DNA of 57,391 nucleotides, from assembly GCA_021814835.1 (NCBI GenBank), contig JAKAHO010000001.1, forward strand, positions 2,225 to 59,615. Direction: 5' to 3'. Positions within the stretch are counted from its first letter, which is position 1; each line of letters opens with the position of its first letter. This DNA comes from a bacterium. Lineage in GTDB: Bacteria > Patescibacteriota > Minisyncoccia > UBA6257 > GWB1-50-10. This document shows, piece by piece, positions 1 to 57,391 of this stretch. The notes under the pieces are model-generated. The model ran no database searches. It had not been told where the DNA came from and worked only from the letters and a program-made list of their open reading frames with translations. Position numbers and translations under genes: made by a program.

Positions 1-1446
1 AAAGCGGAAAAAGGCGATATCCAAAGCATTATAAACGCCCGCGGAGAAGTCGTTGCGCAAAAAGAATTCAATCTCGAGTTTCCTTATTCGGGAATAGTTG
101 AAAACGTATACGCGCAGGACGGAAATAAAGTCCAAGCAGGAGACCCTCTATTGAAGCTTGAAACCAAAGAGCTTGATCTCGACCTCGCTCGCCTCCAGGC
201 CGTATTGCAGCAAGCCGAGGCAAATCTCCGCAAACTTCAAGCGGGCGCAACGCTTCAGGACGAAAATGTTTCCCGTGCAAACGTTGCGAGCGCGCAAGCC
301 GCGCTCGACAGCGCAAAGGGAGGCCTCATCGCTGCAATTACGGATGCATATACGCGTTCCGATGATACGGTGCGCAATAAAATTGATCCGTTATTCCTGA
401 ATCCCAGAACAGCCCCCCAGCTTTCTTTTCAAATCAGCGATCAGCAGTTAAAAACGGATATTGAAGCGCTTCGTCTTACAATCGAATCAAAATTGAATGA
501 TTGGTCGGATTCGTTAAAAACTATCGATGCGTCCGGCGACCTCTCCGCATTCGGAGTTAGCGCAAATGCAAACCTTACACTCGTGCGCGCACTCTGCGAT
601 AAAACAACGATTCTCTTGAATACGCTGACCGCAAATACACAGCTCACGCAGACGACCATTGATACGTGGCGGGCGAATGTGTCGGCGGGCAGGCTGGCAG
701 TGGGGCTTGCAGTAACGGCGCTCTCGGCCGCTGAAGAAAAGGTATCAGGCGCGCAATCCGCCCTCTCAATCGCGCAGAATCAGCTCTCGCTTAAACAGGC
801 GGGAACACGTGAAGAAGAAATTGCAGCAGCAAGGGCGCAGGTTGATGAAGTAAACAGCGAAATTGCCGCCACACAGGATAAGATTGCAAAAGCGACGCTC
901 TATGCGCCCGCCTCGGCGATTGTTACGAAGGTATACCTTGAGCAAAAAGAAATATTTACGCCGGGAACTCCCGCGATATCGCTCTCCGTAGACGCGTTGA
1001 AACTCCAGTCAGACATCTCCGAGCTTGATATCGGAAAGCTCAGAATGAACGGCGGACTTGATGTGAATATAAAATTCGATGCGTTTCCCGATAATACGTA
1101 TGTAGGAAAACTCTTATCGATAGATGCCAAGGAAATAATCAAGGAGGGTGATACATTCTACCGCGCAAACATCTTTTTCGATCCATCTGTGGCGCAAAAG
1201 GACGGCAATATTGTGCGCGCAGGAATGAGCGCCGATCTTAAAATTATCGCGGAAACGAAGAAGAATGCGGTGAAAATTTCAGGGATAGCCGTATATAAGA
1301 AGGGGGAAAAATCATATGTACAAGTCGTGAATGGAACAACAATCACGGAGACCGAGGTAAAAACGGGCGTTTCGGACGGTGAAAATATCGAAATTATTGA
1401 GGGGCTAAAAGAAGGCCAGTATGTCCGCGTTTCGGGCAATCAATAG
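1..1446 (+). CDS. HlyD/MacA-family periplasmic adaptor (membrane fusion protein), 5' end outside window
   Basis: Frame 1 is open from nt 1 (..EFPYSGIVENVYAQDGNKVQAGDPLLKL, a lipoyl-like hairpin). It has an Ala/Gln-rich coiled coil and a C-terminal beta-barrel segment. It is followed directly by an ABC ATPase and an FtsX-type permease. Confidence 0.85.
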   Translation, partial: KAEKGDIQSIINARGEVVAQKEFNLEFPYSGIVENVYAQDGNKVQAGDPLLKLETKELDLDLARLQAVLQQAEANLRKLQAGATLQDENVSRANVASAQAALDSAKGGLIAAITDAYTRSDDTVRNKIDPLFLNPRTAPQLSFQISDQQLKTDIEALRLTIESKLNDWSDSLKTIDASGDLSAFGVSANANLTLVRALCDKTTILLNTLTANTQLTQTTIDTWRANVSAGRLAVGLAVTALSAAEEKVSGAQSALSIAQNQLSLKQAGTREEEIAAARAQVDEVNSEIAATQDKIAKATLYAPASAIVTKVYLEQKEIFTPGTPAISLSVDALKLQSDISELDIGKLRMNGGLDVNIKFDAFPDNTYVGKLLSIDAKEIIKEGDTFYRANIFFDPSVAQKDGNIVRAGMSADLKIIAETKKNAVKISGIAVYKKGEKSYVQVVNGTTITETEVKTGVSDGENIEIIEGLKEGQYVRVSGNQ

Positions 1447-1451
1447 GCTTC

Positions 1452-2327
1452 ATGCACAGCGAACACGAAAGAATGGAGTCGAAAATAGACTTGGTGTGCG
1501 GTATGCACCTCAAGGAATTTCCGCACGCGTTAACCTGCGCATACAAGGGAAAACATTATCACTTTTGCGGTGAGGGATGTTTTGAGCGTTTTAAAAAAAA
1601 TCCCGAAAAATATCTTGGCGTGCCCTTCATTCATCTCGAGGGAGTATATAAATCCTTCGGGCATGGCGCATCGCAAACGTCAATTTTAAAAGGAGTCGAC
1701 GTTCATATTTGGGAAGGAGATTTTGTTTCAATTATCGGCCCGAGCGGTTCAGGTAAGAGCACGCTCCTCAATATGATGGGTCTCCTCGACAAACCGACAA
1801 AAGGAAAGGTACTGGTACGCGGAAAAGACGCTTCAAAGCTTACTGATGATGCGGCGGCGGAACTGCGCTCGACCGTCTTCGGTTTTGTATTCCAGCAATA
1901 CAACCTGATTCCATGGCTCAATGCATATGAGAATGCGACAATCCCGCTCGTGTTTTCAGGCCACGCTGATGATATTGCGCGCCGCAAACTTCTCGATAAA
2001 AGATTTAAAGAAGTGGGCTTGGGCGAACGAATGACGCACAAACCAACGGAACTTTCGGGGGGTGAGCAGCAGCGCGTTGCGCTTCTTCGTGCACTCGTAA
2101 ACGATCCCGCGATATTGTTCGGAGACGAACCGACGGGAAACCTCGATTCAAAAACGGGCAATATGCTGCTTGATTCGCTGATTGAACTGAACCGCACGCA
2201 AGGAAAAACGCTGGTGATAGTCACGCACGATAAGGACATTGCCGAACGCGCCGATGAAATAATTACCGTACGCGACGGCGTACTCGTGCCCGACCACCAC
2301 GTGCATAAAGCAACCTATACCGAATAA
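1452..2327 (+). CDS. ABC transporter ATP-binding protein (MacB/LolD-like) with N-terminal YHS/TRASH metal-binding domain
   Basis: CGM..YKGKHYHFCGEGCFERFKKNPEKY matches the YHS signature. It is followed by Walker A GPSGSGKST, signature LSGGEQQRVALLRAL and Walker B LFGDEPTGNLD. Confidence 0.9.
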   Translation: MHSEHERMESKIDLVCGMHLKEFPHALTCAYKGKHYHFCGEGCFERFKKNPEKYLGVPFIHLEGVYKSFGHGASQTSILKGVDVHIWEGDFVSIIGPSGSGKSTLLNMMGLLDKPTKGKVLVRGKDASKLTDDAAAELRSTVFGFVFQQYNLIPWLNAYENATIPLVFSGHADDIARRKLLDKRFKEVGLGERMTHKPTELSGGEQQRVALLRALVNDPAILFGDEPTGNLDSKTGNMLLDSLIELNRTQGKTLVIVTHDKDIAERADEIITVRDGVLVPDHHVHKATYTE

Positions 2328-3532
2328 TGCTTAAACAATCGATTATTCTTGTACTGAAGGGGATCCGATACCGTGGCATGCGGAGCTTCCTCACCGTGCT
2401 CGGTATCGTTATCGCAGTAATGCTCGTTGTTTGTATTTTTGCGTTGGGTTCGGGTGTACAAAGCGCTGCATCAAAAATGCTCAGCATGTTCGGCTCGGAT
2501 ATGATTGCGCTGATGCCCGGAAAAGAAACTAATCCCATAAGCGGACTTTTTGGAGACCGGCGGTTCAGGGAAAGAGATATTACCGCGCTTAATTCGATTC
2601 CCGGAGTGCGGTTTGCTTCGCCTGTTGATATTGCGGCCTTCAATACCGAATTCAACGGCGAAAAAGAAACAATAATGGTGCACGCAGTTAAGTGGCGTGA
2701 AATGCGGGTTGTGTTCGAAGAAATGCAGGGATTGAAACTTACTGAAGGAACATGGCCGACAAATGACACAGAAAGCAAGGTGGTGCTCGGATACACGGCA
2801 GCAAATGAACTTTTTAAGCGCGGGGTTCACGCAGGCGACGAAATTATTTTTGGCGCATCAAAGCGCATAATGGTTTCCGGAGTACTCGACAAAACAGGAA
2901 GTCGGGATGATGACAATTCGGCATATATGTCATTCGACAATTTTCATATGCTGACCGACAGACGAGGGGCTATTTCCGCAATGGTCAAAATTCTTCCGGG
3001 ATACAATATTGAAATTATTGCGCGTCAAATCCGCGCGGAACTCGCAAAGCAGGAAGTAGTGCGCGACTTCACGGTGCTCACTTCAAAAAAAGTGAATCAG
3101 CTCGTAGGCGACATTCTCGGCATGATCGAATTCGTGCTGGTGGTGATTGCGCTTGTCTCACTGCTCGTCGGCGCGGTGGGTATTACGAATACTATGTATA
3201 CGTCCGTGCTTGAACGCACAAAGCAAATCGGCGTACTGAAAGCCATAGGCGCGTCGAGCGAAAACATTCTCTCAATGTTCCTCATAGAAGCAGGTTTTAT
3301 CGGACTTTTTGGAGGAATTGTGGGGCTTGTCACCGGCATTTTAAGTGCGTATCTTATCGGGCTCTCTGCTACAACATTTGGCATCAGCAATCTCTTCTCA
3401 TTTGCGGCGCTCGATTATCTGGGACTCTTCGTAATTCTTGTGATAACATTTGTAACAGGAATGATGGCGGGCTACTTCCCGGCGCGGCGAGCATCAAAAA
3501 TGGAGGCCGCAGAAGCGCTCCGTTACGAATAA
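2327..3532 (+). CDS. ABC transporter permease, FtsX/MacB family
   Basis: N-terminal TM helix, large extracytoplasmic domain and a C-terminal 3-TM FtsX-like block. TAATG overlap with the upstream ATPase gene. Confidence 0.85.
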   Translation: MLKQSIILVLKGIRYRGMRSFLTVLGIVIAVMLVVCIFALGSGVQSAASKMLSMFGSDMIALMPGKETNPISGLFGDRRFRERDITALNSIPGVRFASPVDIAAFNTEFNGEKETIMVHAVKWREMRVVFEEMQGLKLTEGTWPTNDTESKVVLGYTAANELFKRGVHAGDEIIFGASKRIMVSGVLDKTGSRDDDNSAYMSFDNFHMLTDRRGAISAMVKILPGYNIEIIARQIRAELAKQEVVRDFTVLTSKKVNQLVGDILGMIEFVLVVIALVSLLVGAVGITNTMYTSVLERTKQIGVLKAIGASSENILSMFLIEAGFIGLFGGIVGLVTGILSAYLIGLSATTFGISNLFSFAALDYLGLFVILVITFVTGMMAGYFPARRASKMEAAEALRYE

Positions 3533-3533
3533 C

Positions 3534-4244
3534 ATGAAACTACATCGCATTGAATGGAATAAGGTAACGCGTTTCTCAAAATTGGTTGCGCTCGCAATGC
3601 TCGTAGTGTTGCCGTTTTCAGGGTTCGGTCTTGGAGCGTGGTATGGCATTGTGCGCGGAAAAACATTAATAAAAGAACCATCGGTCTCGATAAGCGCCGC
3701 AACCGCGCTTCAAATGAAAAGCGAAACGTGGGTAGACCAGCAGATTCCGGGCCTCACGTTTACGTTCAAAACGCCGATTGATATCCAGCCCGCAGAAATG
3801 GGAAGGTCAGAAACAACCGATTGGCGGCGCGACAGCAACGGCACAAACGGAATGAGTTATTTGCGCATAGAGGTGCCGAAACTTTTTGAGCCGATGTCCA
3901 ACTTCCAAGATGCGGAACTCACGGTCGGTTCAAGCGATGATGCGTCTGCAGTCGCAAATTGTCTGCAGTATCAACAGACGGGAGGCGGGTTAGGCGGTGT
4001 AACAAACGAAACGATACATGGTACTGATTTCCGAGTGTATAGCAGTTCAGACGCGGGAGCGGGAAATAGATACTATCAAACAAGTTACCGCACCATTCTT
4101 AACGGTTCGTGTTACGCAATCGAATATCTTATTCATTCAACCGCGCTCGGAAACTACCCCGAAGAGTTCGGACTGCACGAATTCAACATCGAACGCGTGA
4201 AAGCGCTTCTTGAGGGAATTGTGCATTCATTTTCGTTCAGATAA
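3534..4244 (+). CDS. hypothetical membrane-anchored protein
   Basis: Single N-terminal TM helix (LVALAMLVVLPFSGFGLGAWYG). No recognisable domain. Tightly packed behind the permease gene. Confidence 0.55.
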   Translation: MKLHRIEWNKVTRFSKLVALAMLVVLPFSGFGLGAWYGIVRGKTLIKEPSVSISAATALQMKSETWVDQQIPGLTFTFKTPIDIQPAEMGRSETTDWRRDSNGTNGMSYLRIEVPKLFEPMSNFQDAELTVGSSDDASAVANCLQYQQTGGGLGGVTNETIHGTDFRVYSSSDAGAGNRYYQTSYRTILNGSCYAIEYLIHSTALGNYPEEFGLHEFNIERVKALLEGIVHSFSFR

Positions 4245-4293
4245 GGGTTAGGGAAGGCGGATAGACCGCATACTATCTTTATTTCTGTCAACG

Positions 4294-4302
4294 TGCTAGA
4301 AT
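4294..4302 (+). promoter_or_regulatory. extended -10 promoter TGcTAGAAT, near-leaderless geometry
   Basis: 10 nt between TAGAAT and ATG 4313. Confidence 0.5.
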
Positions 4303-4312
4303 GCCCCAACAA

Positions 4313-5662
4313 ATGAATACTAATGAAAAGAGGTTCGCGGAGCTCGGTATAGCCCCCGGAATCCTCTCTGTAATCGAAAAATTGGGCTTTAAAGCGCCCA
4401 CCCCTATCCAAGGGCAGTCTATCCCTGTGGGTATCGAAGGAAAGGACGTAATGGGCATTGCTCAGACCGGCACAGGCAAAACGCTTGCGTTCGGCATTCC
4501 TATGATTCAGCGCGTGCTCTCAGGAGTAGGCCGCGGTCTTGTGATTGTGCCGACGCGCGAACTCGCGCTTCAGGTTGCGGAATCATTGCATGCGGTCGGA
4601 AGCCCTCTTGGCGTTAAATTTACCGTATTAATCGGCGGCGAACCGATGCAACGCCAGCTCCGCAGCTTGGCACGCAAACCCGACATCCTTATCTGCACGC
4701 CGGGAAGAATGATTGATCACCTCGACCAAAAAACAGTCTCACTCGAAAAAGTGCGCACGCTCGTCCTCGATGAAGCGGACAGGATGCTTGATATGGGTTT
4801 TGCGCCTCAGTTGAAACAGATTTTGCAGACAGTTCCCAAGGAACGCCAGACCATGCTTTTCTCGGCGACGATGCCTGATGAAATCGTGCACATTGCGCGC
4901 ACGTATATGCAGCTTCCGATTCGTGTTGAAATCGCGCGTCAGGGAAGTACCGCAAAGGACGTCACGCAAGAATTGTTCTTTGTGTCGCAGGAAGATAAAT
5001 CGCGTCTTTTGGAAAAGATTCTTCAGGATTATAAGGGTTCAGTGCTTGTCTTTTCGCGCACGAAACACAATGCAAAACGCATTGCGGCGACGGTTCGCTT
5101 CTTGGGCCACACTGCCACCGAGATTCACTCGAACCGCTCGCTCGGACAGCGCACAGAAGCGCTTGCGGGATTTAAGACAGGAAAATACCGCGTACTCGTG
5201 GCAACCGATATCGCGGCCCGTGGCATCGACGTAAACAATATTGAGCTCGTTATTAACTACGATCTTCCTGAAAATCCGGAAGATTATGTGCACCGCATCG
5301 GCAGAACCGGCCGCGCAGGTGCAAGCGGCCACGCAATCTCATTTGCGCGCTCAAACCAGCGCGATGACGTCCGCTCTATCGAGCGCCTCGTCCGCTCAAC
5401 GCTTCCGGTTTCAAAACTTCCAGAACTTCCGAGGCCGTTGCCGGGTGTAAAAACCGGAATTCCCGATGAACGTCCGGAACGTCGCCAGATGCGCCGCTTC
5501 CCGCATATGGATCGCAGTCAGAGCCGTACCCGTGTTAAAGTGGAGGGTTCGAGGAGTGCTGAGCTCCAGCAAAACGGCTACGCGCGAAGGCATGCAGAAG
5601 GCCCGAAGCGCACACCCCGTTTCCGCAGCCGCGGACCGCGCAGAGAAAGATTCGGACGATAA
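4313..5662 (+). CDS. DEAD-box ATP-dependent RNA helicase with Arg-rich C-terminal tail
   Basis: Motifs AQTGTGKT, PTRELA, DEAD, SAT and HRIGRTGRAG. Start moved to the second ATG (4313) because 4297-4302 TAGAAT looks like the -10 box; the ORF-track start is 4301. Confidence 0.9.
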   Translation: MNTNEKRFAELGIAPGILSVIEKLGFKAPTPIQGQSIPVGIEGKDVMGIAQTGTGKTLAFGIPMIQRVLSGVGRGLVIVPTRELALQVAESLHAVGSPLGVKFTVLIGGEPMQRQLRSLARKPDILICTPGRMIDHLDQKTVSLEKVRTLVLDEADRMLDMGFAPQLKQILQTVPKERQTMLFSATMPDEIVHIARTYMQLPIRVEIARQGSTAKDVTQELFFVSQEDKSRLLEKILQDYKGSVLVFSRTKHNAKRIAATVRFLGHTATEIHSNRSLGQRTEALAGFKTGKYRVLVATDIAARGIDVNNIELVINYDLPENPEDYVHRIGRTGRAGASGHAISFARSNQRDDVRSIERLVRSTLPVSKLPELPRPLPGVKTGIPDERPERRQMRRFPHMDRSQSRTRVKVEGSRSAELQQNGYARRHAEGPKRTPRFRSRGPRRERFGR

Positions 5663-5669
5663 CAAGATT

Positions 5670-5699
5670 CCCCGCCTATCTGATAGGCGGGGAATTTTA
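5670..5699 (+). terminator. rho-independent terminator
   Basis: CCCCGCCTA/TAGGCGGGG stem followed by AATTTT. Confidence 0.75.
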
Positions 5700-5791
5700 A
5701 ATTCATAATTTTCAATTTTCAAACACCGACAATCAAGAAGTATCCGCCTCTTATTCCGTCATTGGAAATTGAAAATTTGTCATTCAAGATT

Positions 5792-5817
5792 TCAGCCCTT
5801 CCGGCAGGAAGGGCTGA
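5792..5817. terminator. terminator-like hairpin 7 nt past the ABC-F stop codon
   Basis: TCAGCCCTTCC/GGAAGGGCTGA stem. The U-tract is weak on both strands. Confidence 0.5.
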
Positions 5818-5823
5818 ACACTT

Positions 5824-7275
5824 TTATTCTTTTGCGAGGTCGAACGTTTCGTCGATGCGTATCTGGCTCACGAACTCGGGGACGTGGCTTACAAGCACCA
5901 TCGCGCCGTCATACTTATTGAGCGCCGCCGCGATTACAGGGAGATGGCGGAAATTCATATGGTTCGTCGGCTCGTCCAAGATAAGGAGTCCAGGGCGGAG
6001 AAGCACCAATTGCGCCATCGCAACAAGTCCCTTCTGGCCTTCTGAGAGCGTACCGATTTTCTTTTTCATCACATTTTCGTCGATAAGGAAGCCCGCCGCA
6101 GTGGAGCGGAGCTCAAGTTCGGTAATTCTGTCCATAACTGACGCGAGTGCGTTGTAGACGGTATCTTCAAAGTTAAGCGTCGAAAAATCCTGACGGTAAT
6201 AGCCGACGCGGACGCCCTCCTGAATAGAAGAACCCTTCCCTCCGCGGGCGATAGACTCAAGCAATGTGCTCTTGCCGATGCCGTTGGGGCCCGAGAGTAA
6301 AAGGTGCGTATTCTTCTTTATCGCAATATTGGCTTTTTTATTGACGGGTTTATGATTCTTAAAAATCGTATATGAAGCAATTTTCAAAATATCGCCGATA
6401 AGTTCGGGCTGGGAGGGGATTACGAAAGGCCTGATGGTCTTATCTTCCTTGCGGACATCGACAATCTGTTCCTCCATTTCCTCAACCTTCTCCCTCATTT
6501 TCTTTGCAACAAGACGCATCTGTCCGCCTTTATGCGCGAAAAAGTTCGCCTTTTCCTTGTTCGCCTGAATTTCTTTTTCGAGAAGCGCGTTTTTGCGGTT
6601 TTCTTTCTCAATACGCAACGTAATATCGGCGACCACGTTCGTGTAGTTGCCGACGTACTGCTCAACTTTGCGCGTATGCAAATCGAGGTAGAGCACGCCC
6701 TGCGTAAACGCGTTCAAAAATTGCGCATCGTGTGAAATAACAATGAGCGTTTTCTTATATTCAACGAGGAATTTCGTAAGGTGCGCGATGCCTTCCTTGT
6801 CGAGGTTGTTTGTCGGCTCATCAAGAAGGAGCAAATCGGGCGCCTGAATAAGCGCGGACGCAAGAAGCAGGCGCGCCTGCTGGCCGCCAGAAAATGACTT
6901 TACAATCCTGTCGTGTGGCGCCGAGAGATTCACCACTTCAAGCACCTCATCAATGAGCGGATCGATATTGTAGACCTTCTTATCAAAACGCTTTTCAAAA
7001 AATTCACGGATAGTAAGTTCGAGCTCATCGCGGGGAATAACTTGGCGCGCGGTAGCAATAGTCATTCCGTTTGCAACGTGAACAGAACCCGATTCAGGAT
7101 GAATCGCTTTGGTAATAAGTTTAAAAATAGTGCTCTTGCCTGCACCGTTCTGACCCATAAGCGTCACCTTCCAACCCTTGCGCACGCCAAATGACACCTC
7201 ATCCAAAATGGGGTGATGGGGTCCGTACTCGTACGAAACCTTGTCAAAACGCAATATGACCTCGTCGTTTGCCAT
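5824..7275 (-). CDS. ABC-F family ATPase (two ABC cassettes, no TM domain)
   Basis: First cassette GQNGAGKST / LSGGQQARLLLA / LLLDEPTNNLD; second cassette GPNGIGKSTL / LSEGQKGLVAMA / LILDEPTNHM. Start trimmed to ATG 7275 (MANDEVILRFDKV..), because the 86-codon upstream extension overlaps the divergent gene. Confidence 0.9.
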   Translation of the reverse strand: MANDEVILRFDKVSYEYGPHHPILDEVSFGVRKGWKVTLMGQNGAGKSTIFKLITKAIHPESGSVHVANGMTIATARQVIPRDELELTIREFFEKRFDKKVYNIDPLIDEVLEVVNLSAPHDRIVKSFSGGQQARLLLASALIQAPDLLLLDEPTNNLDKEGIAHLTKFLVEYKKTLIVISHDAQFLNAFTQGVLYLDLHTRKVEQYVGNYTNVVADITLRIEKENRKNALLEKEIQANKEKANFFAHKGGQMRLVAKKMREKVEEMEEQIVDVRKEDKTIRPFVIPSQPELIGDILKIASYTIFKNHKPVNKKANIAIKKNTHLLLSGPNGIGKSTLLESIARGGKGSSIQEGVRVGYYRQDFSTLNFEDTVYNALASVMDRITELELRSTAAGFLIDENVMKKKIGTLSEGQKGLVAMAQLVLLRPGLLILDEPTNHMNFRHLPVIAAALNKYDGAMVLVSHVPEFVSQIRIDETFDLAKE

Positions 7276-7342
7276 AGTTTTTACTGGTGCTTCATTGTGC
7301 CAGATATTTGCCGTTTTGTCACTATTCCGTACAATGGTGGGT

Positions 7343-8611
7343 ATGCAGAAAAGGAAGGAGTGGGACGTTGCGGTAATAGGCGGGGGACCATCAGGTATGA
7401 TGGCGGCAGGCAGGGCGGCCGAACTGGGCGCCCGGGTAATTTTGCTTGAGAAAAATGCCGTCCTTGGCAAGAAGCTTTTAATATCAGGCGGAGGCAGGTG
7501 CAACTTTACGAATGCAGAATTCGACACGCGCACGCTCCTTTCGAAATTCAGAAAGGCGAGCGACTTCCTCCATTCACCGTTTTCTCAGTTCGGCGTGAAA
7601 GAAGCCATTGCATTTTTTGAGCAATACGGCAGTCCGCACAAAATTGAGGAGGGAAAACGCGCATTTCCTGCGAGCAATAAATCATCCTCAATCCGCGATG
7701 CGCTAGTTTCGTATATGAAGAAAGGGGGAGTCGCAATATCAACAGAAAGCGCTGTTAAAAGCATTACGCGCGACAAAACAAGCATAACCGGGCTCGAACT
7801 CGAAAACGGAGAAACAATACACGCACGCGCAATTGTTGTTGCAACGGGAGGATTATCGCGACCCGATACGGGCTCTACGGGAGACGGTTTCGCGTGGCTC
7901 TCGGACATCGGCCACACGATTGCGAAACCCGATCCGTCGCTTGTGCCAATTGCCATAACCGACGTCTGGGTAAAAGCGCTTCAGGGCGTGACCCTAAACG
8001 ACATAAAACTCTCCGTTATACAGAACGGCAAAAAACAACTTTCAAAGAAGGGGAGGATTCTTTTCACGCACTTTGGAGTAAGCGGTCCCACTATCATCAA
8101 TATGAGCAAGGACATCGGCGAGCTTCTTGGATACGGCCCCGTTGAAATTCTTCTTGATATCCAGCCGGCGCTCGACCACGGAATGTTGAACGAAAAACTG
8201 CAGGAAATCTTTAAAACGAACAGCAATAAGATATTTAAAAGCGTGGTCGGCGAGCTTGTTCCTGTGGCGGCGCTTGCGCCGATAGTTATGTCGCTATCCG
8301 AAATTCGTCCTGACACGTTTTGCCACAGCATTACGCGCGAAGAGCGTATGAAGCTTATTGCGACATTGAAAGCGTTGCCGATGCACGTGGAACACCTCTT
8401 GGGAAGCGACAAGGCAATTGTGACAAGCGGCGGCGTGCCGCTCACTGAAGTTGATACGCGCGCAATGCGTTCGTTGAAATACAACAATCTCTATCTTACG
8501 GGTGATATTTTGGATATCGACAGACCCTCGGGCGGCTTCAGTCTTCAGCTCTGTTGGACGAGCGGATATGTCGCGGGTACGCATGCTGCGGAACAAATAA
8601 AGAGAAAATAA
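7343..8611 (+). CDS. HI0933/BaiN/YhiN-family FAD-dependent oxidoreductase
   Basis: DVAVIGGGPSGMMAAGRAAELG dinucleotide-binding fold and LLISGGGRCNFTN family signature. Start trimmed to ATG 7343 (7334 also possible). Confidence 0.85.
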   Translation: MQKRKEWDVAVIGGGPSGMMAAGRAAELGARVILLEKNAVLGKKLLISGGGRCNFTNAEFDTRTLLSKFRKASDFLHSPFSQFGVKEAIAFFEQYGSPHKIEEGKRAFPASNKSSSIRDALVSYMKKGGVAISTESAVKSITRDKTSITGLELENGETIHARAIVVATGGLSRPDTGSTGDGFAWLSDIGHTIAKPDPSLVPIAITDVWVKALQGVTLNDIKLSVIQNGKKQLSKKGRILFTHFGVSGPTIINMSKDIGELLGYGPVEILLDIQPALDHGMLNEKLQEIFKTNSNKIFKSVVGELVPVAALAPIVMSLSEIRPDTFCHSITREERMKLIATLKALPMHVEHLLGSDKAIVTSGGVPLTEVDTRAMRSLKYNNLYLTGDILDIDRPSGGFSLQLCWTSGYVAGTHAAEQIKRK

Positions 8612-8640
8612 AAAACTCCCGCATTCGCGGGAATTTTTCT
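8612..8640. terminator. bidirectional rho-independent terminator
   Basis: TCCCGC/GCGGGA stem flanked by AAAAA and TTTTT. Confidence 0.75.
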
Positions 8641-8643
8641 TTA

Positions 8644-9282
8644 CTAGTTTATTTCAACAATCACATCTTCTTTTGCAAACCGCGATTTTGGTTCATTCGC
8701 ATGCGTATCCTCGGCTGATCTGAAGCCGAGCGCAACGCACACCACGGATTCAAGTCCGCGAGACTTAAAGTTCAAAATTTCATCGAACTTTGCGGAGTCA
8801 AAGCCCTCCATGGGACACGCATCAATCTTTTCTGCCGCAGCGGCGGTAAGTACAACGCCGAGCGCGATATATGCTTGATTACGCACCCACGCCTTCAAGG
8901 CATCGGAAGTTTTCATCTTCATAAAGCCCTTCATTGTTTTCTCATGAGCTCCGAGCTTCGCATCATCAATCGAAGGATTGTCCTTTTTCATTGATGCGAG
9001 ATGCGCGTCTACGAGCGACTCATCGGGAACGGAAGGAACAGTAATAACAATGAAATGGGAAGCATCCGTAACCTGCGTCTGGTTCCACGCGGCCGCTTTC
9101 AATTGCTCGCGCGTTGCGGGGTTATTCACCACCACAAATTTCCATGGCTGAATGCCGAATGAGGAAGGCGCAAGCCGCAATGCTTCAAGCATCGCATCAA
9201 TCTGTCCTTCTGAAAGTTTCTTTTGCGCATCAAACTTTTTGGTTGCATAGCGCCACTGCAACGCTTTTATAATAGTGTTCAT
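8644..9282 (-). CDS. NAD(P)H nitroreductase family protein
   Basis: RYATKKFD and APSSFGIQPWKFVVV motifs, about 210 aa. A TAGAAT -10 box sits 8 nt upstream of the ATG. Confidence 0.85.
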   Translation of the reverse strand: MNTIIKALQWRYATKKFDAQKKLSEGQIDAMLEALRLAPSSFGIQPWKFVVVNNPATREQLKAAAWNQTQVTDASHFIVITVPSVPDESLVDAHLASMKKDNPSIDDAKLGAHEKTMKGFMKMKTSDALKAWVRNQAYIALGVVLTAAAAEKIDACPMEGFDSAKFDEILNFKSRGLESVVCVALGFRSAEDTHANEPKSRFAKEDVIVEIN

Positions 9283-9319
9283 ACCCCATCATTCTACTCT
9301 TCACGACTCTTAGAAACAA

Positions 9320-9354
9320 TAAAAAAATCCGCATACTCTATTGAGTATGCGGAT
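9320..9354 (-). terminator. rho-independent terminator of the arginine kinase gene
   Basis: 12-bp stem ATCCGCATACTC/GAGTATGCGGAT followed by TTTTTTT on the minus strand. Confidence 0.8.
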
Positions 9355-9373
9355 GAGATTCAGATACGGAAGG

Positions 9374-10402
9374 CTAATCCTCGCACTTTTCCAGCATGAT
9401 GAGCGTGCCGACGCCGCGAATGAGCAGATTCACCGCATCCACCTCGGAGATGCCGAGGCGCTGCTTGTTCGAGATGTCATACACACTGCCCTTGCTGTCC
9501 GAGTGTTCGCCGTCGATGCCGCGAAGCGAGAGCTTCAGCTCGTTGCAGATGCGCTTCAGCTTCGCCTCGTTCTTGCCGAGCTTCGGCAGCTTCACGTGCA
9601 CGCTGGCGCGCATAGCAGTGCCGAGGTTCGTGGGGCAGCTCGAAAGGTATCCGAGGTGCTCCGTGTACGCGAACTGAAGCTGACGCTGAAGCATTTCGAT
9701 AGCGCGTGCAAGTCGCGAGAAAACCTCGCGGACGTTGCCACCTTCCTGCATCGAGATGATGCGGAGCTCGTCCTCTTCGTTCACCCAGACCAAGAAACGC
9801 TTGTCGGCGGAGTGGAAAATACCCCTGCTCTCAGGCCACTCGCGGTTTGCGCCGGCTGCCTCGAGGAAACGGTCTCCCTTCTTGAAGAGGAAGTGGTCAG
9901 CCACGAGCTGCTGCCTCGTTGCTTCGTCCATTCCGGCGAGCGGATAATACATACCCTTCAAATCGCCGTCGAACTTCGAAAGAGAGTCAACTACGCGGCG
10001 CTCTACTTCGCGCCTCTGCTCGGCGGAAATCGCCGGAGCAAAAGGAATGCCCTTCAAGTTGCGTCCGACGCGGATACGCGTTGAAACGACGAAGGATCCA
10101 TCAGGGTCGACGCTGTCGGCAACGAGTTTCGTTGCGTCGAGGTCGGCGCTGTGCGTGTCTTCCTTCTTGTATCCGCCGTGATACTCCTCGATGATGGGGT
10201 CGAAAAGGGGAGCAAACAGCACGTACGAGTGCTCGTCGCCGGCATACACGCCGACGCTCGAATCCTCGTTGACTAGCCCAGAGTTGATTGCCTGCGCGAG
10301 CGTAAACCCGCTCGGCGTCACAACTCCTGCGAGCTTCTTCTTCACCTCCTCCGTGAGGTGCTTCTTCATGAGCGACTGCTTCGTTGCTTCTTTGTGTGTC
10401 AT
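9374..10402 (-). CDS. Arginine kinase-type phosphagen (ATP:guanido) kinase, two-domain eukaryote-like form
   Basis: Alignable by eye along its whole length to arthropod arginine kinase: LFDPIIEEYHGG, DHFLFKKGDRFL, FLVWVNEEDELRIISMQEGG, CPTNLGTAMRASVHVKLPKL, GSVYDISNKQRLG. Start taken as ATG 10402, behind a GAGGAG SD; the ORF-track start 10414 is GTG. Confidence 0.9.
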   Translation of the reverse strand: MTHKEATKQSLMKKHLTEEVKKKLAGVVTPSGFTLAQAINSGLVNEDSSVGVYAGDEHSYVLFAPLFDPIIEEYHGGYKKEDTHSADLDATKLVADSVDPDGSFVVSTRIRVGRNLKGIPFAPAISAEQRREVERRVVDSLSKFDGDLKGMYYPLAGMDEATRQQLVADHFLFKKGDRFLEAAGANREWPESRGIFHSADKRFLVWVNEEDELRIISMQEGGNVREVFSRLARAIEMLQRQLQFAYTEHLGYLSSCPTNLGTAMRASVHVKLPKLGKNEAKLKRICNELKLSLRGIDGEHSDSKGSVYDISNKQRLGISEVDAVNLLIRGVGTLIMLEKCED

Positions 10403-10494
10403 GGTGATGTGCACTCCTCTTATTGGTTAAGGTACTGACGAAGAGCGTATCGTACCACGGAAAATATTACAATAGAGGCGGGTAAAACACAAGG

Positions 10495-11451
10495 TTATTG
10501 CGCCAAAAAATCCACAAGAACGCGCGAAAGTTTTTGGGCATCGTGGCGCACCACGTCGGACTGGCTCACGACGTCATAATGCAATATTTTTTTCGCGTAT
10601 GAGTGCAGTGTTTTTTCGTCAACGATAACAGGATACGCGCGTTCAAAGGCGTATTTTTGGACAAGTTCGCCGCGCAATTCAGACGCGTTGTATACCAAAG
10701 CATCGAGGACAGGAAGGCCCAAATAATGCAGTAATTGCCTCACAAAATCGGACGCTTTAAAATGGTTGGTCTCTCCCCATTTTGTCATAGCATTCACGAC
10801 CATCACGGTCTTCGCGCAGCTCCGCACAACCGAGTCGGAAAAACCTTTCACGAGCATATTGGGAATAATGGACGAGTAGAGGTCTCCGGGGCCGAACACT
10901 ATCAAATCAGCCTGCTCTAACGCCTCCGCCGCACGGGGGTTGATGCGCGCGTCCGGGGAAAGAAACACTCTTTTAATTTTAAGCGCGCCGTCGTGCTTCG
11001 GGATATCAATATTCGTTTCTCCCTTAATTACCTCGCCGTTCTCAAGTTCGGCGCACAGATGCGCGTTATCGGTCGAAACGGGGAGCACAACGCCATTAAT
11101 ACCCAGGAGCTTGCCCGCGCGTTCAATGGCGTCGACTTCATTGCCTGCAACATCGGTAAGCGCTTGAAGAAAAAGATTGCCAAAGCTATGCCCGCGCAAA
11201 GAGCTGTCGGATTTAAAACGATAATTAAAAAGATCGCGGAGCGTTGCGTCGCCCTCATCGGGCGCAAGCGCCACGAGGCACCGCCGTACGTCGCCCGCAG
11301 GAAGCGTGCCGAACTCGTCGCGGAGAATACCCGAACTTCCTCCGTTATCGAACGCAGTAACAATAGCAGTAAGGTGAACGGGATGGTGTTTAAGCCCCTT
11401 TAATACGTTAAACGTGCCCGAACCTCCTCCCACCACTACGACTTTTTTCAT
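10495..11451 (-). CDS. yvcK: YvcK/CofD-family (UPF0052) protein
   Basis: MKKVVVVGGGSGTFNVLKGLK, AIVTAFDNGGSSGILRDEFG and LPAGDVRRCLVALA motifs. Start at 11451; the in-frame ATG at 11478 (MNSVRGLDG-) is an alternative. Confidence 0.85.
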   Translation of the reverse strand: MKKVVVVGGGSGTFNVLKGLKHHPVHLTAIVTAFDNGGSSGILRDEFGTLPAGDVRRCLVALAPDEGDATLRDLFNYRFKSDSSLRGHSFGNLFLQALTDVAGNEVDAIERAGKLLGINGVVLPVSTDNAHLCAELENGEVIKGETNIDIPKHDGALKIKRVFLSPDARINPRAAEALEQADLIVFGPGDLYSSIIPNMLVKGFSDSVVRSCAKTVMVVNAMTKWGETNHFKASDFVRQLLHYLGLPVLDALVYNASELRGELVQKYAFERAYPVIVDEKTLHSYAKKILHYDVVSQSDVVRHDAQKLSRVLVDFLAQ

Positions 11452-11478
11452 CCCATCTAAACCTCTAACGGAGTTCAT
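11446..11478 (-). repeat. degenerate/solo copy of the hairpin-element boundary in the yvcK 5' end
   Basis: Minus strand reads ATGAAC-TCCGTTAGAGG-TTTAGAT-GGG-ATGAAA: a left arm with 1 mismatch, then GGGATGAAA, with only about 20 nt between. Confidence 0.6.
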
Positions 11479-11508
11479 ACCCATTGATTGTATCATTGCC
11501 CAAAATTG

Positions 11509-11517
11509 TGCTAGAAT
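11509..11517 (+). promoter_or_regulatory. extended -10 promoter TGcTAGAAT for the riboswitch-metK transcript
   Basis: The TGCTAGAAT string is the same as the 4294-4302 promoter. It lies about 15 nt upstream of the riboswitch P1 stem. Confidence 0.5.
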
Positions 11518-11532
11518 GCAACTACAACTGAA

Positions 11533-11683
11533 TACATATCCAGAGCGGTGGGGAGAGAATTGGCTCGATGATCCACCCAGCAACCCCTGACATACCTGTC
11601 AGGAAGGTGCTCCATCCAACCCCGCACGGGGGAAGATAAAGGTCGACACGCTTCCTCACGAATTCCGGAGGAGCTCTTTTTTT
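11533..11683 (+). promoter_or_regulatory. SAM-I (S-box) riboswitch with terminator expression platform
   Basis: UAUCCAGAGCGGUGGGGAGA..GGCUCGAUGAUCCACCCAGCAACC, a P3 hairpin CCUGACA/UGUCAGG, GGUGCUCCAUCC, a P4 hairpin CCCCG/CGGGG, and closing GAUAA. A UUCCUC/GAGGAG hairpin plus U-run follows at 11652-11683. The element lies directly upstream of metK. Confidence 0.8.
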
Positions 11684-11707
11684 GTATTCAGTTGCAATAA
11701 AAAATCT

Positions 11708-12652
11708 ATGAACAACACAAAAACATGCGAGTTTGTCTCGCCGCAACACCCCGACAAGATATGCGACTTCATTGCGGACTCTCTGCTTGATGCATTTATG
11801 AAGAAGGACCAGAAATCGCGGGTCGCAATAGAGGTAATGGGCGGACACAAGCAGATAGTCGTGTCAGGAGAAGTAACAAGCAAGGCAAACATCGATATTC
11901 GCGCGATAACGCAGCAAATAGTCGGTGCAGATTTTCAGATACGTTCGATTGTTGAAAAACAAAGCCCCTTTATTGCGAAGGGTGTTGATACGGGCGGCGC
12001 AGGAGACCAAGGTATTATGATTGGGTATGCAACAAATGAAACTAATGTGCTTTTGCCGCGGGAATATGTGCTCGCACGCGACCTTTGCAAAACCATCTTT
12101 ACACAGTATCCGTATGACGGAAAAACACAGGTAACGCTTGAAAACGGAAATGTCCGCACGGTGGTCGCGAGTTTTCAAAATACAAAGTCGAACGACCTGT
12201 TAAAACTTGTAAAAAATAATATTACTGCGGATGAATATATTATTAATCCAGCAGGCGAGTGGGAGCTTGGCGGATTTGATGCGGATACGGGCATTTCAGG
12301 AAGAAAGATTGTGATAGACAACTATGGACCCGAAATCGGCATCGGCGGCGGATCATTTTCGGGAAAAGACTACACAAAAGTTGACCGAAGCGGAGCATAC
12401 GCTGCGCGCAAGCTTGCAGTTCTACTCCTCAAAAAACACAACGCAAACGCCGTACGCGTAAAACTTGCCTATGCCATCGGAAAAAAGGAACCAGTGATGG
12501 CGGTGGCGGAAATTGATGGGAAAGAAATAACAATAGGCGCAGAATACGACCTTTCACCGAAGGGAATATATGCAATGCTGAATCTCGGAAAGGTAAAATG
12601 GGCCGATACCTCCCGCTGGGGGCACTTCGGTAGAAACTTCTCCTGGCAATAA
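11708..12652 (+). CDS. metK: S-adenosylmethionine synthetase, short form (314 aa)
   Basis: HPDKICDFIADSLLDA, GAGDQGIMIGYA and GGGSFSGKDYTKVDRSGAY motifs. A SAM riboswitch lies upstream. Confidence 0.85.
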   Translation: MNNTKTCEFVSPQHPDKICDFIADSLLDAFMKKDQKSRVAIEVMGGHKQIVVSGEVTSKANIDIRAITQQIVGADFQIRSIVEKQSPFIAKGVDTGGAGDQGIMIGYATNETNVLLPREYVLARDLCKTIFTQYPYDGKTQVTLENGNVRTVVASFQNTKSNDLLKLVKNNITADEYIINPAGEWELGGFDADTGISGRKIVIDNYGPEIGIGGGSFSGKDYTKVDRSGAYAARKLAVLLLKKHNANAVRVKLAYAIGKKEPVMAVAEIDGKEITIGAEYDLSPKGIYAMLNLGKVKWADTSRWGHFGRNFSWQ

Positions 12653-12654
12653 TC

Positions 12655-12688
12655 ATAAAAAAATCCCGCCTGTAAACATACAGGCGGG
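12655..12688 (-). terminator. rho-independent terminator (minus-strand U-run)
   Basis: CCCGCCTGT/ACAGGCGGG stem, followed on the minus strand by TTTTTTT. Confidence 0.7.
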
Positions 12689-12708
12689 CTTACGCCGAAA
12701 CCCCATTA

Positions 12709-13155
12709 CTATTCCACATACTTAATGACGGGAATCCGCTCACCGTTGGACCGCTCCTCGATGCAGACCTCGGCAACGAGCTCGCGGTCACGCTTGCCGC
12801 GCAACACGCAAACAAGTTGATTAGTCGGAAAACCGAGCCGCGACACCGTCTTGTAGTCGATGGTCACGGAGTTGCGGTAGCGGCACATCACCATGCGAAT
12901 CGCGCGAATAAAAAGTTTCATATCTTTATTGCAACGCACGCAGCGCGAGGGCAGATTCAATCCCTTCTTCGCATAAATGTATTGCATTATCGGAGAAAAC
13001 ACGATTGATGAACCGCAGACAATGCACCGTCTCACCTCAAGGGGGTGCTGGGACATGCACCTCTTGCACAGCGGATGAACCTTTCCCCTTCGTTTCTTGT
13101 GGACTCTTATCAAGTGTCCGCACAACCTTGCAGCAACACGTCTCGTCTCGCGCAA
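12709..13155 (-). CDS. hypothetical Cys-rich (3x CxxC) protein
   Basis: CKRC..CIVC..CVRC motifs. An AGGAGG SD lies 7 nt before the in-frame TTG at 13155; the ORF-track start is TTG 13173. Last gene of the mgtA-led minus-strand string. Confidence 0.5.
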   Translation of the reverse strand: MRETRRVAARLCGHLIRVHKKRRGKVHPLCKRCMSQHPLEVRRCIVCGSSIVFSPIMQYIYAKKGLNLPSRCVRCNKDMKLFIRAIRMVMCRYRNSVTIDYKTVSRLGFPTNQLVCVLRGKRDRELVAEVCIEERSNGERIPVIKYVE

Positions 13156-13178
13156 ATGCAGTCCTCCTCTCAAAGAGA

Positions 13179-13439
13179 TTAGTTGTTGTACAACTCTCCG
13201 TTCGCTTTGTTTGTGAGAATATCAAGAACAAGCAAATCAAATTGCCTGCAATCGAAAGGAACGAAGACGCGCCAATACTGATCGCAATTCAAACACACGA
13301 TAAGGTATGCCGTGTGGGAATGCGAGGTGCAATTGAACATCTGAATCAACGCATGCGCGACATAGTTTCCATTTACGCACTCACACGTCATGTCGACATG
13401 CGTCAGCTTCCATAGTCTAATCGAATCATGCAATCCCAT
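13179..13439 (-). CDS. small Cys-rich protein, paralog 1 (CxC..CxxC)
   Basis: LTHVDMTCECVNGNY..YLIVCLNCDQYW. Own SD (GGGGG, 7 nt spacing). Clear homology to the next ORF. Confidence 0.6.
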   Translation of the reverse strand: MGLHDSIRLWKLTHVDMTCECVNGNYVAHALIQMFNCTSHSHTAYLIVCLNCDQYWRVFVPFDCRQFDLLVLDILTNKANGELYNN

Positions 13440-13471
13440 GTACCAACCCCCGTTCCTGAGTCAATCGCGCA

Positions 13472-13723
13472 TTAATGAAAATACGTTTCATTCTTTTCGT
13501 GATACAAAATCTCAATCATGAATTCTTCGCATTCAGTGAATGGAATTTCATACCACATCCACGAATGGCACCTTTGGCATGAAATGAGATATGTAACCTC
13601 ATCGCTCATTGTTCCGTCGAGTTTCTGAATGGCGACGTGAAGGCAAAAATCTCCATTTACGCATTCGCAATCCATATCCAAATACGTCAATAAAAAACGG
13701 CGGGTGCTCTTCTTGTCGAGCAT
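13472..13723 (-). CDS. small Cys-rich protein, paralog 2 (CxC..CxxC)
   Basis: LTYLDMDCECVNGDF..YLISCQRCHSWMW. SD AAGAGG, 7 nt spacing. Confidence 0.6.
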   Translation of the reverse strand: MLDKKSTRRFLLTYLDMDCECVNGDFCLHVAIQKLDGTMSDEVTYLISCQRCHSWMWYEIPFTECEEFMIEILYHEKNETYFH

Positions 13724-13752
13724 CGGTACGCCTCTTTTCCATCAACGGGCTT

Positions 13753-14013
13753 TCAGTGAATCCATTTTTCATTAGACGGATGGGCCAGCGCCGACTCGGC
13801 GAATCCGTCAAGCCTCGACTTAAGCTCGGTATTTTTTTCTCTCCAGTGTCCGCCGCACTGCATACAAATAAGAAGGCAGCTCGCGCACCTTCCGAATGCC
13901 TCGAAATAGAAAATAATATGAGTAGAAAGTCCGGAACCATCAGTCGAACATTGACACCGAACGGACACATACAGGGGCTTCAATACCGCTTCACGCCTCA
14001 AGAATGCGCCCAT
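13753..14013 (-). CDS. small Cys-rich protein, distant paralog 3 (CxC..CxxC..CxxC)
   Basis: VSVRCQCSTDGSG..CASCLLICMQCGGHW. SD AGGAG, 6 nt spacing. Confidence 0.55.
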   Translation of the reverse strand: MGAFLRREAVLKPLYVSVRCQCSTDGSGLSTHIIFYFEAFGRCASCLLICMQCGGHWREKNTELKSRLDGFAESALAHPSNEKWIH

Positions 14014-14084
14014 AATCAGCTCCTTTCTTTAGGGAATAGCGTGGTAAATAGCTGTTTGCATCATACCCCCTCGATTCCACTAAA

Positions 14085-16625
14085 TCAATTCCTGGCGACG
14101 TGTTCTATAAACCAGTTTTTTACCGCCCACACCAAAACAAGGTAGAGCGCAATAGTGCTAAAAAGTATTAGGAAGAAGGGTGCGGGCATTACAACAAGAT
14201 GAAGAGCCTGCGCAAGCGGTGAATAAGGAAGGATAAACACAAGCGCAATTATTGAAAATACGAATGCGGAAAGCGTATAGCTGGGTTTGCTTTCAAAAAA
14301 GGGAATTCTTCGCGTGCGGATTATAAAAATAAGCAGCATTTGCGCAAGCATGGTCTGCAGGAACCAACCCGTTTGGAAAAGTTCTTGATTCGCTCCGGCA
14401 TTAAAATATTTCAAAAGAATGCCGAACATAATAAAATCGAAAAGCGAAACAACGGGGCCGAGCGTGAGCATAAAAAGAAATATCGAACGCATATGCCATT
14501 TTCTTGGATAACGAAGATACTCTCGGTCTACATTATCGCTCGGAATACCAACCTGTCCGACTTCATAGAGATAATTATTGAGGAGCATCTGCACGGGAGC
14601 CATTGGTAAAAAGGGGAGTACGACGCTCGCAATAGTCGTCGTAATCATATATCCCGCGTTCACCATACTCGTCATGCGGATATATTTCATAAAATTGCCG
14701 TAGACCTTGCGCCCCTCAAGAACACCATCGGTAAGCGCGTCCAAATCTTTCTCAAGAAGCACGATACCCGCAGACTCCTTCGCCACATCAACGGCATTAT
14801 TTACCGAAAGCCCCACATCCGCCGCGCGCAGTGAAAGCGCATCATTAATGCCATCGCCGAGATACCCCACAGTATGGCCGCGCAGATTCAGACTCTTCAC
14901 AATACGCTCTTTCTGTTCGGGAGTCATACGCGCAAATACGCGAGTCTTCTCGGCAAGTTCCCCGAGTCTTGCGTCAGTAAGTGCGTTTATTTCGCTTCCC
15001 ACCACAATCGTTCCCGTCTCAATGCCGAGATCGCCGCAGATTTTCTTCGTCACTAGCTCGCTATCTCCCGTAACGATTTTGAACGCGACTCCCTCGCGGG
15101 CAAGTGCGGCAACCGCCTCCTTCGCAGAAGGCTTTGCGGGGTCGAGGAAGCCCATATAGCCGATAAGTGTAAGTTCGCTCTCGTCGTGAACGTCATATGC
15201 CTTTTTCTCCTCAATCGGCTTATGCGCAACTGCCAGCACGCGAAAACCCTCTGCACTCAGCTTCAGATATTCCGAAAGAATGTGCGCGTGATGGTCGGGG
15301 TGCAACGGCTTCTTCACGCCGTGCTCATCGTATGAGACGCAACGCACAATAATTTCCTCGGGCGAGCCAATCGCGATAAACGTTACCTTATTATCCTTCT
15401 TTACCGCTACCGAATTTATTTTGCGTTCAAAATCAAATGGCACTTCATCGAGTTTCTCATATCCGTGCAAGTCCTCGCGTTTATGCTTCAATACCGCGGC
15501 ATTCAAAAGGTTTCTGATGCCGGTCTGATAAAAACTGTTTATGTAACCGTACATAAACACATTCTCATCCTCAGCCCCCGACACATTCACATGCCGCTCA
15601 AGAATAATCTCGTTCATTGTAAGCGTTCCCGTTTTATCAGAACAAAGCACGTCCATAGCGCCGAGGTTCTGTATTGAATTGAGGCGCTTTACGATAACTT
15701 TCTTCCGCGACATCGCAAGCGCACCGCGCGATAAGTTAAGGGTTACAATCATCGGCAGTGTCTCGGGAGTAATCTGTACCGCGACCGCAAGCGCAAAAAG
15801 AAGCGACTCAATCATATTTCGGTGTTGCAACGCGCGGATGCCCGTTATTGCGATGACGACGACAAGAATCACGCGTATCATAAGCCACGTAAATTCCCTC
15901 ATCTGGCGGTCAAATAATGTTTCGCCCTTCGCTTCGGCGAGTTTCTGCGTAAGCGCGCCAAATGCAGTATGCCGCCCCGTATGAATTACAAGCCCCGTAC
16001 CGATACCGCTCATTACAGACGATCCCATAAACGCCATATTCCGCAACTGCGGAGAAATTGCAGTTCCTTCGGGTGCGTTTTCTGCAAGCTTCTCGACAGG
16101 AAATGATTCTCCTGTAAGCGACGCCTGATTCACGAAAAGATCTTTTGCGGAAATAATGCGGACGTCGCCCGAAATCATATCGCCGGCCGAAAGATTCACC
16201 ACGTCGCCGGGTACAACGCTTTTAAGCGGAATTTCCTTAATAACGCCCTCGCGGATAACTTCGCACATTGTCTGCACCATCTCACCGAGCTTCCTTGCTG
16301 CCCTTTGCGCTCTGCGTTCCTGAAAAAAAGAAAGGCCGACACTCATCGTAACCATTGCCCCCACGACAAGCGTGCTAATTTTATCTCCAAAAAAATAGGA
16401 AAATGCGGCAATAATAATAAGAACAATAACGAGGGGGTTAATGAAACGCTTCGCAAGATCTATGAGAAAAAAAACATCGCGACCCGCGCCTATCTCATTC
16501 GCGCCGAATTTCTTTAGTCGGAGCGCGGCGACAGCATCCGATATTCCGGAATTATTCGAAGAAAGGGCGTCAAAGGCTTTATAAAGAGGGGCGGATGCAA
16601 AATCAATATTTTGATCTGTCGGCAT
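14085..16625 (-). CDS. mgtA: P-type ATPase, Mg2+-importing MgtA-like
   Basis: VPGDVVNLSAGDMISGDVRII..LFVNQASLTGESFPVEK, phosphorylation site CSDKTGTLT, TGDS and GDGINDALSL motifs, about 10 TM helices. Confidence 0.85.
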   Translation of the reverse strand: MPTDQNIDFASAPLYKAFDALSSNNSGISDAVAALRLKKFGANEIGAGRDVFFLIDLAKRFINPLVIVLIIIAAFSYFFGDKISTLVVGAMVTMSVGLSFFQERRAQRAARKLGEMVQTMCEVIREGVIKEIPLKSVVPGDVVNLSAGDMISGDVRIISAKDLFVNQASLTGESFPVEKLAENAPEGTAISPQLRNMAFMGSSVMSGIGTGLVIHTGRHTAFGALTQKLAEAKGETLFDRQMREFTWLMIRVILVVVIAITGIRALQHRNMIESLLFALAVAVQITPETLPMIVTLNLSRGALAMSRKKVIVKRLNSIQNLGAMDVLCSDKTGTLTMNEIILERHVNVSGAEDENVFMYGYINSFYQTGIRNLLNAAVLKHKREDLHGYEKLDEVPFDFERKINSVAVKKDNKVTFIAIGSPEEIIVRCVSYDEHGVKKPLHPDHHAHILSEYLKLSAEGFRVLAVAHKPIEEKKAYDVHDESELTLIGYMGFLDPAKPSAKEAVAALAREGVAFKIVTGDSELVTKKICGDLGIETGTIVVGSEINALTDARLGELAEKTRVFARMTPEQKERIVKSLNLRGHTVGYLGDGINDALSLRAADVGLSVNNAVDVAKESAGIVLLEKDLDALTDGVLEGRKVYGNFMKYIRMTSMVNAGYMITTTIASVVLPFLPMAPVQMLLNNYLYEVGQVGIPSDNVDREYLRYPRKWHMRSIFLFMLTLGPVVSLFDFIMFGILLKYFNAGANQELFQTGWFLQTMLAQMLLIFIIRTRRIPFFESKPSYTLSAFVFSIIALVFILPYSPLAQALHLVVMPAPFFLILFSTIALYLVLVWAVKNWFIEHVARN

Positions 16626-16645
16626 ATATTCACTTTACCACGTTT

Positions 16646-16676
16646 AGAGAAAAACCCCGCCGTGAGGGCGGGGTTT
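16646..16676 (-). terminator. rho-independent terminator
   Basis: CCCCGCC/GGCGGGG stem, followed by TTTTT on the minus strand. Confidence 0.75.
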
Positions 16677-16683
16677 GTGGACG

Positions 16684-17007
16684 CTAAAACTTTTTCTCTT
16701 TTTCTTTTTTTGCCTGTCTCTCTGCAATAATCTTGGCCGCAAGCGCCTTCGCCGCCAGTTGCTTTTCTCTCCAATCACTCATCTCAATATTTTCTTCCCC
16801 CGCTGTTTTGTCGAAAACGAACTCTATTTCCTGCGTCTTTTTGAATTCTCTTTGAGACGCAGCCGCTGCGCGCCTATCCATTTCTTCCGGGGTTAACTCC
16901 TCAGTCGGAAAAAGCTTCTCGGGCTCTGGCTTTGGCACTGCCTCCTCGGCAGCCTTTGCAGCCCTATAGGAATCATTGCGCATATGTTCAAACATTCCTT
17001 TTTCCAT
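16684..17007 (-). CDS. hypothetical highly charged protein
   Basis: 107 aa, rich in Glu/Lys/Ala. Full TTGACA/TATAAA promoter, with the ATG 6 nt after the -10 box. Confidence 0.55.
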   Translation of the reverse strand: MEKGMFEHMRNDSYRAAKAAEEAVPKPEPEKLFPTEELTPEEMDRRAAAASQREFKKTQEIEFVFDKTAGEENIEMSDWREKQLAAKALAAKIIAERQAKKEKEKKF

Positions 17008-17013
17008 AGATTG

Positions 17014-17042
17014 TTTATATCACAATATATTATATTTGTCAA
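17014..17042 (-). promoter_or_regulatory. sigma70-type promoter TTGACA-17-TGaTATAAA, leaderless geometry
   Basis: The -35 box is at 17042..17037 and the -10 box at 17019..17014. Only 6 nt separate the -10 box from ATG 17007. Confidence 0.6.
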
Positions 17043-17098
17043 TATCCAGTGCGACTGTGGGTATTTGCTTCCATTATACCAAATATTGAAACTGAGCG

Positions 17099-17107
17099 TG
17101 GTATACT
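17099..17107 (+). promoter_or_regulatory. extended -10 promoter TGgTATACT, leaderless geometry
   Basis: 6 nt between TATACT (17102-17107) and ATG 17114. Confidence 0.55.
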
Positions 17108-17113
17108 GGAGAT

Positions 17114-17581
17114 ATGGTCACAGAAATTGCGGATGAAAAGATAAAGAAAGAAGCGATGGTGTTCATCAAAAATAGGAAACTTGCGGTAATTTCAACAGTT
17201 TCATTGGATGGGAAACCGGAATCGGCAATGGTCCTGTATTTTATTGATGATGATAACAATTTATTTTTCATCACGCGGAACGACACCAGAAAGGCGGCAA
17301 ACATCGCGCAGAATAAAAACGTGTCCCTGGTAATTAGCACAGAACTCGGCCCATCAACCATGCAAATGTCGGGCGAGGCGGAACGCATCGAAGAAGCGGG
17401 CAAACAAAATGAATTTCTCGCGAACCTCACAAAAGATACCATACTGCAAGCGCTCTATTATGGTCCATTTTTGAGTCTTATGGGCGTAAACTTTTCGCTC
17501 TACAAGATAAAAATCACATGGGCGCGGTGGTTGACGCTTGATTTGAAGGGATTGCGCGAGGTGTATTACCAGATAATCTAG
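17114..17581 (+). CDS. pyridoxamine 5'-phosphate oxidase-like FMN-binding split-barrel protein
   Basis: The pattern KLAVISTVSLDGKPESAMVLYF..LFFITRNDTRKAANI is typical of the PNPOx/general stress protein 26 family. Confidence 0.7.
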   Translation: MVTEIADEKIKKEAMVFIKNRKLAVISTVSLDGKPESAMVLYFIDDDNNLFFITRNDTRKAANIAQNKNVSLVISTELGPSTMQMSGEAERIEEAGKQNEFLANLTKDTILQALYYGPFLSLMGVNFSLYKIKITWARWLTLDLKGLREVYYQII

Positions 17582-17590
17582 AAGAAATAA

Positions 17591-17628
17591 AAACAAAGAC
17601 CTGAAATAAATCAGGTCTTTGTTTTGTA
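17591..17628 (+). terminator. rho-independent terminator
   Basis: 14-bp stem AAACAAAGACCTGA/TCAGGTCTTTGTTT followed by a T-run. Confidence 0.8.
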
Positions 17629-17688
17629 TAACTTGTATATCGGTGAAAGGTCGAATCAATACGTTTAAAAATACACACTATAATAACC

Positions 17689-18291
17689 ATGAACAAAAAA
17701 TTAGCAACAAAAATAATCAGAAATGCATCAATCGGGGTAATTTCACTTTCACTCTTGGGCGCGGGCGCGGCGTTTGCACAGACCGACGGGGGAACTTCAA
17801 CAATTTCGGGCGGGGCGGCGGCAATCGCTCCCAGAACGCAGACTCCATATCAAGCGGCAATCGCAAAAGCAAGAGCGGACAGAAAAACGGCGGTAGATTC
17901 CGCGCGCGAAACACGCAACGCAGCAATTAAATCTGCGCAGGATGCGTATAGGACTGCAATTACAGCGGCGGACGCAGCATATAAGTCGGCGGTAGGCGAT
18001 GCACAGTCATCACGAAAAGCAAATGAGGAGGCAGCAACGCAAAAAGTCCTCCAGGCAAGGGCAGCAAGAAAAGCGGCGGTAGATTCCGCGCGCGAAACAC
18101 GCAACGCAGCAATCGTGGCAGCAAGGCAGGCGCGTGATGCGGCAATCACGACCGCTACCACAGACAAGTCGGCAACAGAACGCGGCGCGGCGAATGACGC
18201 GTATCGCGCAGCGGTTAAATCCGCAAACGCGGCTTACAAGTCGGCAATAGATGCGGCAAATACCGCATACAAACAGGCGATTGCGCAGTAA
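17689..18291 (+). CDS. secreted Ala-rich repeat protein
   Basis: Signal peptide ..LLGAGAAFAQ. Internal repeat ..AVDSARETRNAAI.. encoded by a perfect 40-nt direct repeat. Confidence 0.7.
   Translation: MNKKLATKIIRNASIGVISLSLLGAGAAFAQTDGGTSTISGGAAAIAPRTQTPYQAAIAKARADRKTAVDSARETRNAAIKSAQDAYRTAITAADAAYKSAVGDAQSSRKANEEAATQKVLQARAARKAAVDSARETRNAAIVAARQARDAAITTATTDKSATERGAANDAYRAAVKSANAAYKSAIDAANTAYKQAIAQ
17888..17927 (+). repeat. 40-nt perfect direct repeat, copy 1 (copy 2 at 18074-18113)
   Basis: CGGCGGTAGATTCCGCGCGCGAAACACGCAACGCAGCAAT occurs twice, 186 nt (62 codons) apart, inside the same CDS. Confidence 0.9.
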
Positions 18292-18310
18292 TCTTCGGTA
18301 ATAAGTTGAA

Positions 18311-18341
18311 AAAAACACCCCGCGCGTACGGGGTGTTTTTG
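18311..18341 (+). terminator. rho-independent terminator
   Basis: ACACCCC/GGGGTGT stem followed by TTTTT. Confidence 0.75.
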
Positions 18342-18392
18342 GTATACTGATATAAGAAAGGTCGGTTGCACAACACACGATTTATTAAAACT

Positions 18393-18533
18393 ATGGAAAG
18401 TACTATTTGGATTACCGGATGGCTATTTGCAATCGGATACCTTCGCCTTCCATTCTGGAAGGGAGTTGCGGCGCTGATATTGTGGCCGTACTACCTTGGA
18501 GGAGCAGCGTACCGTCATTGGCACAAATCATAA
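18393..18533 (+). CDS. possible small membrane protein (46 aa)
   Basis: MESTIWITGWLFAIGYLRLPFWKGVAALILWPYYLGGAAYRHWHKS. Below the ORF-track length cutoff. A TGgTATACT promoter lies at 18340-18348. No clear SD. Confidence 0.35.
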   Translation: MESTIWITGWLFAIGYLRLPFWKGVAALILWPYYLGGAAYRHWHKS

Positions 18534-18592
18534 AAATATAAGCGAATCAAAAAAATGAGGCCATCCACGTATTCCGTGAATGGCCTCTTGAA

Positions 18593-19279
18593 TCAGTACC
18601 AGTCGAGCCCCGCCCAGACGGCGGCAATCTGCGAGGTGTTCGCTCGGTGCTTGCCCCCGAAGTAACGCTGCTGGGAGTAGTCGGCATTCACCGTAAGGTG
18701 AAGGTTCTTGCCAAGCAGAACGGCGTAGCCGATGCCGGTGAGAAGATTGCCTCCGCCGTCATACTTCGCGTGGCTGCCGGAAACCACGTCCCGATGCGAA
18801 ACCCCGGAAAGACCGAGACCGTTGCGAAGGAAAAAGCCGTCTTTCCACGGGAAAAGCGTGGTGACGAGATTCACGTTCGTAACAATGAGCTCGGTCGGGT
18901 AGCACGCGGTATCCGAAAACGACCTGAACCCGGTTACGTCGAGTCCCAGGAGAATCCTGGACGTGAGCGTCTTCCCGACCTTGAAGTTCAGGTACCGAAG
19001 GGGGAAATCGCGGGAGGACGTACTGTTCCAACCGCGCATCTTCCCCGTCGAACCGTTCTCGGCGTATGTGCCGCTCCCTCCGCCGAGTCCGAAACCGATG
19101 TACCAGCTGTCGCGCTGGAACTCGGCCCTCTTGGAAGAGGGGATGGACGGAGGCGGCCCCGCGTCGTCGTACTCCGACGGGCGAGGATAGGTTGCGGGCG
19201 GAATGACTTGCGCCATCGCGGGCAACGCGAGACTGCAGAACAAAATGAACGCAAACAGCTTCGAAAGCATGTGTGCCAT
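18593..19279 (-). CDS. secreted beta-barrel (porin/OmpA-like outer-membrane-type) protein
   Basis: Signal peptide ..SLALPAMAQ, alternating hydrophobic beta-strand pattern, Gly-rich loops, and a C-terminal ..WAGLDWY aromatic terminus. GGAGGAGG SD. Visibly GC-richer than its neighbours. Confidence 0.65.
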   Translation of the reverse strand: MAHMLSKLFAFILFCSLALPAMAQVIPPATYPRPSEYDDAGPPPSIPSSKRAEFQRDSWYIGFGLGGGSGTYAENGSTGKMRGWNSTSSRDFPLRYLNFKVGKTLTSRILLGLDVTGFRSFSDTACYPTELIVTNVNLVTTLFPWKDGFFLRNGLGLSGVSHRDVVSGSHAKYDGGGNLLTGIGYAVLLGKNLHLTVNADYSQQRYFGGKHRANTSQIAAVWAGLDWY

Positions 19280-19429
19280 TGACTGCCTCCTCCTTCGTAT
19301 TTCCGTGTGATTGACCGGAATGGTATGAGTGAAATAACTGCAAATATGATATCATTTTTCTATGATTGGGTCAAGACGCCCTCAAACTGAGTAGGGGAAT
19401 GCCGGCTATATATAACATTGAGGCCATTG

Positions 19430-19438
19430 TGATAAAAT
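19430..19438 (+). promoter_or_regulatory. extended -10 promoter TGaTAAAAT
   Basis: Lies upstream of the DoxX gene, about 30 nt before ATG 19470. Confidence 0.45.
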
Positions 19439-19469
19439 AGGGAAGTAGGAAAAAAAAATAACTAAATAT

Positions 19470-19886
19470 ATGCACAAACAGATTCATAAGCACGTTTCGA
19501 ATTGGCAGTCGTGGGCGCCGTACATTCAGAGCGCATTGCGCATCGTTGCCGCATTGCTCTTTACGCTTGTCGGCACGTCAAAATTATTCGCGTTTCCAAT
19601 CGGCGCAATGCAAGGAGGGGGCGCCGTTCCGCTCTACTCGCTTATGGGTCTCGCGGGTTTCCTTGAAGCATTCGGGGGGTTAATGATGCTCTTTGGCCTC
19701 TTTACGCGTCCCATCGCATTTGTTCTCTCGGGAGAAATGGCGGTTGCGTACTTCCTTGCGCACTTCTCGCGGAGCATTTGGCCGATGATGAACGGGGGCA
19801 CGGACGCCATCCTCTTCTGCTTCATTTGGCTCTACTTCTCTTCGGCGGGCGCGGGCCCTTGGAGTCTCGACGCAATAAGAAAATAA
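19470..19886 (+). CDS. DoxX family membrane protein
   Basis: 4-TM protein with LRIVAALLFTLVGTSKLF..FLEAFGGLMMLFGLFTRP. Confidence 0.8.
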   Translation: MHKQIHKHVSNWQSWAPYIQSALRIVAALLFTLVGTSKLFAFPIGAMQGGGAVPLYSLMGLAGFLEAFGGLMMLFGLFTRPIAFVLSGEMAVAYFLAHFSRSIWPMMNGGTDAILFCFIWLYFSSAGAGPWSLDAIRK

Positions 19887-19901
19887 CCCCTTGGCATCGC
19901 G

Positions 19902-19940
19902 CCCCCTATTCGCAATTTAAGCGAATAGGGGGTTTTTATT
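19902..19940 (+). terminator. rho-independent terminator
   Basis: 12-bp stem CCCCCTATTCGC/GCGAATAGGGGG followed by TTTTT. Confidence 0.8.
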
Positions 19941-19949
19941 TATTAATTT

Positions 19950-20342
19950 CTATCGGATTCCTGTGTCGCAGGGAATTGCGTACCCGTTCAGTACGGGCGA
20001 TTGCGCGATAATCGTTATCGGCGAACAACGCGGATACACCGCGCCTCCGCCCGCCTCAATTGTATACGTTCCATAGGGAACAATGAGCCTAAAAGTTCCG
20101 TCGGCTCCTGTGCGCGTAGTGCCGACTACCGAATTGCCATCGAGCGCCTGAATGTCCGTCTCGTACCCCTTCGGCGCGCAACGCGGGTCGGGCGGAATCC
20201 GCTCAACGGGGCAAACAGGCGAGAGCGTTACTCTTCCGGTAATGACCGCATGCATCACATTTCTCACGTTCATTTTATAAATACTAAATCCGGCTCCGAG
20301 GAGTATGGCTGCCGCGAACAGTGCGATAAGCACTTTGTTCAT
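19950..20342 (-). CDS. hypothetical secreted/anchored protein
   Basis: N-terminal signal/anchor MNKVLIALFAAAILLGAGF. The remainder looks beta-rich. Confidence 0.55.
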   Translation of the reverse strand: MNKVLIALFAAAILLGAGFSIYKMNVRNVMHAVITGRVTLSPVCPVERIPPDPRCAPKGYETDIQALDGNSVVGTTRTGADGTFRLIVPYGTYTIEAGGGAVYPRCSPITIIAQSPVLNGYAIPCDTGIR

Positions 20343-20359
20343 CTCTTTAATAATATCAC

Positions 20360-20581
20360 TCAGCCCCTCAACAATGTCGCGATATAGAGGGCTTCAACTT
20401 TTTCCCTTGCCCACAAAGTTTTCCGCAAAAAAGTGAGACTCGATTTAATGCTCGGGTTATTCGTGAAACACTTTATGGCGATGCGCGTTCCAAGTTCCTC
20501 CCAGCCGTATTGTTCCAATAAAAACTCAAGAATAGATTCGAGCGTCTTGCCGTGGAGCGGGTCGTTCGAGGGCGTAGCCAT
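20360..20581 (-). CDS. VF530/DUF2132-family small DNA-binding-like protein
   Basis: [53 protein letters not shown] matches my recollection of DUF2132. Confidence 0.7.
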
Positions 20582-20991
20582 TATACGAGGTCCGCTAAAT
20601 CCGGCTTGTGGTAATTGGGGCCTTTGAGTACTTTGCCGTCCTCGCGGTAAATCGGCTTTCCGTCCTCGCCGAGCTTGCTCATATTGGATTCGTGCACGCG
20701 CACGAACGCCTCATCAAGTTTCTCTAGGGGCTTCACCGATACCGAAGTGCCCGAGAGCACCACCTGCACGTCCGAGAGTTCTTTCAGCATATTTACGTAC
20801 AGCGCATGGGGGACGGGCGTGCCCGCTTCGAGGTGCGCAATCGCGGCATCAATATCCGCAAACAATTCTTTTGTTTCTTCATCGATAAGCGAGCGGCGCA
20901 ATTTCAACAATTTCACCGTCGGCTCAGCATTCACCTCAACGCCGAATGCGTCGTGGAATTCTTTAATATAATCCTCCCGCGTCTTCTTCAT
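20581..20991 (-). CDS. MazG-like nucleotide pyrophosphohydrolase family protein
   Basis: All-alpha protein with [39 protein letters not shown]. Start trimmed to ATG 20991, which is 7 nt after a TGaTATACT box. Confidence 0.65.
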
Positions 20992-20998
20992 GTGTCTC

Positions 20999-21007
20999 AG
21001 TATATCA
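20999..21007 (-). promoter_or_regulatory. extended -10 promoter TGaTATACT, leaderless geometry
   Basis: 7 nt between the -10 box and ATG 20991. Confidence 0.5.
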
Positions 21008-21030
21008 AAAAATCCGCCAAAGGGCGGATT
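21005..21030 (-). terminator. rho-independent terminator
   Basis: AATCCGCC/GGCGGATT stem followed by TTTTTT on the minus strand. Confidence 0.7.
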
Positions 21031-21034
21031 TTGG

Positions 21035-21304
21035 TTATTCCTTTTCCTTGCCCCAGCTCCAGCGGGGCTTTTCGCCTTTCCAATAGGCGAGCGCGAGTAA
21101 AAGCAACGCAAGTACAAACGTCTGCGGAATGACATTAAGGAGAGTGTCGCTCGCCGAGTGCGAATCTCCATCAATTCTATTGGCATTCAAGGCCACCAGC
21201 ACCACAAACACCGCAACGGAAAACCACCCCTGCCACGTTATGGGAGTCCAGCCCCATCCATACCTCTTCCTCTTAAACCAAAGTTTTTTAGGCGTGTCGG
21301 TCAT
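21035..21304 (-). CDS. small 2-TM membrane protein
   Basis: Trp-rich N-terminus (KRYGWGWTPITWQGW) and two hydrophobic helices. Confidence 0.55.
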   Translation of the reverse strand: MTDTPKKLWFKRKRYGWGWTPITWQGWFSVAVFVVLVALNANRIDGDSHSASDTLLNVIPQTFVLALLLLALAYWKGEKPRWSWGKEKE

Positions 21305-21344
21305 TACTTCTATTTTACATCATTGGAAAAAAATCAGCGCATTT

Positions 21345-21378
21345 TAAATAAAACAACACCCACTACATTGTAGTGGGT
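21345..21378 (-). terminator. rho-independent terminator
   Basis: ACCCACTACA/TGTAGTGGGT stem followed by a T-rich run on the minus strand. Confidence 0.7.
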
Positions 21379-21417
21379 TTAATCGGCTCCTTTCCTTGGT
21401 AGGTTGCGAGTGAGCGA

Positions 21418-21768
21418 CTAGCGGCCCCCGATGATGATGCGGTTCATCTCCCGCTCGATCTCCTTGCGCGGGAGGTTGCCGTGGCGCGCCGAGTCGATGA
21501 TGTGCGTCTCGATCATCGCCATGTAGCCGACGGCGGTGGGCGGGTCGAGCAGGAAGTCCGCGAACCACTCCTCGCACAGCTCGGTCTCGGACCCCTCGTC
21601 CATCAGGCACCGCTCGTCCTTCGGGAGCTGCTCCAGGGCGTTCCTCGCCTCGTGCCGCCGCGCCAGCTTCCGGAGGTACTTCACGAAGTCGACCTCGTTG
21701 GAAACGGCGAGCTTGAGGAACTGCAGACCGACGCGAACCTCCAACACGTACTCGGCACGCTTGCTCAT
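21418..21768 (-). CDS. hypothetical protein (GC-rich orphan 1)
   Basis: 116 aa with no recognisable domain. GGAAAGG SD and a consensus TTGACA-16-TATAAT promoter upstream. Confidence 0.55.
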   Translation of the reverse strand: MSKRAEYVLEVRVGLQFLKLAVSNEVDFVKYLRKLARRHEARNALEQLPKDERCLMDEGSETELCEEWFADFLLDPPTAVGYMAMIETHIIDSARHGNLPRKEIEREMNRIIIGGR

Positions 21769-21822
21769 AACTACCTTTCCGGGGCTTTGCCCCTATTCGG
21801 TTGTAAAGCTCAATACGAAAAC

Positions 21823-21850
21823 ATTATAGCACAACATTCATATTTGTCAA
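21823..21850 (-). promoter_or_regulatory. consensus sigma70 promoter TTGACA-16-TGcTATAAT
   Basis: The -35 box is at 21850..21845 and the -10 box at 21828..21823. Near-identical to the promoter at 22448-22475. Confidence 0.7.
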
Positions 21851-21920
21851 TACTCCATAAATAAAAGACCGCATCAGACGAACTTCCGAACGGGGTCGGA
21901 ATCGTTTCTGATGCGGGTTG

Positions 21921-22391
21921 CTATGATGGGAGCTGACTCAGGTCGAGCATGTCGCTGGCAATCTTCGTCCAGTTCATGTCTCGCACCTCGTCGCAGGTCG
22001 CGCCGCGAATCCCATCAAGCATGTCCTGCAGGTACTGCTGGTCGGAACAGCGCGCGCCGTGAAACATCTCGTGAAGCCACAGACCCTCTTCGAGTTTGCC
22101 GCCGCCCATCCCGCCAGTCACGACATTTTCTTCATTGCCGGTAACGAGGTAGACCAGGCGGCCGCCGCCCTTGTTGCTGCTCCACGCAAGCTTGTCGAGA
22201 CGAACGAGCAAATCGTAAATCCTCGACTTCGGGCCGACCAGATTCCACGGAACCGTGAGAAAAATCTGTCCGCCCCAGTCACCTTCGAAAACCAGCCAGC
22301 ATGGACCGTTTCCGAGTTCTGCCTTGCACTGATCGAGAAGACCCTTCAGACCCAACTCGTGAAAATGGGGGACGGTTTCCTGAACTTGCAT
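21921..22391 (-). CDS. hypothetical protein (GC-rich orphan 2)
   Basis: 156 aa. Start trimmed to ATG 22391 (MQVQETVPHF..), behind a GAGAGG SD. No recognisable domain. Confidence 0.55.
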   Translation of the reverse strand: MQVQETVPHFHELGLKGLLDQCKAELGNGPCWLVFEGDWGGQIFLTVPWNLVGPKSRIYDLLVRLDKLAWSSNKGGGRLVYLVTGNEENVVTGGMGGGKLEEGLWLHEMFHGARCSDQQYLQDMLDGIRGATCDEVRDMNWTKIASDMLDLSQLPS

Positions 22392-22447
22392 TTGAATGCC
22401 TCTCTGGGGCAACGCCCCCATTGAATTTTTAAAGCAAATCTAAAAAC

Positions 22448-22475
22448 ATTATAGCACAATATTAAAATTTGTCAA
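22448..22475 (-). promoter_or_regulatory. consensus sigma70 promoter TTGACA-16-TGcTATAAT
   Basis: The -35 box is at 22475..22470 and the -10 box at 22453..22448. Confidence 0.7.
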
Positions 22476-22551
22476 TCATTGGATTCAAAGCAATGTCAGC
22501 AACGAAACAACCCTGGATTTCCCGCCCTTTTTGTTGTTAAATGAAGGACAT

Positions 22552-22570
22552 TGGGGGATCGTCTAATGGT
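22552..22570 (+). repeat. tRNA-Gln 5' fragment (acceptor 5' strand to D-loop), 19/19 identical to 22638-22656
   Basis: TGGGGGATCGTCTAATGGT. Confidence 0.9.
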
Positions 22571-22637
22571 TGCGCTGCGCTTGTCACCGCACTGCGTTCG
22601 GAACCATAATTCATAAGCACGCATTTGTGCACATTGC

Positions 22638-22708
22638 TGGGGGATCGTCTAATGGTAGGACAGCGGCCTTTGAAGCCGTGAATCGGGGTTCGAATCCCTG
22701 TCCCCCAG
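22638..22708 (+). tRNA. tRNA-Gln (anticodon UUG)
   Basis: Hand-folded cloverleaf: acceptor TGGGGGA/TCCCCCA, D arm GTC..GAC, anticodon stem GCGGC/GCCGT with loop CTTTGAA, T arm CGGGG-TTCGAAT-CCCTG, discriminator G. CCA is not encoded. Confidence 0.9.
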
Positions 22709-22756
22709 CAATGTGCGGAAATGCTTATGAATTCTGTTCCCTCACTTCGTTAGCGA

Positions 22757-22811
22757 TAGGACAGCGGCCTTTGAAGCCGTGAATCGGGGTTCGAATCCCT
22801 GTCCCCCAGCA
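22757..22811 (+). repeat. tRNA-Gln 3' fragment (D-loop to 3' end), 55/55 identical to 22656-22710
   Basis: TAGGACAGCGGCCTTTGAAGCCGTGAATCGGGGTTCGAATCCCTGTCCCCCAGCA. Confidence 0.9.
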
Positions 22812-22824
22812 TCGCCAAAACAAA

Positions 22825-22847
22825 GCACCCCTTGCGGGTGTATTTTG
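22825..22847 (+). terminator. rho-independent terminator
   Basis: CACCC/GGGTG stem followed by TATTTT. Confidence 0.55.
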
Positions 22848-22909
22848 ACAACCGCAATTCTCCGTGGCATTTTGATTTTAGCTCCAATCGTATCTGACGG
22901 AGGTGGCAC

Positions 22910-23143
22910 ATGGCGAAAGTCCGATTGTGCTCAATCTGCGGGAAACCGCTCGCAGAGGTGAACTTTGCCATCAGAGATTTCTGCCCGAAAGAAACTGGCC
23001 CAGAATGGCTCTGGCGGCACATCGTCGGTGCGCTGACCATCGGTCTGAAACGGCGGAAGTACGCGGTCATCATTCCGGTCTGCCCGGAATGCGTCGAGGT
23101 GCGGCGCACGGCGAACATCGCAGGCGAGGAGGAAACCGCATGA
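22910..23143 (+). CDS. small zinc-ribbon protein
   Basis: CSIC..(49 aa)..CPEC. GGAGGTG SD 5 nt upstream. A strong terminator follows. Confidence 0.6.
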   Translation: MAKVRLCSICGKPLAEVNFAIRDFCPKETGPEWLWRHIVGALTIGLKRRKYAVIIPVCPECVEVRRTANIAGEEETA

Positions 23144-23150
23144 AAAACTC

Positions 23151-23176
23151 AAAGCCCCGAAATTCGGGGCTTTTTG
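23151..23176 (+). terminator. rho-independent terminator
   Basis: AGCCCCGA/TCGGGGCT stem followed by TTTTT. Confidence 0.8.
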
Positions 23177-23232
23177 CTTTCTCGATTTTTGCGCAAATTA
23201 CCCCAACAAAAAAGTTTTGATACAATCAACAT

Positions 23233-23838
23233 ATGAGAAAAATAATTACCACAACTTTTATAACGATGGACGGTGTAATGCAGGCGCCAGGCGGGTCGGA
23301 AGAAGACACGACAGGAGGATTTGCGTACGGCGGGTGGCAAATGAAGTTTCCATCGGACAAAATGCTTGATGCAAAACTCGCCGAATTTATGCATATGCCG
23401 TTTGAATTACTCCTCGGCAAATTCACGTACGATATTTTTGCCTCGTACTGGCCTACGGCAAAAACAGACCTTGAGGTGGCAAATCCGTTTAACAGCACGA
23501 AAAAATATGTTGTATCGCACAAATCTTTTGAGCCTTCGTGGAAAAACTCGACCTGCATCACGGGCGATGTTGTATCCGAAATCAAAAAACTCAAGGAACA
23601 AAACGGTCCCGATTTGTGGGTGTGGGGGAGCGGGAATCTCATCCAAACCCTGCTCAAAAATGACCTCATCGACAGAATGCACCTCTGGATACACCCCATC
23701 ACAATTGGCAGCGGTAAACGGCTTTTTGCGGAAGGAACACAGCCCAGAAACTTTAAACTCATCGAATCAAAAATTTCCGCGACCGGCATCATCTTCACTA
23801 CATACGAGCCGAGCGGCATCCTACCCCCAAGCAAATAG
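23233..23838 (+). CDS. dihydrofolate reductase-like (RibD C-terminal domain) family protein
   Basis: MRKIITTTFITMDGVMQAPGG.., LWVWGSGNLIQTLLKNDLIDRMHLWIHPITIGSGKRLF. Confidence 0.8.
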   Translation: MRKIITTTFITMDGVMQAPGGSEEDTTGGFAYGGWQMKFPSDKMLDAKLAEFMHMPFELLLGKFTYDIFASYWPTAKTDLEVANPFNSTKKYVVSHKSFEPSWKNSTCITGDVVSEIKKLKEQNGPDLWVWGSGNLIQTLLKNDLIDRMHLWIHPITIGSGKRLFAEGTQPRNFKLIESKISATGIIFTTYEPSGILPPSK

Positions 23839-23932
23839 TTTCCAAAACCATTCATTCCGTGCGCAAAGCTTTACTTGACTGATTTACAGATATGTTTTAA
23901 TATCTGACCAGTTCAAGGAAAGGGAGGTAACC

Positions 23933-24256
23933 ATGTTCGGAATCAAGAAGATGTTCTTCGAAAGAAAGCGTCAAAGGGCTCTCGGTGAGTTGCGGTTGGA
24001 GCTCCAAAACGCTGGGTTCGCCCTGTGGCCGCATCTCGACTCGAAGATGAAGGTCGTAGAGCTTGGAGCGGAGATTGGCATCCTCATGGGCGACCCCACG
24101 AACTCGGGGTTCAAAGAGGAAAAGTCGATCGATGTGATCCATTACATCAGCACGCAGGTTGCTACGAAGCACGGCCTTGCGTCCATCGGTCAAGGACCCG
24201 TGTGCGTCGAACATGCCGTTCTCGTGGCGTACTGCGGCTTTCGGCGCGCCGCGTAG
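23933..24256 (+). CDS. hypothetical protein
   Basis: AGGGAGGT SD 6 nt upstream and a hairpin plus T-run terminator downstream. Chosen over the antisense ORF 23897..24280. Confidence 0.6.
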   Translation: MFGIKKMFFERKRQRALGELRLELQNAGFALWPHLDSKMKVVELGAEIGILMGDPTNSGFKEEKSIDVIHYISTQVATKHGLASIGQGPVCVEHAVLVAYCGFRRAA

Positions 24257-24275
24257 GTACATCGCTGATATTTCG

Positions 24276-24305
24276 GCCACCCTAGCCCAAGGGTGGCTTT
24301 TTCTT
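24276..24305 (+). terminator. rho-independent terminator
   Basis: GCCACCC/GGGTGGC stem followed by TTTTT. Confidence 0.75.
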
Positions 24306-24348
24306 TCAAAAAGATTTCCATCACATTAAGTTATTGCACTAATCGGTG

Positions 24349-24381
24349 AAAACAAAAAAACCAGTTGTAAAGGACAACTGG
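24349..24381 (-). terminator. rho-independent terminator
   Basis: CCAGTTGT/ACAACTGG stem followed by TTTTTTT on the minus strand. Confidence 0.7.
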
Positions 24382-24396
24382 CAAACCTTCTGACTC

Positions 24397-24711
24397 CTAC
24401 TCGGGAGTCATCAGCATCTTCTGCAAAAACACCTTCGCATCACGTGCGACCTCTGCGTCGGGCGCAATCGCGTCGACGAAATCGGGGAGCTCGATATGGA
24501 GGCAAATTGCTTCCATGTCGGGCAGATAGTCGCTGTAGGTGTGGTATGCATGCATGAGTATCATCCCCACGCTCTGCGCGGTCTTCGCCGAGCCCGCGTA
24601 ATCGAGGATTTTGGGGTAGAACCGCGCCCGCAACTTCACGTCATCATTCACCGCGAGTAGGCGCGCGAGCATCTCATCGCGCTGAGGCAGGGTAATCACT
24701 TTTCCAGTCAT
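24397..24711 (-). CDS. hypothetical protein
   Basis: 104 aa with no recognisable domain. Lies 16 nt downstream of the membrane protein gene. Confidence 0.5.
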   Translation of the reverse strand: MTGKVITLPQRDEMLARLLAVNDDVKLRARFYPKILDYAGSAKTAQSVGMILMHAYHTYSDYLPDMEAICLHIELPDFVDAIAPDAEVARDAKVFLQKMLMTPE

Positions 24712-24727
24712 GGAGTTCCTTTCCTGG

Positions 24728-25300
24728 TTAGCGCGCGCACTTCAATGCATACGCGCGGACGTAGAGAATGTACGCCATCACGATGCCGATGAGGGCATAA
24801 ACGATAGGCTGAGCGAGGTCCATGAGCGACCAGCGGGAAATGCTCATAAACGTGAACACGCTCGAAACAAGCGTCATCGTCCACGCGAGCTTGTCCTCGC
24901 GGGCCGGGTTCTCCCACGCCGAGACGAACGTGGGAATCGAGCCCACGAACATCACGAAGAGGCTCGTCACGACCCCGAATTCGGGGCTGTCGAATACCTG
25001 CCAGAGCGCGATGCCGAAAAGCGCCGCACTAAAGCAAAAAATATCGAGCGGTTTCCACGCGGACGTGCCGAACTTCAACGCGAGCCCCGCGATGAGCAAA
25101 CCGCCGATTGTGGCAGCAAGTACTTGGCCATTCACCGCACCCCTCACCCACATCCCCGAGAGGATGATGGAGTCGAGCGTCGCCCAGATAATCCACGTGG
25201 TCTTCGAGGGCTGGGTCTTTCTCCGCAGAATTGCGGCCGCGTAGGGAATGATGCTTGCGAGAGCGATAAGCCCCGCGAGGACCGAGAACACTTGTTTCAT
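24728..25300 (-). CDS. hypothetical 6-TM membrane protein
   Basis: Six hydrophobic helices. The ..IIPYAAAILRRKTQPSKTTW.. segment is reminiscent of PQ-loop proteins, but the family is not established. Confidence 0.6.
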   Translation of the reverse strand: MKQVFSVLAGLIALASIIPYAAAILRRKTQPSKTTWIIWATLDSIILSGMWVRGAVNGQVLAATIGGLLIAGLALKFGTSAWKPLDIFCFSAALFGIALWQVFDSPEFGVVTSLFVMFVGSIPTFVSAWENPAREDKLAWTMTLVSSVFTFMSISRWSLMDLAQPIVYALIGIVMAYILYVRAYALKCAR

Positions 25301-25383
25301 TTGGCGCCTCCCAAGATGCGAGCAGGAAAGTTCTTACATCATTAAACAGCGTTCGCGGATGCGTTGCAAGATTACATAGCCAA

Positions 25384-25421
25384 GCATACCCGCATTGCGG
25401 AGCATACCCGCATTGCGGAGC
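25384..25421 (+). repeat. 19-bp perfect tandem direct repeat (x2)
   Basis: GCATACCCGCATTGCGGAG occurs twice in tandem. Each unit contains the near-palindrome CCGCATTGCGG. Lies 60 nt upstream of marR. Confidence 0.9.
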
Positions 25422-25480
25422 AGAGAAGCCCGTGATATGCTTAGCCTACCTAACAATTCGCGGTTTGAAGCGTTAACACA

Positions 25481-25915
25481 ATGAAAAAACGACCACTAAT
25501 GCCGATCGGCGATTCCTCGCTGGAAGAAACTCTTTTTGCTTTCCGCAGGAAACTGATGGAAACGGTACGCAAGGAGGCGGGGGGGTTACAATTCCCGATA
25601 TCGCAAATAGATACGCTCTCCTACATCGCCGAAAAGGGAAACCCTTCAATGAAGGAAATCGCGGGCCACTTGGGCATCACCCCGCCCTCCGCCACGGCAA
25701 TCGTGGAAACTATGCAGAAAAAGGAACTCGTAACGCGGGTATCGGAAAACAAAGACAGGAGAACGATTCGAGTAACGCTGACGCCGAAGGCTTGGAAATT
25801 CTTCAAATCATTCCACAAAATCAAATTCGGAATATTCACAAAAATGCTCTCGAAGCTGGGAGAAAAGGAACGAAAACAACTGGTAACCATACTCAACATC
25901 ATTATTAAAGAATAA
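25481..25915 (+). CDS. MarR family transcriptional regulator
   Basis: Winged-HTH segment QIDTLSYIAEKGNPSMKEIAGHLGITPPSATAIVETMQKKELVTRVSENKDRR. Confidence 0.85.
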   Translation: MKKRPLMPIGDSSLEETLFAFRRKLMETVRKEAGGLQFPISQIDTLSYIAEKGNPSMKEIAGHLGITPPSATAIVETMQKKELVTRVSENKDRRTIRVTLTPKAWKFFKSFHKIKFGIFTKMLSKLGEKERKQLVTILNIIIKE

Positions 25916-25917
25916 CC

Positions 25918-27051
25918 ATGAAACATCACATCAAAAAAGTATTGCTGACGCCGAAACTCGCAATCGGCATCGCATCGGGCATTGCGGTGGTGGTAGGCAT
26001 AACGGCGGTTGTTATGCATCAAAGGACACAGGCAGAACGGTTCGCGGAAATCAACGGGATCCAGCCATCGGTTATCAGCGGATATGACAACAGCAAAACG
26101 CCCAAGGACATTGTCCTCGCGTTTCCTGTGGGAGGCCGCGTAAAAAGCGTATCGGTAAAAATCGGCGACACAGTGACAGCAGGCACAGTATTGGCGAGCC
26201 TCGATGCGGGCAATGCGATAGGGGCAATCAACCAAGCAAAGGCGGCATACCTCGTCGCAAAAACCGCATACGACAGGCTCGTAAGCGGCGCATCAACGCC
26301 CGATATAGAAGTGACGCAGGCGGCGGTTGATTCGGCGTCCACCGCACTCGACAATGCGAAGCAAAATTTAGTGCGTGATATTACGACGGCGCACAACAGC
26401 GTGAACTCGGCAGTGGTAGCGAATACCAATGTCTTATTCTCCAACCCGCAGTCAACGTCGCTTCAGTTCAATTTCCCCGGTACCGTGCAAACGAACCAGC
26501 AGTTAGTTATAAACGTAACGAACGAGCGCATTAAAATAAATGCCGACTTGGACGCGTGGCAAAACGAAATCGCTTCACTGAACTCATCGAACGTGGATGC
26601 GGTGGTCTCAGACTCAGTCGCATATATGGGAACAGTGCGTTCATATTTAACCGACGTGATAACGCTTTTGAGCTCGTACACGCAGGCGACCGCAGGAGGG
26701 AGCCAGTCAACAATAACGGCGGCACTCGGCGGAGTAACGTCGGCAAAAGCCTCAGTTGATGGCGCATATCTTTCCGTTACGAACGACGTACAGCAGATTA
26801 AAAGCGCAAAGGCGGGACTTGATCAGGCAAAAGCATCGCTTGCTCTGAAGCAGGCCCCCGCACGCACGGAAGACGTGGCGATTGCGGCAGCGCAGGTGCA
26901 GAGCACACAGGGCGCGCTCCAGATTGCGCAGAGCGTTTACAACAACATGCTCATCATCGCTCCCGTCGACGGAAAAATTATTAACGTCTCCGTAACCGCG
27001 GGGCAAATTGCAACACCCAACACGGGCGCAATCGAAATCGTATCGCAATAA
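25918..27051 (+). CDS. HlyD-family periplasmic adaptor protein
   Basis: N-terminal TM helix, lipoyl-like GGRVKSVSVKIGDTVTAGTVLASLD, long coiled coil. Paralogous in architecture to ORF 1..1446. Confidence 0.8.
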   Translation: MKHHIKKVLLTPKLAIGIASGIAVVVGITAVVMHQRTQAERFAEINGIQPSVISGYDNSKTPKDIVLAFPVGGRVKSVSVKIGDTVTAGTVLASLDAGNAIGAINQAKAAYLVAKTAYDRLVSGASTPDIEVTQAAVDSASTALDNAKQNLVRDITTAHNSVNSAVVANTNVLFSNPQSTSLQFNFPGTVQTNQQLVINVTNERIKINADLDAWQNEIASLNSSNVDAVVSDSVAYMGTVRSYLTDVITLLSSYTQATAGGSQSTITAALGGVTSAKASVDGAYLSVTNDVQQIKSAKAGLDQAKASLALKQAPARTEDVAIAAAQVQSTQGALQIAQSVYNNMLIIAPVDGKIINVSVTAGQIATPNTGAIEIVSQ

Positions 27052-27065
27052 CACCATCCAATACT

Positions 27066-27710
27066 ATGAACGAAATAACGAATGTAAAAAAAGAAAGTAT
27101 GTTTACGCACCCCATTGCGCAAAGCGTTATGGGTATTGTGGCGGTCTCCCTGTTGCTCGGCGGATTCCTGTACTGGGAAACAAATGCGGGAACGCTCTTC
27201 ATTGAAAACTCGGAAATAAACGCGCCCATTATCAATATGTCGCCGACGACTCCCGGAACGCTCAACGAGCTTTATGTGAAGGAAGGGGAGACGATTGCCG
27301 CGAATACTCCCGTAGCACTCATCGGCACGGGCGTTATCACTTCAAAACAGAGCGGAATTATTTTGAGCGTCTCAAACAACATCGGCGCGTACATTAACCC
27401 CGGAACCACGGTGGTTTCGATGATGCACCCCGAAGATATGCGCGTTATCGGCGCGATTGAAGAAACGAAAGGCTTGGAGCTCATCAAAGCGGGACAGAAA
27501 GCCTCATTTACGGTTGATACGTACGGAAGCAAGGAGTATGTCGGCGTAGTGGAAAGCGTAAGCCAGACATCCGTCGACACAGGCGTAGTGTTCTCAATTT
27601 CCGACAAGCGCCCGACGAAAAAATTCAACGTAAAAGTGCGCTTTAACGTTGCCGATTATCCTGAATTGAGGAACGGAATGTCGGCGAAGATAACGGTCTA
27701 CACGAAATAG
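27066..27710 (+). CDS. HlyD/EmrA-like adaptor protein, short form
   Basis: TM helix followed by PGTLNELYVKEGETIAANTPVALI and a C-terminal beta domain. Precedes the MFS pump gene. Confidence 0.7.
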   Translation: MNEITNVKKESMFTHPIAQSVMGIVAVSLLLGGFLYWETNAGTLFIENSEINAPIINMSPTTPGTLNELYVKEGETIAANTPVALIGTGVITSKQSGIILSVSNNIGAYINPGTTVVSMMHPEDMRVIGAIEETKGLELIKAGQKASFTVDTYGSKEYVGVVESVSQTSVDTGVVFSISDKRPTKKFNVKVRFNVADYPELRNGMSAKITVYTK

Positions 27711-27715
27711 CGCGT

Positions 27716-29206
27716 ATGGAAGAAGGCGGAAAGAAACACTCCAATCTGCAGTGGTGGATATTGCTTACCGTAATTGTGGGCACGTTTTTGGGCCGTCTCG
27801 ACCAGACGATTGTAAACCTCGCGCTTCCTAAAATTATCAACGACTTCGGTATTACCGTTTCGGCGGCAGGCTGGATTGCGACCGCATACATTCTTGCAAA
27901 CGCGGTGTTCGTTCCCATTTGGGGCAAGCTCGGCGACACGATAGGCAGAAAAAAGGTATACATCTGGGGCTTCAGTATATTTATTCTGGGATCCGTGCTC
28001 GCAGGGCTCTCATGGAACCTTTCCTCAATGATTGCGTTCCGCATTATTCAGGCAATCGCAGGCTCCGCGGACTATCCGACCGCAATGGCAATTCTCGCGG
28101 TGACATTCAAAGAGGGTAAGGAGCGTGCGCAGGCCTTGGGCATCTGGTCATCTTCGTTTGCGGCCGCAGTAGTATTCGGTCCGCTCTTGGGCGGTCCGCT
28201 TATCGATAATTTCGGCTGGCGCTCCGTATTCCTTATCAACCTTCCGCTCGGACTGCTCGGCATTGCAATGGCAATGCAGTTTATCAACGAATCGCGCTCG
28301 GAAGTAAAAACAAAATTCTTCGACTGGTGGGGCGCGTTCGCATTGGGAGGCATGCTCTCCTCGCTCGTCTTGGTGCTCGACAAGGGCTACGACTGGGGTT
28401 GGACTTCGGTTGAAAGCATAATCTGCTACTTCCTTATCGTGGCGTTCCTCGCAATCTTCGTAAAGATAGAGAAGAACGTTCCCGAACCGATTGTCGACCT
28501 CAAATTTTTCAAAATTCCCGCATTCGTAAATACCCTCGCCAACAACTTCGTTGTCTTTATGGGTATGATGGGAGGAGTCTTTCTGATTCCCGTGTTCGCG
28601 CAAACATTTCTCGGGTACAACGCAACCGAAGCGGGCTACCTGTTTATTCCTATGGCGGCAGCAATGATGCTTGCGGCGCCTGTCGGCGGAATGCTCACGG
28701 GCAGAGTGCAGTCGCGCTATGTTATTTTTGCGAGCACAATCGTTGCGGCGCTTGGCATCTATCTGTTTTCGGGTCTCGACCCGCGGTCGGGCGCGCTTGA
28801 TATTATTATTCCTCTCTCCGTTATGGCGTTCGGGTTAGGGTTCGGAATGTCGCAGCGTACCAATATCATCGCCTCCGTCGTACCTCCGCAGGAAATCGGC
28901 ATCGCATCGTCCATCCTCGCGCTCGTCCGCAACATCTCAGGTGCGGTTGGCATCGCCATATTCGCAACAATTTTAAACAACAGAATTACCGCGAATGTGC
29001 TCTCCATCAATAGCTTCAGCAGGCTCTACAGCCGCGTGCCGTCGGATATTCAAAAATATATCGCGCTCATCGCGCTCAAAGCGCAGATAGATGCGTATGA
29101 CTATGTATTTATCGTTGCATCGCTTATCGTATTCTTGGGTTCATTCAGTATTCTTTTCCTGAAACTGAAAAACGAACGCACGGACGTGCACGTCCACGTT
29201 GAATAA
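27716..29206 (+). CDS. MFS transporter, DHA2 (EmrB/QacA, 14-TMS) family
   Basis: LDQTIVNLALPKI, GKLGDTIGRKKVY, about 14 TM helices. Confidence 0.9.
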   Translation: MEEGGKKHSNLQWWILLTVIVGTFLGRLDQTIVNLALPKIINDFGITVSAAGWIATAYILANAVFVPIWGKLGDTIGRKKVYIWGFSIFILGSVLAGLSWNLSSMIAFRIIQAIAGSADYPTAMAILAVTFKEGKERAQALGIWSSSFAAAVVFGPLLGGPLIDNFGWRSVFLINLPLGLLGIAMAMQFINESRSEVKTKFFDWWGAFALGGMLSSLVLVLDKGYDWGWTSVESIICYFLIVAFLAIFVKIEKNVPEPIVDLKFFKIPAFVNTLANNFVVFMGMMGGVFLIPVFAQTFLGYNATEAGYLFIPMAAAMMLAAPVGGMLTGRVQSRYVIFASTIVAALGIYLFSGLDPRSGALDIIIPLSVMAFGLGFGMSQRTNIIASVVPPQEIGIASSILALVRNISGAVGIAIFATILNNRITANVLSINSFSRLYSRVPSDIQKYIALIALKAQIDAYDYVFIVASLIVFLGSFSILFLKLKNERTDVHVHVE

Positions 29207-29235
29207 AAAAACCGCCCCTCGGGGCGGTTTTTATT
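29205..29235. terminator. bidirectional rho-independent terminator
   Basis: ACCGCCCC/GGGGCGGT stem flanked by A- and T-runs. Confidence 0.8.
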
Positions 29236-29239
29236 TGCA

Positions 29240-29725
29240 CTACTGGGGGCTGACCTGCAACTTAAGCGAAATCTTGCTGTTGCACATCGCGTCATATACT
29301 CCCGCATGGTCCACGGTAATAATCTGGAAACCTTTGCCGGGAATCGCGTACGTCTTGTCCCAGAACACCATATTCGCAGTAACATTAGAAGCATTCTCAA
29401 CCATCATCTTCGTGCCGACGCGGAAGATAAAGTTCATCGGGAACCCGACGCAATCCTGAAGCGATGTATAGAGACTTTTTCCTGAATAATACCTGTACGC
29501 TTCTGCGCGAGTAAGCGCGGTGCCCGTTGTTGCTTTCGGCGCGGGAGCGGGGGTTACGGTTACGGGCGCTGAAGGCGCGGGCGTACCCGTTCCGACTGAC
29601 GGGGTGGAAGTCGCGGCCGGCGCCGTATATTCCGATGCAGGCTTGCTGAAATACATACCGAGTACAATGCCGACAACCAATATAATGGCGCCGACGGCAA
29701 CCATTTGAATCATCTTTTTATCCAT
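29240..29725 (-). CDS. hypothetical membrane-anchored protein with Pro/Thr/Ala-rich linker
   Basis: N-terminal TM helix, PAATSTPSVGTGTPAPSAPVTVTPAPAP linker, C-terminal globular domain. A TGaTAGAAT box lies 6 nt before the ATG. Confidence 0.6.
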   Translation of the reverse strand: MDKKMIQMVAVGAIILVVGIVLGMYFSKPASEYTAPAATSTPSVGTGTPAPSAPVTVTPAPAPKATTGTALTRAEAYRYYSGKSLYTSLQDCVGFPMNFIFRVGTKMMVENASNVTANMVFWDKTYAIPGKGFQIITVDHAGVYDAMCNSKISLKLQVSPQ

Positions 29726-29731
29726 ATATTT

Positions 29732-29740
29732 ATTCTATCA
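29732..29740 (-). promoter_or_regulatory. extended -10 promoter TGaTAGAAT, leaderless geometry
   Basis: 6 nt between the -10 box and ATG 29725. Confidence 0.5.
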
Positions 29741-29760
29741 AATTCCGCATCTCCGCACAT

Positions 29761-29787
29761 GAAAAACCCCCGCTGATTGCGCGGGGG
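29761..29787 (-). terminator. rho-independent terminator
   Basis: CCCCCGC/GCGGGGG stem followed by TTTTT on the minus strand. Confidence 0.75.
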
Positions 29788-29807
29788 CTAAAAACTGCAT
29801 AAAAACG

Positions 29808-30347
29808 CTACCGCACGTCACGGAAGCAGAGAAGCGCGTGACGCGCATCCCAGTAACCGCTTCCCGCAAAGTGCGCGCACGAAAACTTGAACTCTGAGGG
29901 GTTCTCGCCGCCGCGACGCCGCAAAAACGGAACCGCGCGGTCATTGCCCGCAAACTCGGGGAGCGCATGCTTTTCGTCAAACGAAAGACAATGTTTTCCG
30001 TAGGGAAGCACTCCCTTGCCGAACTCCCATACAAGGGACGCGCCGTGCGCGCCGAGAAGTATGCCGTCCTGTTTCTTGAGAAACGCAATACATTCTGAAG
30101 AGGTCATCGGGCGGACGATGTGAAACACGTCCACTAGAAACTTCCGGCCCTGCGCGAGCCGCATCGACGCCCTCGAGAACTTCTTGTCGGTGATGAGCGC
30201 GCACAGGTCGTCATGCTTAAAATGGCGTCGATACTTCTTTCGAAACTCCGCAAGCCTCGTGTCATGGTTATAGCCGCGCGGAACCGTCAGGTGAAACCGG
30301 ACGGTAAGCGTAGGGCTCTGATGGGGCTGGATACGCGTGGATGCCAA
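29808..30347 (-). CDS. hypothetical protein (GC-rich)
   Basis: 179 aa, TTG start, no recognisable domain. A terminator lies downstream. Confidence 0.45.
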   Translation of the reverse strand: MASTRIQPHQSPTLTVRFHLTVPRGYNHDTRLAEFRKKYRRHFKHDDLCALITDKKFSRASMRLAQGRKFLVDVFHIVRPMTSSECIAFLKKQDGILLGAHGASLVWEFGKGVLPYGKHCLSFDEKHALPEFAGNDRAVPFLRRRGGENPSEFKFSCAHFAGSGYWDARHALLCFRDVR

Positions 30348-30456
30348 GTGAATCCGCCTTTCTGTTGTGAATGAACAGGTGCCATGCTCCGTTCTCTCAA
30401 CGAAGTGAAGTACATTTACTCACGAAGACGTGCGCGCGTCAATATGGAGAATATAT

Positions 30457-30487
30457 AAAAGAAAAGAACGCTATCCGTAGCGTTCTT
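30457..30487 (-). terminator. rho-independent terminator overlapping the stop codon
   Basis: AAGAACGCTA/TAGCGTTCTT stem followed by a T-run on the minus strand. Confidence 0.7.
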
Positions 30488-30716
30488 TTAATTCTGCTAA
30501 TTGTTCCAGTAATTCTTCTTTCGTTTTCTCCTCGTCCTCGTTTTCCGCTACGCGTATCGCGTCGATTGCGAGGTCTCTCAGTTGTTTCGCAGTACCGTCC
30601 TGTTTGCTGATGAATTGAAAGATGGGTACCAGGGTCTCTGGGGGAACTTCGTAAATCTTCAAAATATTCTCCTCCAGCACCCGCACCACATCCTCGTTTA
30701 ATAAAACCCGTTTCAT
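30471..30716 (-). CDS. hypothetical acidic protein downstream of dnaX
   Basis: 81 aa. Overlaps the dnaX stop codon by 1 nt. Confidence 0.5.
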   Translation of the reverse strand: MKRVLLNEDVVRVLEENILKIYEVPPETLVPIFQFISKQDGTAKQLRDLAIDAIRVAENEDEEKTKEELLEQLAELKERYG

Positions 30717-31819
30717 TATTTCAGACTCTCAATAATCGCGACTTCCAAAGGAATAATAGGGAACTGGCTGTACTTCATCTGGCCGTAGGCGGCCATAAGC
30801 GCCTTAAGGAGGGCAATATGCTTGTCCTGGAAGCTTTTAGCGTGCGCCTCAAGCTTCGCCACGTGGTCGCTCATAAGCTCGCGCATAAACAGCGTTTTCA
30901 TTTCAGGATTGTAGCGGAGCACTGCCGCACGGCGGAGATATTGAATTAAATCCTTGGTAAATTGCACCACGTTGTATCCGCCGTCGTAAATCGAAGAGAG
31001 CGACTCAAGCGCCTTGGCAATATCTTTGTCGATAAGCATTCCCGCAAACGCATAGAGCTTATCAAAACCGACTTTCCCGACCATCGACTCTACATTTTGC
31101 AGGGTTACTTTCTCTCCCGAAAAACTCACAAGCTGGCCAAGCAATGATTCCGCATCGCGGAAGCTGCCCTCGGCGGAGGTTGCCACAAGCTCCAATGCCT
31201 CGGGGGAGATATCAATTTTTTCTTCTTTCGCGATGCGCTTCAGTTTTCCGACAAGGGTTTCGAGCGTAACGTGCTTAAAGTGGAACTGCTGAGTGCGCGA
31301 AACAATCGTCGCGGGCACGCGATCGGATTCAGTGGTCGCCAAAATCAAAATAACGTATGCAGGAGGCTCTTCAAGCGTTTTCAGCAACGCATTCCACGCA
31401 TCCTTTGTAAGCTGGTGCGCCTCGTCAATAATAAATACTTTGTATTTGCCTGAAGCGGGAGCAACACGCACGTTTTCTTTGAGATCGCGGATATCATCGA
31501 TACCGCGCGTTGAAGCCGCATCAATTTCAATCACATCGAGGTTATGACCCTCGTCGATTTCCGTGCACATTCGGCACGTGTTGCAGGGCTCACCCTTCGC
31601 GGCAAACTTTTTGTCCGTTCGGCGCGTTTCACAGTTTGCAATTTTTGCGATAAGACGCGCGGTGGTTGTTTTGCCCGTGCCACGAGGACCCGCAAATAAA
31701 TATGCGTGAGCCAAGCGGTCTTGTCTCGCAGCCTCGCGCAAAATATGCGAAATAGCATCCTGACCGAGGAGGTCTTCAAAGGTTGAGGGGCGATATTTTC
31801 GGTAAAGCGCACGCGACAT
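30716..31819 (-). CDS. dnaX: DNA polymerase III subunit gamma/tau, short form
   Basis: LYRKYRPSTFEDLLGQD, GPRGTGKTT, Zn module CNTCRMC, FIIDEAHQL and SRTQ motifs. Start set to ATG 31819, which is 9 nt after a TATAAT box. Confidence 0.9.
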   Translation of the reverse strand: MSRALYRKYRPSTFEDLLGQDAISHILREAARQDRLAHAYLFAGPRGTGKTTTARLIAKIANCETRRTDKKFAAKGEPCNTCRMCTEIDEGHNLDVIEIDAASTRGIDDIRDLKENVRVAPASGKYKVFIIDEAHQLTKDAWNALLKTLEEPPAYVILILATTESDRVPATIVSRTQQFHFKHVTLETLVGKLKRIAKEEKIDISPEALELVATSAEGSFRDAESLLGQLVSFSGEKVTLQNVESMVGKVGFDKLYAFAGMLIDKDIAKALESLSSIYDGGYNVVQFTKDLIQYLRRAAVLRYNPEMKTLFMRELMSDHVAKLEAHAKSFQDKHIALLKALMAAYGQMKYSQFPIIPLEVAIIESLK

Positions 31820-31828
31820 ATAAATTGA

Positions 31829-31845
31829 ATTATACATGCTATACT
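31829..31845. promoter_or_regulatory. divergent -10 boxes: TATAAT (minus, 31834..31829) and TGcTATACT (plus, 31837-31845)
   Basis: The minus-strand box is 9 nt before dnaX ATG 31819. The plus-strand box is 7 nt before ATG 31853. Confidence 0.5.
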
Positions 31846-31971
31846 AGAACAAATGAAGCGTGCGCAGGTATCGTCTCCCTACGGGAGATGTCCCGCAGGG
31901 ACACACTTGCCATCATTCTCGGCTTCGTTTTTTGGCGGACACCGACCAGCACGACTGACATTACGAATAGT

Positions 31972-32430
31972 ATGGAACCATTTAAACTCAAAACTTCGGC
32001 ATTCAGGGAAGGGGAGAAGATTCCCGCAAAGTATACCTGCGATGGAGACGACGTAAATCCGCTCCTCGAAATCAGGAATGTACCCGCGCACACCTTGAGC
32101 TTGGCGCTCATAATGGACGACCCCGACGCTTCTCGCGGGACGCCATGGGACCACTGGCTTATGTGGAACATCGACCCCGCTACGCAATATATTTCTGAAG
32201 ACAATATCCCGAACGATGCCGTGCAGGGGATGAATAGCGGTGGCAAGCCGAAATACGCGGGCCCCTGCCCACCCAAGGGTAAACCCGCGCACCACTATGT
32301 GTTCACGCTCTATGCGCTGGACGCAAAACTGACGTTGCCCGCAGGTTCAACAAAAGAGGAACTTCTCCGCGCGATGGAAACGCATATTCTCGCGCACACA
32401 AGTATCGTCGGACTCTACAACCGCGAGTAG
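31972..32430 (+). CDS. PEBP (YbhB/YbcL) family protein
   Basis: FKLKTSAFREGEKIPAKYTCDGDDVNPLLEI, DPDA, HWLMWNI and GPCPPKGKPAHHYVFTLYALD motifs. The start is uncertain; the in-frame ATG at 31888 would add a short hydrophobic N-terminus. Confidence 0.75.
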   Translation: MEPFKLKTSAFREGEKIPAKYTCDGDDVNPLLEIRNVPAHTLSLALIMDDPDASRGTPWDHWLMWNIDPATQYISEDNIPNDAVQGMNSGGKPKYAGPCPPKGKPAHHYVFTLYALDAKLTLPAGSTKEELLRAMETHILAHTSIVGLYNRE

Positions 32431-32444
32431 TCGCCTCAAACGGG

Positions 32445-32624
32445 ATGAAACCCGTTAGAGATTAACCAGTGATGTTTTACACGTACGTATTGCAAAACAA
32501 AAATAAACGTCTCTACACAGGGAAACGCTTTAACAATGGCAAGAGAAAAATTTTTAAAGTCGGGACTAGGCAAACGCTATATCAACAATAGATTAAAGCG
32601 TTTCCTATCTCTAACGGGATGAAA
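32445..32624 (+). mobile_element. start-codon-docked hairpin element E1 (180 bp, largest copy, carries GIY-YIG remnant)
   Basis: ATGAAA-CCCGTTAGAGAT ... ATCTCTAACGGG-ATGAAA, a 12-bp perfect stem. The right-hand ATG (32619) is the start codon of the downstream ORF. Confidence 0.75.
32472..32591 (+). pseudogene. decayed GIY-YIG nuclease ORF (39 codons) inside E1
   Basis: MFYTYVLQNKNKRLYTGKRFNNGKRKIF.. . FYTYVL-x8-LYTG matches the GIY..YIG spacing of small GIY-YIG nucleases. The rest of the domain is missing. Confidence 0.55.
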
Positions 32625-32933
32625 CCGCCGAAAAACGATTCGCGATATTCCTGGACGAGTCACGTCTTCGGAAAAATGTTGCACTACGGAATAGGCGAGG
32701 GGCGCATCCGCCGTATTATCCGCGCGCCCGCACGCGTTGAAGAGGGTGTTGCGGAAAATACCATTGCGGCAATGCAGCCGACAGGCGTAAGGGGCCAGCA
32801 CGAGATGTGGGTGATGTATAAGCTTGAAGGCGGAAAAATTAAAGTCATTACCGCATGGCGCTATCCCGGCAAGAGCTCCGCCCGCGATCCCATACCAAAA
32901 GAAATTCTCGCAGAGGTCCACCAACTTATTTAA
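32619..32933 (+). CDS. hypothetical protein, possibly DUF4258-like
   Basis: WTSHVFGKMLHYGIGEGRIRRIIRAP.. resembles the H-x3-R-x3-RGI-x5-I pattern of DUF4258. This is a weak call. Confidence 0.45.
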   Translation: MKPPKNDSRYSWTSHVFGKMLHYGIGEGRIRRIIRAPARVEEGVAENTIAAMQPTGVRGQHEMWVMYKLEGGKIKVITAWRYPGKSSARDPIPKEILAEVHQLI

Positions 32934-32975
32934 GTTTACTTAATTCGCTATTTTCAGTAGAATTCAATTCGTTAT

Positions 32976-33086
32976 ATGAATCCCGTTAGAAGTGCGGGCG
33001 GGACGAATATGCACAGCCATACATTTCAAAACATGCAAATTATGCCGTCGAAAAATACATTAACCATATACTTCTAACGGGATGAA
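32976..33086 (+). mobile_element. start-codon-docked hairpin element E2 (111 bp)
   Basis: ATGA-ATCCCGTTAGAAGT ... ACTTCTAACGGGAT-GAA, a 14-bp perfect stem. The right-hand ATG (33082) is the ychF start codon. Confidence 0.75.
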
Positions 33087-34077
33087 ACTATCCATCGGCA
33101 TTGTCGGCCTCCCGAACGTAGGGAAATCAACGCTCTTTAAGCTCCTCACGAAGCAGGAGATTTTGATTGCAAACTATCCGTTCGCGACCATCGACCCGAA
33201 TGTCGGCGTAGTACCCGTACCCGACGAACGCCTCGCAAAACTCGCAAAACTTTCCGAATCAAAAAAGATTATTCCCGCAGTAGTCGAATTCTACGATATC
33301 GCGGGCCTTGTGAAAGGCGCATCGGAGGGCGAGGGGCTCGGCAACAAATTCCTGGCGCACATAAGAGAGTGCAAGGCAATTGTGCACGTGCTCCGCTGTT
33401 TCCCGTTGGGAGACATTATCCACGTTGAGGGTTCAACCGACCCCCTGCGCGATTTGGATATCATTAAAACGGAACTTATTTTTAAAGACCTCGAAACGGT
33501 GACGAAACGTTTGGATAAGGCGGAAAAGGAGGCGCGATCAGGAGACAAGAAAGCGATTCAGGAGGCAGGAATACTGAAAGCGGTGAAAGAAACTTTGGAA
33601 AAAGGAAACAATACGCGTGCGCATAACAAAGAAGAAATTGTGCGCGAGTTGGGGCTTCTGACCGCGAAGGAGCAGGTATTCCTTTTGAACGGAAAACCGG
33701 AAGATGTCTCCGAAGAATTGAAAAAGAAAATCGCCGAGGAGGGCGGAGGATACGTGATTATGGATCTCGCGAATGCCGAAAACATCGACGAGCTTATCAA
33801 GAAAGCGTACGAGATTTTGAATCTTATAAGTTTTCTCACCACAGGCGAGGACGAAACGCGCGCATGGACAATAGAGAAAGGCTGGAAAGCTCCGCAGGCG
33901 GCAGGAACCATTCACACCGATTTTGAAAAGACATTTATCCGCGCTGAAGTGGTAAATTACAACGACCTTGTTGCGACAGGCGGCTGGAGCCAGGCAAAAC
34001 AGAAGGGAAAGATGCGCCTTGAAGGAAAGGATTACGTAGTGCAGGACGGCGACGTGATGGTTATCCGCCACGGATAA
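33082..34077 (+). CDS. ychF: Obg-like ATPase YchF, short form
   Basis: GIVGLPNVGKSTLF, ANYPFATIDPNVG and FYDIAGLVKGAS motifs, and a C-terminal TGS-like segment RAWTIEKGWKAPQAAGTIHTDFEKTFIRAEV. Confidence 0.9.
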   Translation: MKLSIGIVGLPNVGKSTLFKLLTKQEILIANYPFATIDPNVGVVPVPDERLAKLAKLSESKKIIPAVVEFYDIAGLVKGASEGEGLGNKFLAHIRECKAIVHVLRCFPLGDIIHVEGSTDPLRDLDIIKTELIFKDLETVTKRLDKAEKEARSGDKKAIQEAGILKAVKETLEKGNNTRAHNKEEIVRELGLLTAKEQVFLLNGKPEDVSEELKKKIAEEGGGYVIMDLANAENIDELIKKAYEILNLISFLTTGEDETRAWTIEKGWKAPQAAGTIHTDFEKTFIRAEVVNYNDLVATGGWSQAKQKGKMRLEGKDYVVQDGDVMVIRHG

Positions 34078-34125
34078 GTTACAATAAAAATATACGGCGT
34101 CCGCAAGCAGTTACGGCGTTTTTAT

Positions 34126-34911
34126 ATGGCCCACTACGAACTTCGCCTCGAATATTTTCAGGGACCGATGGACAAACTCCTCGAGCTTATCGAGGAGAAA
34201 AAACTCGAGGTCTCGCGGCTCAGCTTGGCGGAAGTAACCGACAGTTTTCTTAATTACTTAGACCAATTTAAGGTTGCGCTTGAGGCGGAGCAGGGCGAAG
34301 ACTCGCCGCTGTTTAACGCGCCCCCGGAACTCCTCGCGGACTTTTTAGTGGTTGCCTCGCGTCTCTTGCTCATCAAATCAAAGTCACTGCTCCCGTCGCT
34401 CGCGCTCTCAACGGAAGAAGAATCGGAAATACACGACCTTGAGCACCGCCTGAAGCTCTATCAGGAACTGAAAAAAACGCAGGAGCACGTCCGTACGTTC
34501 TGGGGAGAAACGCCGAAAATGTATGCGCGTGAATTTATGTCCGCGCACGAACCGCTCTTCTATCCGCCCTCAAACGCGACTCCCGCAACACTGCACGACG
34601 TCGCAATGAAAATGGCGGGAGATTTGGCACAGCTTTTCAAGCCGAAAGCTACCGTCAAAAACCAGATAGTAAACCTGCGCGCAAAGATTCAGGAAATTGC
34701 CGACCGTATTATTTCCTCTCCCACCACGTTCTCAAACCTTCACGGCGGAAAGGGAACGAGGAGCGACATTGTGGTGCTCTTCCTTGCGGTGCTCCACCTC
34801 ATCAAGCAACAGCTCGCGGACGTAGAGCAAACGGGTCATTTTGGAGAAATGACGATTGCGAAATCGAAGCCCGCCGAATACAATGAGAGACAAGGAAATG
34901 AATCCCGTTAG
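34126..34911 (+). CDS. scpA: segregation and condensation protein A
   Basis: FQGPMDKLLELIEEKKLEVSRLSLAEVTDSFL. Adjacent to scpB. The last codons and the TAG stop lie inside element E3. Confidence 0.85.
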   Translation: MAHYELRLEYFQGPMDKLLELIEEKKLEVSRLSLAEVTDSFLNYLDQFKVALEAEQGEDSPLFNAPPELLADFLVVASRLLLIKSKSLLPSLALSTEEESEIHDLEHRLKLYQELKKTQEHVRTFWGETPKMYAREFMSAHEPLFYPPSNATPATLHDVAMKMAGDLAQLFKPKATVKNQIVNLRAKIQEIADRIISSPTTFSNLHGGKGTRSDIVVLFLAVLHLIKQQLADVEQTGHFGEMTIAKSKPAEYNERQGNESR

Positions 34912-35001
34912 AGTTTTACAAACATAAAATACTAACAATTCTTGATATAAATATGGCCGTGAAAAATGAAAAAAATAATTGTAAAACTCTAACGGGATGA
35001 A
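34898..35001 (+). mobile_element. start-codon-docked hairpin element E3 (104 bp)
   Basis: ATGA-ATCCCGTTAGAGTTTTACAA ... TTGTAAAACTCTAACGGGAT-GAA, a 20-bp perfect stem. The right-hand ATG (34997) is the scpB start codon. Confidence 0.8.
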
Positions 35002-35608
35002 CATTTTTGCGCAAATTGAAGCATTACTCTTCTACTTCGGAGAGGCAATAGACATTAAAAAAGTGGCGGAATTATTGCATATTTCTCAGGAAGAATGCGA
35101 TAAGGCCGTCGGCGAGTGGGCGACCGCGCTCGCAAATGACCCCGCACGGGGAATAACCGTACTCCGTAAGGAAAATAAGGTTCAGCTCGTCACAAAAACA
35201 GAACTCAAATCAATCGGCGAGTCGATTGTGAAAGACGAGTTCCGCGAACAATTGACGCCCGCAGCCCTTGAAACGCTCTCGCTCATTGCGTACCTCGGGC
35301 CCGTTCCGCGCGCGACCATAGACTACGTCCGCGGCGTGAACTCAAGCTTCACGCTCCGCGCGCTCGTAATGCGCGGACTTGTAGAACGATGCGACGAAAA
35401 AGGACTTTCATTTCAATACCGTGTCACCGAAATGTTTATGAAACATATGGGGCTTGCATCGCTCGCTGAGCTTCCCGAACACAATAAGTACCGTGAAATT
35501 CTACGTGAGTTTGAAGCGCAACTGCACGCGACGAACACCCCTGCAGTTCCTGCGACTCCCGCAGTTGAAGCGCCCCCGACTGAGATAAATCCCGAAGAAC
35601 CGGCATAA
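34997..35608 (+). CDS. scpB: segregation and condensation protein B
   Basis: IEALLFYFGEAIDIKKVAELL, LTPAALETLSLIAYLGPVPRATIDYVRGVNS. Confidence 0.85.
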   Translation: MNIFAQIEALLFYFGEAIDIKKVAELLHISQEECDKAVGEWATALANDPARGITVLRKENKVQLVTKTELKSIGESIVKDEFREQLTPAALETLSLIAYLGPVPRATIDYVRGVNSSFTLRALVMRGLVERCDEKGLSFQYRVTEMFMKHMGLASLAELPEHNKYREILREFEAQLHATNTPAVPATPAVEAPPTEINPEEPA

Positions 35609-36546
35609 TGTCATTACGCATACAAGCACTCATACTCGCATTACTTGTTGTAGGAGCAATCGGCATCACGTATGTGTACGACCGCAGAGCCACGGGATCA
35701 GAACAAAAAGCGGACATTGCAACCATCGTCTCGTCCGAAACGGGTGCGTCTCTTTCGAATACGGGCGAACAGGACCGCAGAAAATTTCCGAAGAGGAAGT
35801 GGGAGATACTCGACCCCGCTGTCGACGCCGAAGCAGTAATGATTGTGTCGCTCGACTCGCAATTTCCTTTTTTTAATTATCAGACGTATAAACAGTGGCC
35901 CATCGCCTCCATTTCTAAACTCATCACCGCAACGGTAGTGGCGGAGGATATCGGCTACTCAAAAAGAATTCCTGTAACTGCAACCGCCATCGCGACCGAA
36001 GGCCTTGCGGGAGACTTCACGAGCGGGGAAGTGTACAAGGCGGACGACCTCGTGAAAATTATGCTCCTTACCTCATCGAACGATGCGGCGACAGCATTCG
36101 AGGAGTCCGTTGGGGGGAGAGAACAGTTTGTGGCGCTTCTTAAGAAGAAGCTTGAAGCGATAGGAATGACGCAAACGACAATGGCGGACGCGAGCGGGCT
36201 TTCGGGTCAAAACCAATCGACCGCAAATGATCTTATAAAACTCTCGAAGTACCTTATGGCGCACCACCCCGAAATTATCGAGTGGACACGGCTGCAAAGT
36301 TATATGGTACAGCCCATAAACGACTCAAAAGCGCGGACCGTGTATAATATAGACGCGTTCGTAACGGAAACGCGGTTTATGGGAGGGAAGACCGGTACGT
36401 CACCCGAGGCACGCGAGAATCTGCTCGCATTCTTCTCATTCGGAGGCGAACGGCTCGCATTCATCATTCTCGGCAGCCACGACAGAAAAGGCGAGACCGA
36501 GAAATTGTTGAACTGGGTCCGCACCGCATACGTATTTAATCAATAA
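35608..36546 (+). CDS. D-alanyl-D-alanine carboxypeptidase (serine peptidase S11, PBP5-like)
   Basis: N-terminal TM helix, SISK (SxxK), SSN (SxN) and KTG motifs. Confidence 0.8.
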   Translation: MSLRIQALILALLVVGAIGITYVYDRRATGSEQKADIATIVSSETGASLSNTGEQDRRKFPKRKWEILDPAVDAEAVMIVSLDSQFPFFNYQTYKQWPIASISKLITATVVAEDIGYSKRIPVTATAIATEGLAGDFTSGEVYKADDLVKIMLLTSSNDAATAFEESVGGREQFVALLKKKLEAIGMTQTTMADASGLSGQNQSTANDLIKLSKYLMAHHPEIIEWTRLQSYMVQPINDSKARTVYNIDAFVTETRFMGGKTGTSPEARENLLAFFSFGGERLAFIILGSHDRKGETEKLLNWVRTAYVFNQ

Positions 36547-36555
36547 CTAATCCAC

Positions 36556-37602
36556 ATGATTGCATTCGAAGCTATTCGCGTACTTATTCTCTTCGCGCTC
36601 GCGTTCGTGGTAGCGCTTATCGCAACGCCCTTTATGGTGCGCGTTTTAAAACTTCTGAATGTTAAGAAAACAAATATCCGCGATGAAAAAAGTGCGCCAA
36701 TTTTTTACCAATTCCACAAAAAGAAGGCGGACACGCCGACGATGGGGGGCGTCATTATCTGGGGCACGGTAATAGGCCTCGCGCTTCTCTTCTGGATTCT
36801 GCAGAGCGTCTTTAACGGCTTTGCGAACTATTTCAATTTCGTAAGCCGTTCAGAAACCTACCTTCCGCTCGCGGCGCTCTTCTTCGCGGCGGTAGTGGGC
36901 CTTATGGATGATATTTTCGGCATTATGGGGCGCGGTCCGCACGGGGGAGGGCTTAGCGTTCCGCAAAAGCTCGGTCTTTATACGCTTGTTTCCGCAGTGG
37001 GCGCATGGTGGTTCTATTTCCGCCTCAGCTGGGACGTGCTCTATATTCCGTTCTACGGCAACATTTCGATGGGGTGGTACTACATTCCGTTCTTTATGTT
37101 CATCCTTATCGCTACGGCATTTTCAACGAATGAAACCGATGGGTTGGATGGTCTTGCGGGCGGTACGCTCTTTTTCGCATTCGGCGCGCTCGCCATCATC
37201 TCGTTTGCCACACACCGCTTTGACCTCGCAGCAATGAATGCGGTCATCCTTGGCGCGCTCCTCGCATTCCTCTGGTTCAATATCTACCCTGCGCGCTTCT
37301 TTATGGGCGACACGGGGTCAATGTCCCTCGGTATTACGCTCGGCGTAATGGTGATGCTCACGAATACCGCACTCTTTTTGCCGTTCTTTGGCTCGATTCT
37401 TATCTTCGAATCCATCACGGTCATCATTCAGATGTTGAGTAAAAAGTTCCGCAAGAAAAAAGTATTCCTCTCGACGCCTATTCACCATCATTTCGAAGCG
37501 CTCGGCTGGCCCGAAAGCCAGATTACGATGCGTTTCTGGATTATCACTATCGTAACGACAACACTCGGCCTCGCGCTCTTCTTCCTCGCGCGGTTCTTCT
37601 AG
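36556..37602 (+). CDS. mraY: phospho-N-acetylmuramoyl-pentapeptide transferase
   Basis: KKADTPTMGG, NETDGLDGLAGG and FMGDTGSMSLG motifs, 10 TM helices. Confidence 0.9.
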   Translation: MIAFEAIRVLILFALAFVVALIATPFMVRVLKLLNVKKTNIRDEKSAPIFYQFHKKKADTPTMGGVIIWGTVIGLALLFWILQSVFNGFANYFNFVSRSETYLPLAALFFAAVVGLMDDIFGIMGRGPHGGGLSVPQKLGLYTLVSAVGAWWFYFRLSWDVLYIPFYGNISMGWYYIPFFMFILIATAFSTNETDGLDGLAGGTLFFAFGALAIISFATHRFDLAAMNAVILGALLAFLWFNIYPARFFMGDTGSMSLGITLGVMVMLTNTALFLPFFGSILIFESITVIIQMLSKKFRKKKVFLSTPIHHHFEALGWPESQITMRFWIITIVTTTLGLALFFLARFF

Positions 37603-37650
37603 TACTCCACAGCGCGCAATAGACTCAAATAGAGTAAAATAAGTAGTGGG

Positions 37651-39147
37651 ATGACCACGCTTATTAAGAACGGTCTTGTATATGACGGAACGGGCACTGC
37701 GCCCGTAAAAAAGGATATTTTGATACGCGGAGAACGCATTGCAAAATGCGGTACTATATCGCGTACGCACGCAGAGACCGTCATTGACGCAACGGGCGCG
37801 GTAATAACGCCCGGGTTCATTGATGTAAACGCCCACTCGGACCACTATATGTCGCTCTTCTATGAGCCGCACCAAGAAGACTTGGTGCGTCAGGGCATTA
37901 CGACCATAATCGGCGGTAATTGCGGAGTTTCGCTTGCGCCCCTTGTGGACGGCTCGCTCCGCACCATTCACGAATGGGGGAATGAAACGCATACAAACGT
38001 AAATTGGACGAGCGTGAAGCAATTCTATGCGATGCTGAAGCGCAGGGGACTCGGCATAAACTTCGGCATGCTTGCGGGGCACACGACCATCCGCGAAGCG
38101 ATTACCCGCGGGAAATTCCGCGATCTTACGGAAAGCGAAATCAGACTTTTTAAACACGTGCTTGCGCGCGCAATAAAAGACGGCGCGCTTGGGCTTTCAA
38201 CGGGGCTCGGCCATACGCACGCGGAACGCACGCCGCACCACGAGCTTGTGGAGCTCGCAAAAGTTGTTGCAGCGCATAAGGGTATATATGCAACGCACCT
38301 GCGCGATGTGCGCGACGAACTGCTCGCCTCAATTGAGGAAACAATAATGCTCGCCTCGGAAACTGGGGCAAATGTGCAGATTCTCCACCTGCAACCCCTG
38401 AAATCACACCGCGAACAGTACACGGAGGCGGCGCGAATGATTCAGAAAGAATCTGCGCGTCTTCATATCAACTTTGATGTGAATCCCTTTGATACGGCGA
38501 CGATGCTTATCTACGAACTCCTGCCGCGCTGGTTCCGCGAAGAACGGCTCGAGACAATGCATAAGAATATAAAAGTTCCGCATGCGCGTGAACGCCTCAT
38601 TGCACACTTTAAAGCAACCGCGCCGCGCGACTGTATGCTCGCGCACATACCGCACCCCTCGCTCAAATTCCTCGAAGGGCGCTCCATCCGCGAGTTCGGC
38701 ACACGAAGCGGCATTTCATATGAAGAAGCGATTCTGAAAATTATGGATATCACGAACCTACGCGCCACTGTTTCGGCAAAAATAGTGGACGCTGAGTTGC
38801 GCGACGCATATATCGCGCACCCGAATTCGTTTATCGCAACAAACAGCGCGAGCTTCAGCAAAAAAGAATTTAAATATATTCCGAGCACCGACACCTACCC
38901 CGCACTTCTGCGTATGGCGGCGGAGTCAGAAACTATCCGTACCGAACACGCAATCGAGAAGTCAACATCGCTGCCTGCGAAAAAATACGGTATCGCGAAA
39001 CGCGGTGAAATCGGCGAAGGCAATTTCGCCGACATTGTGGTGCATGAAAATTTCCGTCCCGCGCACGTGTTTGTAAACGGCACATGTGTGCTCGATGGCG
39101 GGGAACTGGTAAAACACTTGAAGGGCGCGATTATTAAACGAGCGTAA
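37651..39147 (+). CDS. amidohydrolase-family protein, D-aminoacylase (N-acyl-D-amino-acid deacylase)-like
   Basis: LIKNGLVYDGTG..VIDATGAVITPGFIDVNAHSDHY, followed by an Amidohydro_3-like remainder. Confidence 0.7.
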   Translation: MTTLIKNGLVYDGTGTAPVKKDILIRGERIAKCGTISRTHAETVIDATGAVITPGFIDVNAHSDHYMSLFYEPHQEDLVRQGITTIIGGNCGVSLAPLVDGSLRTIHEWGNETHTNVNWTSVKQFYAMLKRRGLGINFGMLAGHTTIREAITRGKFRDLTESEIRLFKHVLARAIKDGALGLSTGLGHTHAERTPHHELVELAKVVAAHKGIYATHLRDVRDELLASIEETIMLASETGANVQILHLQPLKSHREQYTEAARMIQKESARLHINFDVNPFDTATMLIYELLPRWFREERLETMHKNIKVPHARERLIAHFKATAPRDCMLAHIPHPSLKFLEGRSIREFGTRSGISYEEAILKIMDITNLRATVSAKIVDAELRDAYIAHPNSFIATNSASFSKKEFKYIPSTDTYPALLRMAAESETIRTEHAIEKSTSLPAKKYGIAKRGEIGEGNFADIVVHENFRPAHVFVNGTCVLDGGELVKHLKGAIIKRA

Positions 39148-39150
39148 CCA

Positions 39151-40287
39151 ATGGCATTTTTTACGAAAAGTCCGAGAGCGGGAGCGGCTGATTATGTATT
39201 CATCGGATTTCTTGTATTTCTCATCGTATTCGGCCTTGTGATGCTCACAAGCGCGTCATCCGAACTCTCGAAAAACGAGTTCAATGACAGCATGTACTAC
39301 CTGAAGCACCAGCTCGCGAACGGCATACTGCCGGGCATTGCGGGCTTCTTTATCGGTTACTTTGTGTATTACCGCAGGTGGGAAAAAGCCGCGCCATTCC
39401 TGCTCATTGTCGGTATTCTTGCGCTGCTACTCGTATTCACCCCGCTCGTACTTCACGCAAAGGGAGGCGACAGGTGGGTGAATTTCGGCGCATTTTCATT
39501 CCAACCCGGAGAACTTATGAAACTGCTGTTCTTTGTGTATCTATCCGCATGGATAAGCAAAGGGCAACAGCGCGGAAAAAGTTTCTGGGGAGGCTTAGCT
39601 CCCTTTACTATACTCGTGGGGCTCGTAGTGCTTCTGCTCCTTATGCAGCCCGCGACCTCGACGGCAGCGCTTATATTCTTTACCTCGTTACTCGTATATT
39701 TTACATCGGGCGCAAACATCCGCTTCGTCGCCGCATTGGTACTCGCGGCGAGCCTCGGCGCAATCGCTATTGTCCTCATTAATCCTTTCTCAAGCGGCAA
39801 TTATCGCTCGACCCGCATTCAGACATATTTAAATTCGAGCGCGGATCCCTCAGGCGCGGGATACCACATCAACCAGGCGCAAACCGCAATCGGCTCAGGC
39901 GGAATATTCGGCGTGGGATTCGGAAAATCAACAACAAAGATTCACTACCTTCCCGAACCGATGGGTGATTCAATTTTTGCGGTGATAGGAGAGGAGCTGG
40001 GTTTTGTGGGCGCAATGTCGTTCATCGTGCTCTACCTCGCGTTCATTTGGCGCGGACTTAAAATTGCGCGGCGCGCAGGCGACAACTTCGGGCGGTATCT
40101 TGCCACAAGTTTTATGTGTCTATTCGGATTGCAGGCATTCGTAAACATCGGCGCAATATCGGGAGTCATACCAATGACGGGAATTCCGCTGCCGTTTGTA
40201 AGCTACGGAGGAACATCGCTCGCAATTTCTTTGACCATGTGCGGCATCATTGCTAACATATCAAGATACAAGCGCAGCGCAGCATAA
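39151..40287 (+). CDS. ftsW: SEDS-family peptidoglycan glycosyltransferase FtsW/RodA
   Basis: FQPGELMKL, TDSIFAVIGEELGF-like PMGDSIFAVIGEELGFVG, PLPFVSYGGTS. Sits in dcw context between mraY and murG. Confidence 0.85.
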   Translation: MAFFTKSPRAGAADYVFIGFLVFLIVFGLVMLTSASSELSKNEFNDSMYYLKHQLANGILPGIAGFFIGYFVYYRRWEKAAPFLLIVGILALLLVFTPLVLHAKGGDRWVNFGAFSFQPGELMKLLFFVYLSAWISKGQQRGKSFWGGLAPFTILVGLVVLLLLMQPATSTAALIFFTSLLVYFTSGANIRFVAALVLAASLGAIAIVLINPFSSGNYRSTRIQTYLNSSADPSGAGYHINQAQTAIGSGGIFGVGFGKSTTKIHYLPEPMGDSIFAVIGEELGFVGAMSFIVLYLAFIWRGLKIARRAGDNFGRYLATSFMCLFGLQAFVNIGAISGVIPMTGIPLPFVSYGGTSLAISLTMCGIIANISRYKRSAA

Positions 40288-40297
40288 TTTTCCGACA

Positions 40298-40400
40298 ATG
40301 AATCCCGTGAGAGTTTTGGAAACATAAATATACGAAAAACAAAAATATTTTAAAGGTTTGATAAACGAAAATGATAATTGTAAAACTCTAACGGGATGAA
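40298..40400 (+). mobile_element. start-codon-docked hairpin element E4 (103 bp)
   Basis: ATGA-ATCCCGTGAGAGTTTTGGAA ... TTGTAAAACTCTAACGGGAT-GAA, a 20-position stem with 2 mismatches and 1 G-T pair. The right-hand ATG (40396) is the murG start codon. Confidence 0.8.
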
Positions 40401-41520
40401 TATTCGCATTGCATTAGCGGGAGGGGGAACAGGCGGACACTTATATCCGCTGCTTGCGGTTGCGGACGCATTGCGAGCAGTCGCAAAAAACGACGTGCGC
40501 ATTTCATATTTCGGCCCTGAGCACGCGCTTATCAACGAGTTTGAAGCACGCGATATAAAAATCTACGGCATAGCATCGAGCAAATTACGGCGGTATGCAT
40601 CAGTTGAAAACGTTCTCGATTTTCCGAAATTTATCTGGAGTATTTTTCAAGCGCTCGCAAAACTTTATACAGAGATGCCCAACGTGGTCTTCTCAAAGGG
40701 CGGTCCGGGCGCGCTTCCCGTTGTTCTCGCCGCACGCTGGTATATGATTCCCATCGTAATACACGAGTCCGATGCGGTGCCGGGTCTTACAAACACCATC
40801 TCATCAAAATATGCAGCGCGTATTCTTCTTGCGTTTAAAGAAGCTGAAAACTTTTTCCCGAAAGGAAAAACGCGTGTAGTGGGCAATCCCGTCCGTGCGA
40901 TGTTTACGTCGCGCGTAAGCGACCAAAAACAAGCAAAGACAAGCCTTCAATTCGACCCCGAAAAACCTCTCGCGGTTATGCTCGGAGGCTCTCAGGGCTC
41001 GCAGAGGGTCAATACGTTCGTACTCGACAACCTCGACCAATTTCTGCCCGCGTTTCAGATTGCGCATCAGACAGGCTTCGACAATTTCGTTATTGCACGC
41101 GCCCAAGCTGCGTCTATGACGCAACGGATGGATCCGATACTTCAAAATCAGTACAAGCCATACGGATACCTCGCCGCCGATCAGATGAAGACGCTTTTTG
41201 ACGCCGCAGACATCATCATCTCCCGCGCAGGCTCGGGCGCAATATTCGAAATAGCCGCGACTGGGAAGCCCGCGATACTTATCCCATTAAGCGACGCGGC
41301 GCAGGACCACCAGAGAGCAAACGCATATGCGTATGCGGCGACAGGAGCGGCATTCGTCATTGAAGAGGCGAACTTTACCGCAAACCTCGTACTCACGAAG
41401 ATTGGCACTATTTTGAAGGACGCCAGCGCGCTCGAGAGGGTGCGTACCGCCGCTCAGAACTTCTTTAAGCCGAACGCCGCCCATGACATCGCTCTTGAGG
41501 TCTTAAGCGCGGTAAAATAG
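40396..41520 (+). CDS. murG: UDP-N-acetylglucosamine--N-acetylmuramyl-(pentapeptide) pyrophosphoryl-undecaprenol GlcNAc transferase
   Basis: LAGGGTGGHLYPLLAVA, GGSQGS, SRAGSGAIFEIAATGKPAILIP. Confidence 0.9.
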   Translation: MNIRIALAGGGTGGHLYPLLAVADALRAVAKNDVRISYFGPEHALINEFEARDIKIYGIASSKLRRYASVENVLDFPKFIWSIFQALAKLYTEMPNVVFSKGGPGALPVVLAARWYMIPIVIHESDAVPGLTNTISSKYAARILLAFKEAENFFPKGKTRVVGNPVRAMFTSRVSDQKQAKTSLQFDPEKPLAVMLGGSQGSQRVNTFVLDNLDQFLPAFQIAHQTGFDNFVIARAQAASMTQRMDPILQNQYKPYGYLAADQMKTLFDAADIIISRAGSGAIFEIAATGKPAILIPLSDAAQDHQRANAYAYAATGAAFVIEEANFTANLVLTKIGTILKDASALERVRTAAQNFFKPNAAHDIALEVLSAVK

Positions 41521-41542
41521 TGACTAATACTGCATTTTAGGG

Positions 41543-41548
41543 TATACT
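41543..41548 (+). promoter_or_regulatory. -10 box TATACT, leaderless geometry
   Basis: 6 nt between TATACT and gltX ATG 41555. Confidence 0.45.
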
Positions 41549-41554
41549 AGCCCT

Positions 41555-42970
41555 ATGGATGTCAGAGTTCGCTTTGCGCCCTCGCCAACAGGTTTTTTGC
41601 ACATCGGCGGGGTCCGTACCGCACTTTTTAACTGGCTTTTTGCCCGACACGAAGGCGGTAAGTTCATACTGAGAATTGAGGATACCGACAAACAGCGTTC
41701 TGAACGCCGTTTTGAGGATGACATATTGAAGAACTTGGAGTGGCTTGGTATTACGTGGGACGAGCCTCCTGCGCGCCAGAGTGAACGCCTCGAAATATAC
41801 GAGAAAAACTTAAAGAACCTTTTGGACAGCCATAAGGCGTATTACTGTTTCTGTACTCCCGAAGAACTTGAAGACGAGTATCAGGCGCAGATGTCGCAGG
41901 GCCTCGTTCCCAAATACAGCGGGAAATGCCGTTCACTTTCGGAAGAGGAGCGCGCAGTAAAACAACTGAAAAATCCCGGCGTCATCCGCTTTAGAATGCG
42001 CGACCACGTCGTGTCGTTCTCCGACATGATTCGCGGCAAGGTGGAGTTCAACACCGCGCTTTTCGGGGACATCATCATCGCAAAGTCATTGCGCGAGCCT
42101 CTCTACAATTTTGCCTCAGTCATCGACGATGCCGATATGAAAATCAGCCATGTCATCCGCGGAGAAGAACATCTCTCCAATACCCCGAAGCAAATAATGC
42201 TTCAGGAAGCGCTTGATTTGCCCACGCCGAAATATGCACACCTTCCGCTCATTTTGGGTGCCGACAAAAAGAAACTTTCAAAGCGTGTGCTCACGAACTC
42301 GCTGAATGATTACCGCGCGCAGGGCTTTTTGCCGAGCGCAATTATCAATTTCCTTATGCTGCTTGGCTGGCATCCTTCTGACGACAAAGAAGTATTCACG
42401 GTGCCGGAGATGATTGCCGCGTTTTCAATCAAACGCGTGCAGAAAGCGGGCGCAATCTACAACCCCGAAAAATTGGACTGGTTTAACGCAATGCATATAA
42501 GGCAATTGAGCGACGTGGAACTTGCACAATATTTGAAACCATTTATCCCCGAGGAGTGGGCGAGCGACAAGAACAGGCTTCTGCGCGCGATTGCAGTCAC
42601 CAAAGAACGGATGAAGAGCCTTACCGATTTTCAAAAAGAAGCTGGCTTTGTGTTCGCGGTAGCGGAATATCCCGCAACGATGCTCGTATGGAAGTCGGCT
42701 ACAGTTCCGCAAACGATAACGCGTCTTGAATATGTGCACGCGCTTCTCACAAAAGACGATGGCGTTGTATTTCCGTCGGAACACACGGCGACCGCGCTTA
42801 TGGAATACGCAAATAAAGAGGGGAGAGGCGATGTCCTCTGGCCGCTCCGCGTTGCGCTCTCGGGGCGCGAGGCGTCGCCCGGCCCCGCTGAACTTCTCCG
42901 TATCTTAGGAAAAGATGAATCGGTCCGTCGCATTGCAGATGCAGTACAAAAACTGAAACACACGCTCTAA
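41555..42970 (+). CDS. gltX: glutamyl-tRNA synthetase
   Basis: RFAPSPTGFLHIGGVRTALFNW (HIGH motif) and KLSKR (KMSKS motif). Confidence 0.9.
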   Translation: MDVRVRFAPSPTGFLHIGGVRTALFNWLFARHEGGKFILRIEDTDKQRSERRFEDDILKNLEWLGITWDEPPARQSERLEIYEKNLKNLLDSHKAYYCFCTPEELEDEYQAQMSQGLVPKYSGKCRSLSEEERAVKQLKNPGVIRFRMRDHVVSFSDMIRGKVEFNTALFGDIIIAKSLREPLYNFASVIDDADMKISHVIRGEEHLSNTPKQIMLQEALDLPTPKYAHLPLILGADKKKLSKRVLTNSLNDYRAQGFLPSAIINFLMLLGWHPSDDKEVFTVPEMIAAFSIKRVQKAGAIYNPEKLDWFNAMHIRQLSDVELAQYLKPFIPEEWASDKNRLLRAIAVTKERMKSLTDFQKEAGFVFAVAEYPATMLVWKSATVPQTITRLEYVHALLTKDDGVVFPSEHTATALMEYANKEGRGDVLWPLRVALSGREASPGPAELLRILGKDESVRRIADAVQKLKHTL

Positions 42971-42976
42971 TCATTT

Positions 42977-44317
42977 ATGCGCACGCACGTAGCACAATTT
43001 GCATTGTGGGTGGTACTTATCGCGCTCCTTGGGGGCACGTTGCGCGCGTACGCGGCGAATGAGTTGCTCGCACAAGCGGTTCAGGGCGCGTCAATCACCG
43101 AACTTCAAAAACACATCGAGGAAAAAAGCGCCGAGCTCCAACAAATTCAGGCGCAGAAAGAGTCGCTCCAAAAAACAATTGAAACAGTCAACAAATCGGG
43201 CGACAGCATCAAAAAAGATATTCAGCTCTACAACACGAACATCAACCAGCTGAATCTTTCCATTAAAGCGAACACGGTAAACATTGAGAAGCTCGGCTAT
43301 GAAATAGATTCGCTAAGTCAGGAAATCGTGAAAATCCGCGACACGGTAACCGCGCAAAAAGCCACTATCAGCCAACTTTTTACCGAGCTTCAACAGCGCG
43401 AAAACGAAACATTATTGGCGCGTCTTTTGCGCAGTGAAACGCTGAGCCAGAGCGTTTCGGAAATACAAAATATCAGCTCGCTCAACTCTTCATTGCTTGA
43501 GAATATCGACAAACTCAAACAACTCGAAGTCGACTACACAAATAAAATCGACGACAACAAAAAGAAAAAGGTGACTAAGGTGGTGCAGACCAACAACCTT
43601 ATGAACCTTCAGCAGATTACGCAGGAACAAAAACTCGAAAAACAAAAACTGCTCGAACAGACAAAAAGCGTTGAGCAGTATTATCAGCAACAGCTCGAAG
43701 AACTGAATAAAAAACAGGGCGAGATTGATTCCGTCATCGAAGAAATTGAACAAAAAATGCGCGCGTCATTCGATCCGACATTATTGCCGCTGAAACGCCC
43801 CGGCGTACTCGGCTTTCCCGTAGACGACGTGTATCTCACGCAGTGTTATGGCCGTACGCCGTTTGCGGTGAAGACATATAGAACAAAAACGCATAACGGC
43901 ATGGACTTCGGCGGTCCAATCGGCACGCCGCTGCTCGCAGCCGACGACGGAAAAGTTATTAAAGTAGGCAACAACGACCGCGGCACATCGCGCTGGAACC
44001 GTTATCAATACGGAAAATATGTGCTCATTCAGTATGGCGATAATCTTTCGACACTCTACGGCCATCTCTCAAAATATAACGTGAAAGAAGGGGATACTGT
44101 CGCGCGCGGCGACGTCGTGGGCTATATGGGCAACACGGGCTACTCGTTCGGCACGCACGTGCATATGACTGTCTTCTGGGCGCCGAGCGTTCAGTTCAAG
44201 GCGGTGCCTCCGGCGGCGGGCGTAGTACCCGTCGGCGTGACGATTAACCCGTTGGATTATCTTCCGAGTATTTTTGGAATGCCCCGCGCGGGAGATTCGG
44301 GTTGCCCAAGATCATAA
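42977..44317 (+). CDS. M23-family metallopeptidase with N-terminal coiled coil (EnvC-like)
   Basis: Signal peptide, about 250 aa of coiled coil, HNGMDFGGPIGTPL..GNTGYSFGTHVHMTV. Confidence 0.85.
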   Translation: MRTHVAQFALWVVLIALLGGTLRAYAANELLAQAVQGASITELQKHIEEKSAELQQIQAQKESLQKTIETVNKSGDSIKKDIQLYNTNINQLNLSIKANTVNIEKLGYEIDSLSQEIVKIRDTVTAQKATISQLFTELQQRENETLLARLLRSETLSQSVSEIQNISSLNSSLLENIDKLKQLEVDYTNKIDDNKKKKVTKVVQTNNLMNLQQITQEQKLEKQKLLEQTKSVEQYYQQQLEELNKKQGEIDSVIEEIEQKMRASFDPTLLPLKRPGVLGFPVDDVYLTQCYGRTPFAVKTYRTKTHNGMDFGGPIGTPLLAADDGKVIKVGNNDRGTSRWNRYQYGKYVLIQYGDNLSTLYGHLSKYNVKEGDTVARGDVVGYMGNTGYSFGTHVHMTVFWAPSVQFKAVPPAAGVVPVGVTINPLDYLPSIFGMPRAGDSGCPRS

Positions 44318-44333
44318 GTAGTATAATAAACAG

Positions 44334-44765
44334 ATGAAACGCTCTGTAACACGCCAATCGGCATATGTACTGGCGGGTTTTATTGCAATTATAGCCCTTT
44401 CAGGCGTGGTATCGGCCCAAGACACATCTGCGCCTCAAAACACCCAAGGAACGCAGAATTTAGCGATTCCGGGGCCACTTATGGACGCTTGGAACTATGC
44501 AATAGACCTCGGAAATCAGCTTATAACCAAACTCCCGAAATACTCGCTCATTAACGAAAAAAACGCCAGTGAAACCATCCAGCAAGGAGTTAAATCGTTC
44601 AATTACAACTCGTTAAACGACTTATTTAGCGGAATGGCGACATGGTTCAACAACAACGTAAATCTCGCGAATATGCCGGGATTCATAAATGATGCGGCGG
44701 CAGTTTTGCGCCAGCTCGTAGAAATGGTAGCGCAGGCAATAAAGATGGTAGTGGGGTATCTATAA
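44334..44765 (+). CDS. hypothetical secreted protein
   Basis: Signal peptide ..ALSGVVSAQ. No recognisable domain. Confidence 0.5.
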   Translation: MKRSVTRQSAYVLAGFIAIIALSGVVSAQDTSAPQNTQGTQNLAIPGPLMDAWNYAIDLGNQLITKLPKYSLINEKNASETIQQGVKSFNYNSLNDLFSGMATWFNNNVNLANMPGFINDAAAVLRQLVEMVAQAIKMVVGYL

Positions 44766-44867
44766 ATAGTTAAGACGCTCACAAAATATTTCCGTGAACA
44801 CGTAAGCGCGTGCGCAGTAAGAGCCGTTTTGCGATGAAGGCTCGGTTACGTCGCAACAACGGCGATG

Positions 44868-44918
44868 ATCTTTTACGACATGACTGGGGCCAAAAGACAT
44901 AGTCATGTCGTAAAAGAT
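44868..44918. repeat. perfect 18-bp inverted repeat with 15-nt loop
   Basis: ATCTTTTACGACATGACT-ggggccaaaagacat-AGTCATGTCGTAAAAGAT. No T-run on either side. Confidence 0.9.
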
Positions 44919-45074
44919 ATATTGTGCGACAGATGCAAATCTAGCATTATCCTTGTTTTCACACTTCCCCCGTCCATATTCGGAGGTATTTTTTTAAACT
45001 CCCTTATTCCCCGCATCACTCCTATTTTCATTCTTATAAATATTTATATTTCCGATACAAGTGTATTTTTTCTC

Positions 45075-45131
45075 CATTTGAAAATTGAAAATTTGTCATT
45101 GGAAATTCAAAAACGCCTAAAGGCGTTTTTG
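45075..45131 (+). repeat. CATTTGAAAATTGAAAATTTGTCATT motif followed by a terminator-like hairpin
   Basis: The motif recurs at 5760-5784 (plus strand) and 5705-5723 (inverted). The hairpin is CAAAAACGCC/GGCGTTTTTG at 45108-45131. Confidence 0.7.
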
Positions 45132-45260
45132 AATATAACCCTCCCCTCCCGACCCCTCTCCGAGGTACCTTCGCACGACAATTTGGACGCCTTAATGTCA
45201 ACCTGCCGTAGAGGTCGACTAACTGGTATCATAAACAGGAATTCTACTAATTATTTTTTT

Positions 45261-46028
45261 ATGAACGAGTTTAAATCTGTCGACGAGTTTAAGGCGGGGT
45301 GCGGATACGACATAGACGGCGCGTGGTACCCGCGCGTCACGCGCATTTTGGAAATTAAATCGAAGCCCGCCCTCTACCGTTTCTACGGAAAGATGTCGAG
45401 CTTTGCTGAGGGTGAACGGATAAAACAGCAGTCGGCCACCGAGGGCACAATGGTGCACGAGGCAGTTGAGAATATTTTTTTGAACCGCGACGAGCCCGTT
45501 CCCCCGACGATAGAAGCATCCATCGCGGCATTCAAAAATTTTATTAAGGAAAATAAAATTCATGTGGACGCCGAGTACGTTGAGAAGCGTCTCGCAAGCC
45601 ACGAGCACCGCTATGCGGGCACTATCGACGCGATTGCGTTAATCGGCGGAAAGCTGGGCATCCTCGATATCAAAACTTCGCAGGAAATTTACCGCGATTA
45701 TAACCTCCAGACCGCCGCCTACCTTTATGCAATGAAGCCCGTAGTAAAGAACCTCGAGACACGCTGGATACTCCGCATCGACCAGAGCCAATCCTGCCTT
45801 TTTTGCGGCGCAAAGATGCGCAGTAAGGGCGGTAAACGCCAGTTAAAAACGCAGTGGAATGACCCCATGCAACGTTCGTGCCAGCACGAATGGGGCGCAA
45901 TGCAGGGACACATCGAACTAAAAGAATTCCCCCACTGGGAGAATGATTTCGAAGCATTTTTGGGAGCAAAAAAACTCTGGGAATGGGAAAATGCGGACTG
46001 GTTGACCCGCGTCGGATATCTGAAATAG
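45261..46028 (+). CDS. PD-(D/E)XK nuclease, Cas4/RecB-like, with Cys cluster
   Basis: GTIDAI..(x11)..LDIKT forms the D..(D/E)xK motif. QEIYRDYNLQTAAY gives a QxxxY motif. One N-terminal Cys plus C-terminal CLFC..C. Start trimmed to ATG 45261; the upstream 396 nt of the track ORF contains terminator hairpins. Confidence 0.6.
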   Translation: MNEFKSVDEFKAGCGYDIDGAWYPRVTRILEIKSKPALYRFYGKMSSFAEGERIKQQSATEGTMVHEAVENIFLNRDEPVPPTIEASIAAFKNFIKENKIHVDAEYVEKRLASHEHRYAGTIDAIALIGGKLGILDIKTSQEIYRDYNLQTAAYLYAMKPVVKNLETRWILRIDQSQSCLFCGAKMRSKGGKRQLKTQWNDPMQRSCQHEWGAMQGHIELKEFPHWENDFEAFLGAKKLWEWENADWLTRVGYLK

Positions 46029-46087
46029 CAATCGGTATTTTCCCCGCATAATGCGTAATAATTTCTGCATTTTACGGTCTGAATATA

Positions 46088-46096
46088 TGGTATAAT
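46088..46096 (+). promoter_or_regulatory. extended -10 promoter TGgTATAAT for the pilus operon
   Basis: Lies about 58 nt upstream of pilB ATG 46155. Confidence 0.55.
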
Positions 46097-46154
46097 ACAT
46101 ATACACAGACGCCGAAATTGCGGAGCGGAAGCGCGTGGAACGCAGCATCGATTT

Positions 46155-47399
46155 ATGCCCCTAAAAGAAGAAAAAACAAAGATAGACGAGCTTCTCAAGA
46201 AAGGCCCCGGCCTTTCGATTATTGATCTTATCGACCTGCTTATTAAGTTCGCCTACGATAGCCGCGCGTCGGATATTCATATCGACCCCGAAGACAAAGA
46301 CCTTCGTGTCCGCCTCCGCATCGACGGCATTTTAAACGAATCATTTATATTCCCGAAAGAAATTCAGTCTGAGGTTACCACGCGCATCAAAGTGCTCTCC
46401 GGTCTCCGCACCGACGAACACCAAGCGGCGCAAGACGGCCGTTTCAGGGTGCAAATGAAGGGTGAGGGCCCCGTGGACCTCCGCGTATCTATCGCACCCA
46501 CGTATTACGGAGAAAATTGCGTAATGCGCCTCCTCGTGGAAAAAGCTGAAAAGTTTACGCTCGGCACGCTCGGCTTCAACGAAGTCGACCGCAAAAAAAT
46601 TGAACACGCGATTACAAAACCGTACGGCATGATTTTGGTCACCGGCCCCACGGGTTCCGGTAAAACAACCACGCTCTATACGGTATTGAAAACGCTCAAC
46701 ACAAAAGAAGTGTCTATTATTACGATCGAAGACCCTATTGAGTACGCCATTGAGGGCATCGACCAGATTCAGGCAAACCCGCGCACAGGACTCACCTTTG
46801 CGTCAGGATTGCGCTCTATTTTGAGGCAAGACCCGAATATCATCATGGTGGGTGAAATCCGCGATGAGGAAACCGCGGGCATCGCGGTAAATGCCGCACT
46901 TACGGGCCACCTTCTCCTCTCGACGCTCCACACAAACGACGCGGCGACTTCTCTCCCCCGCCTTCTTGATATGAAAATCGAACCGTTTCTTATCGCCTCA
47001 ACGGTGAACGTCGTTGTAGGTCAGCGTCTCGTCCGAAGAATTTGTCAGGATTGCAAAACAAAGAAGACGCTCTCCGCCCCCGAACTGCAAAGCCTAAAAG
47101 AAGTGATTGTGCAGCAGGGCCTCGATAAATACAAAGATATTTCAAAATCAACGCCGTTCTATTACGGCAAGGGCTGCGATGTCTGCAACGGTTCGGGCTA
47201 CTACGGCCGTATCGGTATTCACGAAGTGCTGGACGTCGACGATGACATCCGCAAAGCGCTCGTGAGAAAAGCGGACGCCTCAGAAATCAAAAAAATTGCG
47301 CTCAGCAAAGGCATGACAACGATGATTGAGGACGGATTCGGAAAAGCGCTTGAGGGCGTAACGACGATTGAAGAAGTCCTGAGAGTCATTCACGAATAA
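46155..47399 (+). CDS. pilB: type IV pilus assembly ATPase PilB/GspE, short form
   Basis: Walker A GPTGSGKTTTLY, Asp box, Walker B, His box, and a C-terminal tetra-Cys module CQDC..CDVC. Confidence 0.9.
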   Translation: MPLKEEKTKIDELLKKGPGLSIIDLIDLLIKFAYDSRASDIHIDPEDKDLRVRLRIDGILNESFIFPKEIQSEVTTRIKVLSGLRTDEHQAAQDGRFRVQMKGEGPVDLRVSIAPTYYGENCVMRLLVEKAEKFTLGTLGFNEVDRKKIEHAITKPYGMILVTGPTGSGKTTTLYTVLKTLNTKEVSIITIEDPIEYAIEGIDQIQANPRTGLTFASGLRSILRQDPNIIMVGEIRDEETAGIAVNAALTGHLLLSTLHTNDAATSLPRLLDMKIEPFLIASTVNVVVGQRLVRRICQDCKTKKTLSAPELQSLKEVIVQQGLDKYKDISKSTPFYYGKGCDVCNGSGYYGRIGIHEVLDVDDDIRKALVRKADASEIKKIALSKGMTTMIEDGFGKALEGVTTIEEVLRVIHE

Positions 47400-47407
47400 C
47401 CTACCCG

Positions 47408-47510
47408 ATGAATCCCGTTAGAGTTTTTATAAGCACGACATATTAACAACTAAAAAAAGAAAAAAGTGATAATTAAAAAAATAATAATTGTAAAACTCTA
47501 ACGGGATGAA
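47408..47510 (+). mobile_element. start-codon-docked hairpin element E5 (103 bp)
   Basis: ATGA-ATCCCGTTAGAGTTTT ... AAAACTCTAACGGGAT-GAA, a 16-bp perfect stem. The right-hand ATG (47506) is the pilC start codon. Confidence 0.8.
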
Positions 47511-48564
47511 CAAGCTCTTTCTCAACATTTCAACGCAGGAACAGATAATTTTCTCCAAACATCTCGCGATGATGATAAAGGCAGGAATGTCTATTTTGGA
47601 CAGCCTGAAAATGTTGAAAAAGCAGGCGCGCTCGCGCTCGATGGTAAAAATTCTCGATTCTCTGATGACGGAGGTATCAAACGGCCAGTTCCTTTCGGCG
47701 GCGCTTGAAAAGTTCCGTAATATATTCGGCGACTTCGCCATCAACATCATCCGCGTCGGCGAGAACAGCGGCGTGCTATACGAAAACCTGAACTATCTTG
47801 CACTTGAACTGAACAAGAGCCTCGAGCTCCGCAAAAAAATAGTCGGCGCGCTTATCTACCCCGTAATCATTGTGCTCGTCACCTTCAGTATCGCGGGCGT
47901 ACTCACCATTTATATTTTTCCCAAAATAACGCCCGTGTTCAAAAGCTTGAACATTCCCCTGCCGATGACGACGCAAATTCTTATGGGCGTCAGTGATTTT
48001 ATGGCGGTGAACGGCGTATATCTCTTTGACGGCCTCGTAGTGTTTATTATCGCCTTCTGGCTTCTCCTTAAAGTGAAATCGGTACGCTATGTGTGGGACA
48101 AAAGTCTTTTCTACGTTCCCATTTTGGGAACGATGGTAGTGAACTACAACGTTTCAAATTTTTGCAGAACATTCGGCTTACTGTTGAAGAGCGACATCAA
48201 AGTCGTCGAAGCAATCTCTATTACCGCAGACACGACCGCAAACCTTGTCTATAAAAAAGAACTGAAAGAGATCGCGGTCGCGATTACGAAAGGCGAGGAA
48301 ATTTCTGTGCACCTTGAACGGCGTTCCCGCATCTTTCCGGGTATGGTGTCGCAGATGGTCGCAGTCGGAGAAAATACAGGCAACCTCAGCGAAAACCTTG
48401 TCTACCTTTCCGAATTTTACGAAAAAGAAGTTGATGACGCAGCAAAGAACCTTTCCACTATTCTCGAGCCCGTCCTTATGGTCTTTATGGGTATCGTCGT
48501 CGGATTTATTGCCATCTCCGTCGTTACCCCGATATATCAAGTCTCACAGGGGCTGAACCGGTAA
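47506..48564 (+). CDS. pilC: type IV pilus platform protein PilC/GspF
   Basis: Two T2SSF-type repeats and 3 TM helices. Follows pilB. Confidence 0.9.
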   Translation: MNKLFLNISTQEQIIFSKHLAMMIKAGMSILDSLKMLKKQARSRSMVKILDSLMTEVSNGQFLSAALEKFRNIFGDFAINIIRVGENSGVLYENLNYLALELNKSLELRKKIVGALIYPVIIVLVTFSIAGVLTIYIFPKITPVFKSLNIPLPMTTQILMGVSDFMAVNGVYLFDGLVVFIIAFWLLLKVKSVRYVWDKSLFYVPILGTMVVNYNVSNFCRTFGLLLKSDIKVVEAISITADTTANLVYKKELKEIAVAITKGEEISVHLERRSRIFPGMVSQMVAVGENTGNLSENLVYLSEFYEKEVDDAAKNLSTILEPVLMVFMGIVVGFIAISVVTPIYQVSQGLNR

Positions 48565-48592
48565 ATTGTACACGCAGCGCGCCTTACCACAC

Positions 48593-50398
48593 ATGACGAC
48601 CACGCCATCACAGAGGTCCGCTTCTCACCCGCACGCGTCCGAAAGCGGATTCACGCTTATCGAGATAATGGTGGGCATCGCGCTTTTTTCAATTGTGAGT
48701 CTGGGCATCTACGGCGTGTACGCGAACATATTAAACTCAATCGTAAAAAATCAGTGGCGGACCATCGCCGTTTCCGCATTGCAGAACGAACTTGAGACCA
48801 TCCGCGGAATGAAGTTTGAAGATGTGGGAACAATCGGCGGGTACCCCGCAGGAAAAATTCCCGCGACGAGCACCGTCTTTCAGGCGGGAATCCCCTTTCT
48901 GCTTTCGGTTACCGTGCGTTCAGTTGATGACCCGTTTGACGGCTACGCGACGAGTACGCCTCCCGACACAAGCCCCGCAGATTATAAAATTGTCGAACTC
49001 ACCGCCACGTGCCGCATTGATATCTGTTTCAATTTCAATCCGACAACGGTCACCACAACGGTTGCCCCGAACACCGGCCTCGAAACCGCGAGCAACAACG
49101 GCTCAATTTTCATAAATACCTTTGACGCATACGGACAACCCGTAGCGAATGCGAATGTCACCGTTACGAATAATACGGTCACGCCCCATATTCTCGTAAA
49201 CGACACCACAAATAATAGCGGTTTCTTGGCGCTCCTCGATTTTCCGACAAGCACAATGAGCTACAACATTAAAGTAAGCAAAACGGGATATTCTTCCGAC
49301 CAAACCTATCCATTAGGGGGTGTAGCAAACCCAAATCCGCTGAAAACCGACGCGACGGTTGCGAAACAGCAAATCACCTCGGTAAGCTTCGCGATCGATA
49401 AAACGAGCACTGCGAACATAAAAACGCGCAATCGCACGTGCGGCGCGGTCGCAAACAGTACCTACTCGGTGAGCGGCTCAAAGCTTATCGGGACGAGTCC
49501 TGATGTGCTGAAGTACTCAGGAAGTGGAACGACTGATGGCGCAGGCAATGCAACGCTCAGCAATCTCGAATGGGACATTTATTCATTTCTGAATACGAAT
49601 GTCGGATATGACCTTACGGGCAGCATTCCCCTGCTTCCGGTAAACATTGCGCCCGCAACTTCGACAGATGTGAGTATGATACTTCAGCCAAAAAGCCCCT
49701 CATCGCTCCTCGTAACGTTGCGCGATGAAAACAGTCAGCCCCTTTTCGGCGCTGCAGTGACCCTCACCAAAGGAACATTCACAAAAACGCTCTACACGGG
49801 AATAGATACGTTTACCCGCACAGACTGGACGAGCAGCGGCTATTCTTCGCAAAGCGGAAATATTGATACCACATCGATTCCGGGGGCCTTAACGCTGGCA
49901 AAAACGGCAGGCGCGTACCCGACCTCAAGCGAGTGGCTCATTTCGGACACGTATGACATCGGCGGAACTGGCTCGCAATTCTTTGAATTTTTCTGGACAT
50001 CAGTTGTTCCTCCCCAAACTGGTGCAAACAGCCTTCAATTCCAGATTGCGACAAACAGCGATAACGCAACATGGAACTTCACGGGACCCGATAGAACGCC
50101 CGCAAGTTATTACACAAACTCAGGCGACCTCATTAACACGGGAAGCAACGGCGACCGCTACGTGCGCTATAAGGTGTATATGCAGACAGCCGACACAAAC
50201 TATACCCCCGAACTTCGTGACATTTCGTTTAACCATTCCTCCGACTGCATTCCACGAGGTCAGGCATTTTTTAACGGGCTCTCGACGGGAATCTACTCAA
50301 TTGCCATTCAGAAAACGGGATACGTGACCGCAACGAGTTCGAACGTCGCCGTCTCAAGCGACTGGCAGGAATACGCCGTCCAAATGGCACGACCATAA
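48593..50398 (+). CDS. large pseudopilin (prepilin-type N-terminal methylation motif, about 600 aa)
   Basis: SGFTLIEIMVGIALFSIVSLGIYGVY, followed by a long Thr/Asn-rich beta-rich domain. The ATG 48593 start is preferred over TTG 48566. Confidence 0.75.
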   Translation: MTTTPSQRSASHPHASESGFTLIEIMVGIALFSIVSLGIYGVYANILNSIVKNQWRTIAVSALQNELETIRGMKFEDVGTIGGYPAGKIPATSTVFQAGIPFLLSVTVRSVDDPFDGYATSTPPDTSPADYKIVELTATCRIDICFNFNPTTVTTTVAPNTGLETASNNGSIFINTFDAYGQPVANANVTVTNNTVTPHILVNDTTNNSGFLALLDFPTSTMSYNIKVSKTGYSSDQTYPLGGVANPNPLKTDATVAKQQITSVSFAIDKTSTANIKTRNRTCGAVANSTYSVSGSKLIGTSPDVLKYSGSGTTDGAGNATLSNLEWDIYSFLNTNVGYDLTGSIPLLPVNIAPATSTDVSMILQPKSPSSLLVTLRDENSQPLFGAAVTLTKGTFTKTLYTGIDTFTRTDWTSSGYSSQSGNIDTTSIPGALTLAKTAGAYPTSSEWLISDTYDIGGTGSQFFEFFWTSVVPPQTGANSLQFQIATNSDNATWNFTGPDRTPASYYTNSGDLINTGSNGDRYVRYKVYMQTADTNYTPELRDISFNHSSDCIPRGQAFFNGLSTGIYSIAIQKTGYVTATSSNVAVSSDWQEYAVQMARP

Positions 50399-52143
50399 TG
50401 CATACGCACATATTAAAAAATAAATATCTGTTGGTTGTCGCGGTACTCCTTCTCGCGTCTCCCCTCTTCGCGTCCGCACAAACTGAACAAAATTATTATG
50501 AAGCGTCGTCATACACAACATCGGGCGCAATAAATGTCGCTGCATTCGGCGCGGTGTACCAATCATTCCGTCCGAACAATGATTTTGTGAGCGGATTCGA
50601 TGTCTGGCTCGATAACACAGGAAGCACGGGGACGCTTCATTTTGCGCTGCTGGACAGCACGGACAGCATACTCGCCTCCCAATCGGTCACGGTAAGCACG
50701 CTCGCGCCAAAGTGGGGCGGTACGCGCACGCACCTCAACCTCGGCGCAAATGTCATGACGACAAGCACTGCTGTATATAAATTAAAAATGTGGACCACAA
50801 TGCCGCAATTAAAAATCTATTATGTGAGCGGCGTGGACTTACTGCTCCACAACGCATCGGCCCTTCTTAATGCCGACCCCGTAATGCGCTCGGCATATCT
50901 TGATGCGACCGAAGAGTCTTATGTATTTAAAGCCGCATTCTATGAAATGAGCACCGACGCAACAGCGCCGGCGGTTTCGGGACTTTCCTTCACCGCACCG
51001 AACGCAAACCAAATGACAGTGGCGCTGAACGCAAATGAGCCCGTAGACTACAAGATCGATTACCGAAGCACGTACAACACGGGCGGCATTGTCGATATCG
51101 AGACGGGAAGCTATTCGGGTAATTATAATTTCTGCGTTGATAGCGTCCTCCCCTGCAGTTTCACTATTCCCGTATTTCCGAATATCACCTACGACTATCA
51201 GCTCTATGTGCGCGATTTCTGGGGCAACCTTACGACAATAACAGGTTCGTTCGACAGCTCGAAAACCGGTAGCTTCCAAATATATACAACAGGCGCGACA
51301 TCAACGGCTCCCGTTGCCACTTCATCCATTATTTCAAACGCGCAAGTGTTTGCGCTCATGCCAACTTCTGCGCAATTCACGTGGAACACCGATATCCCCT
51401 CCGCATCAAGGGTCCTTGTGAGCACCGACCCCGCAGGCGCGAATGTCGTTACACGTCTCGGCGACAACACATTCGAACTCGCACATTCAATGACCACCGG
51501 CAATATTCTGACGCCAAGCACCCGCTATTACGCGATTATCATCGCCGACAGTTACTCGAGCTCGCTGGACGGCGTTCTGCTCTCGTTTATAACTCCCGCA
51601 GTCCCAACGCAAAATCCAAACCAACCGCCTACGCCGACTCCAACCCCTACGTCTACGGCGCCCCAGCCCGTCACCAATCCTAATACGCTTCAGAATGCTT
51701 TTACCGCAAGTTCTTCGGGCGCGATGGCAAACCAAAATACCGCATCTTCTTCGCTCGGAGTAACAACCGCAGGGACAAGCGGCGATATTACCGCGACATT
51801 TACCTGGGCCCCGGGTATCGGCGGCAATGCACGCGGATACAGGATAGATATCTTCAATATGAACCAAAAGCTGGTGAAGCAGGTAACAACCGATGGCGAT
51901 GCTTCTTCGGTCAATGTCGGCGACCTCGAGCCGGGAGAATACCGCGCAATCGCATATGCGGACCGCAATGGTTCATTTGAAAAAATAGCACAGCCCGTAA
52001 ACTTCAAAGCAATACCCAAGGGCTCATTCCTCGAAAACATCGGCAGTGACACAGTTCTCTTTTCGGTCGCAGGCTTCGGACTCTTTATGATTATGCTTGC
52101 GGCGATTATGGCGGTCATCAAGAAAAATCAAATGCCTGATTAA
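50398..52143 (+). CDS. large surface protein with signal peptide, Pro/Thr linker and C-terminal TM anchor
   Basis: Signal peptide ..PLFASAQ, PTQNPNQPPTPTPTPTSTAPQP linker, C-terminal VLFSVAGFGLFMIMLAAIMAVIKK. TAATG coupling on both sides inside the pilus operon. Confidence 0.65.
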   Translation: MHTHILKNKYLLVVAVLLLASPLFASAQTEQNYYEASSYTTSGAINVAAFGAVYQSFRPNNDFVSGFDVWLDNTGSTGTLHFALLDSTDSILASQSVTVSTLAPKWGGTRTHLNLGANVMTTSTAVYKLKMWTTMPQLKIYYVSGVDLLLHNASALLNADPVMRSAYLDATEESYVFKAAFYEMSTDATAPAVSGLSFTAPNANQMTVALNANEPVDYKIDYRSTYNTGGIVDIETGSYSGNYNFCVDSVLPCSFTIPVFPNITYDYQLYVRDFWGNLTTITGSFDSSKTGSFQIYTTGATSTAPVATSSIISNAQVFALMPTSAQFTWNTDIPSASRVLVSTDPAGANVVTRLGDNTFELAHSMTTGNILTPSTRYYAIIIADSYSSSLDGVLLSFITPAVPTQNPNQPPTPTPTPTSTAPQPVTNPNTLQNAFTASSSGAMANQNTASSSLGVTTAGTSGDITATFTWAPGIGGNARGYRIDIFNMNQKLVKQVTTDGDASSVNVGDLEPGEYRAIAYADRNGSFEKIAQPVNFKAIPKGSFLENIGSDTVLFSVAGFGLFMIMLAAIMAVIKKNQMPD

Positions 52144-52778
52144 TGAATGGCGCTATGAAAAAAGAAACTAACGGACAATTGCGGCACGTATCGAACTCGG
52201 GAATGACGCTCATTGAACTGCTTGTTTCAGTTGCAATTCTTGTGGGTGTCACACTTTTTATCGGCGGCTATGTCTTGAATGTGCTCAATTTTCAAAACTA
52301 TTTATCGCCCGCACTAGGCACCCAGCAGGAACTTCAATTCACACTTTCCGATATGAGTATGAATCTGCGTACGATGAACTACTCGAGCCTCGGCGGGTAT
52401 CCGATAGCGGCCGTGAGCTCAAGCAGTATCACATTCTTTGCCGATATATACGGCAACGGAATATACGAACAAATCAGATACTTTATGAGCAGTTCTACGC
52501 TCCAGAGGGGCATTGTTATTCCCACGGGCAATCCGCTTGCGTACAATCAGGCAAACGAAGTAGTCGTTGACGCGCTCCATAACATTGTCTCAACCTCATC
52601 AATCTTTTCGTATTATGACTCGAGTTACACAGGCACAGAGGCGCCGATGGCGACGCCGGTTGATATTTCAAAAATAAAAGTAATAGGTTTTTCGGTAGCG
52701 GTTCAGCAAAGCAATCAGGCAACTCCCCTTTACGCCGACCTCAAGATTACTCCAAGAAACATACGTATACTTTTTTAA
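52143..52778 (+). CDS. pseudopilin (prepilin-type N-terminal motif)
   Basis: SGMTLIELLVSVAILVGVTLF. Confidence 0.7.
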   Translation: MNGAMKKETNGQLRHVSNSGMTLIELLVSVAILVGVTLFIGGYVLNVLNFQNYLSPALGTQQELQFTLSDMSMNLRTMNYSSLGGYPIAAVSSSSITFFADIYGNGIYEQIRYFMSSSTLQRGIVIPTGNPLAYNQANEVVVDALHNIVSTSSIFSYYDSSYTGTEAPMATPVDISKIKVIGFSVAVQQSNQATPLYADLKITPRNIRILF

Positions 52779-52781
52779 TCT

Positions 52782-54251
52782 ATGCGCATATATAAAGACA
52801 GAAGCGGACAGATTGCCCTTCAGATAATAATGTTCTCGACAATCGCGACGATTCTTTTGACCGGGTTTTTGTCTTGGGGATACGCCGTGAGCGACGCCGT
52901 CATCCGCTCAGGCGAACGCTTCAGCGCTGAACAGATTGCGGAAGCTGGCATTGAGTATTATCGCTGGCATCTGGCGCACGACCCGCACGATTTTCAGGAC
53001 GGCACGGGCCGCGCGGGTCCCTACACGCATATTTATTCCGATAAGAGCGGCAATCAAGTCGGTCAGTTCATTTTGGATATCACACCTCCTAGCCAGGGCT
53101 CAACAATCGTCACCATACAATCAACGGGCCTCATTACTGAAGATCCGAAGATATCCAAAATTCTTAAAGTAAGAATGGGTATCCCCTCGTTTACAAAATT
53201 TGCCGCAGGAATAAACGATAACGTCCGTTTCGGACAGGGCACCGAGGTCTACGGGGCCATCCAGACAAACGGCGGCATTCGCTTCGACGGCATTGCTCAC
53301 AATATTGTCTCAAGCGGTTTGAATTCATACGATGACCCCGACCATACAGGAAACGTTGAGTATGGCGTACACACGCACGTAAATGTTCCGCCTTCGACGG
53401 GAGTAAATGACACGTGGAGACCGCTTGAGGCCCCTCCAAACCCGCTCATGAATAGACCCGATGTATTTTTGACGGGTAGGCAACTCTCCGCGCCTGCGAT
53501 TGATTTTGCGGGCATCACTGCGAACCTCACCCAAATAAAGGCGGATGCGTCTTCCACGGGGGTATATATAGGCCCGTCAGGCGCAAAGGGGTATCACATA
53601 ATTTTAAAAACAAACGGAACGTTTGACCTCTATAAAATCACCGCGCTCGCCGCGGCTCCCAGTGGTTGCACAAATGCCGCTGCGCAAACGGGCTGGGGAA
53701 CGTGGAGCATAAAAGCGACAGGAGGAGAAACCTTTGTGAAGACGTATGCCTACCCGACAAACAACCTTATCTTCGTCGAAGACGATTTATGGATTGAGGG
53801 GCAGTTGAATACGGTTGGAGGAAGACTGACCATAGGCGCCGCACGCTTCCCCGACAGCCCCGCCACGCGTGCGTCGATAACAGTAAATAATAATCTTACC
53901 TATACCTATTATGACGGCAGAGACGCGTTGGCGCTTATCGCGCAAAATAACTTCAATGTGGGTCTGAACGGCCTCGACACTCTGAGAATCGACGGCGCCC
54001 TCATCGCTCAAAACGGACGCGCGGGCAGGTTTTATTACGGCTCCTCCTGCGGCACGGGCTATAAACGCACCCTGCTCACGCTCTACGGCTCGCTTATGTC
54101 CTACAACCGCTACGGATTCGCCTATACCGACGGCACGGGCTATGCCACGCGTAATATCGCCTACGACTCCAACCTCCTCTACGCGCCCCCTCCCAGCTTC
54201 CCGCTTGCTGCAAGCACGTATCAAGTCATTTCTTGGGAAGAAATAAAGTAA
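52782..54251 (+). CDS. pilus-associated protein (PilX-like N-terminal anchor)
   Basis: The N-terminal hydrophobic helix IALQIIMFSTIATILLTGFLSW lacks the G/FTLIE cleavage motif. Assigned by operon context. Confidence 0.55.
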   Translation: MRIYKDRSGQIALQIIMFSTIATILLTGFLSWGYAVSDAVIRSGERFSAEQIAEAGIEYYRWHLAHDPHDFQDGTGRAGPYTHIYSDKSGNQVGQFILDITPPSQGSTIVTIQSTGLITEDPKISKILKVRMGIPSFTKFAAGINDNVRFGQGTEVYGAIQTNGGIRFDGIAHNIVSSGLNSYDDPDHTGNVEYGVHTHVNVPPSTGVNDTWRPLEAPPNPLMNRPDVFLTGRQLSAPAIDFAGITANLTQIKADASSTGVYIGPSGAKGYHIILKTNGTFDLYKITALAAAPSGCTNAAAQTGWGTWSIKATGGETFVKTYAYPTNNLIFVEDDLWIEGQLNTVGGRLTIGAARFPDSPATRASITVNNNLTYTYYDGRDALALIAQNNFNVGLNGLDTLRIDGALIAQNGRAGRFYYGSSCGTGYKRTLLTLYGSLMSYNRYGFAYTDGTGYATRNIAYDSNLLYAPPPSFPLAASTYQVISWEEIK

Positions 54252-54297
54252 GTATGGGGCTTATCCACACGCACTTTCTCTCAAGGGGCGTAAAATC

Positions 54298-54306
54298 TGA
54301 TATAAT
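54298..54306 (+). promoter_or_regulatory. extended -10 promoter TGaTATAAT for the pilin gene
   Basis: Lies 121 nt upstream of ATG 54428. Confidence 0.55.
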
Positions 54307-54427
54307 TAAAGGCGTAAACGTCCATTACTATTGCTGAATTTCCGTGTGAGCAAGAGTAAGGCGGGAGAAAGGTCGAGTAAACGGCAATTACAGCAACAGA
54401 AAATAATCAGAATCTAATACAAATCAA

Positions 54428-54877
54428 ATGAATAAACATCAATCAGGTTTCACCCTTATCGAACTTTTGGTCGTTATCGGTATCATCGCCATCTTGGCAG
54501 CAGTCGTTATCGTCGCCATTAACCCGGCACGTCAGTTTGCGCAGGCCAGAAACACACAGCGTTGGAGCAATGTGAACACCATCTTGAACGCCATCGGTCA
54601 GAATATGGCGGATAACAAGGGCGTATTCACGTGCGCAACAGCCTCGCTTCCGACCAGCACAGCTCTCGATATCGGTTCAGGAGGGGGACTACCCAACATA
54701 GAGCCTTGCATCGTCCCGACCTACGTTTCAGTTATGCCGACGGATCCTGATGGCGGCACAGCAACGGACACGCTCTACCAGGTGGTAAAGGACCCCACGA
54801 CAGGCAGAGTAACGGTTTCGGCTCCTCGGGCGCAGCTTGAGACAGCAGCATCGACGACCATCTCGGTAACCCGTTAA
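54428..54877 (+). CDS. pilA: type IV major pilin
   Basis: MNKHQSGFTLIELLVVIGIIAILAAVVIVAINP is a class III signal peptide with the N-methylation site. 149 aa. Has its own promoter and terminator. Confidence 0.85.
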   Translation: MNKHQSGFTLIELLVVIGIIAILAAVVIVAINPARQFAQARNTQRWSNVNTILNAIGQNMADNKGVFTCATASLPTSTALDIGSGGGLPNIEPCIVPTYVSVMPTDPDGGTATDTLYQVVKDPTTGRVTVSAPRAQLETAASTTISVTR

Positions 54878-54897
54878 ATTCTAGCGAAAGAGCAGAT

Positions 54898-54931
54898 AAA
54901 AAAATACTCCGCATTTCGCGGAGTATTTTTT
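54898..54931. terminator. bidirectional rho-independent terminator
   Basis: ATACTCCGC/GCGGAGTAT stem flanked by A- and T-runs. Confidence 0.8.
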
Positions 54932-55418
54932 ATGCAACGTGGCGATACTCGTACGATAATGTGTTGTATTCAACAGTCGGATACTCCCCGATTCCTTCTT
55001 CGTGCCAGAGCGCGAATGTTGCGATGCCCGCATCCAGCGCAAGTCTGCTGCACACCGTGCAATACGGCTTCCCCGAACGCGATACAGCGCCCGTATTATC
55101 CACGCGCACAAAATAGAGCGCGGAACCGTAAATCTTTTCTGGATTATGTTTAAGCGTATCTAAGATTGCCCGCCACTCTGCATGCATACAGCATGTCGCA
55201 TCATACTTCGGCTTCCCATTCGTATGGGTTGCATTGCACATCCGATTGCATTCGGCGTCGAGGGGCGGTGCATTATAGCCCGTTCCTATTACCTCGCCGT
55301 CCTTCACAATAACCGAACCGCACTTCGCGCGTAAACATTTTGCCTTCCTCGCGGTATCAGCCGCAGCGTTCATCCAACGGATTGCATCGGCCGCATAAAC
55401 GCCCTGCAATAACTTCAT
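54930..55418 (-). CDS. dCMP/cytidine deaminase zinc-binding family protein
   Basis: CMHAE and PYCTVCS (HAE..PCxxC) motifs. Confidence 0.8.
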   Translation of the reverse strand: MKLLQGVYAADAIRWMNAAADTARKAKCLRAKCGSVIVKDGEVIGTGYNAPPLDAECNRMCNATHTNGKPKYDATCCMHAEWRAILDTLKHNPEKIYGSALYFVRVDNTGAVSRSGKPYCTVCSRLALDAGIATFALWHEEGIGEYPTVEYNTLSYEYRHVA

Positions 55419-55420
55419 AT

Positions 55421-55882
55421 CTATAGATTGTAACTCGGAACTACGCCGAGTTGAATATATTTTTTTCTTATTTCATCCGGCAAATCAATAAAATTACCCA
55501 CTACGTGTCGGCAATAAACACTATTACACTGACAATTCATTTTCCAATCATCCCCATACATCGTCGTCGAATAATCCCATGTAATCTCCTCCCCGCTCTT
55601 TATGTCGCGTATAGCGACCAATTCAACCCTTGTATTTGTAATAACAAGACCCGAATTAGGGTCGCATGAATGGTTTACAAAATCATCCAATCCGCCGGAG
55701 GGGCCCATATAACTGTCTTTTCCAATCTGCACATAATGATCATCAACGCTTTCGTACGGTTCCGGTAATTCATCGGAATATATCAATCTTCCATTAAACG
55801 CCATAATACACTCGCCTTTTCGTATTGGCGCTCCCGCAAACACGCCCCTGCCGCCCCTTGAATTATCTATGCACAATTTCAT
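55421..55882 (-). CDS. SET-domain protein (putative protein-lysine methyltransferase)
   Basis: GRGVFAGAPIRKGECI, FVNHSCDPN, GEEITWDY and a Cys-rich post-SET segment CQCNSVYC. Start trimmed to ATG 55882. Confidence 0.8.
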   Translation of the reverse strand: MKLCIDNSRGGRGVFAGAPIRKGECIMAFNGRLIYSDELPEPYESVDDHYVQIGKDSYMGPSGGLDDFVNHSCDPNSGLVITNTRVELVAIRDIKSGEEITWDYSTTMYGDDWKMNCQCNSVYCRHVVGNFIDLPDEIRKKYIQLGVVPSYNL

Positions 55883-56038
55883 AGTGATATAACGCGTAAA
55901 GCGCTGAAGGCAGTATCTGCCGCACGCATCATCCACACTCTCGCGTTTTCTGCTTTTTTTCCATCAAATAATCGCATATTTTTGCGTTCGTTTCTATTCT
56001 ATTATATAGTGCTTTTAGTTATTTCAAAGGAGATACGC

Positions 56039-56260
56039 ATGGCGCTAAAGCCTCGACAGAGGGAAATTCTTGCCGCGTTAAAGCGGTTAGGCAACGAAGC
56101 AACAACTCGGCAAATTGCGGGAGCTGTGGACTTGCACGTGAATGGAGTTTCGCAAAGCTTGAGCGCGATGCACGAACACATTCAATGTCTCGGTGGACGC
56201 GGAGGCAACATTCGGTGGCGCATCTGCCATCCTGAGACGAATCTTCACCTAGATTTCTAA
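56039..56260 (+). CDS. small winged-helix-like protein
   Basis: AAGGAG SD 7 nt upstream. REILAALKRLGNEATTRQIAGAVDL looks like an HTH segment. Confidence 0.5.
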   Translation: MALKPRQREILAALKRLGNEATTRQIAGAVDLHVNGVSQSLSAMHEHIQCLGGRGGNIRWRICHPETNLHLDF

Positions 56261-56271
56261 GGGGGCGCACA

Positions 56272-56571
56272 GTGAAGCTGATAAACGAACCTGTAACACT
56301 TGAAGAGTTTGGGGAGCTCATTGACCTCTTCGAGATAAACGAGTGCGAGCCTAGGGACGGCCACCTAGTACACAAGGGATGCGGAGGCGCGATTCGAATC
56401 GGTTTCGCGAACCTCTTTTACCTGAACCCAGACGGCTCGCTCGACCCTGGGGATGACGGCTTCGGCATCGGACCCACGCGGGTTCCCTACTGCGAGAAGT
56501 GCGACCCGCCCACTGGGCCAAACTACACGCATGCCCACCGCGTCCCCATCGAGCGCGCGAAGAAACAGTAA
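56272..56571 (+). CDS. hypothetical protein (GC-rich, GTG start)
   Basis: AAGGGGG SD. No recognisable domain. A terminator follows. Confidence 0.45.
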   Translation: MKLINEPVTLEEFGELIDLFEINECEPRDGHLVHKGCGGAIRIGFANLFYLNPDGSLDPGDDGFGIGPTRVPYCEKCDPPTGPNYTHAHRVPIERAKKQ

Positions 56572-56575
56572 TTGA

Positions 56576-56607
56576 ATCAAAAGAGCCACGACGTGTGGCT
56601 CTTTTTA
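56576..56607. terminator. bidirectional rho-independent terminator
   Basis: AGAGCCAC/GTGGCTCT stem flanked by A- and T-runs. Confidence 0.8.
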
Positions 56608-56608
56608 T

Positions 56609-57391
56609 TTACTTCCCGTGGCAATTCTTATACTTCTTCCCGCTTCCGCACCAGCACGGGTCATTTCTGCCGATCTTCTCGTCTCCCGCAGGGCGGGGCG
56701 CAACTTCCTTCTTTTCCTCCCGTGTCTGCATCTTTGAGGTATCGAGTGCAAACAACTGGAAAACGGAGTTGAATGCGTACTGCTCGAAATTCATCTGCAG
56801 ACGCTGAAAGAGTATGTGCGCTTCCCTCCTGTACTCAACAAGCGGGTCATGTTGGCCGTACGCGCGGATATTCACCGATTCCCTCAAAGAATCGAGGTAC
56901 TCAAGGTGATCAATCCAAAGCGTATCCAAAATGCGCGTAAGGTGCTGCGCGATAAGTATGGAATGCGACGTGTCGAGCGTCTCGGGAATTTCTTTTAATT
57001 GAGTGCGCGCCTCTTCAACCAGTTTCGTGCGGTCAGCCGCGTATTCTTGTGTTGCGTGCTCCCGCTCCATCAGGCTCACAAAATGCGTAAGTGCCTCGCG
57101 AATGAGCGGCAATACTTCTCCCTTCTCGCCCGCCTCCAAATATGCGGAACGCTTCGCGTATAACGCGGTACGCTGTTTATTCAACACATCATCGTAATCA
57201 AGTAAGTGCTTCCTGATATCGAAATTATTTCCCTCCACTTTCTGCTGGGCGGTATTCACCGCGCGCGAAACCATCTTTGATTCAATAGGAATCTCCTCGG
57301 GGAAACTCATTGCCTGCATAAGACTTTTAATTTTATCGCCTCCGAAGATGCGCATAAGGTCATCCTCAAGGGAAAGGAAGAAACGCGAAGA
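56609..57391 (-). CDS. secA: preprotein translocase SecA, C-terminal part (5' end outside window)
   Basis: ..NFDIRKHLLDYDDVLNKQR.., WIDHLEYLDSLRESVNIRAYGQHDPLVEY, and the C-terminal zinc motif CWCGSGKKYKNCHGK. The frame stays open to the window edge. Confidence 0.9.
   Translation of the reverse strand, partial: SSRFFLSLEDDLMRIFGGDKIKSLMQAMSFPEEIPIESKMVSRAVNTAQQKVEGNNFDIRKHLLDYDDVLNKQRTALYAKRSAYLEAGEKGEVLPLIREALTHFVSLMEREHATQEYAADRTKLVEEARTQLKEIPETLDTSHSILIAQHLTRILDTLWIDHLEYLDSLRESVNIRAYGQHDPLVEYRREAHILFQRLQMNFEQYAFNSVFQLFALDTSKMQTREEKKEVAPRPAGDEKIGRNDPCWCGSGKKYKNCHGK

What the first reader, a model, noticed from the sequence alone, without database searches (positions are those of the whole stretch)
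9374..10402. Metazoan-type arginine kinase in a CPR-like genome
The 342-aa product has both the N-terminal alpha-helical domain and the catalytic domain of phosphagen kinases. It carries near-canonical arginine-kinase blocks: LFDPIIEEYHGG, DHFLFKKGDRFL, VWVNEEDELRIISMQEGG, CPTNLGTAMRASVHVKLPKL, VYDISNKQRLG. By eye it aligns end to end with arthropod arginine kinase and is not the McsB type.

Bacterial two-domain arginine kinases are rare and usually explained by horizontal transfer from eukaryotes.

The gene is visibly GC-richer than its neighbours; the ORF track shows long spurious antisense ORFs across it. It has its own SD, TG-extended -10 box and strong terminator.

A phosphagen energy buffer in an organism expected to be a metabolically minimal (epi)symbiont is unexpected. 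It may hint at a eukaryote-associated lifestyle.
Basis: partly seen in the sequence, partly recalled or inferred. Interest (0 to 1): 0.62.

Follow-up and report, generated by a model that had tools for sequence, protein, structure and literature searches.

The report
Arginine kinase native to CPR bacteria
The gene is an intact arginine kinase (an enzyme that stores ATP energy as phosphoarginine) in a tiny "candidate phyla radiation" (CPR) bacterium from mine drainage; it is not a fresh import from animals but belongs to a so far undescribed CPR-specific branch of bacterial arginine kinases that has sat at the same chromosomal spot for a long time.

Summary
Window 9374-10402 (minus strand) encodes a 342-aa phosphagen kinase with both Pfam domains. 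It aligns without gaps to Limulus arginine kinase (AK; 51% identity), keeps every catalytic and arginine-binding residue, has the AK-type specificity loop, and gives an AK-like predicted fold (TM about 0.9). It is not McsB. The host is a Parcubacteria/Paceibacteria-type CPR genome from mine-drainage metagenomes.

- **Not a chimera:** four independent assemblies show the same gene order, and depth is even across both borders.
- **Not metazoan-derived or isolated:** at least 590 prokaryote species genomes hold a matching stretch (the best 80 are all full length). In a neighbour-joining (NJ) tree the gene falls in a CPR-dominated clade (bootstrap 100), apart from the Proteobacteria/Campylobacterota clade and outside the arthropod AKs.
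- **Long residence:** the AK / HI0933-flavoprotein / ABC-F arrangement recurs in relatives down to 65% AK identity. dN/dS is 0.09-0.15.
- **GC excess is real but not recent import:** GC3 is 0.77 against 0.58. The excess is codon-specific and recurs in the syntenic orthologues.
- **No eukaryote link was found.**

Most likely it is a working ATP/phosphoarginine buffer. Nothing on AKs in CPR turned up in the searchable literature.

The parts
9374..10402 (-). Arginine kinase (phosphagen kinase) CDS, 342 aa. N-terminal helical domain at residues 8-72, catalytic domain at 132-339, reactive Cys256 in CPTNLGT.
10414..10421 (-). Shine-Dalgarno AAGAGGAG, 11 nt upstream of the ATG. A purine-rich AGGAG-type element also lies before the ATG in L005 and L006.
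10448..10455 (-). GTACGATA block in the CofD-AK spacer, conserved in all three syntenic genomes. Function unknown; possibly a promoter or regulatory element.
10464..10471 (-). Conserved in L005 (TATTAT) but not in L006. Not called by the promoter scan.
9327..9354 (-). Intrinsic terminator: 12-bp stem (6 G-C pairs), 4-nt loop, followed by TTTTTTT. It starts 20 nt after the AK stop codon.
10495..11496 (-). Upstream co-directional CofD/YvcK-family gene (PF01933). Syntenic with the AK in L005 and L006. No terminator-like site was found on this strand between it and the AK.
8644..9282 (-). Downstream nitroreductase-family gene (PF00881). Syntenic in L005, L006 and L090.
7334..8611 (+). HI0933-like flavoprotein. 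Its position next to the AK is conserved in relatives down to 65% AK identity. All its named relatives are CPR.
5824..7275 (-). ABC-F ATPase, part of the conserved AK / HI0933 / ABC-F block.

Best explanation
The gene encodes a catalytically competent ATP:L-arginine N-phosphotransferase (arginine kinase, EC 2.7.3.3).

Mechanism, inferred from the solved homologues: the N-terminal helical domain carries the specificity loop (D47-S48-S49-V50...Y53), which holds the amino-acid end of L-arginine. The catalytic domain binds MgATP through R111, R214, R265, R294 and R315. E210 and E299 position the guanidinium, with C256 beside them. The D47-R178 pair and the 294-305 loop close over the substrates. 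The reaction is reversible, so phosphoarginine accumulates when ATP is plentiful and regenerates ATP from ADP when supply drops.

The gene is a long-standing resident of a Parcubacteria/Paceibacteria-type CPR lineage. It belongs to a CPR-dominated clade of bacterial AKs, lies in a conserved AK / HI0933-flavoprotein / ABC-F neighbourhood, and is under purifying selection. Its codon bias is most simply read as selection for efficient translation.

Its most likely role is a temporal ATP buffer in a small cell with limited energy metabolism. That cell probably has to import its arginine; this step is inferred.

How the clade first arose is not resolved. It could be an ancient bacterial gene or an ancient exchange with eukaryotes.
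For: Shown:
- Both Pfam domains score far above their cut-offs.
- E about 1e-112 to solved AKs.
- Ungapped alignment to Limulus AK, with D62, S63, V65, Y68, R126, R193, E225, R229, C271, R280, H284, R309, E314, D324 and R330 all conserved.
- AK-type deletion in the specificity (GS) region relative to creatine kinase.
- Predicted structure with pLDDT 88 and TM 0.87-0.92 to AK crystal structures.
- Same gene order in 4 independent assemblies, even depth in 4 runs, no joints.
- Graded CPR relatives at 88, 81, 76, 74 and 67%, named Jorgensenbacteria, Paceibacterota, Brennerbacteria and Pacebacteria.
- CPR-dominated clade with bootstrap 100, separate from the Proteobacteria/Campylobacterota clade (bootstrap 94).
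- Synteny: CofD-AK-nitroreductase-HI0933 in L006, MetK-CofD-AK-nitroreductase in L005, and AK-HI0933-ABC-F in L089 and L093.
- AK and neighbour identities fall together: 81/85, 76/58 and 66/54%.
- dN/dS 0.09-0.15.
- Minor-strain SNPs: 5 synonymous plus K143R.
- AK GC3 matches the host in other bacteria, from 0.12 to 0.80.
- Codon-specific bias (AAG 0.92 vs 0.38, ATC 0.75 vs 0.33, but GCG 0.19 vs 0.49) that recurs in orthologues.

Inferred: arginine as the substrate, from residues and loop length, and from the literature report that AKs of Proteobacteria are active (PMC11492440, PMC6429109). The buffer role and high expression are also inferred.
Against: - No enzymatic or expression data. The metatranscriptomes of the same study contain nothing from this organism.
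- G64 of the Limulus specificity loop is Ser here. Ser is also found in the active Anthopleura domain 2 and across the CPR clade.
- No arginine transport or arginine metabolism gene was identified in the 57-kb window.
- The codon-bias argument lacks a reference set of highly expressed genes; there are no ribosomal protein genes in the window.
- The AK is absent next to the flavoprotein in three other Paceibacteria-type relatives. The distribution is therefore patchy, and transfer within CPR cannot be excluded.
- Deep tree nodes are weak (bootstrap 36-44), and the tree is NJ only.
- One member of the clade is labelled Bacteriovoracaceae (L068).
Confidence: 0.75

Rival explanations
1. Recent horizontal transfer of a metazoan or other eukaryotic arginine kinase into this CPR genome. 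This would reflect a eukaryote-associated lifestyle, and is the first reader's reading.
For: 52-60% identity to eukaryotic AKs with an ungapped alignment. GC3 is higher than in the neighbours. In the NJ tree the bacterial AKs lie among eukaryotic groups, with weak support.
Against: The closest relatives are CPR AKs at 62-88% identity, and arthropods reach only 52%. The CPR clade has bootstrap 100. Synteny holds down to 65% identity. The GC3 excess is shared by orthologues in genomes with different background GC, and it is codon-specific. The habitat is mine drainage.
Confidence: 0.03
2. Assembly or binning artefact: a eukaryotic or foreign AK fragment joined to a CPR contig.
For: A compositional outlier within the window.
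Against: Four independent assemblies give the same junctions. One contig spans the nitroreductase/AK border. Depth is even across both borders, and there are no joints or loose ends at the gene in 4 runs. Distinct relatives share the same neighbours.
Confidence: 0.01
3. The enzyme is real, but its patchy presence in CPR comes mainly from repeated gene transfer among CPR lineages, and to or from other bacteria, rather than from vertical descent with loss.
For: Only 6 of the best 80 species-genome loci are CPR. Three flavoprotein relatives at 61-64% identity have no AK at the locus. P0040 and P0089 have unrelated contexts. A Bacteriovoracaceae-labelled MAG sits in the clade. The AK is more conserved than its neighbours in some pairs, for example 76% against 58%.
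Against: The AK/HI0933/ABC-F adjacency is found on two major branches of the clade. The identity ranks of the AK and its neighbours agree. Outside this lineage the AK's GC3 matches that of its host.
Confidence: 0.2
4. The protein has the AK fold but a different physiological function. It might act on another guanidino compound, have a stress or developmental signalling role as reported for Myxococcus, or phosphorylate protein arginine as McsB does.
For: In Myxococcus the AK homologue is needed for fruiting bodies and spores (PMC11492440). Several nearby genes have Pfam families often linked to redox chemistry: nitroreductase, HI0933 flavoprotein, PNPOx-like and DoxX here, and MsrA/MsrB beside P0005. 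There is a G64S change in the specificity loop.
Against: All arginine-binding and catalytic residues and the AK loop length are conserved. McsB models score far below cut-off and the McsB-specific C-terminal domain is absent. No mcsA, clpC or ctsR lies nearby. A stress role would still work through phosphoarginine.
Confidence: 0.1
5. Pseudo-enzyme or decaying gene.
For: None found.
Against: Intact ORF, all catalytic residues present, dN/dS 0.09-0.15, and a confident AK-like model.
Confidence: 0.01

Closest known systems
Bacterial arginine kinases of Proteobacteria/Campylobacterota (Sulfurovum, Moritella sp. PE36, Desulfotalea, Myxococcus; Andrews 2008, Suzuki 2013, Fraga 2019, as cited in PMC6429109 and PMC11492440)
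   Same: Single-module, about 340-aa, two-domain phosphagen kinase. Same catalytic residues, the same CPTNLGTAMRASVH block and the same AK-type specificity loop. 55-61% identity to the query.
   Different: The query lies in a separate, CPR-dominated clade (bootstrap 100) that is only weakly (44) sister to the Proteobacteria/Campylobacterota clade. Its host phylum is not covered by the published distribution, which is limited to Proteobacteria.
Limulus polyphemus and Litopenaeus vannamei arginine kinases (1BG0/1RL9, 4BHL)
   Same: Ungapped alignment over 333 residues. Every catalytic and substrate residue is shared. TM 0.91.
   Different: Only 51-52% identity. The query lacks the first ~15 residues, has G64S, and lies outside the arthropod clade in the tree.
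Anthopleura japonicus two-domain arginine kinase (4RF6) and choanoflagellate (Salpingoeca) AK
   Same: These are the closest eukaryotic sequences in the comparison set: 55% and 60% identity. Anthopleura domain 2 has the same DSS loop variant.
   Different: The eukaryotic proteins are tandem duplications. Anthopleura has a 3-residue insertion in the flexible loop. The query is a single module.
McsB protein-arginine kinase
   Same: Homologous catalytic domain (PF00217). E about 1e-24 to solved McsB structures.
   Different: McsB has no PF02807 N-terminal domain. The NCBIfam McsB models score 77-156 bits against cut-offs of 381-679. No mcsA, ctsR or clpC lies nearby.

Membership tests
Phosphagen (ATP:guanidino) kinase family | N-terminal alpha-helical domain (PF02807) | tested here: met
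   98 bits against a cut-off of 25.7, residues 8-72. The model shows helices at 11-74.
Phosphagen (ATP:guanidino) kinase family | C-terminal catalytic domain (PF00217) with the signature C-P-[ST]-N-[ILV]-G-T, which holds the reactive cysteine | tested here: met
   252 bits against a cut-off of 22.4. CPTNLGT at residues 256-262.
Phosphagen (ATP:guanidino) kinase family | Nucleotide-binding arginines and catalytic glutamates (Limulus R126, R229, R280, R309, R330; E225, E314) | tested here: met
   All conserved at query positions 111, 214, 265, 294, 315, 210 and 299.
Phosphagen (ATP:guanidino) kinase family | Two-domain phosphagen kinase fold | tested here: met
   AlphaFold model with pLDDT 88.1 and pTM 0.87. 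TM 0.87-0.92 to AK and CK structures.
Arginine kinase (EC 2.7.3.3) subgroup | AK-type specificity (GS) loop: deletion relative to creatine kinase, D62/S63/Y68 contacts, and the D62-R193 pair | tested here: met
   Loop length is identical to Limulus and Litopenaeus, and CK has 4 extra residues in the alignment. D47, S48, Y53 and R178 are present. G64 is replaced by Ser, as in Anthopleura domain 2.
Arginine kinase (EC 2.7.3.3) subgroup | Reversible phosphorylation of free L-arginine | not testable with these tools
   Needs an enzyme assay. Inferred from the residues and from literature reports of active AKs in Proteobacteria (PMC11492440).
   The query lies in the CPR-dominated clade (bootstrap 100). 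Arthropod AKs branch outside the group that holds the bacterial, cnidarian and choanoflagellate sequences. Identity is 52% to arthropods against 62-88% to CPR.
Proteobacterial/Campylobacterota AK clade (includes Moritella and Sulfurovum, Suzuki's cluster A bacteria) | Placement inside that clade | tested here: not met
   It is a separate clade. The sister relation has only 44% bootstrap support. Mean identity between the clades is 57.6%, against 66-68% within each.
McsB protein-arginine kinase | Score at or above the NCBIfam equivalog cut-off | tested here: not met
   155.5 against 385, 138.7 against 500, 112.7 against 471, 94.9 against 381, and 76.6 against 679.
McsB protein-arginine kinase | No phosphagen N-domain, and a genomic association with mcsA/ctsR/clpC | tested here: not met
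   The N-domain is present. None of these genes is within +/-10 kb.

The most novel reading that the evidence does not exclude
A lineage of Parcubacteria/Paceibacteria keeps a strongly expressed phosphoarginine system as a core adaptation. It would bank ATP, and perhaps scavenged arginine or phosphate, between periods of supply. This would be the first phosphagen energy buffer recognised in CPR bacteria. The deep, well-supported CPR clade beside the Proteobacteria clade would also mean that two-domain arginine kinases are old in Bacteria. That would reopen the question of whether eukaryotic AKs came from bacteria rather than the reverse.
Probability: 0.2. Interest if true: 0.65.

Novelty: new member of a known kind. 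Interest (0 to 1): 0.4.

Why it matters

This locus adds three things:
- Such kinases also form a distinct, selectively maintained clade in CPR bacteria.
- The gene has been stable in its chromosomal neighbourhood for a long time.
- Several hundred prokaryote species genomes hold a matching stretch.

For CPR biology, it gives a concrete and testable handle on how ultra-small cells with reduced metabolism might smooth their ATP supply. For phosphagen-kinase evolution, it adds a new deep bacterial branch that should be included in any test of the direction of transfer. The enzyme family itself and its chemistry are well known.

Tried and rejected
1. Expression evidence. The three metatranscriptomes of the same study hold only short fragments of a conserved helicase motif from other organisms. 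This is uninformative rather than negative.
2. Strain comparison as a selection test. L002 has an AK identical at the nucleotide level, but all of its 1.4% divergence lies in window 4.5-7 kb. I dropped it as evidence.
3. Promoter. The sigma-70 scan found no site upstream of the AK, and hits in the region are at the shuffle level.
4. Organism names for unlabelled members of the clade. The cluster look-ups returned none. The basal subgroup (P0061, P0077 and others; context) therefore remains unassigned.
5. Literature on AKs in CPR, Patescibacteria or Parcubacteria: 0 papers. PMC3347173 (Myxococcus AK) is not held.
6. Uniform GC shift as the cause of the high GC3. Rejected, because G at four-fold sites is not enriched and GCG is depleted.
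7. No maximum-likelihood tree program was available. The tree is NJ on Kimura distances with 200 bootstraps, and its deep nodes are not reliable.
8. The window extends beyond the end of the 116.8-kb NCBI contig that carries the same protein, and differs from it by 3 bases in 20.4 kb. The window therefore comes from another assembly of the same population.

Full report
**Observation**

Window 9374..10402 (minus strand) is an open reading frame of 342 codons from its ATG; an in-frame GTG lies four codons upstream.

It matches Pfam PF02807 (N-terminal phosphagen kinase domain, 98 bits, cut-off 25.7) and PF00217 (catalytic domain, 252 bits, cut-off 22.4). The five NCBIfam models for the protein-arginine kinase McsB match only the catalytic part, and score 77-156 bits against cut-offs of 381-679. 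Against solved structures, the best matches are arginine kinases (AKs) with E about 1e-112 per module. Creatine, lombricine and glycocyamine kinases follow, and McsB is far behind at 1e-24.

**Is the enzyme intact, and is it arginine-specific?**

- Query residues 8-340 align with Limulus AK residues 23-355 without a single gap, with 170 of 333 residues identical.
- In Limulus numbering (query + 15), these residues are all conserved: D62, S63, V65, Y68, R126, R193, E225, R229, C271, R280, H284, R309, E314, D324 and R330.
- The only change in the specificity loop is G64 to Ser. Ser is also found in the active Anthopleura domain 2 and across the CPR clade.
- Relative to creatine kinase, the guanidino-specificity region carries the AK-type deletion.
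- An AlphaFold model built on 20 homologues has mean pLDDT 88 and pTM 0.87. It superposes on AK crystal structures with TM 0.87-0.92.

These results exclude a pseudo-enzyme. L-arginine is by far the most likely substrate, but activity itself is inferred and not shown.

**Is the assembly sound, and what is the host?**

- The same protein with the same neighbours (CofD-family gene, AK, nitroreductase, HI0933-like flavoprotein, ABC-F) was assembled independently in one NCBI genome and three ENA assemblies. These are 98.6-100% identical to the window over the shared stretch.
- Four DNA runs hold 96-98% of the sampled words of the region. All four are labelled mine drainage metagenome.
- Contigs laid on window 7000-13000 show even depth across both gene borders. 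One contig spans the nitroreductase/AK junction. There are no joints or loose ends at the gene.
- All named relatives of the AK's closest homologues, and all named relatives of the neighbouring flavoprotein, are Jorgensenbacteria, Taylorbacteria, Sungbacteria, Paceibacterota/Pacebacteria, Parcubacteria group or Patescibacteria group.
- The window's gene content fits a CPR genome: MraY, FtsW, MurG, GltX, a type IV pilus cluster and many ORFs with no Pfam match.

The "CPR-like genome" is confirmed and a chimera is excluded.

**Where does the gene come from?**

In the large protein collection the query has a graded series of single-module relatives of about 340 aa, at 88, 81, 81, 76, 74, 69 and 67% identity and below. 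Several lie on contigs of 100-650 kb.

The best 80 are all full length. Six of them are CPR (63-81% identity). The rest are mostly Campylobacterota (Sulfurovum, Sulfurimonas, Arcobacter), Desulfuromusa, Moritella PE36, Nannocystis and others, at 55-61%.

Identity to eukaryotic AKs is 60% for the choanoflagellate Salpingoeca, 55% for both Anthopleura domains and 52% for arthropods.

I built a neighbour-joining tree (103 sequences, 324 columns, Kimura distances, 200 bootstraps, rooted on a creatine kinase):
- All CPR-labelled sequences fall in one clade of 38 with bootstrap 100. This clade also holds 29 unlabelled environmental sequences and one MAG labelled Bacteriovoracaceae.
- A separate clade of 35 Proteobacteria/Campylobacterota sequences has bootstrap 94.
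- The two clades are sisters with only 44% support.
- Anthopleura, then Salpingoeca plus marine eukaryote transcripts, and then the arthropods branch successively further out, with weak support of 36-63.
- Mean identity is 66% within the CPR clade, 58% to the Proteobacteria clade, 58% to the choanoflagellate and 52% to arthropods.

The gene is therefore not "metazoan-type" in origin. It belongs to a deep, distinct, CPR-dominated branch of bacterial AKs. The direction and age of any exchange between bacteria and eukaryotes cannot be resolved with this tree.

**Residence time**

- In L006 (Cand. Jorgensenbacteria) the order is CofD (85% identity), AK (81%), nitroreductase (63%), HI0933 (85%).
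- In L005 it is MetK (76%), CofD (68%), AK (81%), nitroreductase (54%).
- In the Jorgensenbacteria relative at 76% AK identity, the AK and the HI0933 gene are separated only by one inserted 1204-aa gene.
- In two further genomes, at 65-66% AK identity, the order is AK, HI0933, ABC-F.
- AK identity and flavoprotein identity fall together: 81/85, 76/58 and 66/54%.
- dN/dS against three syntenic orthologues is 0.09-0.15.
- A minor strain in the reads differs by five synonymous changes and one K-to-R change.

All this points to long vertical residence under purifying selection in this lineage.

The distribution is nevertheless patchy. Three flavoprotein relatives at 61-64% identity have no AK within 6 kb. 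Two CPR AKs at 64-67% identity sit in unrelated contexts. Loss, and some transfer among CPR lineages, remain possible.

**The GC excess**

That also explains the long antisense ORFs. It is unlikely to be a mark of recent import, for three reasons:
1. The AK has the highest GC3 of its locus in L005, L006, L085 and L089, whose background GC3 ranges from 0.37 to 0.63. The AK sits 0.14-0.24 above background in each.
2. Elsewhere the AK matches its host, with GC3 from 0.12 in Arcobacteraceae to 0.80 in Nannocystis.
3. The bias is codon-specific rather than a uniform shift. AAG is 0.92 against 0.38, ATC 0.75 against 0.33 and AAC 0.91 against 0.52. G at four-fold sites is not enriched, and GCG falls from 0.49 to 0.19. 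The preference for C- and G-ending two-fold codons recurs in six orthologues.

The simplest reading is selection on codon usage in a well-expressed gene. This could not be verified, because the window has no ribosomal protein genes for reference, and the study's RNA runs contain nothing from this organism.

**Expression signals**

- The SD AAGAGGAG lies 11 nt before the ATG.
- A 12-bp stem with a run of seven T follows the stop codon.
- Upstream, no sigma-70-type site was called, and the number of hits in the region equals the shuffle expectation.
A GTACGATA block is conserved in all three.
- No terminator-like site was found on the minus strand between the CofD-family gene and the AK, so the AK may be co-transcribed with it.

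**Mechanism and role**

By homology with the solved transition-state complexes, the N-domain loop binds the amino-acid end of arginine. The five arginines bind MgATP. E210 and E299 with C256 position the guanidinium, and the flexible loop closes over the site. The reversible reaction stores phosphoarginine when ATP is high and returns ATP when it falls.

In a small CPR cell with limited energy metabolism, the most plausible role is a temporal ATP buffer. A stress-related role, as reported for other bacteria, would work through the same chemistry. The source of arginine is unknown, since no arginine transport or metabolism gene was identified in the window. Nothing links the organism to a eukaryotic host.

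**Comparison with what is known, and novelty**

Reviews describe bacterial two-domain AKs in a few Proteobacteria (Desulfotalea, Myxococcus, Moritella, Sulfurovum) and a few others, with their origin debated (PMC6429109, PMC11492440). The latest survey cited there is titled as a skewed distribution within the Proteobacteria. Three full-text searches pairing arginine kinase with Patescibacteria, candidate phyla radiation or Parcubacteria found nothing. GenBank's automatic annotation already names some of these proteins "phosphagen kinase" or "arginine kinase".

The finding is a new member of a known kind. The enzyme is ordinary. The CPR-specific clade, its conserved locus and its codon bias are what is new. 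I score interest at 0.4.

Noticed in passing
window 11533-11642 (+): SAM riboswitch (Rfam RF00162, 55.6 bits, gathering score 44.4) directly upstream of metK (11708-12652, +). It is divergent from the CofD-AK gene pair.
   Followed up: no
window 13179-14013 (-), and 12709-12987 (-): Three tandem small ORFs (83-86 aa) that look like Cys-rich paralogues (shared C-x-C ... C-x-x-C pattern), plus a fourth small ORF. None has a Pfam match. They lie between metK and a P-type cation ATPase.
   Followed up: partly
window 55421-55936 (-): A 171-aa SET-domain protein (PF00856, 69.5 bits). This domain is best known from eukaryotic lysine methyltransferases.
   Followed up: no
window 20581-25345: A run of eight ORFs with no Pfam match around tRNA-Gln (22638-22709). 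Several have raised GC3 (0.69-0.74). It may be a lineage-specific island.
   Followed up: no
window 18593-19279 (-): A 228-aa ORF with no Pfam match that has the highest GC3 in the window (0.773), slightly above the AK.
   Followed up: no
window 4500-7000 compared with L002: All of the roughly 200 differences between the window and the ENA assembly L002 lie in this patch (DEAD-box helicase / ABC-F). The remaining 13 kb are identical. This looks like a recombined segment between strains.
   Followed up: partly
L068 6001-6960: An AK of the CPR-type clade on a 200-kb contig of a MAG labelled Bacteriovoracaceae. Its GC3 is not above that of its neighbours. It could be transfer between phyla or a labelling or binning problem.
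   Followed up: no
proteins P0043, P0063, P0067: AK homologues of 494-507 aa form a bootstrap-100 group at the base of the Proteobacteria/Campylobacterota clade. The extra ~150 residues were not examined.
   Followed up: no
window 25918-27051 and 27066-27710 (+): Two adjacent ORFs carry the N-terminal and C-terminal parts of an HlyD-type membrane-fusion protein. This may be a split or frameshifted gene, next to an MFS transporter and a MarR regulator.
   Followed up: no
L085 2985-6599: In the Jorgensenbacteria relative, a 1204-aa gene (PG_binding_1 + TIG domains) is inserted between the AK and the HI0933 flavoprotein. MsrA and MsrB lie upstream of the AK.
   Followed up: no
window 9412-10416, run X2: Contig word depth inside the AK (64-96) is somewhat higher than in the flanks (49-71) in one run. 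Related strains sharing the conserved gene would explain it.
   Followed up: no

What the first reader, a model, noticed from the sequence alone, without database searches (positions are those of the whole stretch)
22552..22811. tRNA-Gln nested inside a split second copy of itself, flanked by imperfect inverted repeats
An intact tRNA-Gln(UUG) lies at 22638-22708.

- Upstream, 22552-22570 repeats its first 19 nt exactly.
- Downstream, 22757-22811 repeats its last 55 nt exactly (D-loop to 3' end plus CA).
- The two fragments abut perfectly, sharing a single T. Joined together they would rebuild a second complete tRNA-Gln.

The locus therefore looks like a tRNA-Gln gene interrupted in its D-loop by a 187-nt insert that carries its own intact tRNA-Gln.

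Within the insert, the tRNA is hugged by imperfect inverted repeats: 22601-22634 GAACCATAATTCATAAGCACGCATTTGTGCACAT and 22711-22739 ATGTGCGGAAATGCTTATGAATTCTGTTC. They begin 3 nt and 2 nt from the tRNA ends and match at about 24 of 29 positions with a 3-4-nt indel. They could form a long precursor or processing stem, or be the ends of a tRNA-carrying cassette.

Alternative explanations are nested attL/attR scars from integrase-mediated insertion and deletion at tRNA-Gln, or a local assembly artefact.
Basis: seen in the sequence. Interest (0 to 1): 0.6.

Follow-up and report, generated by a model that had tools for sequence, protein, structure and literature searches.

The report
Working tRNA gene nested inside broken copy
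In this ultra-small (CPR/Patescibacteria) bacterium the only tRNA-Gln(UUG) gene was split in its D-loop by a 187-base protein-less insert carrying a complete replacement tRNA-Gln clamped in a long hairpin; relatives keep the same design, and I found no published description of it.

Summary

**What is there**
- An intact tRNA-Gln(UUG) lies at 22638-22708.
- It sits in a 187-nt insert between U20 and A21 of a second tRNA-Gln, whose halves (22552-22570 and 22757-22811) are identical to the inner copy.
- The split gene keeps its own promoter and terminator.
- The closest relative sampled (G001) has the uninterrupted gene with the same promoter and terminator flanks.

**In relatives**
- Homologous inserts occupy the same D-loop site in both tRNA-Gln genes of the genus and in a sister genus.
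- Their arms diverge in step with gltX.
- A 26-31-bp leader/trailer helix is kept by compensatory changes.
- The outer halves are truncated, mutated or hairpin-invaded in four of six family loci.

**Reading**
The inner gene works; the outer halves are relics. Where intact, gene conversion probably keeps them identical to the inner copy (inferred).

**How it arrived is inferred only**
No nuclease gene lies near any homologous copy. Small GIY-YIG nuclease genes do sit in analogous nested cassettes: in tRNA-Cys of this genome, and at the same tRNA-Gln site in another genus.

**Rivals and gaps**
Integrase scars, an intron and tandem-copy deletion are disfavoured. Earlier notes of this scan describe similar nested tRNAs in other CPR genomes.

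The parts
22514..22551 (+). Promoter region of the resident (outer) tRNA-Gln gene: TGGATT-17-TTAAAT by eye, ending 9 nt before the tRNA 5' end
   Evidence: About 40 nt upstream of the outer 5' fragment align with the region upstream of the uninterrupted tRNA-Gln of relative G001 (92.7% over 22530-22570; alignment). The promoter reading is my inference; the consensus scan did not list it.
22552..22570 (+). Outer 5' fragment: tRNA-Gln positions 1-20 (acceptor 5' strand, D-stem 5' strand, D-loop up to G18 G19 U20)
   Evidence: 19/19 identical to 22638-22656.
22571..22757 (+). 187-nt insert (cassette). Its position is ambiguous by one T (22570-22756 or 22571-22757).
   Evidence: Absent from the G001 gene, which has the same flanks. 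Homologous inserts lie at the same D-loop site in G004 (two loci), G008 and G003. Its arms are single-copy in this genome.
22572..22580 (+). Small hairpin GCG-CTG-CGC at the left end of the insert
   Evidence: GCG-NNN-CGC occurs at the same place in G004 (GCGCTACGC), G003 and G004-CUG (GCGAAACGC); it is weaker in G008. Three of the 4 SNPs in the ENA strain variant fall here.
22581..22610 (+). Promoter-like site inside the insert: TTGTCA-18-CATAAT
   Evidence: Consensus scan, 10 of 12. G004 has TTGTCA-18-TATAAT at the same place. It is poor in G008 and in the CUG cassettes. Function not shown.
22600..22637 (+). Left (leader) arm of the long helix
   Evidence: Pairs with 22709-22741 (30 pairs, -37 kcal/mol with a GAAA loop in place of the tRNA). 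The distal sequence differs between genomes but pairing is kept.
22638..22708 (+). Inner, intact tRNA-Gln(UUG). It is the only UUG isoacceptor gene found in the genome. CCA is not encoded.
   Evidence: ARAGORN; Rfam RF00005 at 64.2 bits; whole-genome ARAGORN finds one Gln-UUG and one Gln-CUG.
22709..22741 (+). Right (trailer) arm of the long helix
22742..22756 (+). Right end of the insert (CTCACTTCGTTAGCGA region; TTCCTCAC is conserved among cassettes)
   Evidence: Alignment of cassettes.
22757..22811 (+). Outer 3' fragment: tRNA-Gln positions 20-73 plus CA (D-stem 3' strand, anticodon arm, T arm, acceptor 3' strand)
   Evidence: 55/55 identical to 22656-22710. Rfam sees it as a truncated tRNA at 27.2 bits, below the gathering score.
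22826..22840 (.). Hairpin terminator of the resident gene, probably bidirectional
   Evidence: The terminator scan lists it on the minus strand. The homologous hairpin follows the uninterrupted G001 gene (88.8% over 22757-22845).

Best explanation
This is the cell's resident tRNA-Gln(UUG) gene after a complete second tRNA-Gln unit was inserted between U20 and A21 of its D-loop. The unit has a promoter-like leader, the tRNA, and a trailer complementary to the leader.

The inner gene is the working one. It is read from the resident promoter, through the 19-nt outer fragment, and possibly also from the insert's own TTGTCA-18-CATAAT site. Transcription ends at the resident terminator, beyond the outer 3' fragment.

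The ~30-bp leader/trailer helix continues the acceptor stem. It most likely clamps the inner tRNA into the right fold despite the identical competing fragments, and it offers a duplex for RNase III before RNase P and 3' trimming (inferred).

The outer halves are relics of the invaded gene. Where their homology tracts are unbroken, as here and in G004, gene conversion from the selected inner copy keeps them identical (inferred). Once a hairpin insertion or deletion breaks the tract, they decay.

The insertion is old. It is shared by both tRNA-Gln genes of the genus and by a sister genus, and it co-diverges with the genome. It can be lost cleanly by recombination between the direct repeats, which would explain the uninterrupted gene in G001.

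How it first arrived is not shown. The likeliest route is repair of a break in the D-loop that copied or captured a tRNA-Gln unit, promoted by one of the small single-domain GIY-YIG nucleases. In these genomes such nucleases sit in analogous 'nuclease + spare tRNA' cassettes inside broken tRNA genes.
For: **Shown**
- Exact 19-nt and 55-nt fragments abut at U20.
- G001 has the uninterrupted gene with homologous promoter and terminator.
- Homologous inserts lie at the same site in G004 (UUG and CUG genes), G008 (UUG) and G003 (CUG). A remnant (right arm plus decayed 3' fragment) lies behind G000's own tRNA-Gln(CUG).
- Arm identity tracks gltX identity: G000-G004 arms 72-73% against gltX 71%; G000-G008 arms 64% against gltX 65%.
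- The nested UUG loci lie 15-34 kb from gltX in G000, G004 and G008.
- Every cassette folds into a helix of 26-31 pairs although the distal sequences differ. Other tRNAs of G000 show no comparable leader-trailer pairing (at most 4 pairs in the script check).
- Outer halves are truncated, mutated or hairpin-interrupted in G008, G004-CUG, G003-CUG and G000-C15. They are perfect only in G000-UUG and G004-UUG.
- In each genome the inner copy matches the outer copy and the lineage's own T-arm type.
- The inner copy is the only tRNA-Gln(UUG) gene in the genome.
- RNase III and RNase P RNA are present.

**By analogy only**
- In G000 contig C18, an 83-aa GIY-YIG gene lies between a 10-nt outer tRNA-Cys fragment and an intact tRNA-Cys, with a decayed outer 3' part downstream.
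- In G012, a GIY-YIG gene plus tRNA-Gln sits between outer fragments that break at the same D-loop site.
- Two of the three small GIY-YIG genes of G000 lie within 80 nt of a tRNA gene.
Against: - No GIY-YIG gene lies within the 8-kb loci fetched around the four related cassettes, or anywhere in the window apart from a decayed copy at 32.5 kb. The nuclease link rests on other cassettes with unrelated arms.
- Direct repeats of 55 nt only 47 nt apart should delete readily. Long persistence with perfect outer halves is awkward for a pure relic and could mean selection or repeated re-insertion.
- Gene conversion is inferred, not shown.
- G-T and A-C mismatch counts in the helix (10 against 6) do not tell RNA function from DNA function.
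- The co-divergence argument rests on three genome pairs.
- No RNA data and no read-level data were available.
Confidence: 0.6

Rival explanations
1. Currently mobile, non-autonomous cassette. The 187-nt unit is a protein-less element mobilised in trans by a GIY-YIG (Ssn-like) nuclease encoded elsewhere in the genome. It homes into the D-loop of empty tRNA-Gln alleles and brings the spare tRNA that makes the hit survivable. On this reading the perfect outer halves mean a recent insertion with co-conversion of the short exons.
For: - A filled allele (G000) and an empty allele (G001) occur in closely related species.
- The same site is used in two different tRNA-Gln genes and, with unrelated arms, in a metagenome contig (L117) and in G012.
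- Outer halves are 100% identical to the inner copy in G000 and G004.
- G000 has three intact small GIY-YIG genes, two of them beside tRNA genes.
- Ssn-type single-domain GIY-YIG enzymes cut ssDNA next to hairpins, and the authors note that the repeat-ssnA-repeat layout resembles an insertion sequence (PMC11893778).
Against: - The arms are single-copy in the genome.
- This cassette type was found in only 4 loci of 3 other species among 185,579 species genomes, and in none of the JGI metagenome contigs.
- Arm divergence equals genome divergence, as expected for vertical descent.
- No nuclease gene is linked to any copy.
- The inner tRNA carries the same D-loop target and would have to be immune to the nuclease.
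Confidence: 0.2
2. Ordinary recombination history. Three tandem tRNA-Gln copies were reduced by two independent deletions, leaving a 5' stump, one full copy and a 3' stump.
For: Tandem or multiple tRNA-Gln copies, and many contig breaks or scaffold gaps at tRNA-Gln, exist in relatives (G010, G037, G019, G002).
Against: - The stumps abut exactly at U20 (about 2/72 by chance), and the same junction recurs in G004, G003, L117 and G012.
- The spacers on the two sides are not copies of each other. They are complementary to each other.
- The outer flanks, not the inner ones, match the single gene of G001.
Confidence: 0.07
3. Intron-like, two-for-one gene. The outer halves are also functional. After the inner tRNA is cut out by RNase P and 3' processing (or RNase III), the halves either stay joined by the long helix as a two-piece tRNA-Gln or are ligated.
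For: - The outer halves are perfect in G000, G004 and nearly so in L117.
- The predicted fold pairs the outer acceptor strands and closes the inner tRNA with the long helix.
- The insertion point, 20/21, lies in the length-variable part of the D-loop (textbook tRNA knowledge).
- Archaea make tRNAs from split genes held by complementary leaders (PMC10714607).
Against: - Outer halves are decayed in four of six family loci while the inner gene and the arms persist.
- No RtcB was found in a 95.6%-complete genome.
- Cutting out the inner tRNA would leave 67 and 48 extra nucleotides on the halves, so no precise excision is possible.
- No known ribozyme or intron family matches.
Confidence: 0.07
4. 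Nested attL/attR scars of integrase-mediated insertion and deletion at tRNA-Gln.
For: tRNA genes are classic integration sites, and a 3' tRNA fragment downstream of an intact tRNA is the usual attR signature. The genes downstream (22.9-25.3 kb) are small accessory ORFs, and the neighbourhood is not syntenic among relatives.
Against: - No recombinase lies within 5 kb. The genome has a single tyrosine recombinase, on another contig, and no serine recombinase above cut-off.
- Only 47 nt and 67 nt lie between the repeats, and these two spacers pair with each other.
- A matching 5' stump that abuts the 3' stump is not what two independent att events give.
Confidence: 0.04
5. Assembly artefact (collapsed or chimeric repeat).
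For: The 55-nt repeat equals a common assembler k-mer size, and Logan contigs break there.
Against: - Both junctions need reads that span them.
- A k141 contig from another sample spans the whole block, and a separate 116.8-kb NCBI contig is identical.
- The same architecture, with diverged sequence, occurs in assemblies from other studies.
Confidence: 0.01

Closest known systems
Free-standing GIY-YIG homing endonucleases in tRNA gene clusters (phage T4 SegB; PMC2330249; also PMC13096335 on SegB-driven amplification of tRNA loci)
   Same: Small GIY-YIG nuclease genes sit beside tRNA genes. The nuclease cuts the tRNA gene region of genomes that lack it, and repair copies the nuclease gene together with neighbouring tRNA sequence. 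tRNA genes become duplicated as a by-product. In G000 (tRNA-Cys, contig C18) and G012 (tRNA-Gln) a GIY-YIG gene lies directly upstream of the spare tRNA, inside a broken older copy.
   Different: The cassette in this window has no nuclease gene, and none is linked to any of its homologues. A complete tRNA nested in the D-loop of a split copy is not part of the SegB description as far as I read it. Cleavage was not tested here.
Ssn family of single-domain GIY-YIG site-specific ssDNA nucleases with hairpin repeats (PMC11893778)
   Same: The G000, G007, G010, G012 and G040 proteins are 80-100-aa single-domain GIY-YIG proteins, like SsnA (94 aa). Hairpins flank them. The authors note that the repeat-gene-repeat layout resembles an insertion sequence.
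   Different: The paper does not mention tRNA (0 occurrences). Membership of these proteins in cd10448 was not tested here. The hairpin in this window has a whole tRNA as its loop.
Integrative elements (tyrosine-integrase islands and prophages) that insert into tRNA genes and restore the gene with a copy of its 3' part
   Same: An element lands in a tRNA gene, the gene's function survives because the element brings replacement sequence, and a tRNA fragment is left as a direct repeat.
   Different: Here the whole tRNA is brought, not just the 3' end. The break is in the D-loop. There is no integrase, and the element is 187 nt.
Archaeal non-canonical tRNA introns and split or tri-split tRNA genes (Nanoarchaeum, Caldivirga; reviewed in PMC10714607)
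   Same: tRNA genes are interrupted at positions other than 37/38. Complementary leader and trailer sequences hold the halves together. Some such introns behave as mobile elements.
   Different: This is a bacterium. No RtcB was found, and the splicing endonuclease was not searched for. The insert contains a complete tRNA, and the outer halves decay in relatives.
tRNA-linked repeats of E. coli (tyrT/rtT, Rfam RF00391)
   Same: Repeated units downstream of a tRNA gene end in a copy of the tRNA 3' end.
   Different: RF00391 did not match at E up to 1. Those repeats do not include a 5' stump that abuts the 3' stump, nor a leader/trailer helix around the tRNA.
Intervening sequences of bacterial rRNA removed by RNase III, and insertions in CPR rRNA genes (PMC11270868)
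   Same: Extra helices in stable-RNA genes of bacteria, common in CPR, with long duplexes suited to RNase III. G000 has RNase III.
   Different: Those sit in rRNA, and the interrupted gene remains the functional one. Here the interrupted gene appears to be dead and the insert carries the functional copy.

Membership tests
Integrase att-site duplication at a tRNA gene | Tyrosine or serine recombinase gene in or next to the inserted DNA | tested here: not met
   No recombinase domain in 19 ORFs tested between 17.1 and 25.3 kb and elsewhere in the window. The genome has one PF00589 hit, on contig C26, and no PF00239 hit above cut-off.
Integrase att-site duplication at a tRNA gene | Direct repeat limited to one end of the tRNA, with an island between the copies | tested here: not met
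   Both a 5' and a 3' stump are present and abut at U20. Only 67 and 47 nt separate them from the full copy.
Enzymatically spliced tRNA intron (bulge-helix-bulge, EndA, RtcB) | RNA ligase RtcB encoded | tested here: not met
   PF01139 was not found in the 95.6%-complete genome; the control genomes gave hits. Absence from an incomplete genome is not proof.
Enzymatically spliced tRNA intron (bulge-helix-bulge, EndA, RtcB) | Exons kept intact in all carriers, because the spliced product is the functional tRNA | tested here: not met
   Outer halves are truncated, mutated or interrupted in G008, G004-CUG, G003-CUG and G000-C15.
Enzymatically spliced tRNA intron (bulge-helix-bulge, EndA, RtcB) | Bulge-helix-bulge motif at both junctions | tested here: inconclusive
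   By eye, only a 4-bp CGCU/AGCG pairing can be drawn between the two insert ends in G000 and G004. It is not conserved in G008 or in the CUG cassettes. No dedicated BHB search tool was available.
Group I intron in a bacterial tRNA gene | Match to group I intron models; location in the anticodon loop | tested here: not met
   Rfam at E up to 1 over 22000-23300 finds only tRNA and weak chance hits. The insert is in the D-loop and is 187 nt long.
Homing-endonuclease cassette (free-standing GIY-YIG / Ssn-like) | Nuclease ORF inside or adjoining the inserted DNA | tested here: not met
   tblastn with seven GIY-YIG proteins finds none near this locus or in the 8-kb loci around the four homologous cassettes. 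The feature is met in analogous cassettes in G000 contig C18 (tRNA-Cys) and G012 (tRNA-Gln).
Homing-endonuclease cassette (free-standing GIY-YIG / Ssn-like) | Filled and empty alleles of the same site among close relatives | tested here: met
   G000 is filled. G001 is empty, with the same promoter and terminator flanks.
Homing-endonuclease cassette (free-standing GIY-YIG / Ssn-like) | The nuclease cleaves the empty target site | not testable with these tools
   This needs an in vitro cleavage assay.
MITE / non-autonomous transposon | Multiple copies in the genome, terminal inverted repeats, target-site duplication | tested here: not met
   The arms are single-copy in G000 (blastn-short). The termini share only (G/T)CGCT...AGCG(C/A). 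At most one T is duplicated.
tRNA-linked repeats (RtT, RF00391) | Match to the RtT model; units ending in the tRNA 3' end only | tested here: not met
   No RF00391 match at E up to 1. A 5' stump is also present.

The most novel reading that the evidence does not exclude
The insert represents a so far undescribed class of self-compensating selfish DNA. It would be a protein-less hairpin cassette that targets one position (U20/A21) of an essential single-copy tRNA gene and carries a full replacement of its own target. Single-domain GIY-YIG (Ssn-like) ssDNA nucleases encoded elsewhere would move or maintain it. This would amount to homing by gene replacement, needing neither an intron nor an intein.
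Probability: 0.3. Interest if true: 0.8.

Novelty: new variant of a known kind. Interest (0 to 1): 0.65.

Why it matters
Mobile DNA that lands in an essential gene normally survives by splicing itself out (introns, inteins) or by rebuilding the end of the gene (integrative islands). Here the gene's function is preserved in a third way: the insert carries a complete new copy of the gene it breaks.

If this is general, three things follow:
- It would explain why tRNA-Gln loci in ultra-small CPR bacteria are littered with tRNA fragments and so often break assemblies.
- It would give the widespread single-domain GIY-YIG (Ssn-like) nucleases a candidate natural role.
- Annotators should expect a live gene inside a dead shell at these tRNA loci.

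The conserved 30-bp helix around a bacterial tRNA is also an unusual processing substrate that can be tested directly.

Tried and rejected
- **Read-level check.** I used independent public assemblies instead.
- **Phage origin.** blastn of 21-25 kb against the phage collection found no match.
- **Other copies in the genome.** A search for the arms found none, so the insert is not a multi-copy MITE.
- **Order-wide and class-wide pattern surveys.** Hits came in only 3 of 401 and 2 of 401 genomes. The strict patterns miss diverged lineages, so these numbers are floors, not frequencies.
- **First metagenome scan.** Zero hits.
- **Second metagenome scan.** The pattern was too loose. Of the 80 loci fetched (the scan reported 120 and stopped at its limit), two had a tRNA-Gln-like context and only one (L117) was a real nested tRNA-Gln.
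- **Automatic alignment of the cassettes.** MAFFT and RNAalifold recovered only the proximal helix, because the distal arms are too diverged to align. I folded each cassette separately instead.
- **Telling RNA from DNA function of the helix.** Counting G-T against A-C mismatches gave 10 against 6, which is uninformative.
- **Decayed outer halves in G040.** The alignment scores are below the shuffle maxima, so I dropped that claim. G040 is used only as an example of a long leader/trailer helix next to a GIY-YIG gene.
- **Gene synteny around the tRNA.** There is none within 1.5 kb among genus members. Only the promoter-tRNA-terminator unit and the regional linkage to gltX are shared.
- **Literature.** Four full-text searches found no description of nested tRNA genes in CPR bacteria.
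Full report
**1. The observation**

The region 22552-22811 reads: 19 nt of tRNA-Gln (positions 1-20), 67 nt (arm A), a complete tRNA-Gln(UUG) at 22638-22708, 48 nt (arm B), then 55 nt covering tRNA positions 20-73 plus CA.
- ARAGORN and Rfam call only the inner gene as a full tRNA (64.2 bits). Rfam sees the 3' fragment as a truncated tRNA at 27.2 bits, below threshold.
- The repeat finder confirms that both fragments are exact, at 19/19 and 55/55.
- The fragments overlap by one T. The block is 260 nt and the rebuilt gene is 73 nt, so the insert is 187 nt, lying between U20 and A21.
With the tRNA replaced by a tetraloop it forms 30 pairs at -37 kcal/mol.
- The whole region folds far better than shuffles, with z = -5.9.

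**2. It is not an artefact**

- A 116.8-kb NCBI contig (GCA_027346635.1) is identical over 3.5 kb, including the 260-nt block.
- A MEGAHIT k141 contig from another sample (ENA ERZ27236853) spans 22540-23295 with 4 SNPs and keeps both 55-nt copies. Its k-mer is longer than the repeat.
- Logan contigs of two runs cover the left junction and stop or start inside the 55-nt repeat, as de Bruijn contigs do at repeats.
- The same architecture, with diverged sequence, occurs in assemblies from other studies.

**3. The organism**

The genome is 575,637 bp in 39 contigs and 95.6% complete. Record titles of relatives name Candidatus Paceibacterota and other CPR labels.
- It has one tRNA-Gln(UUG) gene, the inner gene here, and one tRNA-Gln(CUG) gene.
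- Other tRNA genes show no comparable leader-trailer pairing, at most 4 pairs in the script check.

**4. The empty site**

In G001, the closest relative sampled (gltX 77% identical), tRNA-Gln(UUG) is uninterrupted.
- Its upstream ~40 nt and its downstream terminator align with the flanks of the outer halves of the window, not with arms A and B (92.7% and 88.8%).
- So the outer halves are the resident gene, with its promoter and terminator, and A-tRNA-B is an insert.

**5. Relatives with the same insert**

Homologous inserts share a small GCG-NNN-CGC hairpin at the left end, a CGTTCGGAAAT motif, the long helix with TTTGTG opposite CGGAAA, ATTGC|tRNA|GCAAT, and TTCCTCAC on the right. They lie at the same D-loop position in four loci:
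- G004 tRNA-Gln(UUG);
- G004 tRNA-Gln(CUG);
- G003 tRNA-Gln(CUG);
- G008 tRNA-Gln(UUG), in a different genus.

Other points on distribution:
- Behind G000's own tRNA-Gln(CUG) there is a remnant: a B-like arm followed by a decayed 3' fragment that starts at TAGGAC.
- A scan of 185,579 species genomes for the proximal-stem signature found only these four loci. The JGI metagenome contigs gave none.
- With unrelated arms, the same design at the same site occurs in a metagenome contig (L117; 5' fragment 20/20, 3' fragment 48/51).
- With a nuclease gene, it occurs in G012.

**6. Age**

| Pair | Arm identity | gltX identity |
|---|---|---|
| G000-G004 | 72-73% | 71% |
| G000-G008 | 64% | 65% |

- The UUG and CUG cassettes within G004 are 63-67% identical.
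- The nested UUG loci lie 15-34 kb from gltX in G000, G004 and G008. Genes within 1.5 kb are not shared.
- This fits an old insertion, inherited vertically at both tRNA-Gln loci, with later losses. It rests on few genome pairs.

**7. Which parts are under constraint**
- The helix is kept in every cassette at 26-31 pairs, although the distal sequence differs.
- The outer halves are perfect in G000 and G004-UUG.
- In G008 the 5' half is unrecognisable and the 3' half is cut after 38 nt.
- In G004-CUG the acceptor part of the 5' half is mutated and two small hairpins sit in the 3' half.
- In G003-CUG the 3' half is absent.
- At G000-C15 the outer halves are reduced to a stump.
- So the inner gene and its arms are what selection keeps, and the outer gene is dispensable.
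- In every genome the inner copy has the same lineage-specific features as the outer copy. The T-arm is CGGGGTTCGAATCCCTG in G000, G001 and G006, and CTAGGTCCGATTCCTAG in G004 and G007. The anticodon is CUG inside CUG.
- For an old insertion, this calls for gene conversion between the copies. The selected inner copy acts as the usual donor, and the resident fragments are able to rewrite the inner copy after a move between isoacceptor genes. This is inference.

**8. Expression (inferred)**
- The resident promoter, conserved with G001, reads into the 19-nt fragment and the insert.
- The insert has a promoter-like TTGTCA-18-CATAAT site. G004 has TTGTCA-18-TATAAT there; it is poor elsewhere.
- No terminator follows the inner tRNA, so the trailer includes arm B and the outer 3' fragment up to the resident hairpin at 22826-22840.
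- The transcript therefore holds two competing partners for each half of the inner tRNA. The long helix would fix the correct pairing and offer an RNase III substrate.
- RNase III and RNase P RNA are encoded. RtcB was not found.
- G-T and A-C mismatch counts do not separate an RNA role from a DNA hairpin role.

**9. How it arrived (not shown)**
- No nuclease gene is linked to this cassette type, and no recombinase is near.
- The same genome holds an analogous cassette with a nuclease on contig C18: a 10-nt outer tRNA-Cys fragment, an 83-aa GIY-YIG gene whose stop codon lies in the tRNA, an intact tRNA-Cys, then a decayed, hairpin-interrupted outer 3' part.
- A second small GIY-YIG gene lies 70 nt upstream of tRNA-Gln(CUG).
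- GIY-YIG genes abut tRNA-Gln in G007, G010, G012, G040 and G421.
- With 39 tRNA genes in 576 kb, a random gene would lie within 100 nt of one about 2% of the time, so two of three is unlikely by chance (my rough estimate).
- Single-domain GIY-YIG proteins of this size were recently shown to be site-specific ssDNA nucleases tied to hairpin repeats (PMC11893778).
- T4 SegB is a GIY-YIG homing enzyme acting in a tRNA cluster (PMC2330249).
- The most economical origin is break repair in the D-loop that copied or captured a tRNA-Gln unit. Whether a nuclease made the break remains open.

**10. Rivals**
- Two independent deletions in a tandem array do not explain the exact abutment recurring at U20 in several lineages, nor spacers that pair with each other.
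- Integrase scars lack an enzyme, an island and a reason for the matching 5' stump.
- An intron-like functional outer gene is contradicted by the decay in relatives, by the lack of RtcB, and by the 67 and 48 extra nucleotides left after the inner tRNA is removed.
- A currently mobile, trans-mobilised cassette remains the main live alternative. It shades into the best explanation.

**11. Novelty**

Four literature searches found nothing on nested tRNA genes in CPR bacteria. Earlier notes of this scan report the same kind of structure on other CPR DNA, so it has been seen before within the scan. I tested the claims that matter here on this genome's own relatives.

I rate it a new variant of a known kind. 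It is an element that targets a tRNA gene and preserves the gene's function, but it does so by carrying a whole replacement gene.

Noticed in passing
L037:1402-1720 (G000 contig C18:5071-5400, minus strand): tRNA-Cys is nested in the same way, but with a nuclease. The order is: outer 5' fragment GGCCGCGTAG, an 83-aa GIY-YIG ORF whose stop codon TAG lies in positions 8-10 of the inner tRNA, an intact tRNA-Cys, then about 100 nt further a decayed outer 3' part interrupted by GC-rich hairpins.
   Followed up: partly
L038:1082-1350 (G000 contig C15:5289-5557, minus strand): Three things lie downstream of tRNA-Gln(CUG) and its terminator. First, a ~140-nt module that starts with an inverted T-arm (GGATTCGAAC) and ends in GTTCGATT plus the tRNA 3' acceptor strand. 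Second, a B-arm remnant of the D-loop cassette. Third, a decayed 3' fragment. The same T-loop module follows tRNA-Gln(UUG) in G001, G006, G002 and G019. It looks like a second, different element type that uses the T-loop.
   Followed up: partly
L028 and L031 (G010 C8:118400-119300; G004 C5:1900-2700): Short, near-perfect palindromes of 18-21 nt (CCTGCCTGCGCAGGCAGG, CTGCCTACCGGCAGGCAGG, CTTGCCCCGAAGAAAGCGGGG) are inserted in the D-arm, anticodon arm and T-arm of the dead tRNA-Gln copies. G002 has longer hairpin elements (GGCTCCCTGTTT...AAACAGCAGTG) in the D-arm and T-loop.
   Followed up: no
window 22572-22580: In the strain variant from ENA ERZ27236853, three of the four SNPs in 756 nt fall in or beside the 9-nt hairpin at the left end of the insert (TGCGCTGCGC becomes CGCACTACGC). 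The fourth is in the resident promoter region.
   Followed up: no
window 22448-22475 (minus strand): A perfect consensus promoter, TTGACA-16-TATAAT with an upstream TG, drives the orphan gene 21921-22421 divergently from the tRNA-Gln locus.
   Followed up: no
G000 contig C26:19883-20541: The genome's only tyrosine recombinase (312-aa open frame) ends about 60 nt from tRNA-Leu(UAG). It could be XerC/D or an integrase at a tRNA site.
   Followed up: no
G000 contig C32:5468-5541: ARAGORN calls a tRNA-Ile with anticodon UAU, which is unusual for bacteria. They normally read AUA with a lysidine-modified CAU tRNA.
   Followed up: no
one search hit table (several relatives): Many tRNA-Gln hits lie within a few hundred bases of contig ends (G003 C16, G005 C1, G007 C31, G009 C14, G013 C35, G019 C1, G025 C43, G027 C2, G036 C23). 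Scaffold gaps sit between tRNA-Gln copies in G037, G019 and G421. tRNA-Gln repeats seem to break assemblies across this order.
   Followed up: no

Follow-up and report, generated by a model that had tools for sequence, protein, structure and literature searches.

Hairpin elements on start codons of a Patescibacteria genome as probable copies of a tiny mobile element with a GIY-YIG nuclease gene

Introduction

Why does the same kind of hairpin end exactly on the start codon of one gene after another in this stretch of bacterial DNA? The window, that is, the whole stretch of 57,391 nucleotides that was analysed (57 kb), was originally described as carrying an unrecognised family of such hairpins, bracketed by a short direct repeat that looked like a target-site duplication. 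It is probable that the hairpins are copies of a tiny mobile element with a GIY-YIG nuclease gene, whose insertion at TGAA regenerates the start codon of the host gene.

Copies in the window and nearby DNA

The five copies of the original prediction are all present, each reading ATGAA(T/A)CCCGT(T/G)AGA ... TCTAACGGGATGAA, and in all five the terminal ATG is indeed the first codon of the downstream gene. E1 (32445..32623, plus strand; 179 nt, 12-bp stem), whose end had been placed at 32624, precedes a 104-aa ORF formerly labelled 'DUF4258-like'; a Pfam search with this ORF gives no match, and the label is unsupported. The other four are plus-strand miniatures. E2 (32976..33086; arm subtype AGAAGT/ACTTCT) is docked on the start codon of ychF (33082), E3 (34898..35001; 20-bp stem) on that of scpB (34997), E4 (40298..40400) on that of murG (40396), and E5 (47408..47510) on that of pilC (47506), which encodes a T2SS-F/PilC protein. 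Stem lengths are as they had been given. The degenerate copy suspected at 11446-11478 is also real: E6 (11446..11478, minus strand) is a 33-nt remnant, ATGAA-C-TCCGTTAGAGG...GATGGG-ATGAA, ahead of a gene assigned to the CofD family by Pfam. Its full minus-strand reading, ATGAA-C-TCCGTTAGAGGTTTAGATGGG-ATGAA, lies in frame before the MKKVVVVGGG start. ATGAA thus stands on both sides of all six window copies, and the right-hand ATG is the host gene start. Directly upstream of E1, the one-mismatch arm match CCTCAAACGGG (32434..32444, plus strand) is a remnant right arm, probably left by an earlier element whose junction (ATGAA) later served E1.

The exact 9-mers CCCGTTAGA and TCTAACGGG are found in elements only across the 57 kb searched. 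With up to 3 mismatches allowed, the 14-mer TCTAACGGGATGAA has 11 matches, all within or directly adjoining elements, versus 4.6 +/- 2.1 in shuffles. The cluster is not limited to 15 kb as had been thought, for three further copies lie in flanking DNA of the same genome: a decayed one and two docked on the start codons of divIC and secY. Of the 9 copies in this genome, 8 are docked; two of the genes concerned, cofD and secY, are on the minus strand. A scan of other genomes for the pattern yields at least 120 loci, mostly in Patescibacteria. Coincidence or an assembly artefact, for which no supporting point was found, is extremely improbable given these loci in other genomes, motif counts above those of shuffled sequence and the recurrence of the same copy in independent assemblies. 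Most plausibly, E2-E5 and the remnant E6 are gene-less miniature derivatives of a very small mobile element, and E1 is derived from the complete, autonomous element by an internal deletion.

Empty sites in related genomes

Syntenic relatives with 86, 84, 74 and 66% MurG identity have a single ATGAA at ychF, scpB, murG and pilC sites where the window has ATGAA-element-ATGAA. The E2 site is empty in L147 and L152, and so is the E3 site, with an ATGA overlap of scpA and scpB. Likewise, the E4 site is empty in L147, L152 and L154, where the ftsW TGA overlaps or abuts the murG ATG, and the E5 site in L147, L149 and L154. These empty sites establish the copies as insertions, and the suspected target-site duplication is borne out. 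The E1 site is covered by L152 alone (74% MurG identity), where it is empty and has a plain ATG start without ATGAA. Its host ORF is three codons longer there (MPGLKPPKND versus MKPPKND in the window), and from this one relative it appears that the window ATG of the 104-aa ORF was made by the E1 junction.

One relative, L149, has an occupied murG site with exact boundaries (ctcatc-ATGAA-T-CCCG...CGGG-ATGAA-CATTCGC) and carries further copies absent from the window. The element at its scpB start is of another subfamily: its arms differ, and when whole elements are aligned it is only 55-58% identical to E3-E5. This occupation by distinct subfamilies indicates independent insertions at the same nucleotide. 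In the present genome, copies may be old and immobile, because their interiors are only 55-70% identical (74-79% for E3-E5 as whole elements) and E4 is identical in three same-species contigs.

Stem structure and covariation

The stem begins one base earlier than originally described, since the T/A before CCCG has its pairing partner in the A that follows GGG. This shortens the minimal duplication to TGAA and assigns the A of the right-hand ATG to the element. The proposed 5-nt ATGAA duplication stands as a duplication but not in length and sequence: for the family it is 4 bp with the consensus TNNA, and TGAA in this genome. Among the matches listed, 69 of 123 copies are flanked by a perfect direct repeat of 4 nt (TGAA 18, TAAA 17, TCAA 13).

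E2-E5 fold far better than shuffled sequences (z = -3.8 to -7.7), in agreement with the predicted hairpins, and the interiors of E3-E5 contain 18-21% G+C versus about 50% in the genome. Across the family, 13 bp of the stem are conserved. The arm covariation noticed in five copies holds in a larger alignment, in which three variable stem positions are 89-93% Watson-Crick versus 29-51% in shuffles (122 distinct copies among the matches listed). Among these matches, 93% have a Watson-Crick pair immediately outside CCCG/CGGG. At positions 11 and 12 the bases pair in 92% and 89%, each of the four pair types being represented, and further out pairing hardly differs from random. G-T pairs make up 1-2% at the covarying positions of the matches listed, a scarcity that points to selection on DNA pairing and not on an RNA hairpin alone.

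The complete unit and its nuclease gene

Complete copies of about 275-277 nt consist of one long hairpin, with the stem base Y-CCCGTTAGAG-NN / NN-CTCTAACGGG-R and a gene in the loop. Their only ORF, found between the arms in L111, L124 and L134, encodes a predicted single-domain GIY-YIG nuclease of 86 aa. The right arm codes for its last four residues, SLTG, and the stop comes from the duplicated target (GGR-TGA or GGR-TAA). GIY-YIG (PF01541) is the sole Pfam domain of the protein, an alignment of 13 sequences shows no variation at residues Y6, Y17, R27, H31 and E51, and the nearest solved structures are UPF0213 proteins. Homologues number 2932 at E <= 1e-5, and at E <= 1e-3 the matches comprise 6236 clusters of 50% identity. 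The best 120 of the 2932 are 72-100% identical, and 79 of these 120 have the exact FLSLTG end. Decayed fragments of the ORF persist in E1, in L088 and in one L149 copy. E1 keeps codons 1-18 (32472-32522) and 60-86 (32539-32619); its C-terminal 27 aa are 89% identical (tblastn, E = 4e-11) with the SLTG end, and the 104-aa host ORF starts at an ATG (32619) that shares bases with the stop TGA (32620-32622). Moreover, L030 contains two more GIY-YIG subfamilies with unrelated arms, the same layout and flanking TTGA or TAG repeats.

The same units could be ordinary MITE-type elements moved by an unrelated transposase, for instance of the DDE type, with the GIY-YIG gene as a passenger or free-standing homing endonuclease in the loop. 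Terminal inverted repeats with a short target duplication are the classical DDE signature, GIY-YIG enzymes are without known strand-transfer chemistry, and an intact nuclease gene was not found in the ~72 kb of this genome searched. Nevertheless, this explanation is unlikely, given that the complete ~277-nt units carry the GIY-YIG ORF and nothing else, and that the ORF is physically fused to the right arm, whose SLTG ends those 79 homologues. Furthermore, each of the three nuclease subfamilies has its own arms in the same layout, the pattern expected if an enzyme co-evolves with its own site. Among the at least 120 loci listed, these arms never enclose a longer element; L119, considered as such a case, was rejected as two separate copies.

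Relation to known systems

Among known systems, the closest is Ssn with its NTS/dRS3/SRM repeats (Chenal et al., Nat Commun 2025; PMC11893778), the same kind of nuclease-hairpin pairing. As described there, Ssn enzymes are single-domain GIY-YIG proteins of ~94 aa whose binding to a hairpin repeat requires ssDNA and whose cut falls a few nucleotides upstream of the repeat; ssn genes are flanked by the repeat, and IS-like mobility is offered as a hypothesis only. Both systems have a single-domain GIY-YIG protein of ~90 aa, a gene bracketed by the hairpin repeat and many gene-less copies, mostly outside coding sequence. They also share a CCCG stem base and a TCA-type 5' flank (NTS GTCAT-TCCCGCG; here, on the reverse strand, TTCAT-CCCGTTAG), and the reported Ssn cut lies where the duplication boundary lies in the present family. 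In contrast, the Ssn gene is flanked by complete 20-50-nt hairpins, while here the gene is enclosed by a single hairpin and shares sequence with its right arm. The available text of PMC11893778 mentions neither Patescibacteria nor start codons, and reports no target duplications or empty sites for Ssn/NTS. The family is thus unrecognised insofar as an Rfam search with the hairpins matches no family and the published SRM motif does not match them, but the kind of pairing was published in 2025.

REP/REPIN-RAYT and IS200/IS605 likewise have short palindromes whose single-strand hairpins are recognised, a small single-gene partner enzyme, insertion oriented by a short asymmetric target and gene-less copies that outnumber the gene. 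Their enzymes are HUH Y1 transposases with an HUH tyrosine instead of GIY-YIG, and IS200/IS605 has no target duplication and a separate subterminal hairpin at each end, unlike the one end-to-end stem here. Bacterial MITEs such as Correia (Neisseria), RUP, BOX, ERIC and Nezha resemble the present elements in their ~100 nt, terminal inverted repeats, target duplication, co-transcription with neighbour genes and origin as internal-deletion derivatives of an autonomous element, E1 being such a deletion here. However, their autonomous partners, where known, are DDE insertion sequences of at least ~1 kb, the arms here are unrelated in sequence, and start-codon regeneration is described for none of them. 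Rickettsia palindromic elements (RPE) are also tolerated in coding regions, as are in-frame copies of the present family within prepilin leader sequences of other genomes (L007, L015), but they differ in sequence and have no known partner enzyme. In PMC11893778, Rickettsia is listed as having more than 300 SRM elements, and the available text does not link these to RPEs. GIY-YIG homing endonucleases (I-TevI, Seg proteins) have the same catalytic domain and are likewise selfish. Unlike the present nuclease, they have an extra DNA-binding domain, spread to one cognate allele by double-strand-break repair, and lack a terminal hairpin, target duplication and gene-less derivatives.

Proposed insertion and start-codon regeneration

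Insertion duplicates the 4-bp target (TNNA; TGAA in this lineage). The element ends in a purine that pairs with its first base, and the right junction R-TG-AA therefore forms a new ATG or GTG before whatever came after the target. Flank differences in L074 (left ATGAAC, right GTGAAC) and L033 (left ATGAGC, right GTGAGC) show that the element contributes the first base of the new start codon. The left target copy preserves the upstream stop, as TGA in one frame and through an arm-internal TAG in another; scpA upstream of E3 now stops at such a TAG in the left arm (34909-34911). Where the target is a start codon or an ATGA stop/start overlap, both neighbour genes therefore remain intact, which would explain why surviving copies lie exactly on start codons.

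The nuclease may act like Ssn enzymes, recognising the stem base once the arms fold in ssDNA; its binding and cutting substrate would be the single-stranded hairpin Y-CCCGTTAGAGNN...NNCTCTAACGGG-R, nicked a few bases outside the stem. GIY-YIG enzymes hydrolyse DNA without a covalent intermediate, so the strand-transfer step would need to be supplied by the host, whose replication or repair would finish the process. Gene-less copies would rely on mobilisation in trans. After insertion, the native ribosome site may drive a short leader peptide, MNPVR..., whose translation would open the stem and free the regenerated start codon. In E2, a leader ORF begins at the left ATG, crosses the element and ends 4 nt short of the ychF start codon. 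Complete copies have the stop of the nuclease ORF overlapping the host ATG (ATGA), which would allow direct translational coupling.

It is quite unlikely that the hairpins are now host-serving cis elements instead of active parasites, tuning translational coupling or mRNA stability, or marking incoming transforming DNA as proposed for Neisseria NTS. Such a role would suit copies that are old, as their interior identity suggests, and that all lie, where read in this genome, at or beside gene boundaries, nearly all in essential-gene operons. On the sense strand, the interior is rich in A in 7 of 7 copies, one of which belongs to a minus-strand gene. Additionally, Ssn/NTS is reported to modulate natural transformation (PMC11893778), and type IV pilus genes of Patescibacteria adjoin several copies. 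However, close relatives without elements at the same junctions use plain ATGA overlaps, so these sites can do without an element. Between genomes the interiors show no conservation, and the near absence of G-T pairs speaks against an RNA-only constraint. A host role would also leave the arrival of the copies unexplained and is itself compatible with a mobile origin.

Docking across the family

Among the matches listed from other genomes, an ORF of at least 60 codons starts exactly at the junction in 29 of 44 TGA-flanked (RTGA) copies, whereas an ORF start at the junction is found in only 34 of 124 copies overall. On these counts, start-codon docking is a trait of TGA-flanked copies and not of the whole family, for which it had been proposed. 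Because about 60% of the tolerable window sites for a 5-nt ATGAA target are start codons, docking in 6 of 6 window copies is only marginally unusual (p about 0.05) and could be largely a product of selection. Copies elsewhere include some within prepilin leaders, flanked by GTTTAC, and some in intergenic DNA, flanked by GTTGAC or GTCAAG; tandem and nested copies occur in L007, L020, L004, L048, L058 and L106.

Hairpin copies in the window and elsewhere in the genome

Judged by sequence comparison, the elements are mobile hairpins with a target duplication and a structure-constrained stem, and they belong among the recently recognised small GIY-YIG nucleases with cognate hairpins. The observation made in the original prediction was confirmed, and its interpretation was partly supported. 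Direct reading of the sequence places the five copies where they had been reported, all on the plus strand, namely E1 (32445–32623), E2 (32976–33086), E3 (34898–35001), E4 (40298–40400) and E5 (47408–47510); the end of E1, previously put at 32624, is actually 32623. Each copy starts with ATGAA(T/A)CCCGT(T/G)AGA and ends with TCTAACGGGATGAA. The terminal ATG is indeed the first codon of the downstream gene, which encodes a 104-aa ORF (E1), YchF (E2), ScpB (E3), MurG (E4) or a T2SS-F/PilC protein (E5). The label 'DUF4258-like' given to the 104-aa ORF is unsupported, a Pfam match being absent. Exact 9-mers of the arms are confined to E1–E5 within the 57 kb, and the right-end 14-mer gives, with up to three mismatches, 11 matches, all inside or beside elements, compared with 4.6 ± 2.1 in shuffled sequences.

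On RNA folding, the ends pair from position 5 to form the stem AT-CCCGTTAGAG.../...CTCTAACGGG-AT, so that AUGA is left over at the 5' end and GAA at the 3' end. The folds of E2–E5 have z-scores of −3.8 to −7.7, and the stem lengths reported earlier agree with the computed ones. The interiors are AT-rich as described, with 18–21% G+C in E3–E5 against ~50% in the genome. The degenerate copy suspected at 11446–11478 (E6) is real; its minus strand reads ATGAA-C-TCCGTTAGAGGTTTAGATGGG-ATGAA and is in frame with the CofD-family gene that follows it and begins MKKVVVVGGG. Additionally, a relic right arm (CTCAAACGGG) is found immediately upstream of E1. About 55 nt from the E6 remnant there is a SAM riboswitch (Rfam RF00162, 55.6 bits; 11533–11642, plus strand), followed downstream by the gene of S-adenosylmethionine synthetase (11708–12652).

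In the ~72 kb of this genome that are readable, nine copies are present. Three of them lie outside the window, at 1835–1900 and 1966–2071 of contig L157 and at 14231–14324 (minus strand) of contig L158. One of these is docked on the start codon of divIC, one on that of the minus-strand secY, and one is decayed; the left ATGA of the decayed copy overlaps the stop of a 70-aa ORF, and the ATGAA of its right flank is lost.

Occupied and empty sites in relatives

Syntenic relatives were found through the protein database and contig look-ups. Their contigs L147, L149, L152 and L154 carry MurG homologues of 86, 84, 74 and 66% identity, respectively, and their junctions were aligned with the window. 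The bracketing ATGAA repeats had been read as a likely target-site duplication, and orthologous empty sites were found in these relatives at all five positions. The murG site (E4) is empty in L147, L152 and L154 and occupied in the window and L149, and the scpB site (E3) is empty in L147 and L152 and occupied in the window and, by a different subfamily, in L149. The sites occupied in the window at pilC (E5), ychF (E2) and the 104-aa ORF (E1) are empty in L147, L149 and L154, in L147 and L152, and in L152, respectively. At the empty murG sites, the ftsW stop overlaps or abuts the murG ATG (...ctcatcATGAACATTCGC in L147). The occupied site of L149 reads ctcatc-ATGAA-T-CCCG...CGGG-ATGAA-CATTCGC, and comparison of its junctions with the empty sites of the relatives shows that the insertion is exact and duplicates (A)TGAA.

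At the empty scpB sites, scpA and scpB overlap as ATGA. The element at this site in L149 (1–121) has the arms CCCGTTAGAAGC / GCTTCTAACGGG. In whole-element alignments it is only 55–58% identical to E3–E5, and E3, E4, E5 and the L149 murG copy share 74–79% identity with one another. Since the L149 scpB element is so dissimilar and of another subfamily, the scpB insertions appear independent; the presence of two subfamilies at one nucleotide of the scpB start codon suggests recurrent insertion, or else a cassette-like replacement. At the E1 site, the ORF of L152 starts with MPGLKPPKND and that of the window, three codons shorter, with MKPPKND, so that the window ATG looks to have been made by the junction, as judged from this one relative at 74% MurG identity.

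Copy number differs sharply among the relatives, and L149 has additional copies absent from the window. No presence/absence polymorphism of E4 was seen in the same-species contigs (L002 and L003 included), all three of which carry it. A metagenome scan for MurG relatives yielded three distant loci only, one of which has a plain ftsW-murG junction but is not close enough to serve as an empty site.

Anatomy and spread of the family

When a single genome from each species was scanned with the pattern CCCGTTAGAG-N(50–80)-CTCTAACGGG, at least 120 stretches were obtained. The matches listed are mostly from Patescibacteria of many classes, with a few from MAGs labelled Omnitrophota, Planctomycetota, Nitrospirota and Proteobacteria. 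With TGAA as the duplication, the hairpin and its flanks can be written as NTGAA-Y-CCCGTTAGAGNN-loop-NNCTCTAACGGG-R-TGAAN; between genomes, the interiors are unrelated and the flanks are mostly other than ATGAA. An exact 4-nt direct repeat lies just outside a single extra base pair in 69 of 123 copies, the duplication being TGAA/TTCA in 18, TAAA/TTTA in 17 and TCAA/TTGA in 13, with the consensus TNNA. Any link between arm subtype and duplication type is at most weak (AGAGAA arms occur together with TAAA in 11 of 25 copies).

Across these 123 copies, the base before CCCG is paired with the base after CGGG in 93% (C-G, T-A or G-C). Moreover, stem positions 11 and 12 are paired in 92% and 89%, with all four pair types, compared with 29–51% in shuffles, and pairing past position 12 is near random. 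These pairing statistics define the conserved object as a 13-bp stem. The arm covariation originally claimed from five copies holds in the larger set, but it is not specific to RNA; G-T pairs make up just 1–2% at the covarying positions, and the pattern fits DNA pairing on both strands. Where the flanks are unequal they differ systematically, as in the loci L074 (left ATGAAC, right GTGAAC) and L033 (left ATGAGC, right GTGAGC). Thus, the element proper is Y-CCCG...CGGG-R plus a 4-bp duplication, and the element itself supplies the initial base of the right-hand 'start codon'.

Tandem or nested copies occur at the loci L007, L020, L004, L048, L058 and L106, and the inner copy of L058 is again flanked by TGAA. 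Terminal inverted repeats, target-site duplication and empty sites in relatives, the marks of an insertion sequence, are all present in the family. A search for long arm-bounded elements gave one candidate, L119 (793 nt), which proved to be two separate copies. No miniature copies were found in viral contigs, where the sole 'full-length' pattern match was due to chance and lay inside a gene that looks sigma-factor-like.

The gene-bearing form and its nuclease

The interior of E1 reads MFYTYVLQN..., as does that of locus L088, and a search for ORFs beginning just inside a left arm found the locus L111. The L111 unit of 277 nt consists of an arm, 17 nt and an 87-codon ORF, whose last codons, TCT CTA ACG GGG (SLTG), are the right arm and whose stop TGA lies in the flank. 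The product of 86 aa has GIY-YIG (PF01541) as its sole domain. As this is the only ORF, no recognised transposase class (DDE, HUH, serine, tyrosine or Cas1) was found in the element. In L111 and the further loci L124 and L134, the left arm stands 8–20 nt upstream of the ATG, and the final codons are those of the right arm. The latter two have the L111-type layout between co-directional host genes (bacA/GIY/folD and asnS-like/GIY/ftsX-like), with stop codons in the flank (GGG-TTAA and GGG-GTAA).

At E ≤ 1e-5, 2932 homologues of the L111 protein were found, of which the best 120 are 72–100% identical and mostly 86 aa long; 79 of these 120 have exactly FLSLTG as the C-terminus. In an exhaustive search of cluster representatives, 6236 clusters matched at E ≤ 1e-3, falling to 1110 when the threshold was tightened to E ≤ 1e-10. 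Catalytic-type Tyr, Tyr, Arg, His and Glu residues are invariant in an alignment of 13 sequences. The nearest solved structures are the UPF0213 proteins 1zg2 (E = 4.5e-9) and 1ywl, and tblastn against plasmid and phage collections returned distant matches only, either UPF0213/YazA-type or unnamed.

According to tblastn, E1 keeps residues 1–18 and 60–86 of the nuclease, the C-terminal part being 89% identical (E = 4e-11). Since only these residues are kept, E1 is an internal-deletion derivative, internal deletion being the classical route to a miniature element. Both a candidate autonomous partner with shared ends (L111, L124 and L134) and a deletion intermediate (E1) are thus at hand. Furthermore, locus L030 holds two more distant small GIY-YIG genes (reverse strand; about 3600–3960 and 3180–3560) with the unrelated arms CTCTTCACCCC/GGGGTGAAGAG and CCCCGCACCTATTAAGCAC/GTGCTTGATAGGTGCGGGG. 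Each is enclosed by its own inverted repeat and flanked by short direct repeats, TTGA or TAG. The layout of a gene inside its own hairpin is therefore general across subfamilies, and each enzyme seems to co-vary with its hairpin.

Docking on start codons

Exact docking on start codons had been proposed as a property of the elements. It holds in this genome for eight of the nine readable copies, including those at the minus-strand cofD in the window and at divIC and the minus-strand secY just outside it, but it is not a family property. In other genomes, an ORF of at least 60 codons starts exactly at the junction in 34 of 124 copies (29 of the 44 flanked by RTGA). Strict start-codon specificity is contradicted by copies found elsewhere, both intergenic and in prepilin genes, the latter being the GTTTAC-flanked ones. 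GTTTAC copies stand just before the FTLIE motif at the loci L007 (2943–3104 and 6122–6199), L015 (6335–6424 and about 6919), L053 and L081, where the arm-encoded SLTG and the duplicated TTT-AC rebuild the G/FT prepilin-peptidase site. ORFs beginning inside these elements encode a replacement leader, e.g. MSSLTG/FTLIEVLL, and the 96-nt insert of L015 is stop-free in the pilin reading frame.

Since the last base of the element is a purine and TGAA is duplicated, the right junction always reads RTGAA, which can serve as a start codon. At the left junction, TGA is retained in one frame and the TAG of the arm in another; the scpA stop is now the TAG within the left arm of E3. At the empty sites of relatives, an ATGA overlap between the adjacent genes is common, and insertion there keeps both the upstream stop and the downstream start. 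Docking follows from a TGAA target together with ends that rebuild the start codon.

The window has 689 TGAA/TTCA sites, 52 of them intergenic. Outside the elements, ATGAA occurs 163 times, including 14 ORF starts that carry no element and 12 intergenic sites. As estimated from these counts, six of six copies at start codons would be unlikely for a 4-nt target with purifying selection (p about 4e-4) and marginal for a 5-nt ATGAA target (p about 0.05). The counts are compatible with either targeting or selection. All seven copies that can be compared, the one at the minus-strand secY among them, have a sense strand that is A-rich in the interior, and family-wide 14 of 18 TGAA copies are A-rich on the TGAA strand (p = 0.03). 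This bias fits either an insertion oriented by an asymmetric target that is read on a single strand or selection acting in transcripts.

Comparison with known systems

The family had been described as unrecognised. It matches nothing in Rfam, at gathering thresholds for the elements or at E ≤ 1 over 32400–35100, but a similar system has been published, namely the Ssn nucleases with their NTS/SRM hairpin repeats (PMC11893778). In the relevant passages of that 2025 paper, Ssn enzymes are single-domain GIY-YIG proteins of ~94 aa, NTS-ssnA-NTS is likened to an insertion sequence with domestication proposed, and the insertion-sequence-like nature of nucleases and repeats is left as a hypothesis (PMC11893778). 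Patescibacteria and start codons go unmentioned in the paper, and the passages drawn on here report no target duplications or empty sites (PMC11893778). Both systems have a single-domain GIY-YIG protein of ~90–100 aa (here 86 aa, PF01541 only), a likeness in domain and length. In both, a hairpin repeat flanks the nuclease gene; the Ssn gene lies between complete short hairpins, whereas here, in a variant layout, the flanks are the two arms of one hairpin that encloses the gene. Many gene-less copies, mostly outside coding sequence, are also common to both (here nine in ~72 kb and at least 120 loci elsewhere). The published SRM motif, HGTCWYN(0-2)YYVSBRHN(0-5)WNVSBRGN(0-2)RNCYNB, has zero matches in the window; the minimal hairpins of the present family do not match it on either strand, and an NTS positive control does.

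IS200/IS605 and REP-RAYT systems are comparable in their working, but they rely on HUH (Y1) enzymes and separate subterminal hairpins and make no target duplication, whereas the present element has a GIY-YIG enzyme, a 4-bp duplication and one end-to-end stem. The gene-less copies resemble Correia-type MITEs, but the partners of the latter are DDE insertion sequences. Integron attC sites carry RYYYAAC in the 5' arm and GTTRRRY in the 3' arm; the arm order found here is the reverse on both strands (5' GTTAGAG...CTCTAAC 3'), which rules out an attC site. Hammerhead and other small ribozymes are likewise ruled out, their core motifs and any Rfam match being absent. Literature searches covering the arm sequence, GIY-YIG transposons, MITEs and CPR repeats returned nothing nearer than the Ssn paper, and no mention of the arm sequence in such a context.

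Proposed mechanism and significance

The comparisons establish that insertion duplicates 4 bp, that the stem of 13 bp is constrained by its structure, that a dedicated small GIY-YIG gene lies within the hairpin, that deletion derivatives exist, and that stop and start codons are regenerated. It is a tentative though real possibility that the ~277-bp unit (two 13-nt arms and an 86-codon GIY-YIG gene) is an autonomous transposon, moving via ssDNA hairpin recognition, with ends that regenerate the upstream stop and the downstream start. By analogy with Ssn enzymes, the nuclease would recognise the base of the stem in ssDNA and nick a few bases outside; the duplication boundary is 5 nt outside CCCG. 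Integration by a hydrolytic nuclease would require a contribution from host replication or repair.

After insertion, the native ribosome site would drive a short leader peptide. The leader ORFs read MNPVRVLQT, MNPVRVLET, MNPVRVFISTTY and MKPVRD, each then reaching a stop, and that of E2 has 33 codons and ends 4 nt before the ychF ATG. Leader translation would presumably open the stem and so make the regenerated ATG accessible. The host ATG of complete copies overlaps the TGA of the nuclease ORF. Promoter-like and terminator-like sites are not enriched over 32300–48000. Programmed translational bypass between the two ATGAA copies was also considered, and it is needless given that the empty sites mark the elements as insertions.

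If autonomous, the unit would, to our knowledge, be smaller than any other autonomous element described and the first in prokaryotes to rely on a GIY-YIG hydrolytic nuclease for mobility. If the nuclease is the mobility enzyme, the unit would represent a new mechanistic class of prokaryotic transposon and would lower the minimum size recorded for autonomous elements. The stop/start-regenerating ends would then let the element colonise gene junctions of minimal, gene-dense genomes, and codon regeneration offers a testable account of parasite persistence in genomes that are ~93% coding. Comparative genomics also provides, for an Ssn-like family, hallmarks that the Ssn proposal lacked, namely exact empty sites, duplication of a 4-bp target, copies in tandem or nested in one another, and deletion intermediates between gene-bearing and gene-less forms. 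Additionally, at least 6000 clusters of putative hairpin-directed nucleases with readable cognate sites could be useful for the ssDNA tools proposed for Ssn. Annotation is affected as well, as insertions shift or extend called gene starts; scpA ends inside E3, an upstream start was called for cofD, and the 104-aa ORF is shorter by three codons than that of L152.

Other repeats in the window

Coordinate arithmetic puts the end of the NCBI contig DAIERX010000002.1 (116,807 bp) near window position 46,812, and 46813–57391 is matched by a separate ENA contig; the window therefore seems to derive from another or longer assembly of this organism. A tRNA-Gln(TTG) gene (22638–22709) is followed 47 nt on by a 55-nt stretch (22757–22811) that repeats its 3' part exactly, a repeat of the type left by an element that integrates into tRNA genes, with almost nothing between the copies. 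Just upstream of this region, a 92-nt direct repeat of 71% identity (21760–21851 and 22385–22476, 625 nt apart) has in both copies a GGGGC...GCCCC hairpin inside and TTTGTCAAT at the end. A 59-nt direct repeat of 92% identity (17869–17927 and 18055–18113, 186 nt apart) probably reflects a repeat internal to coding sequence.
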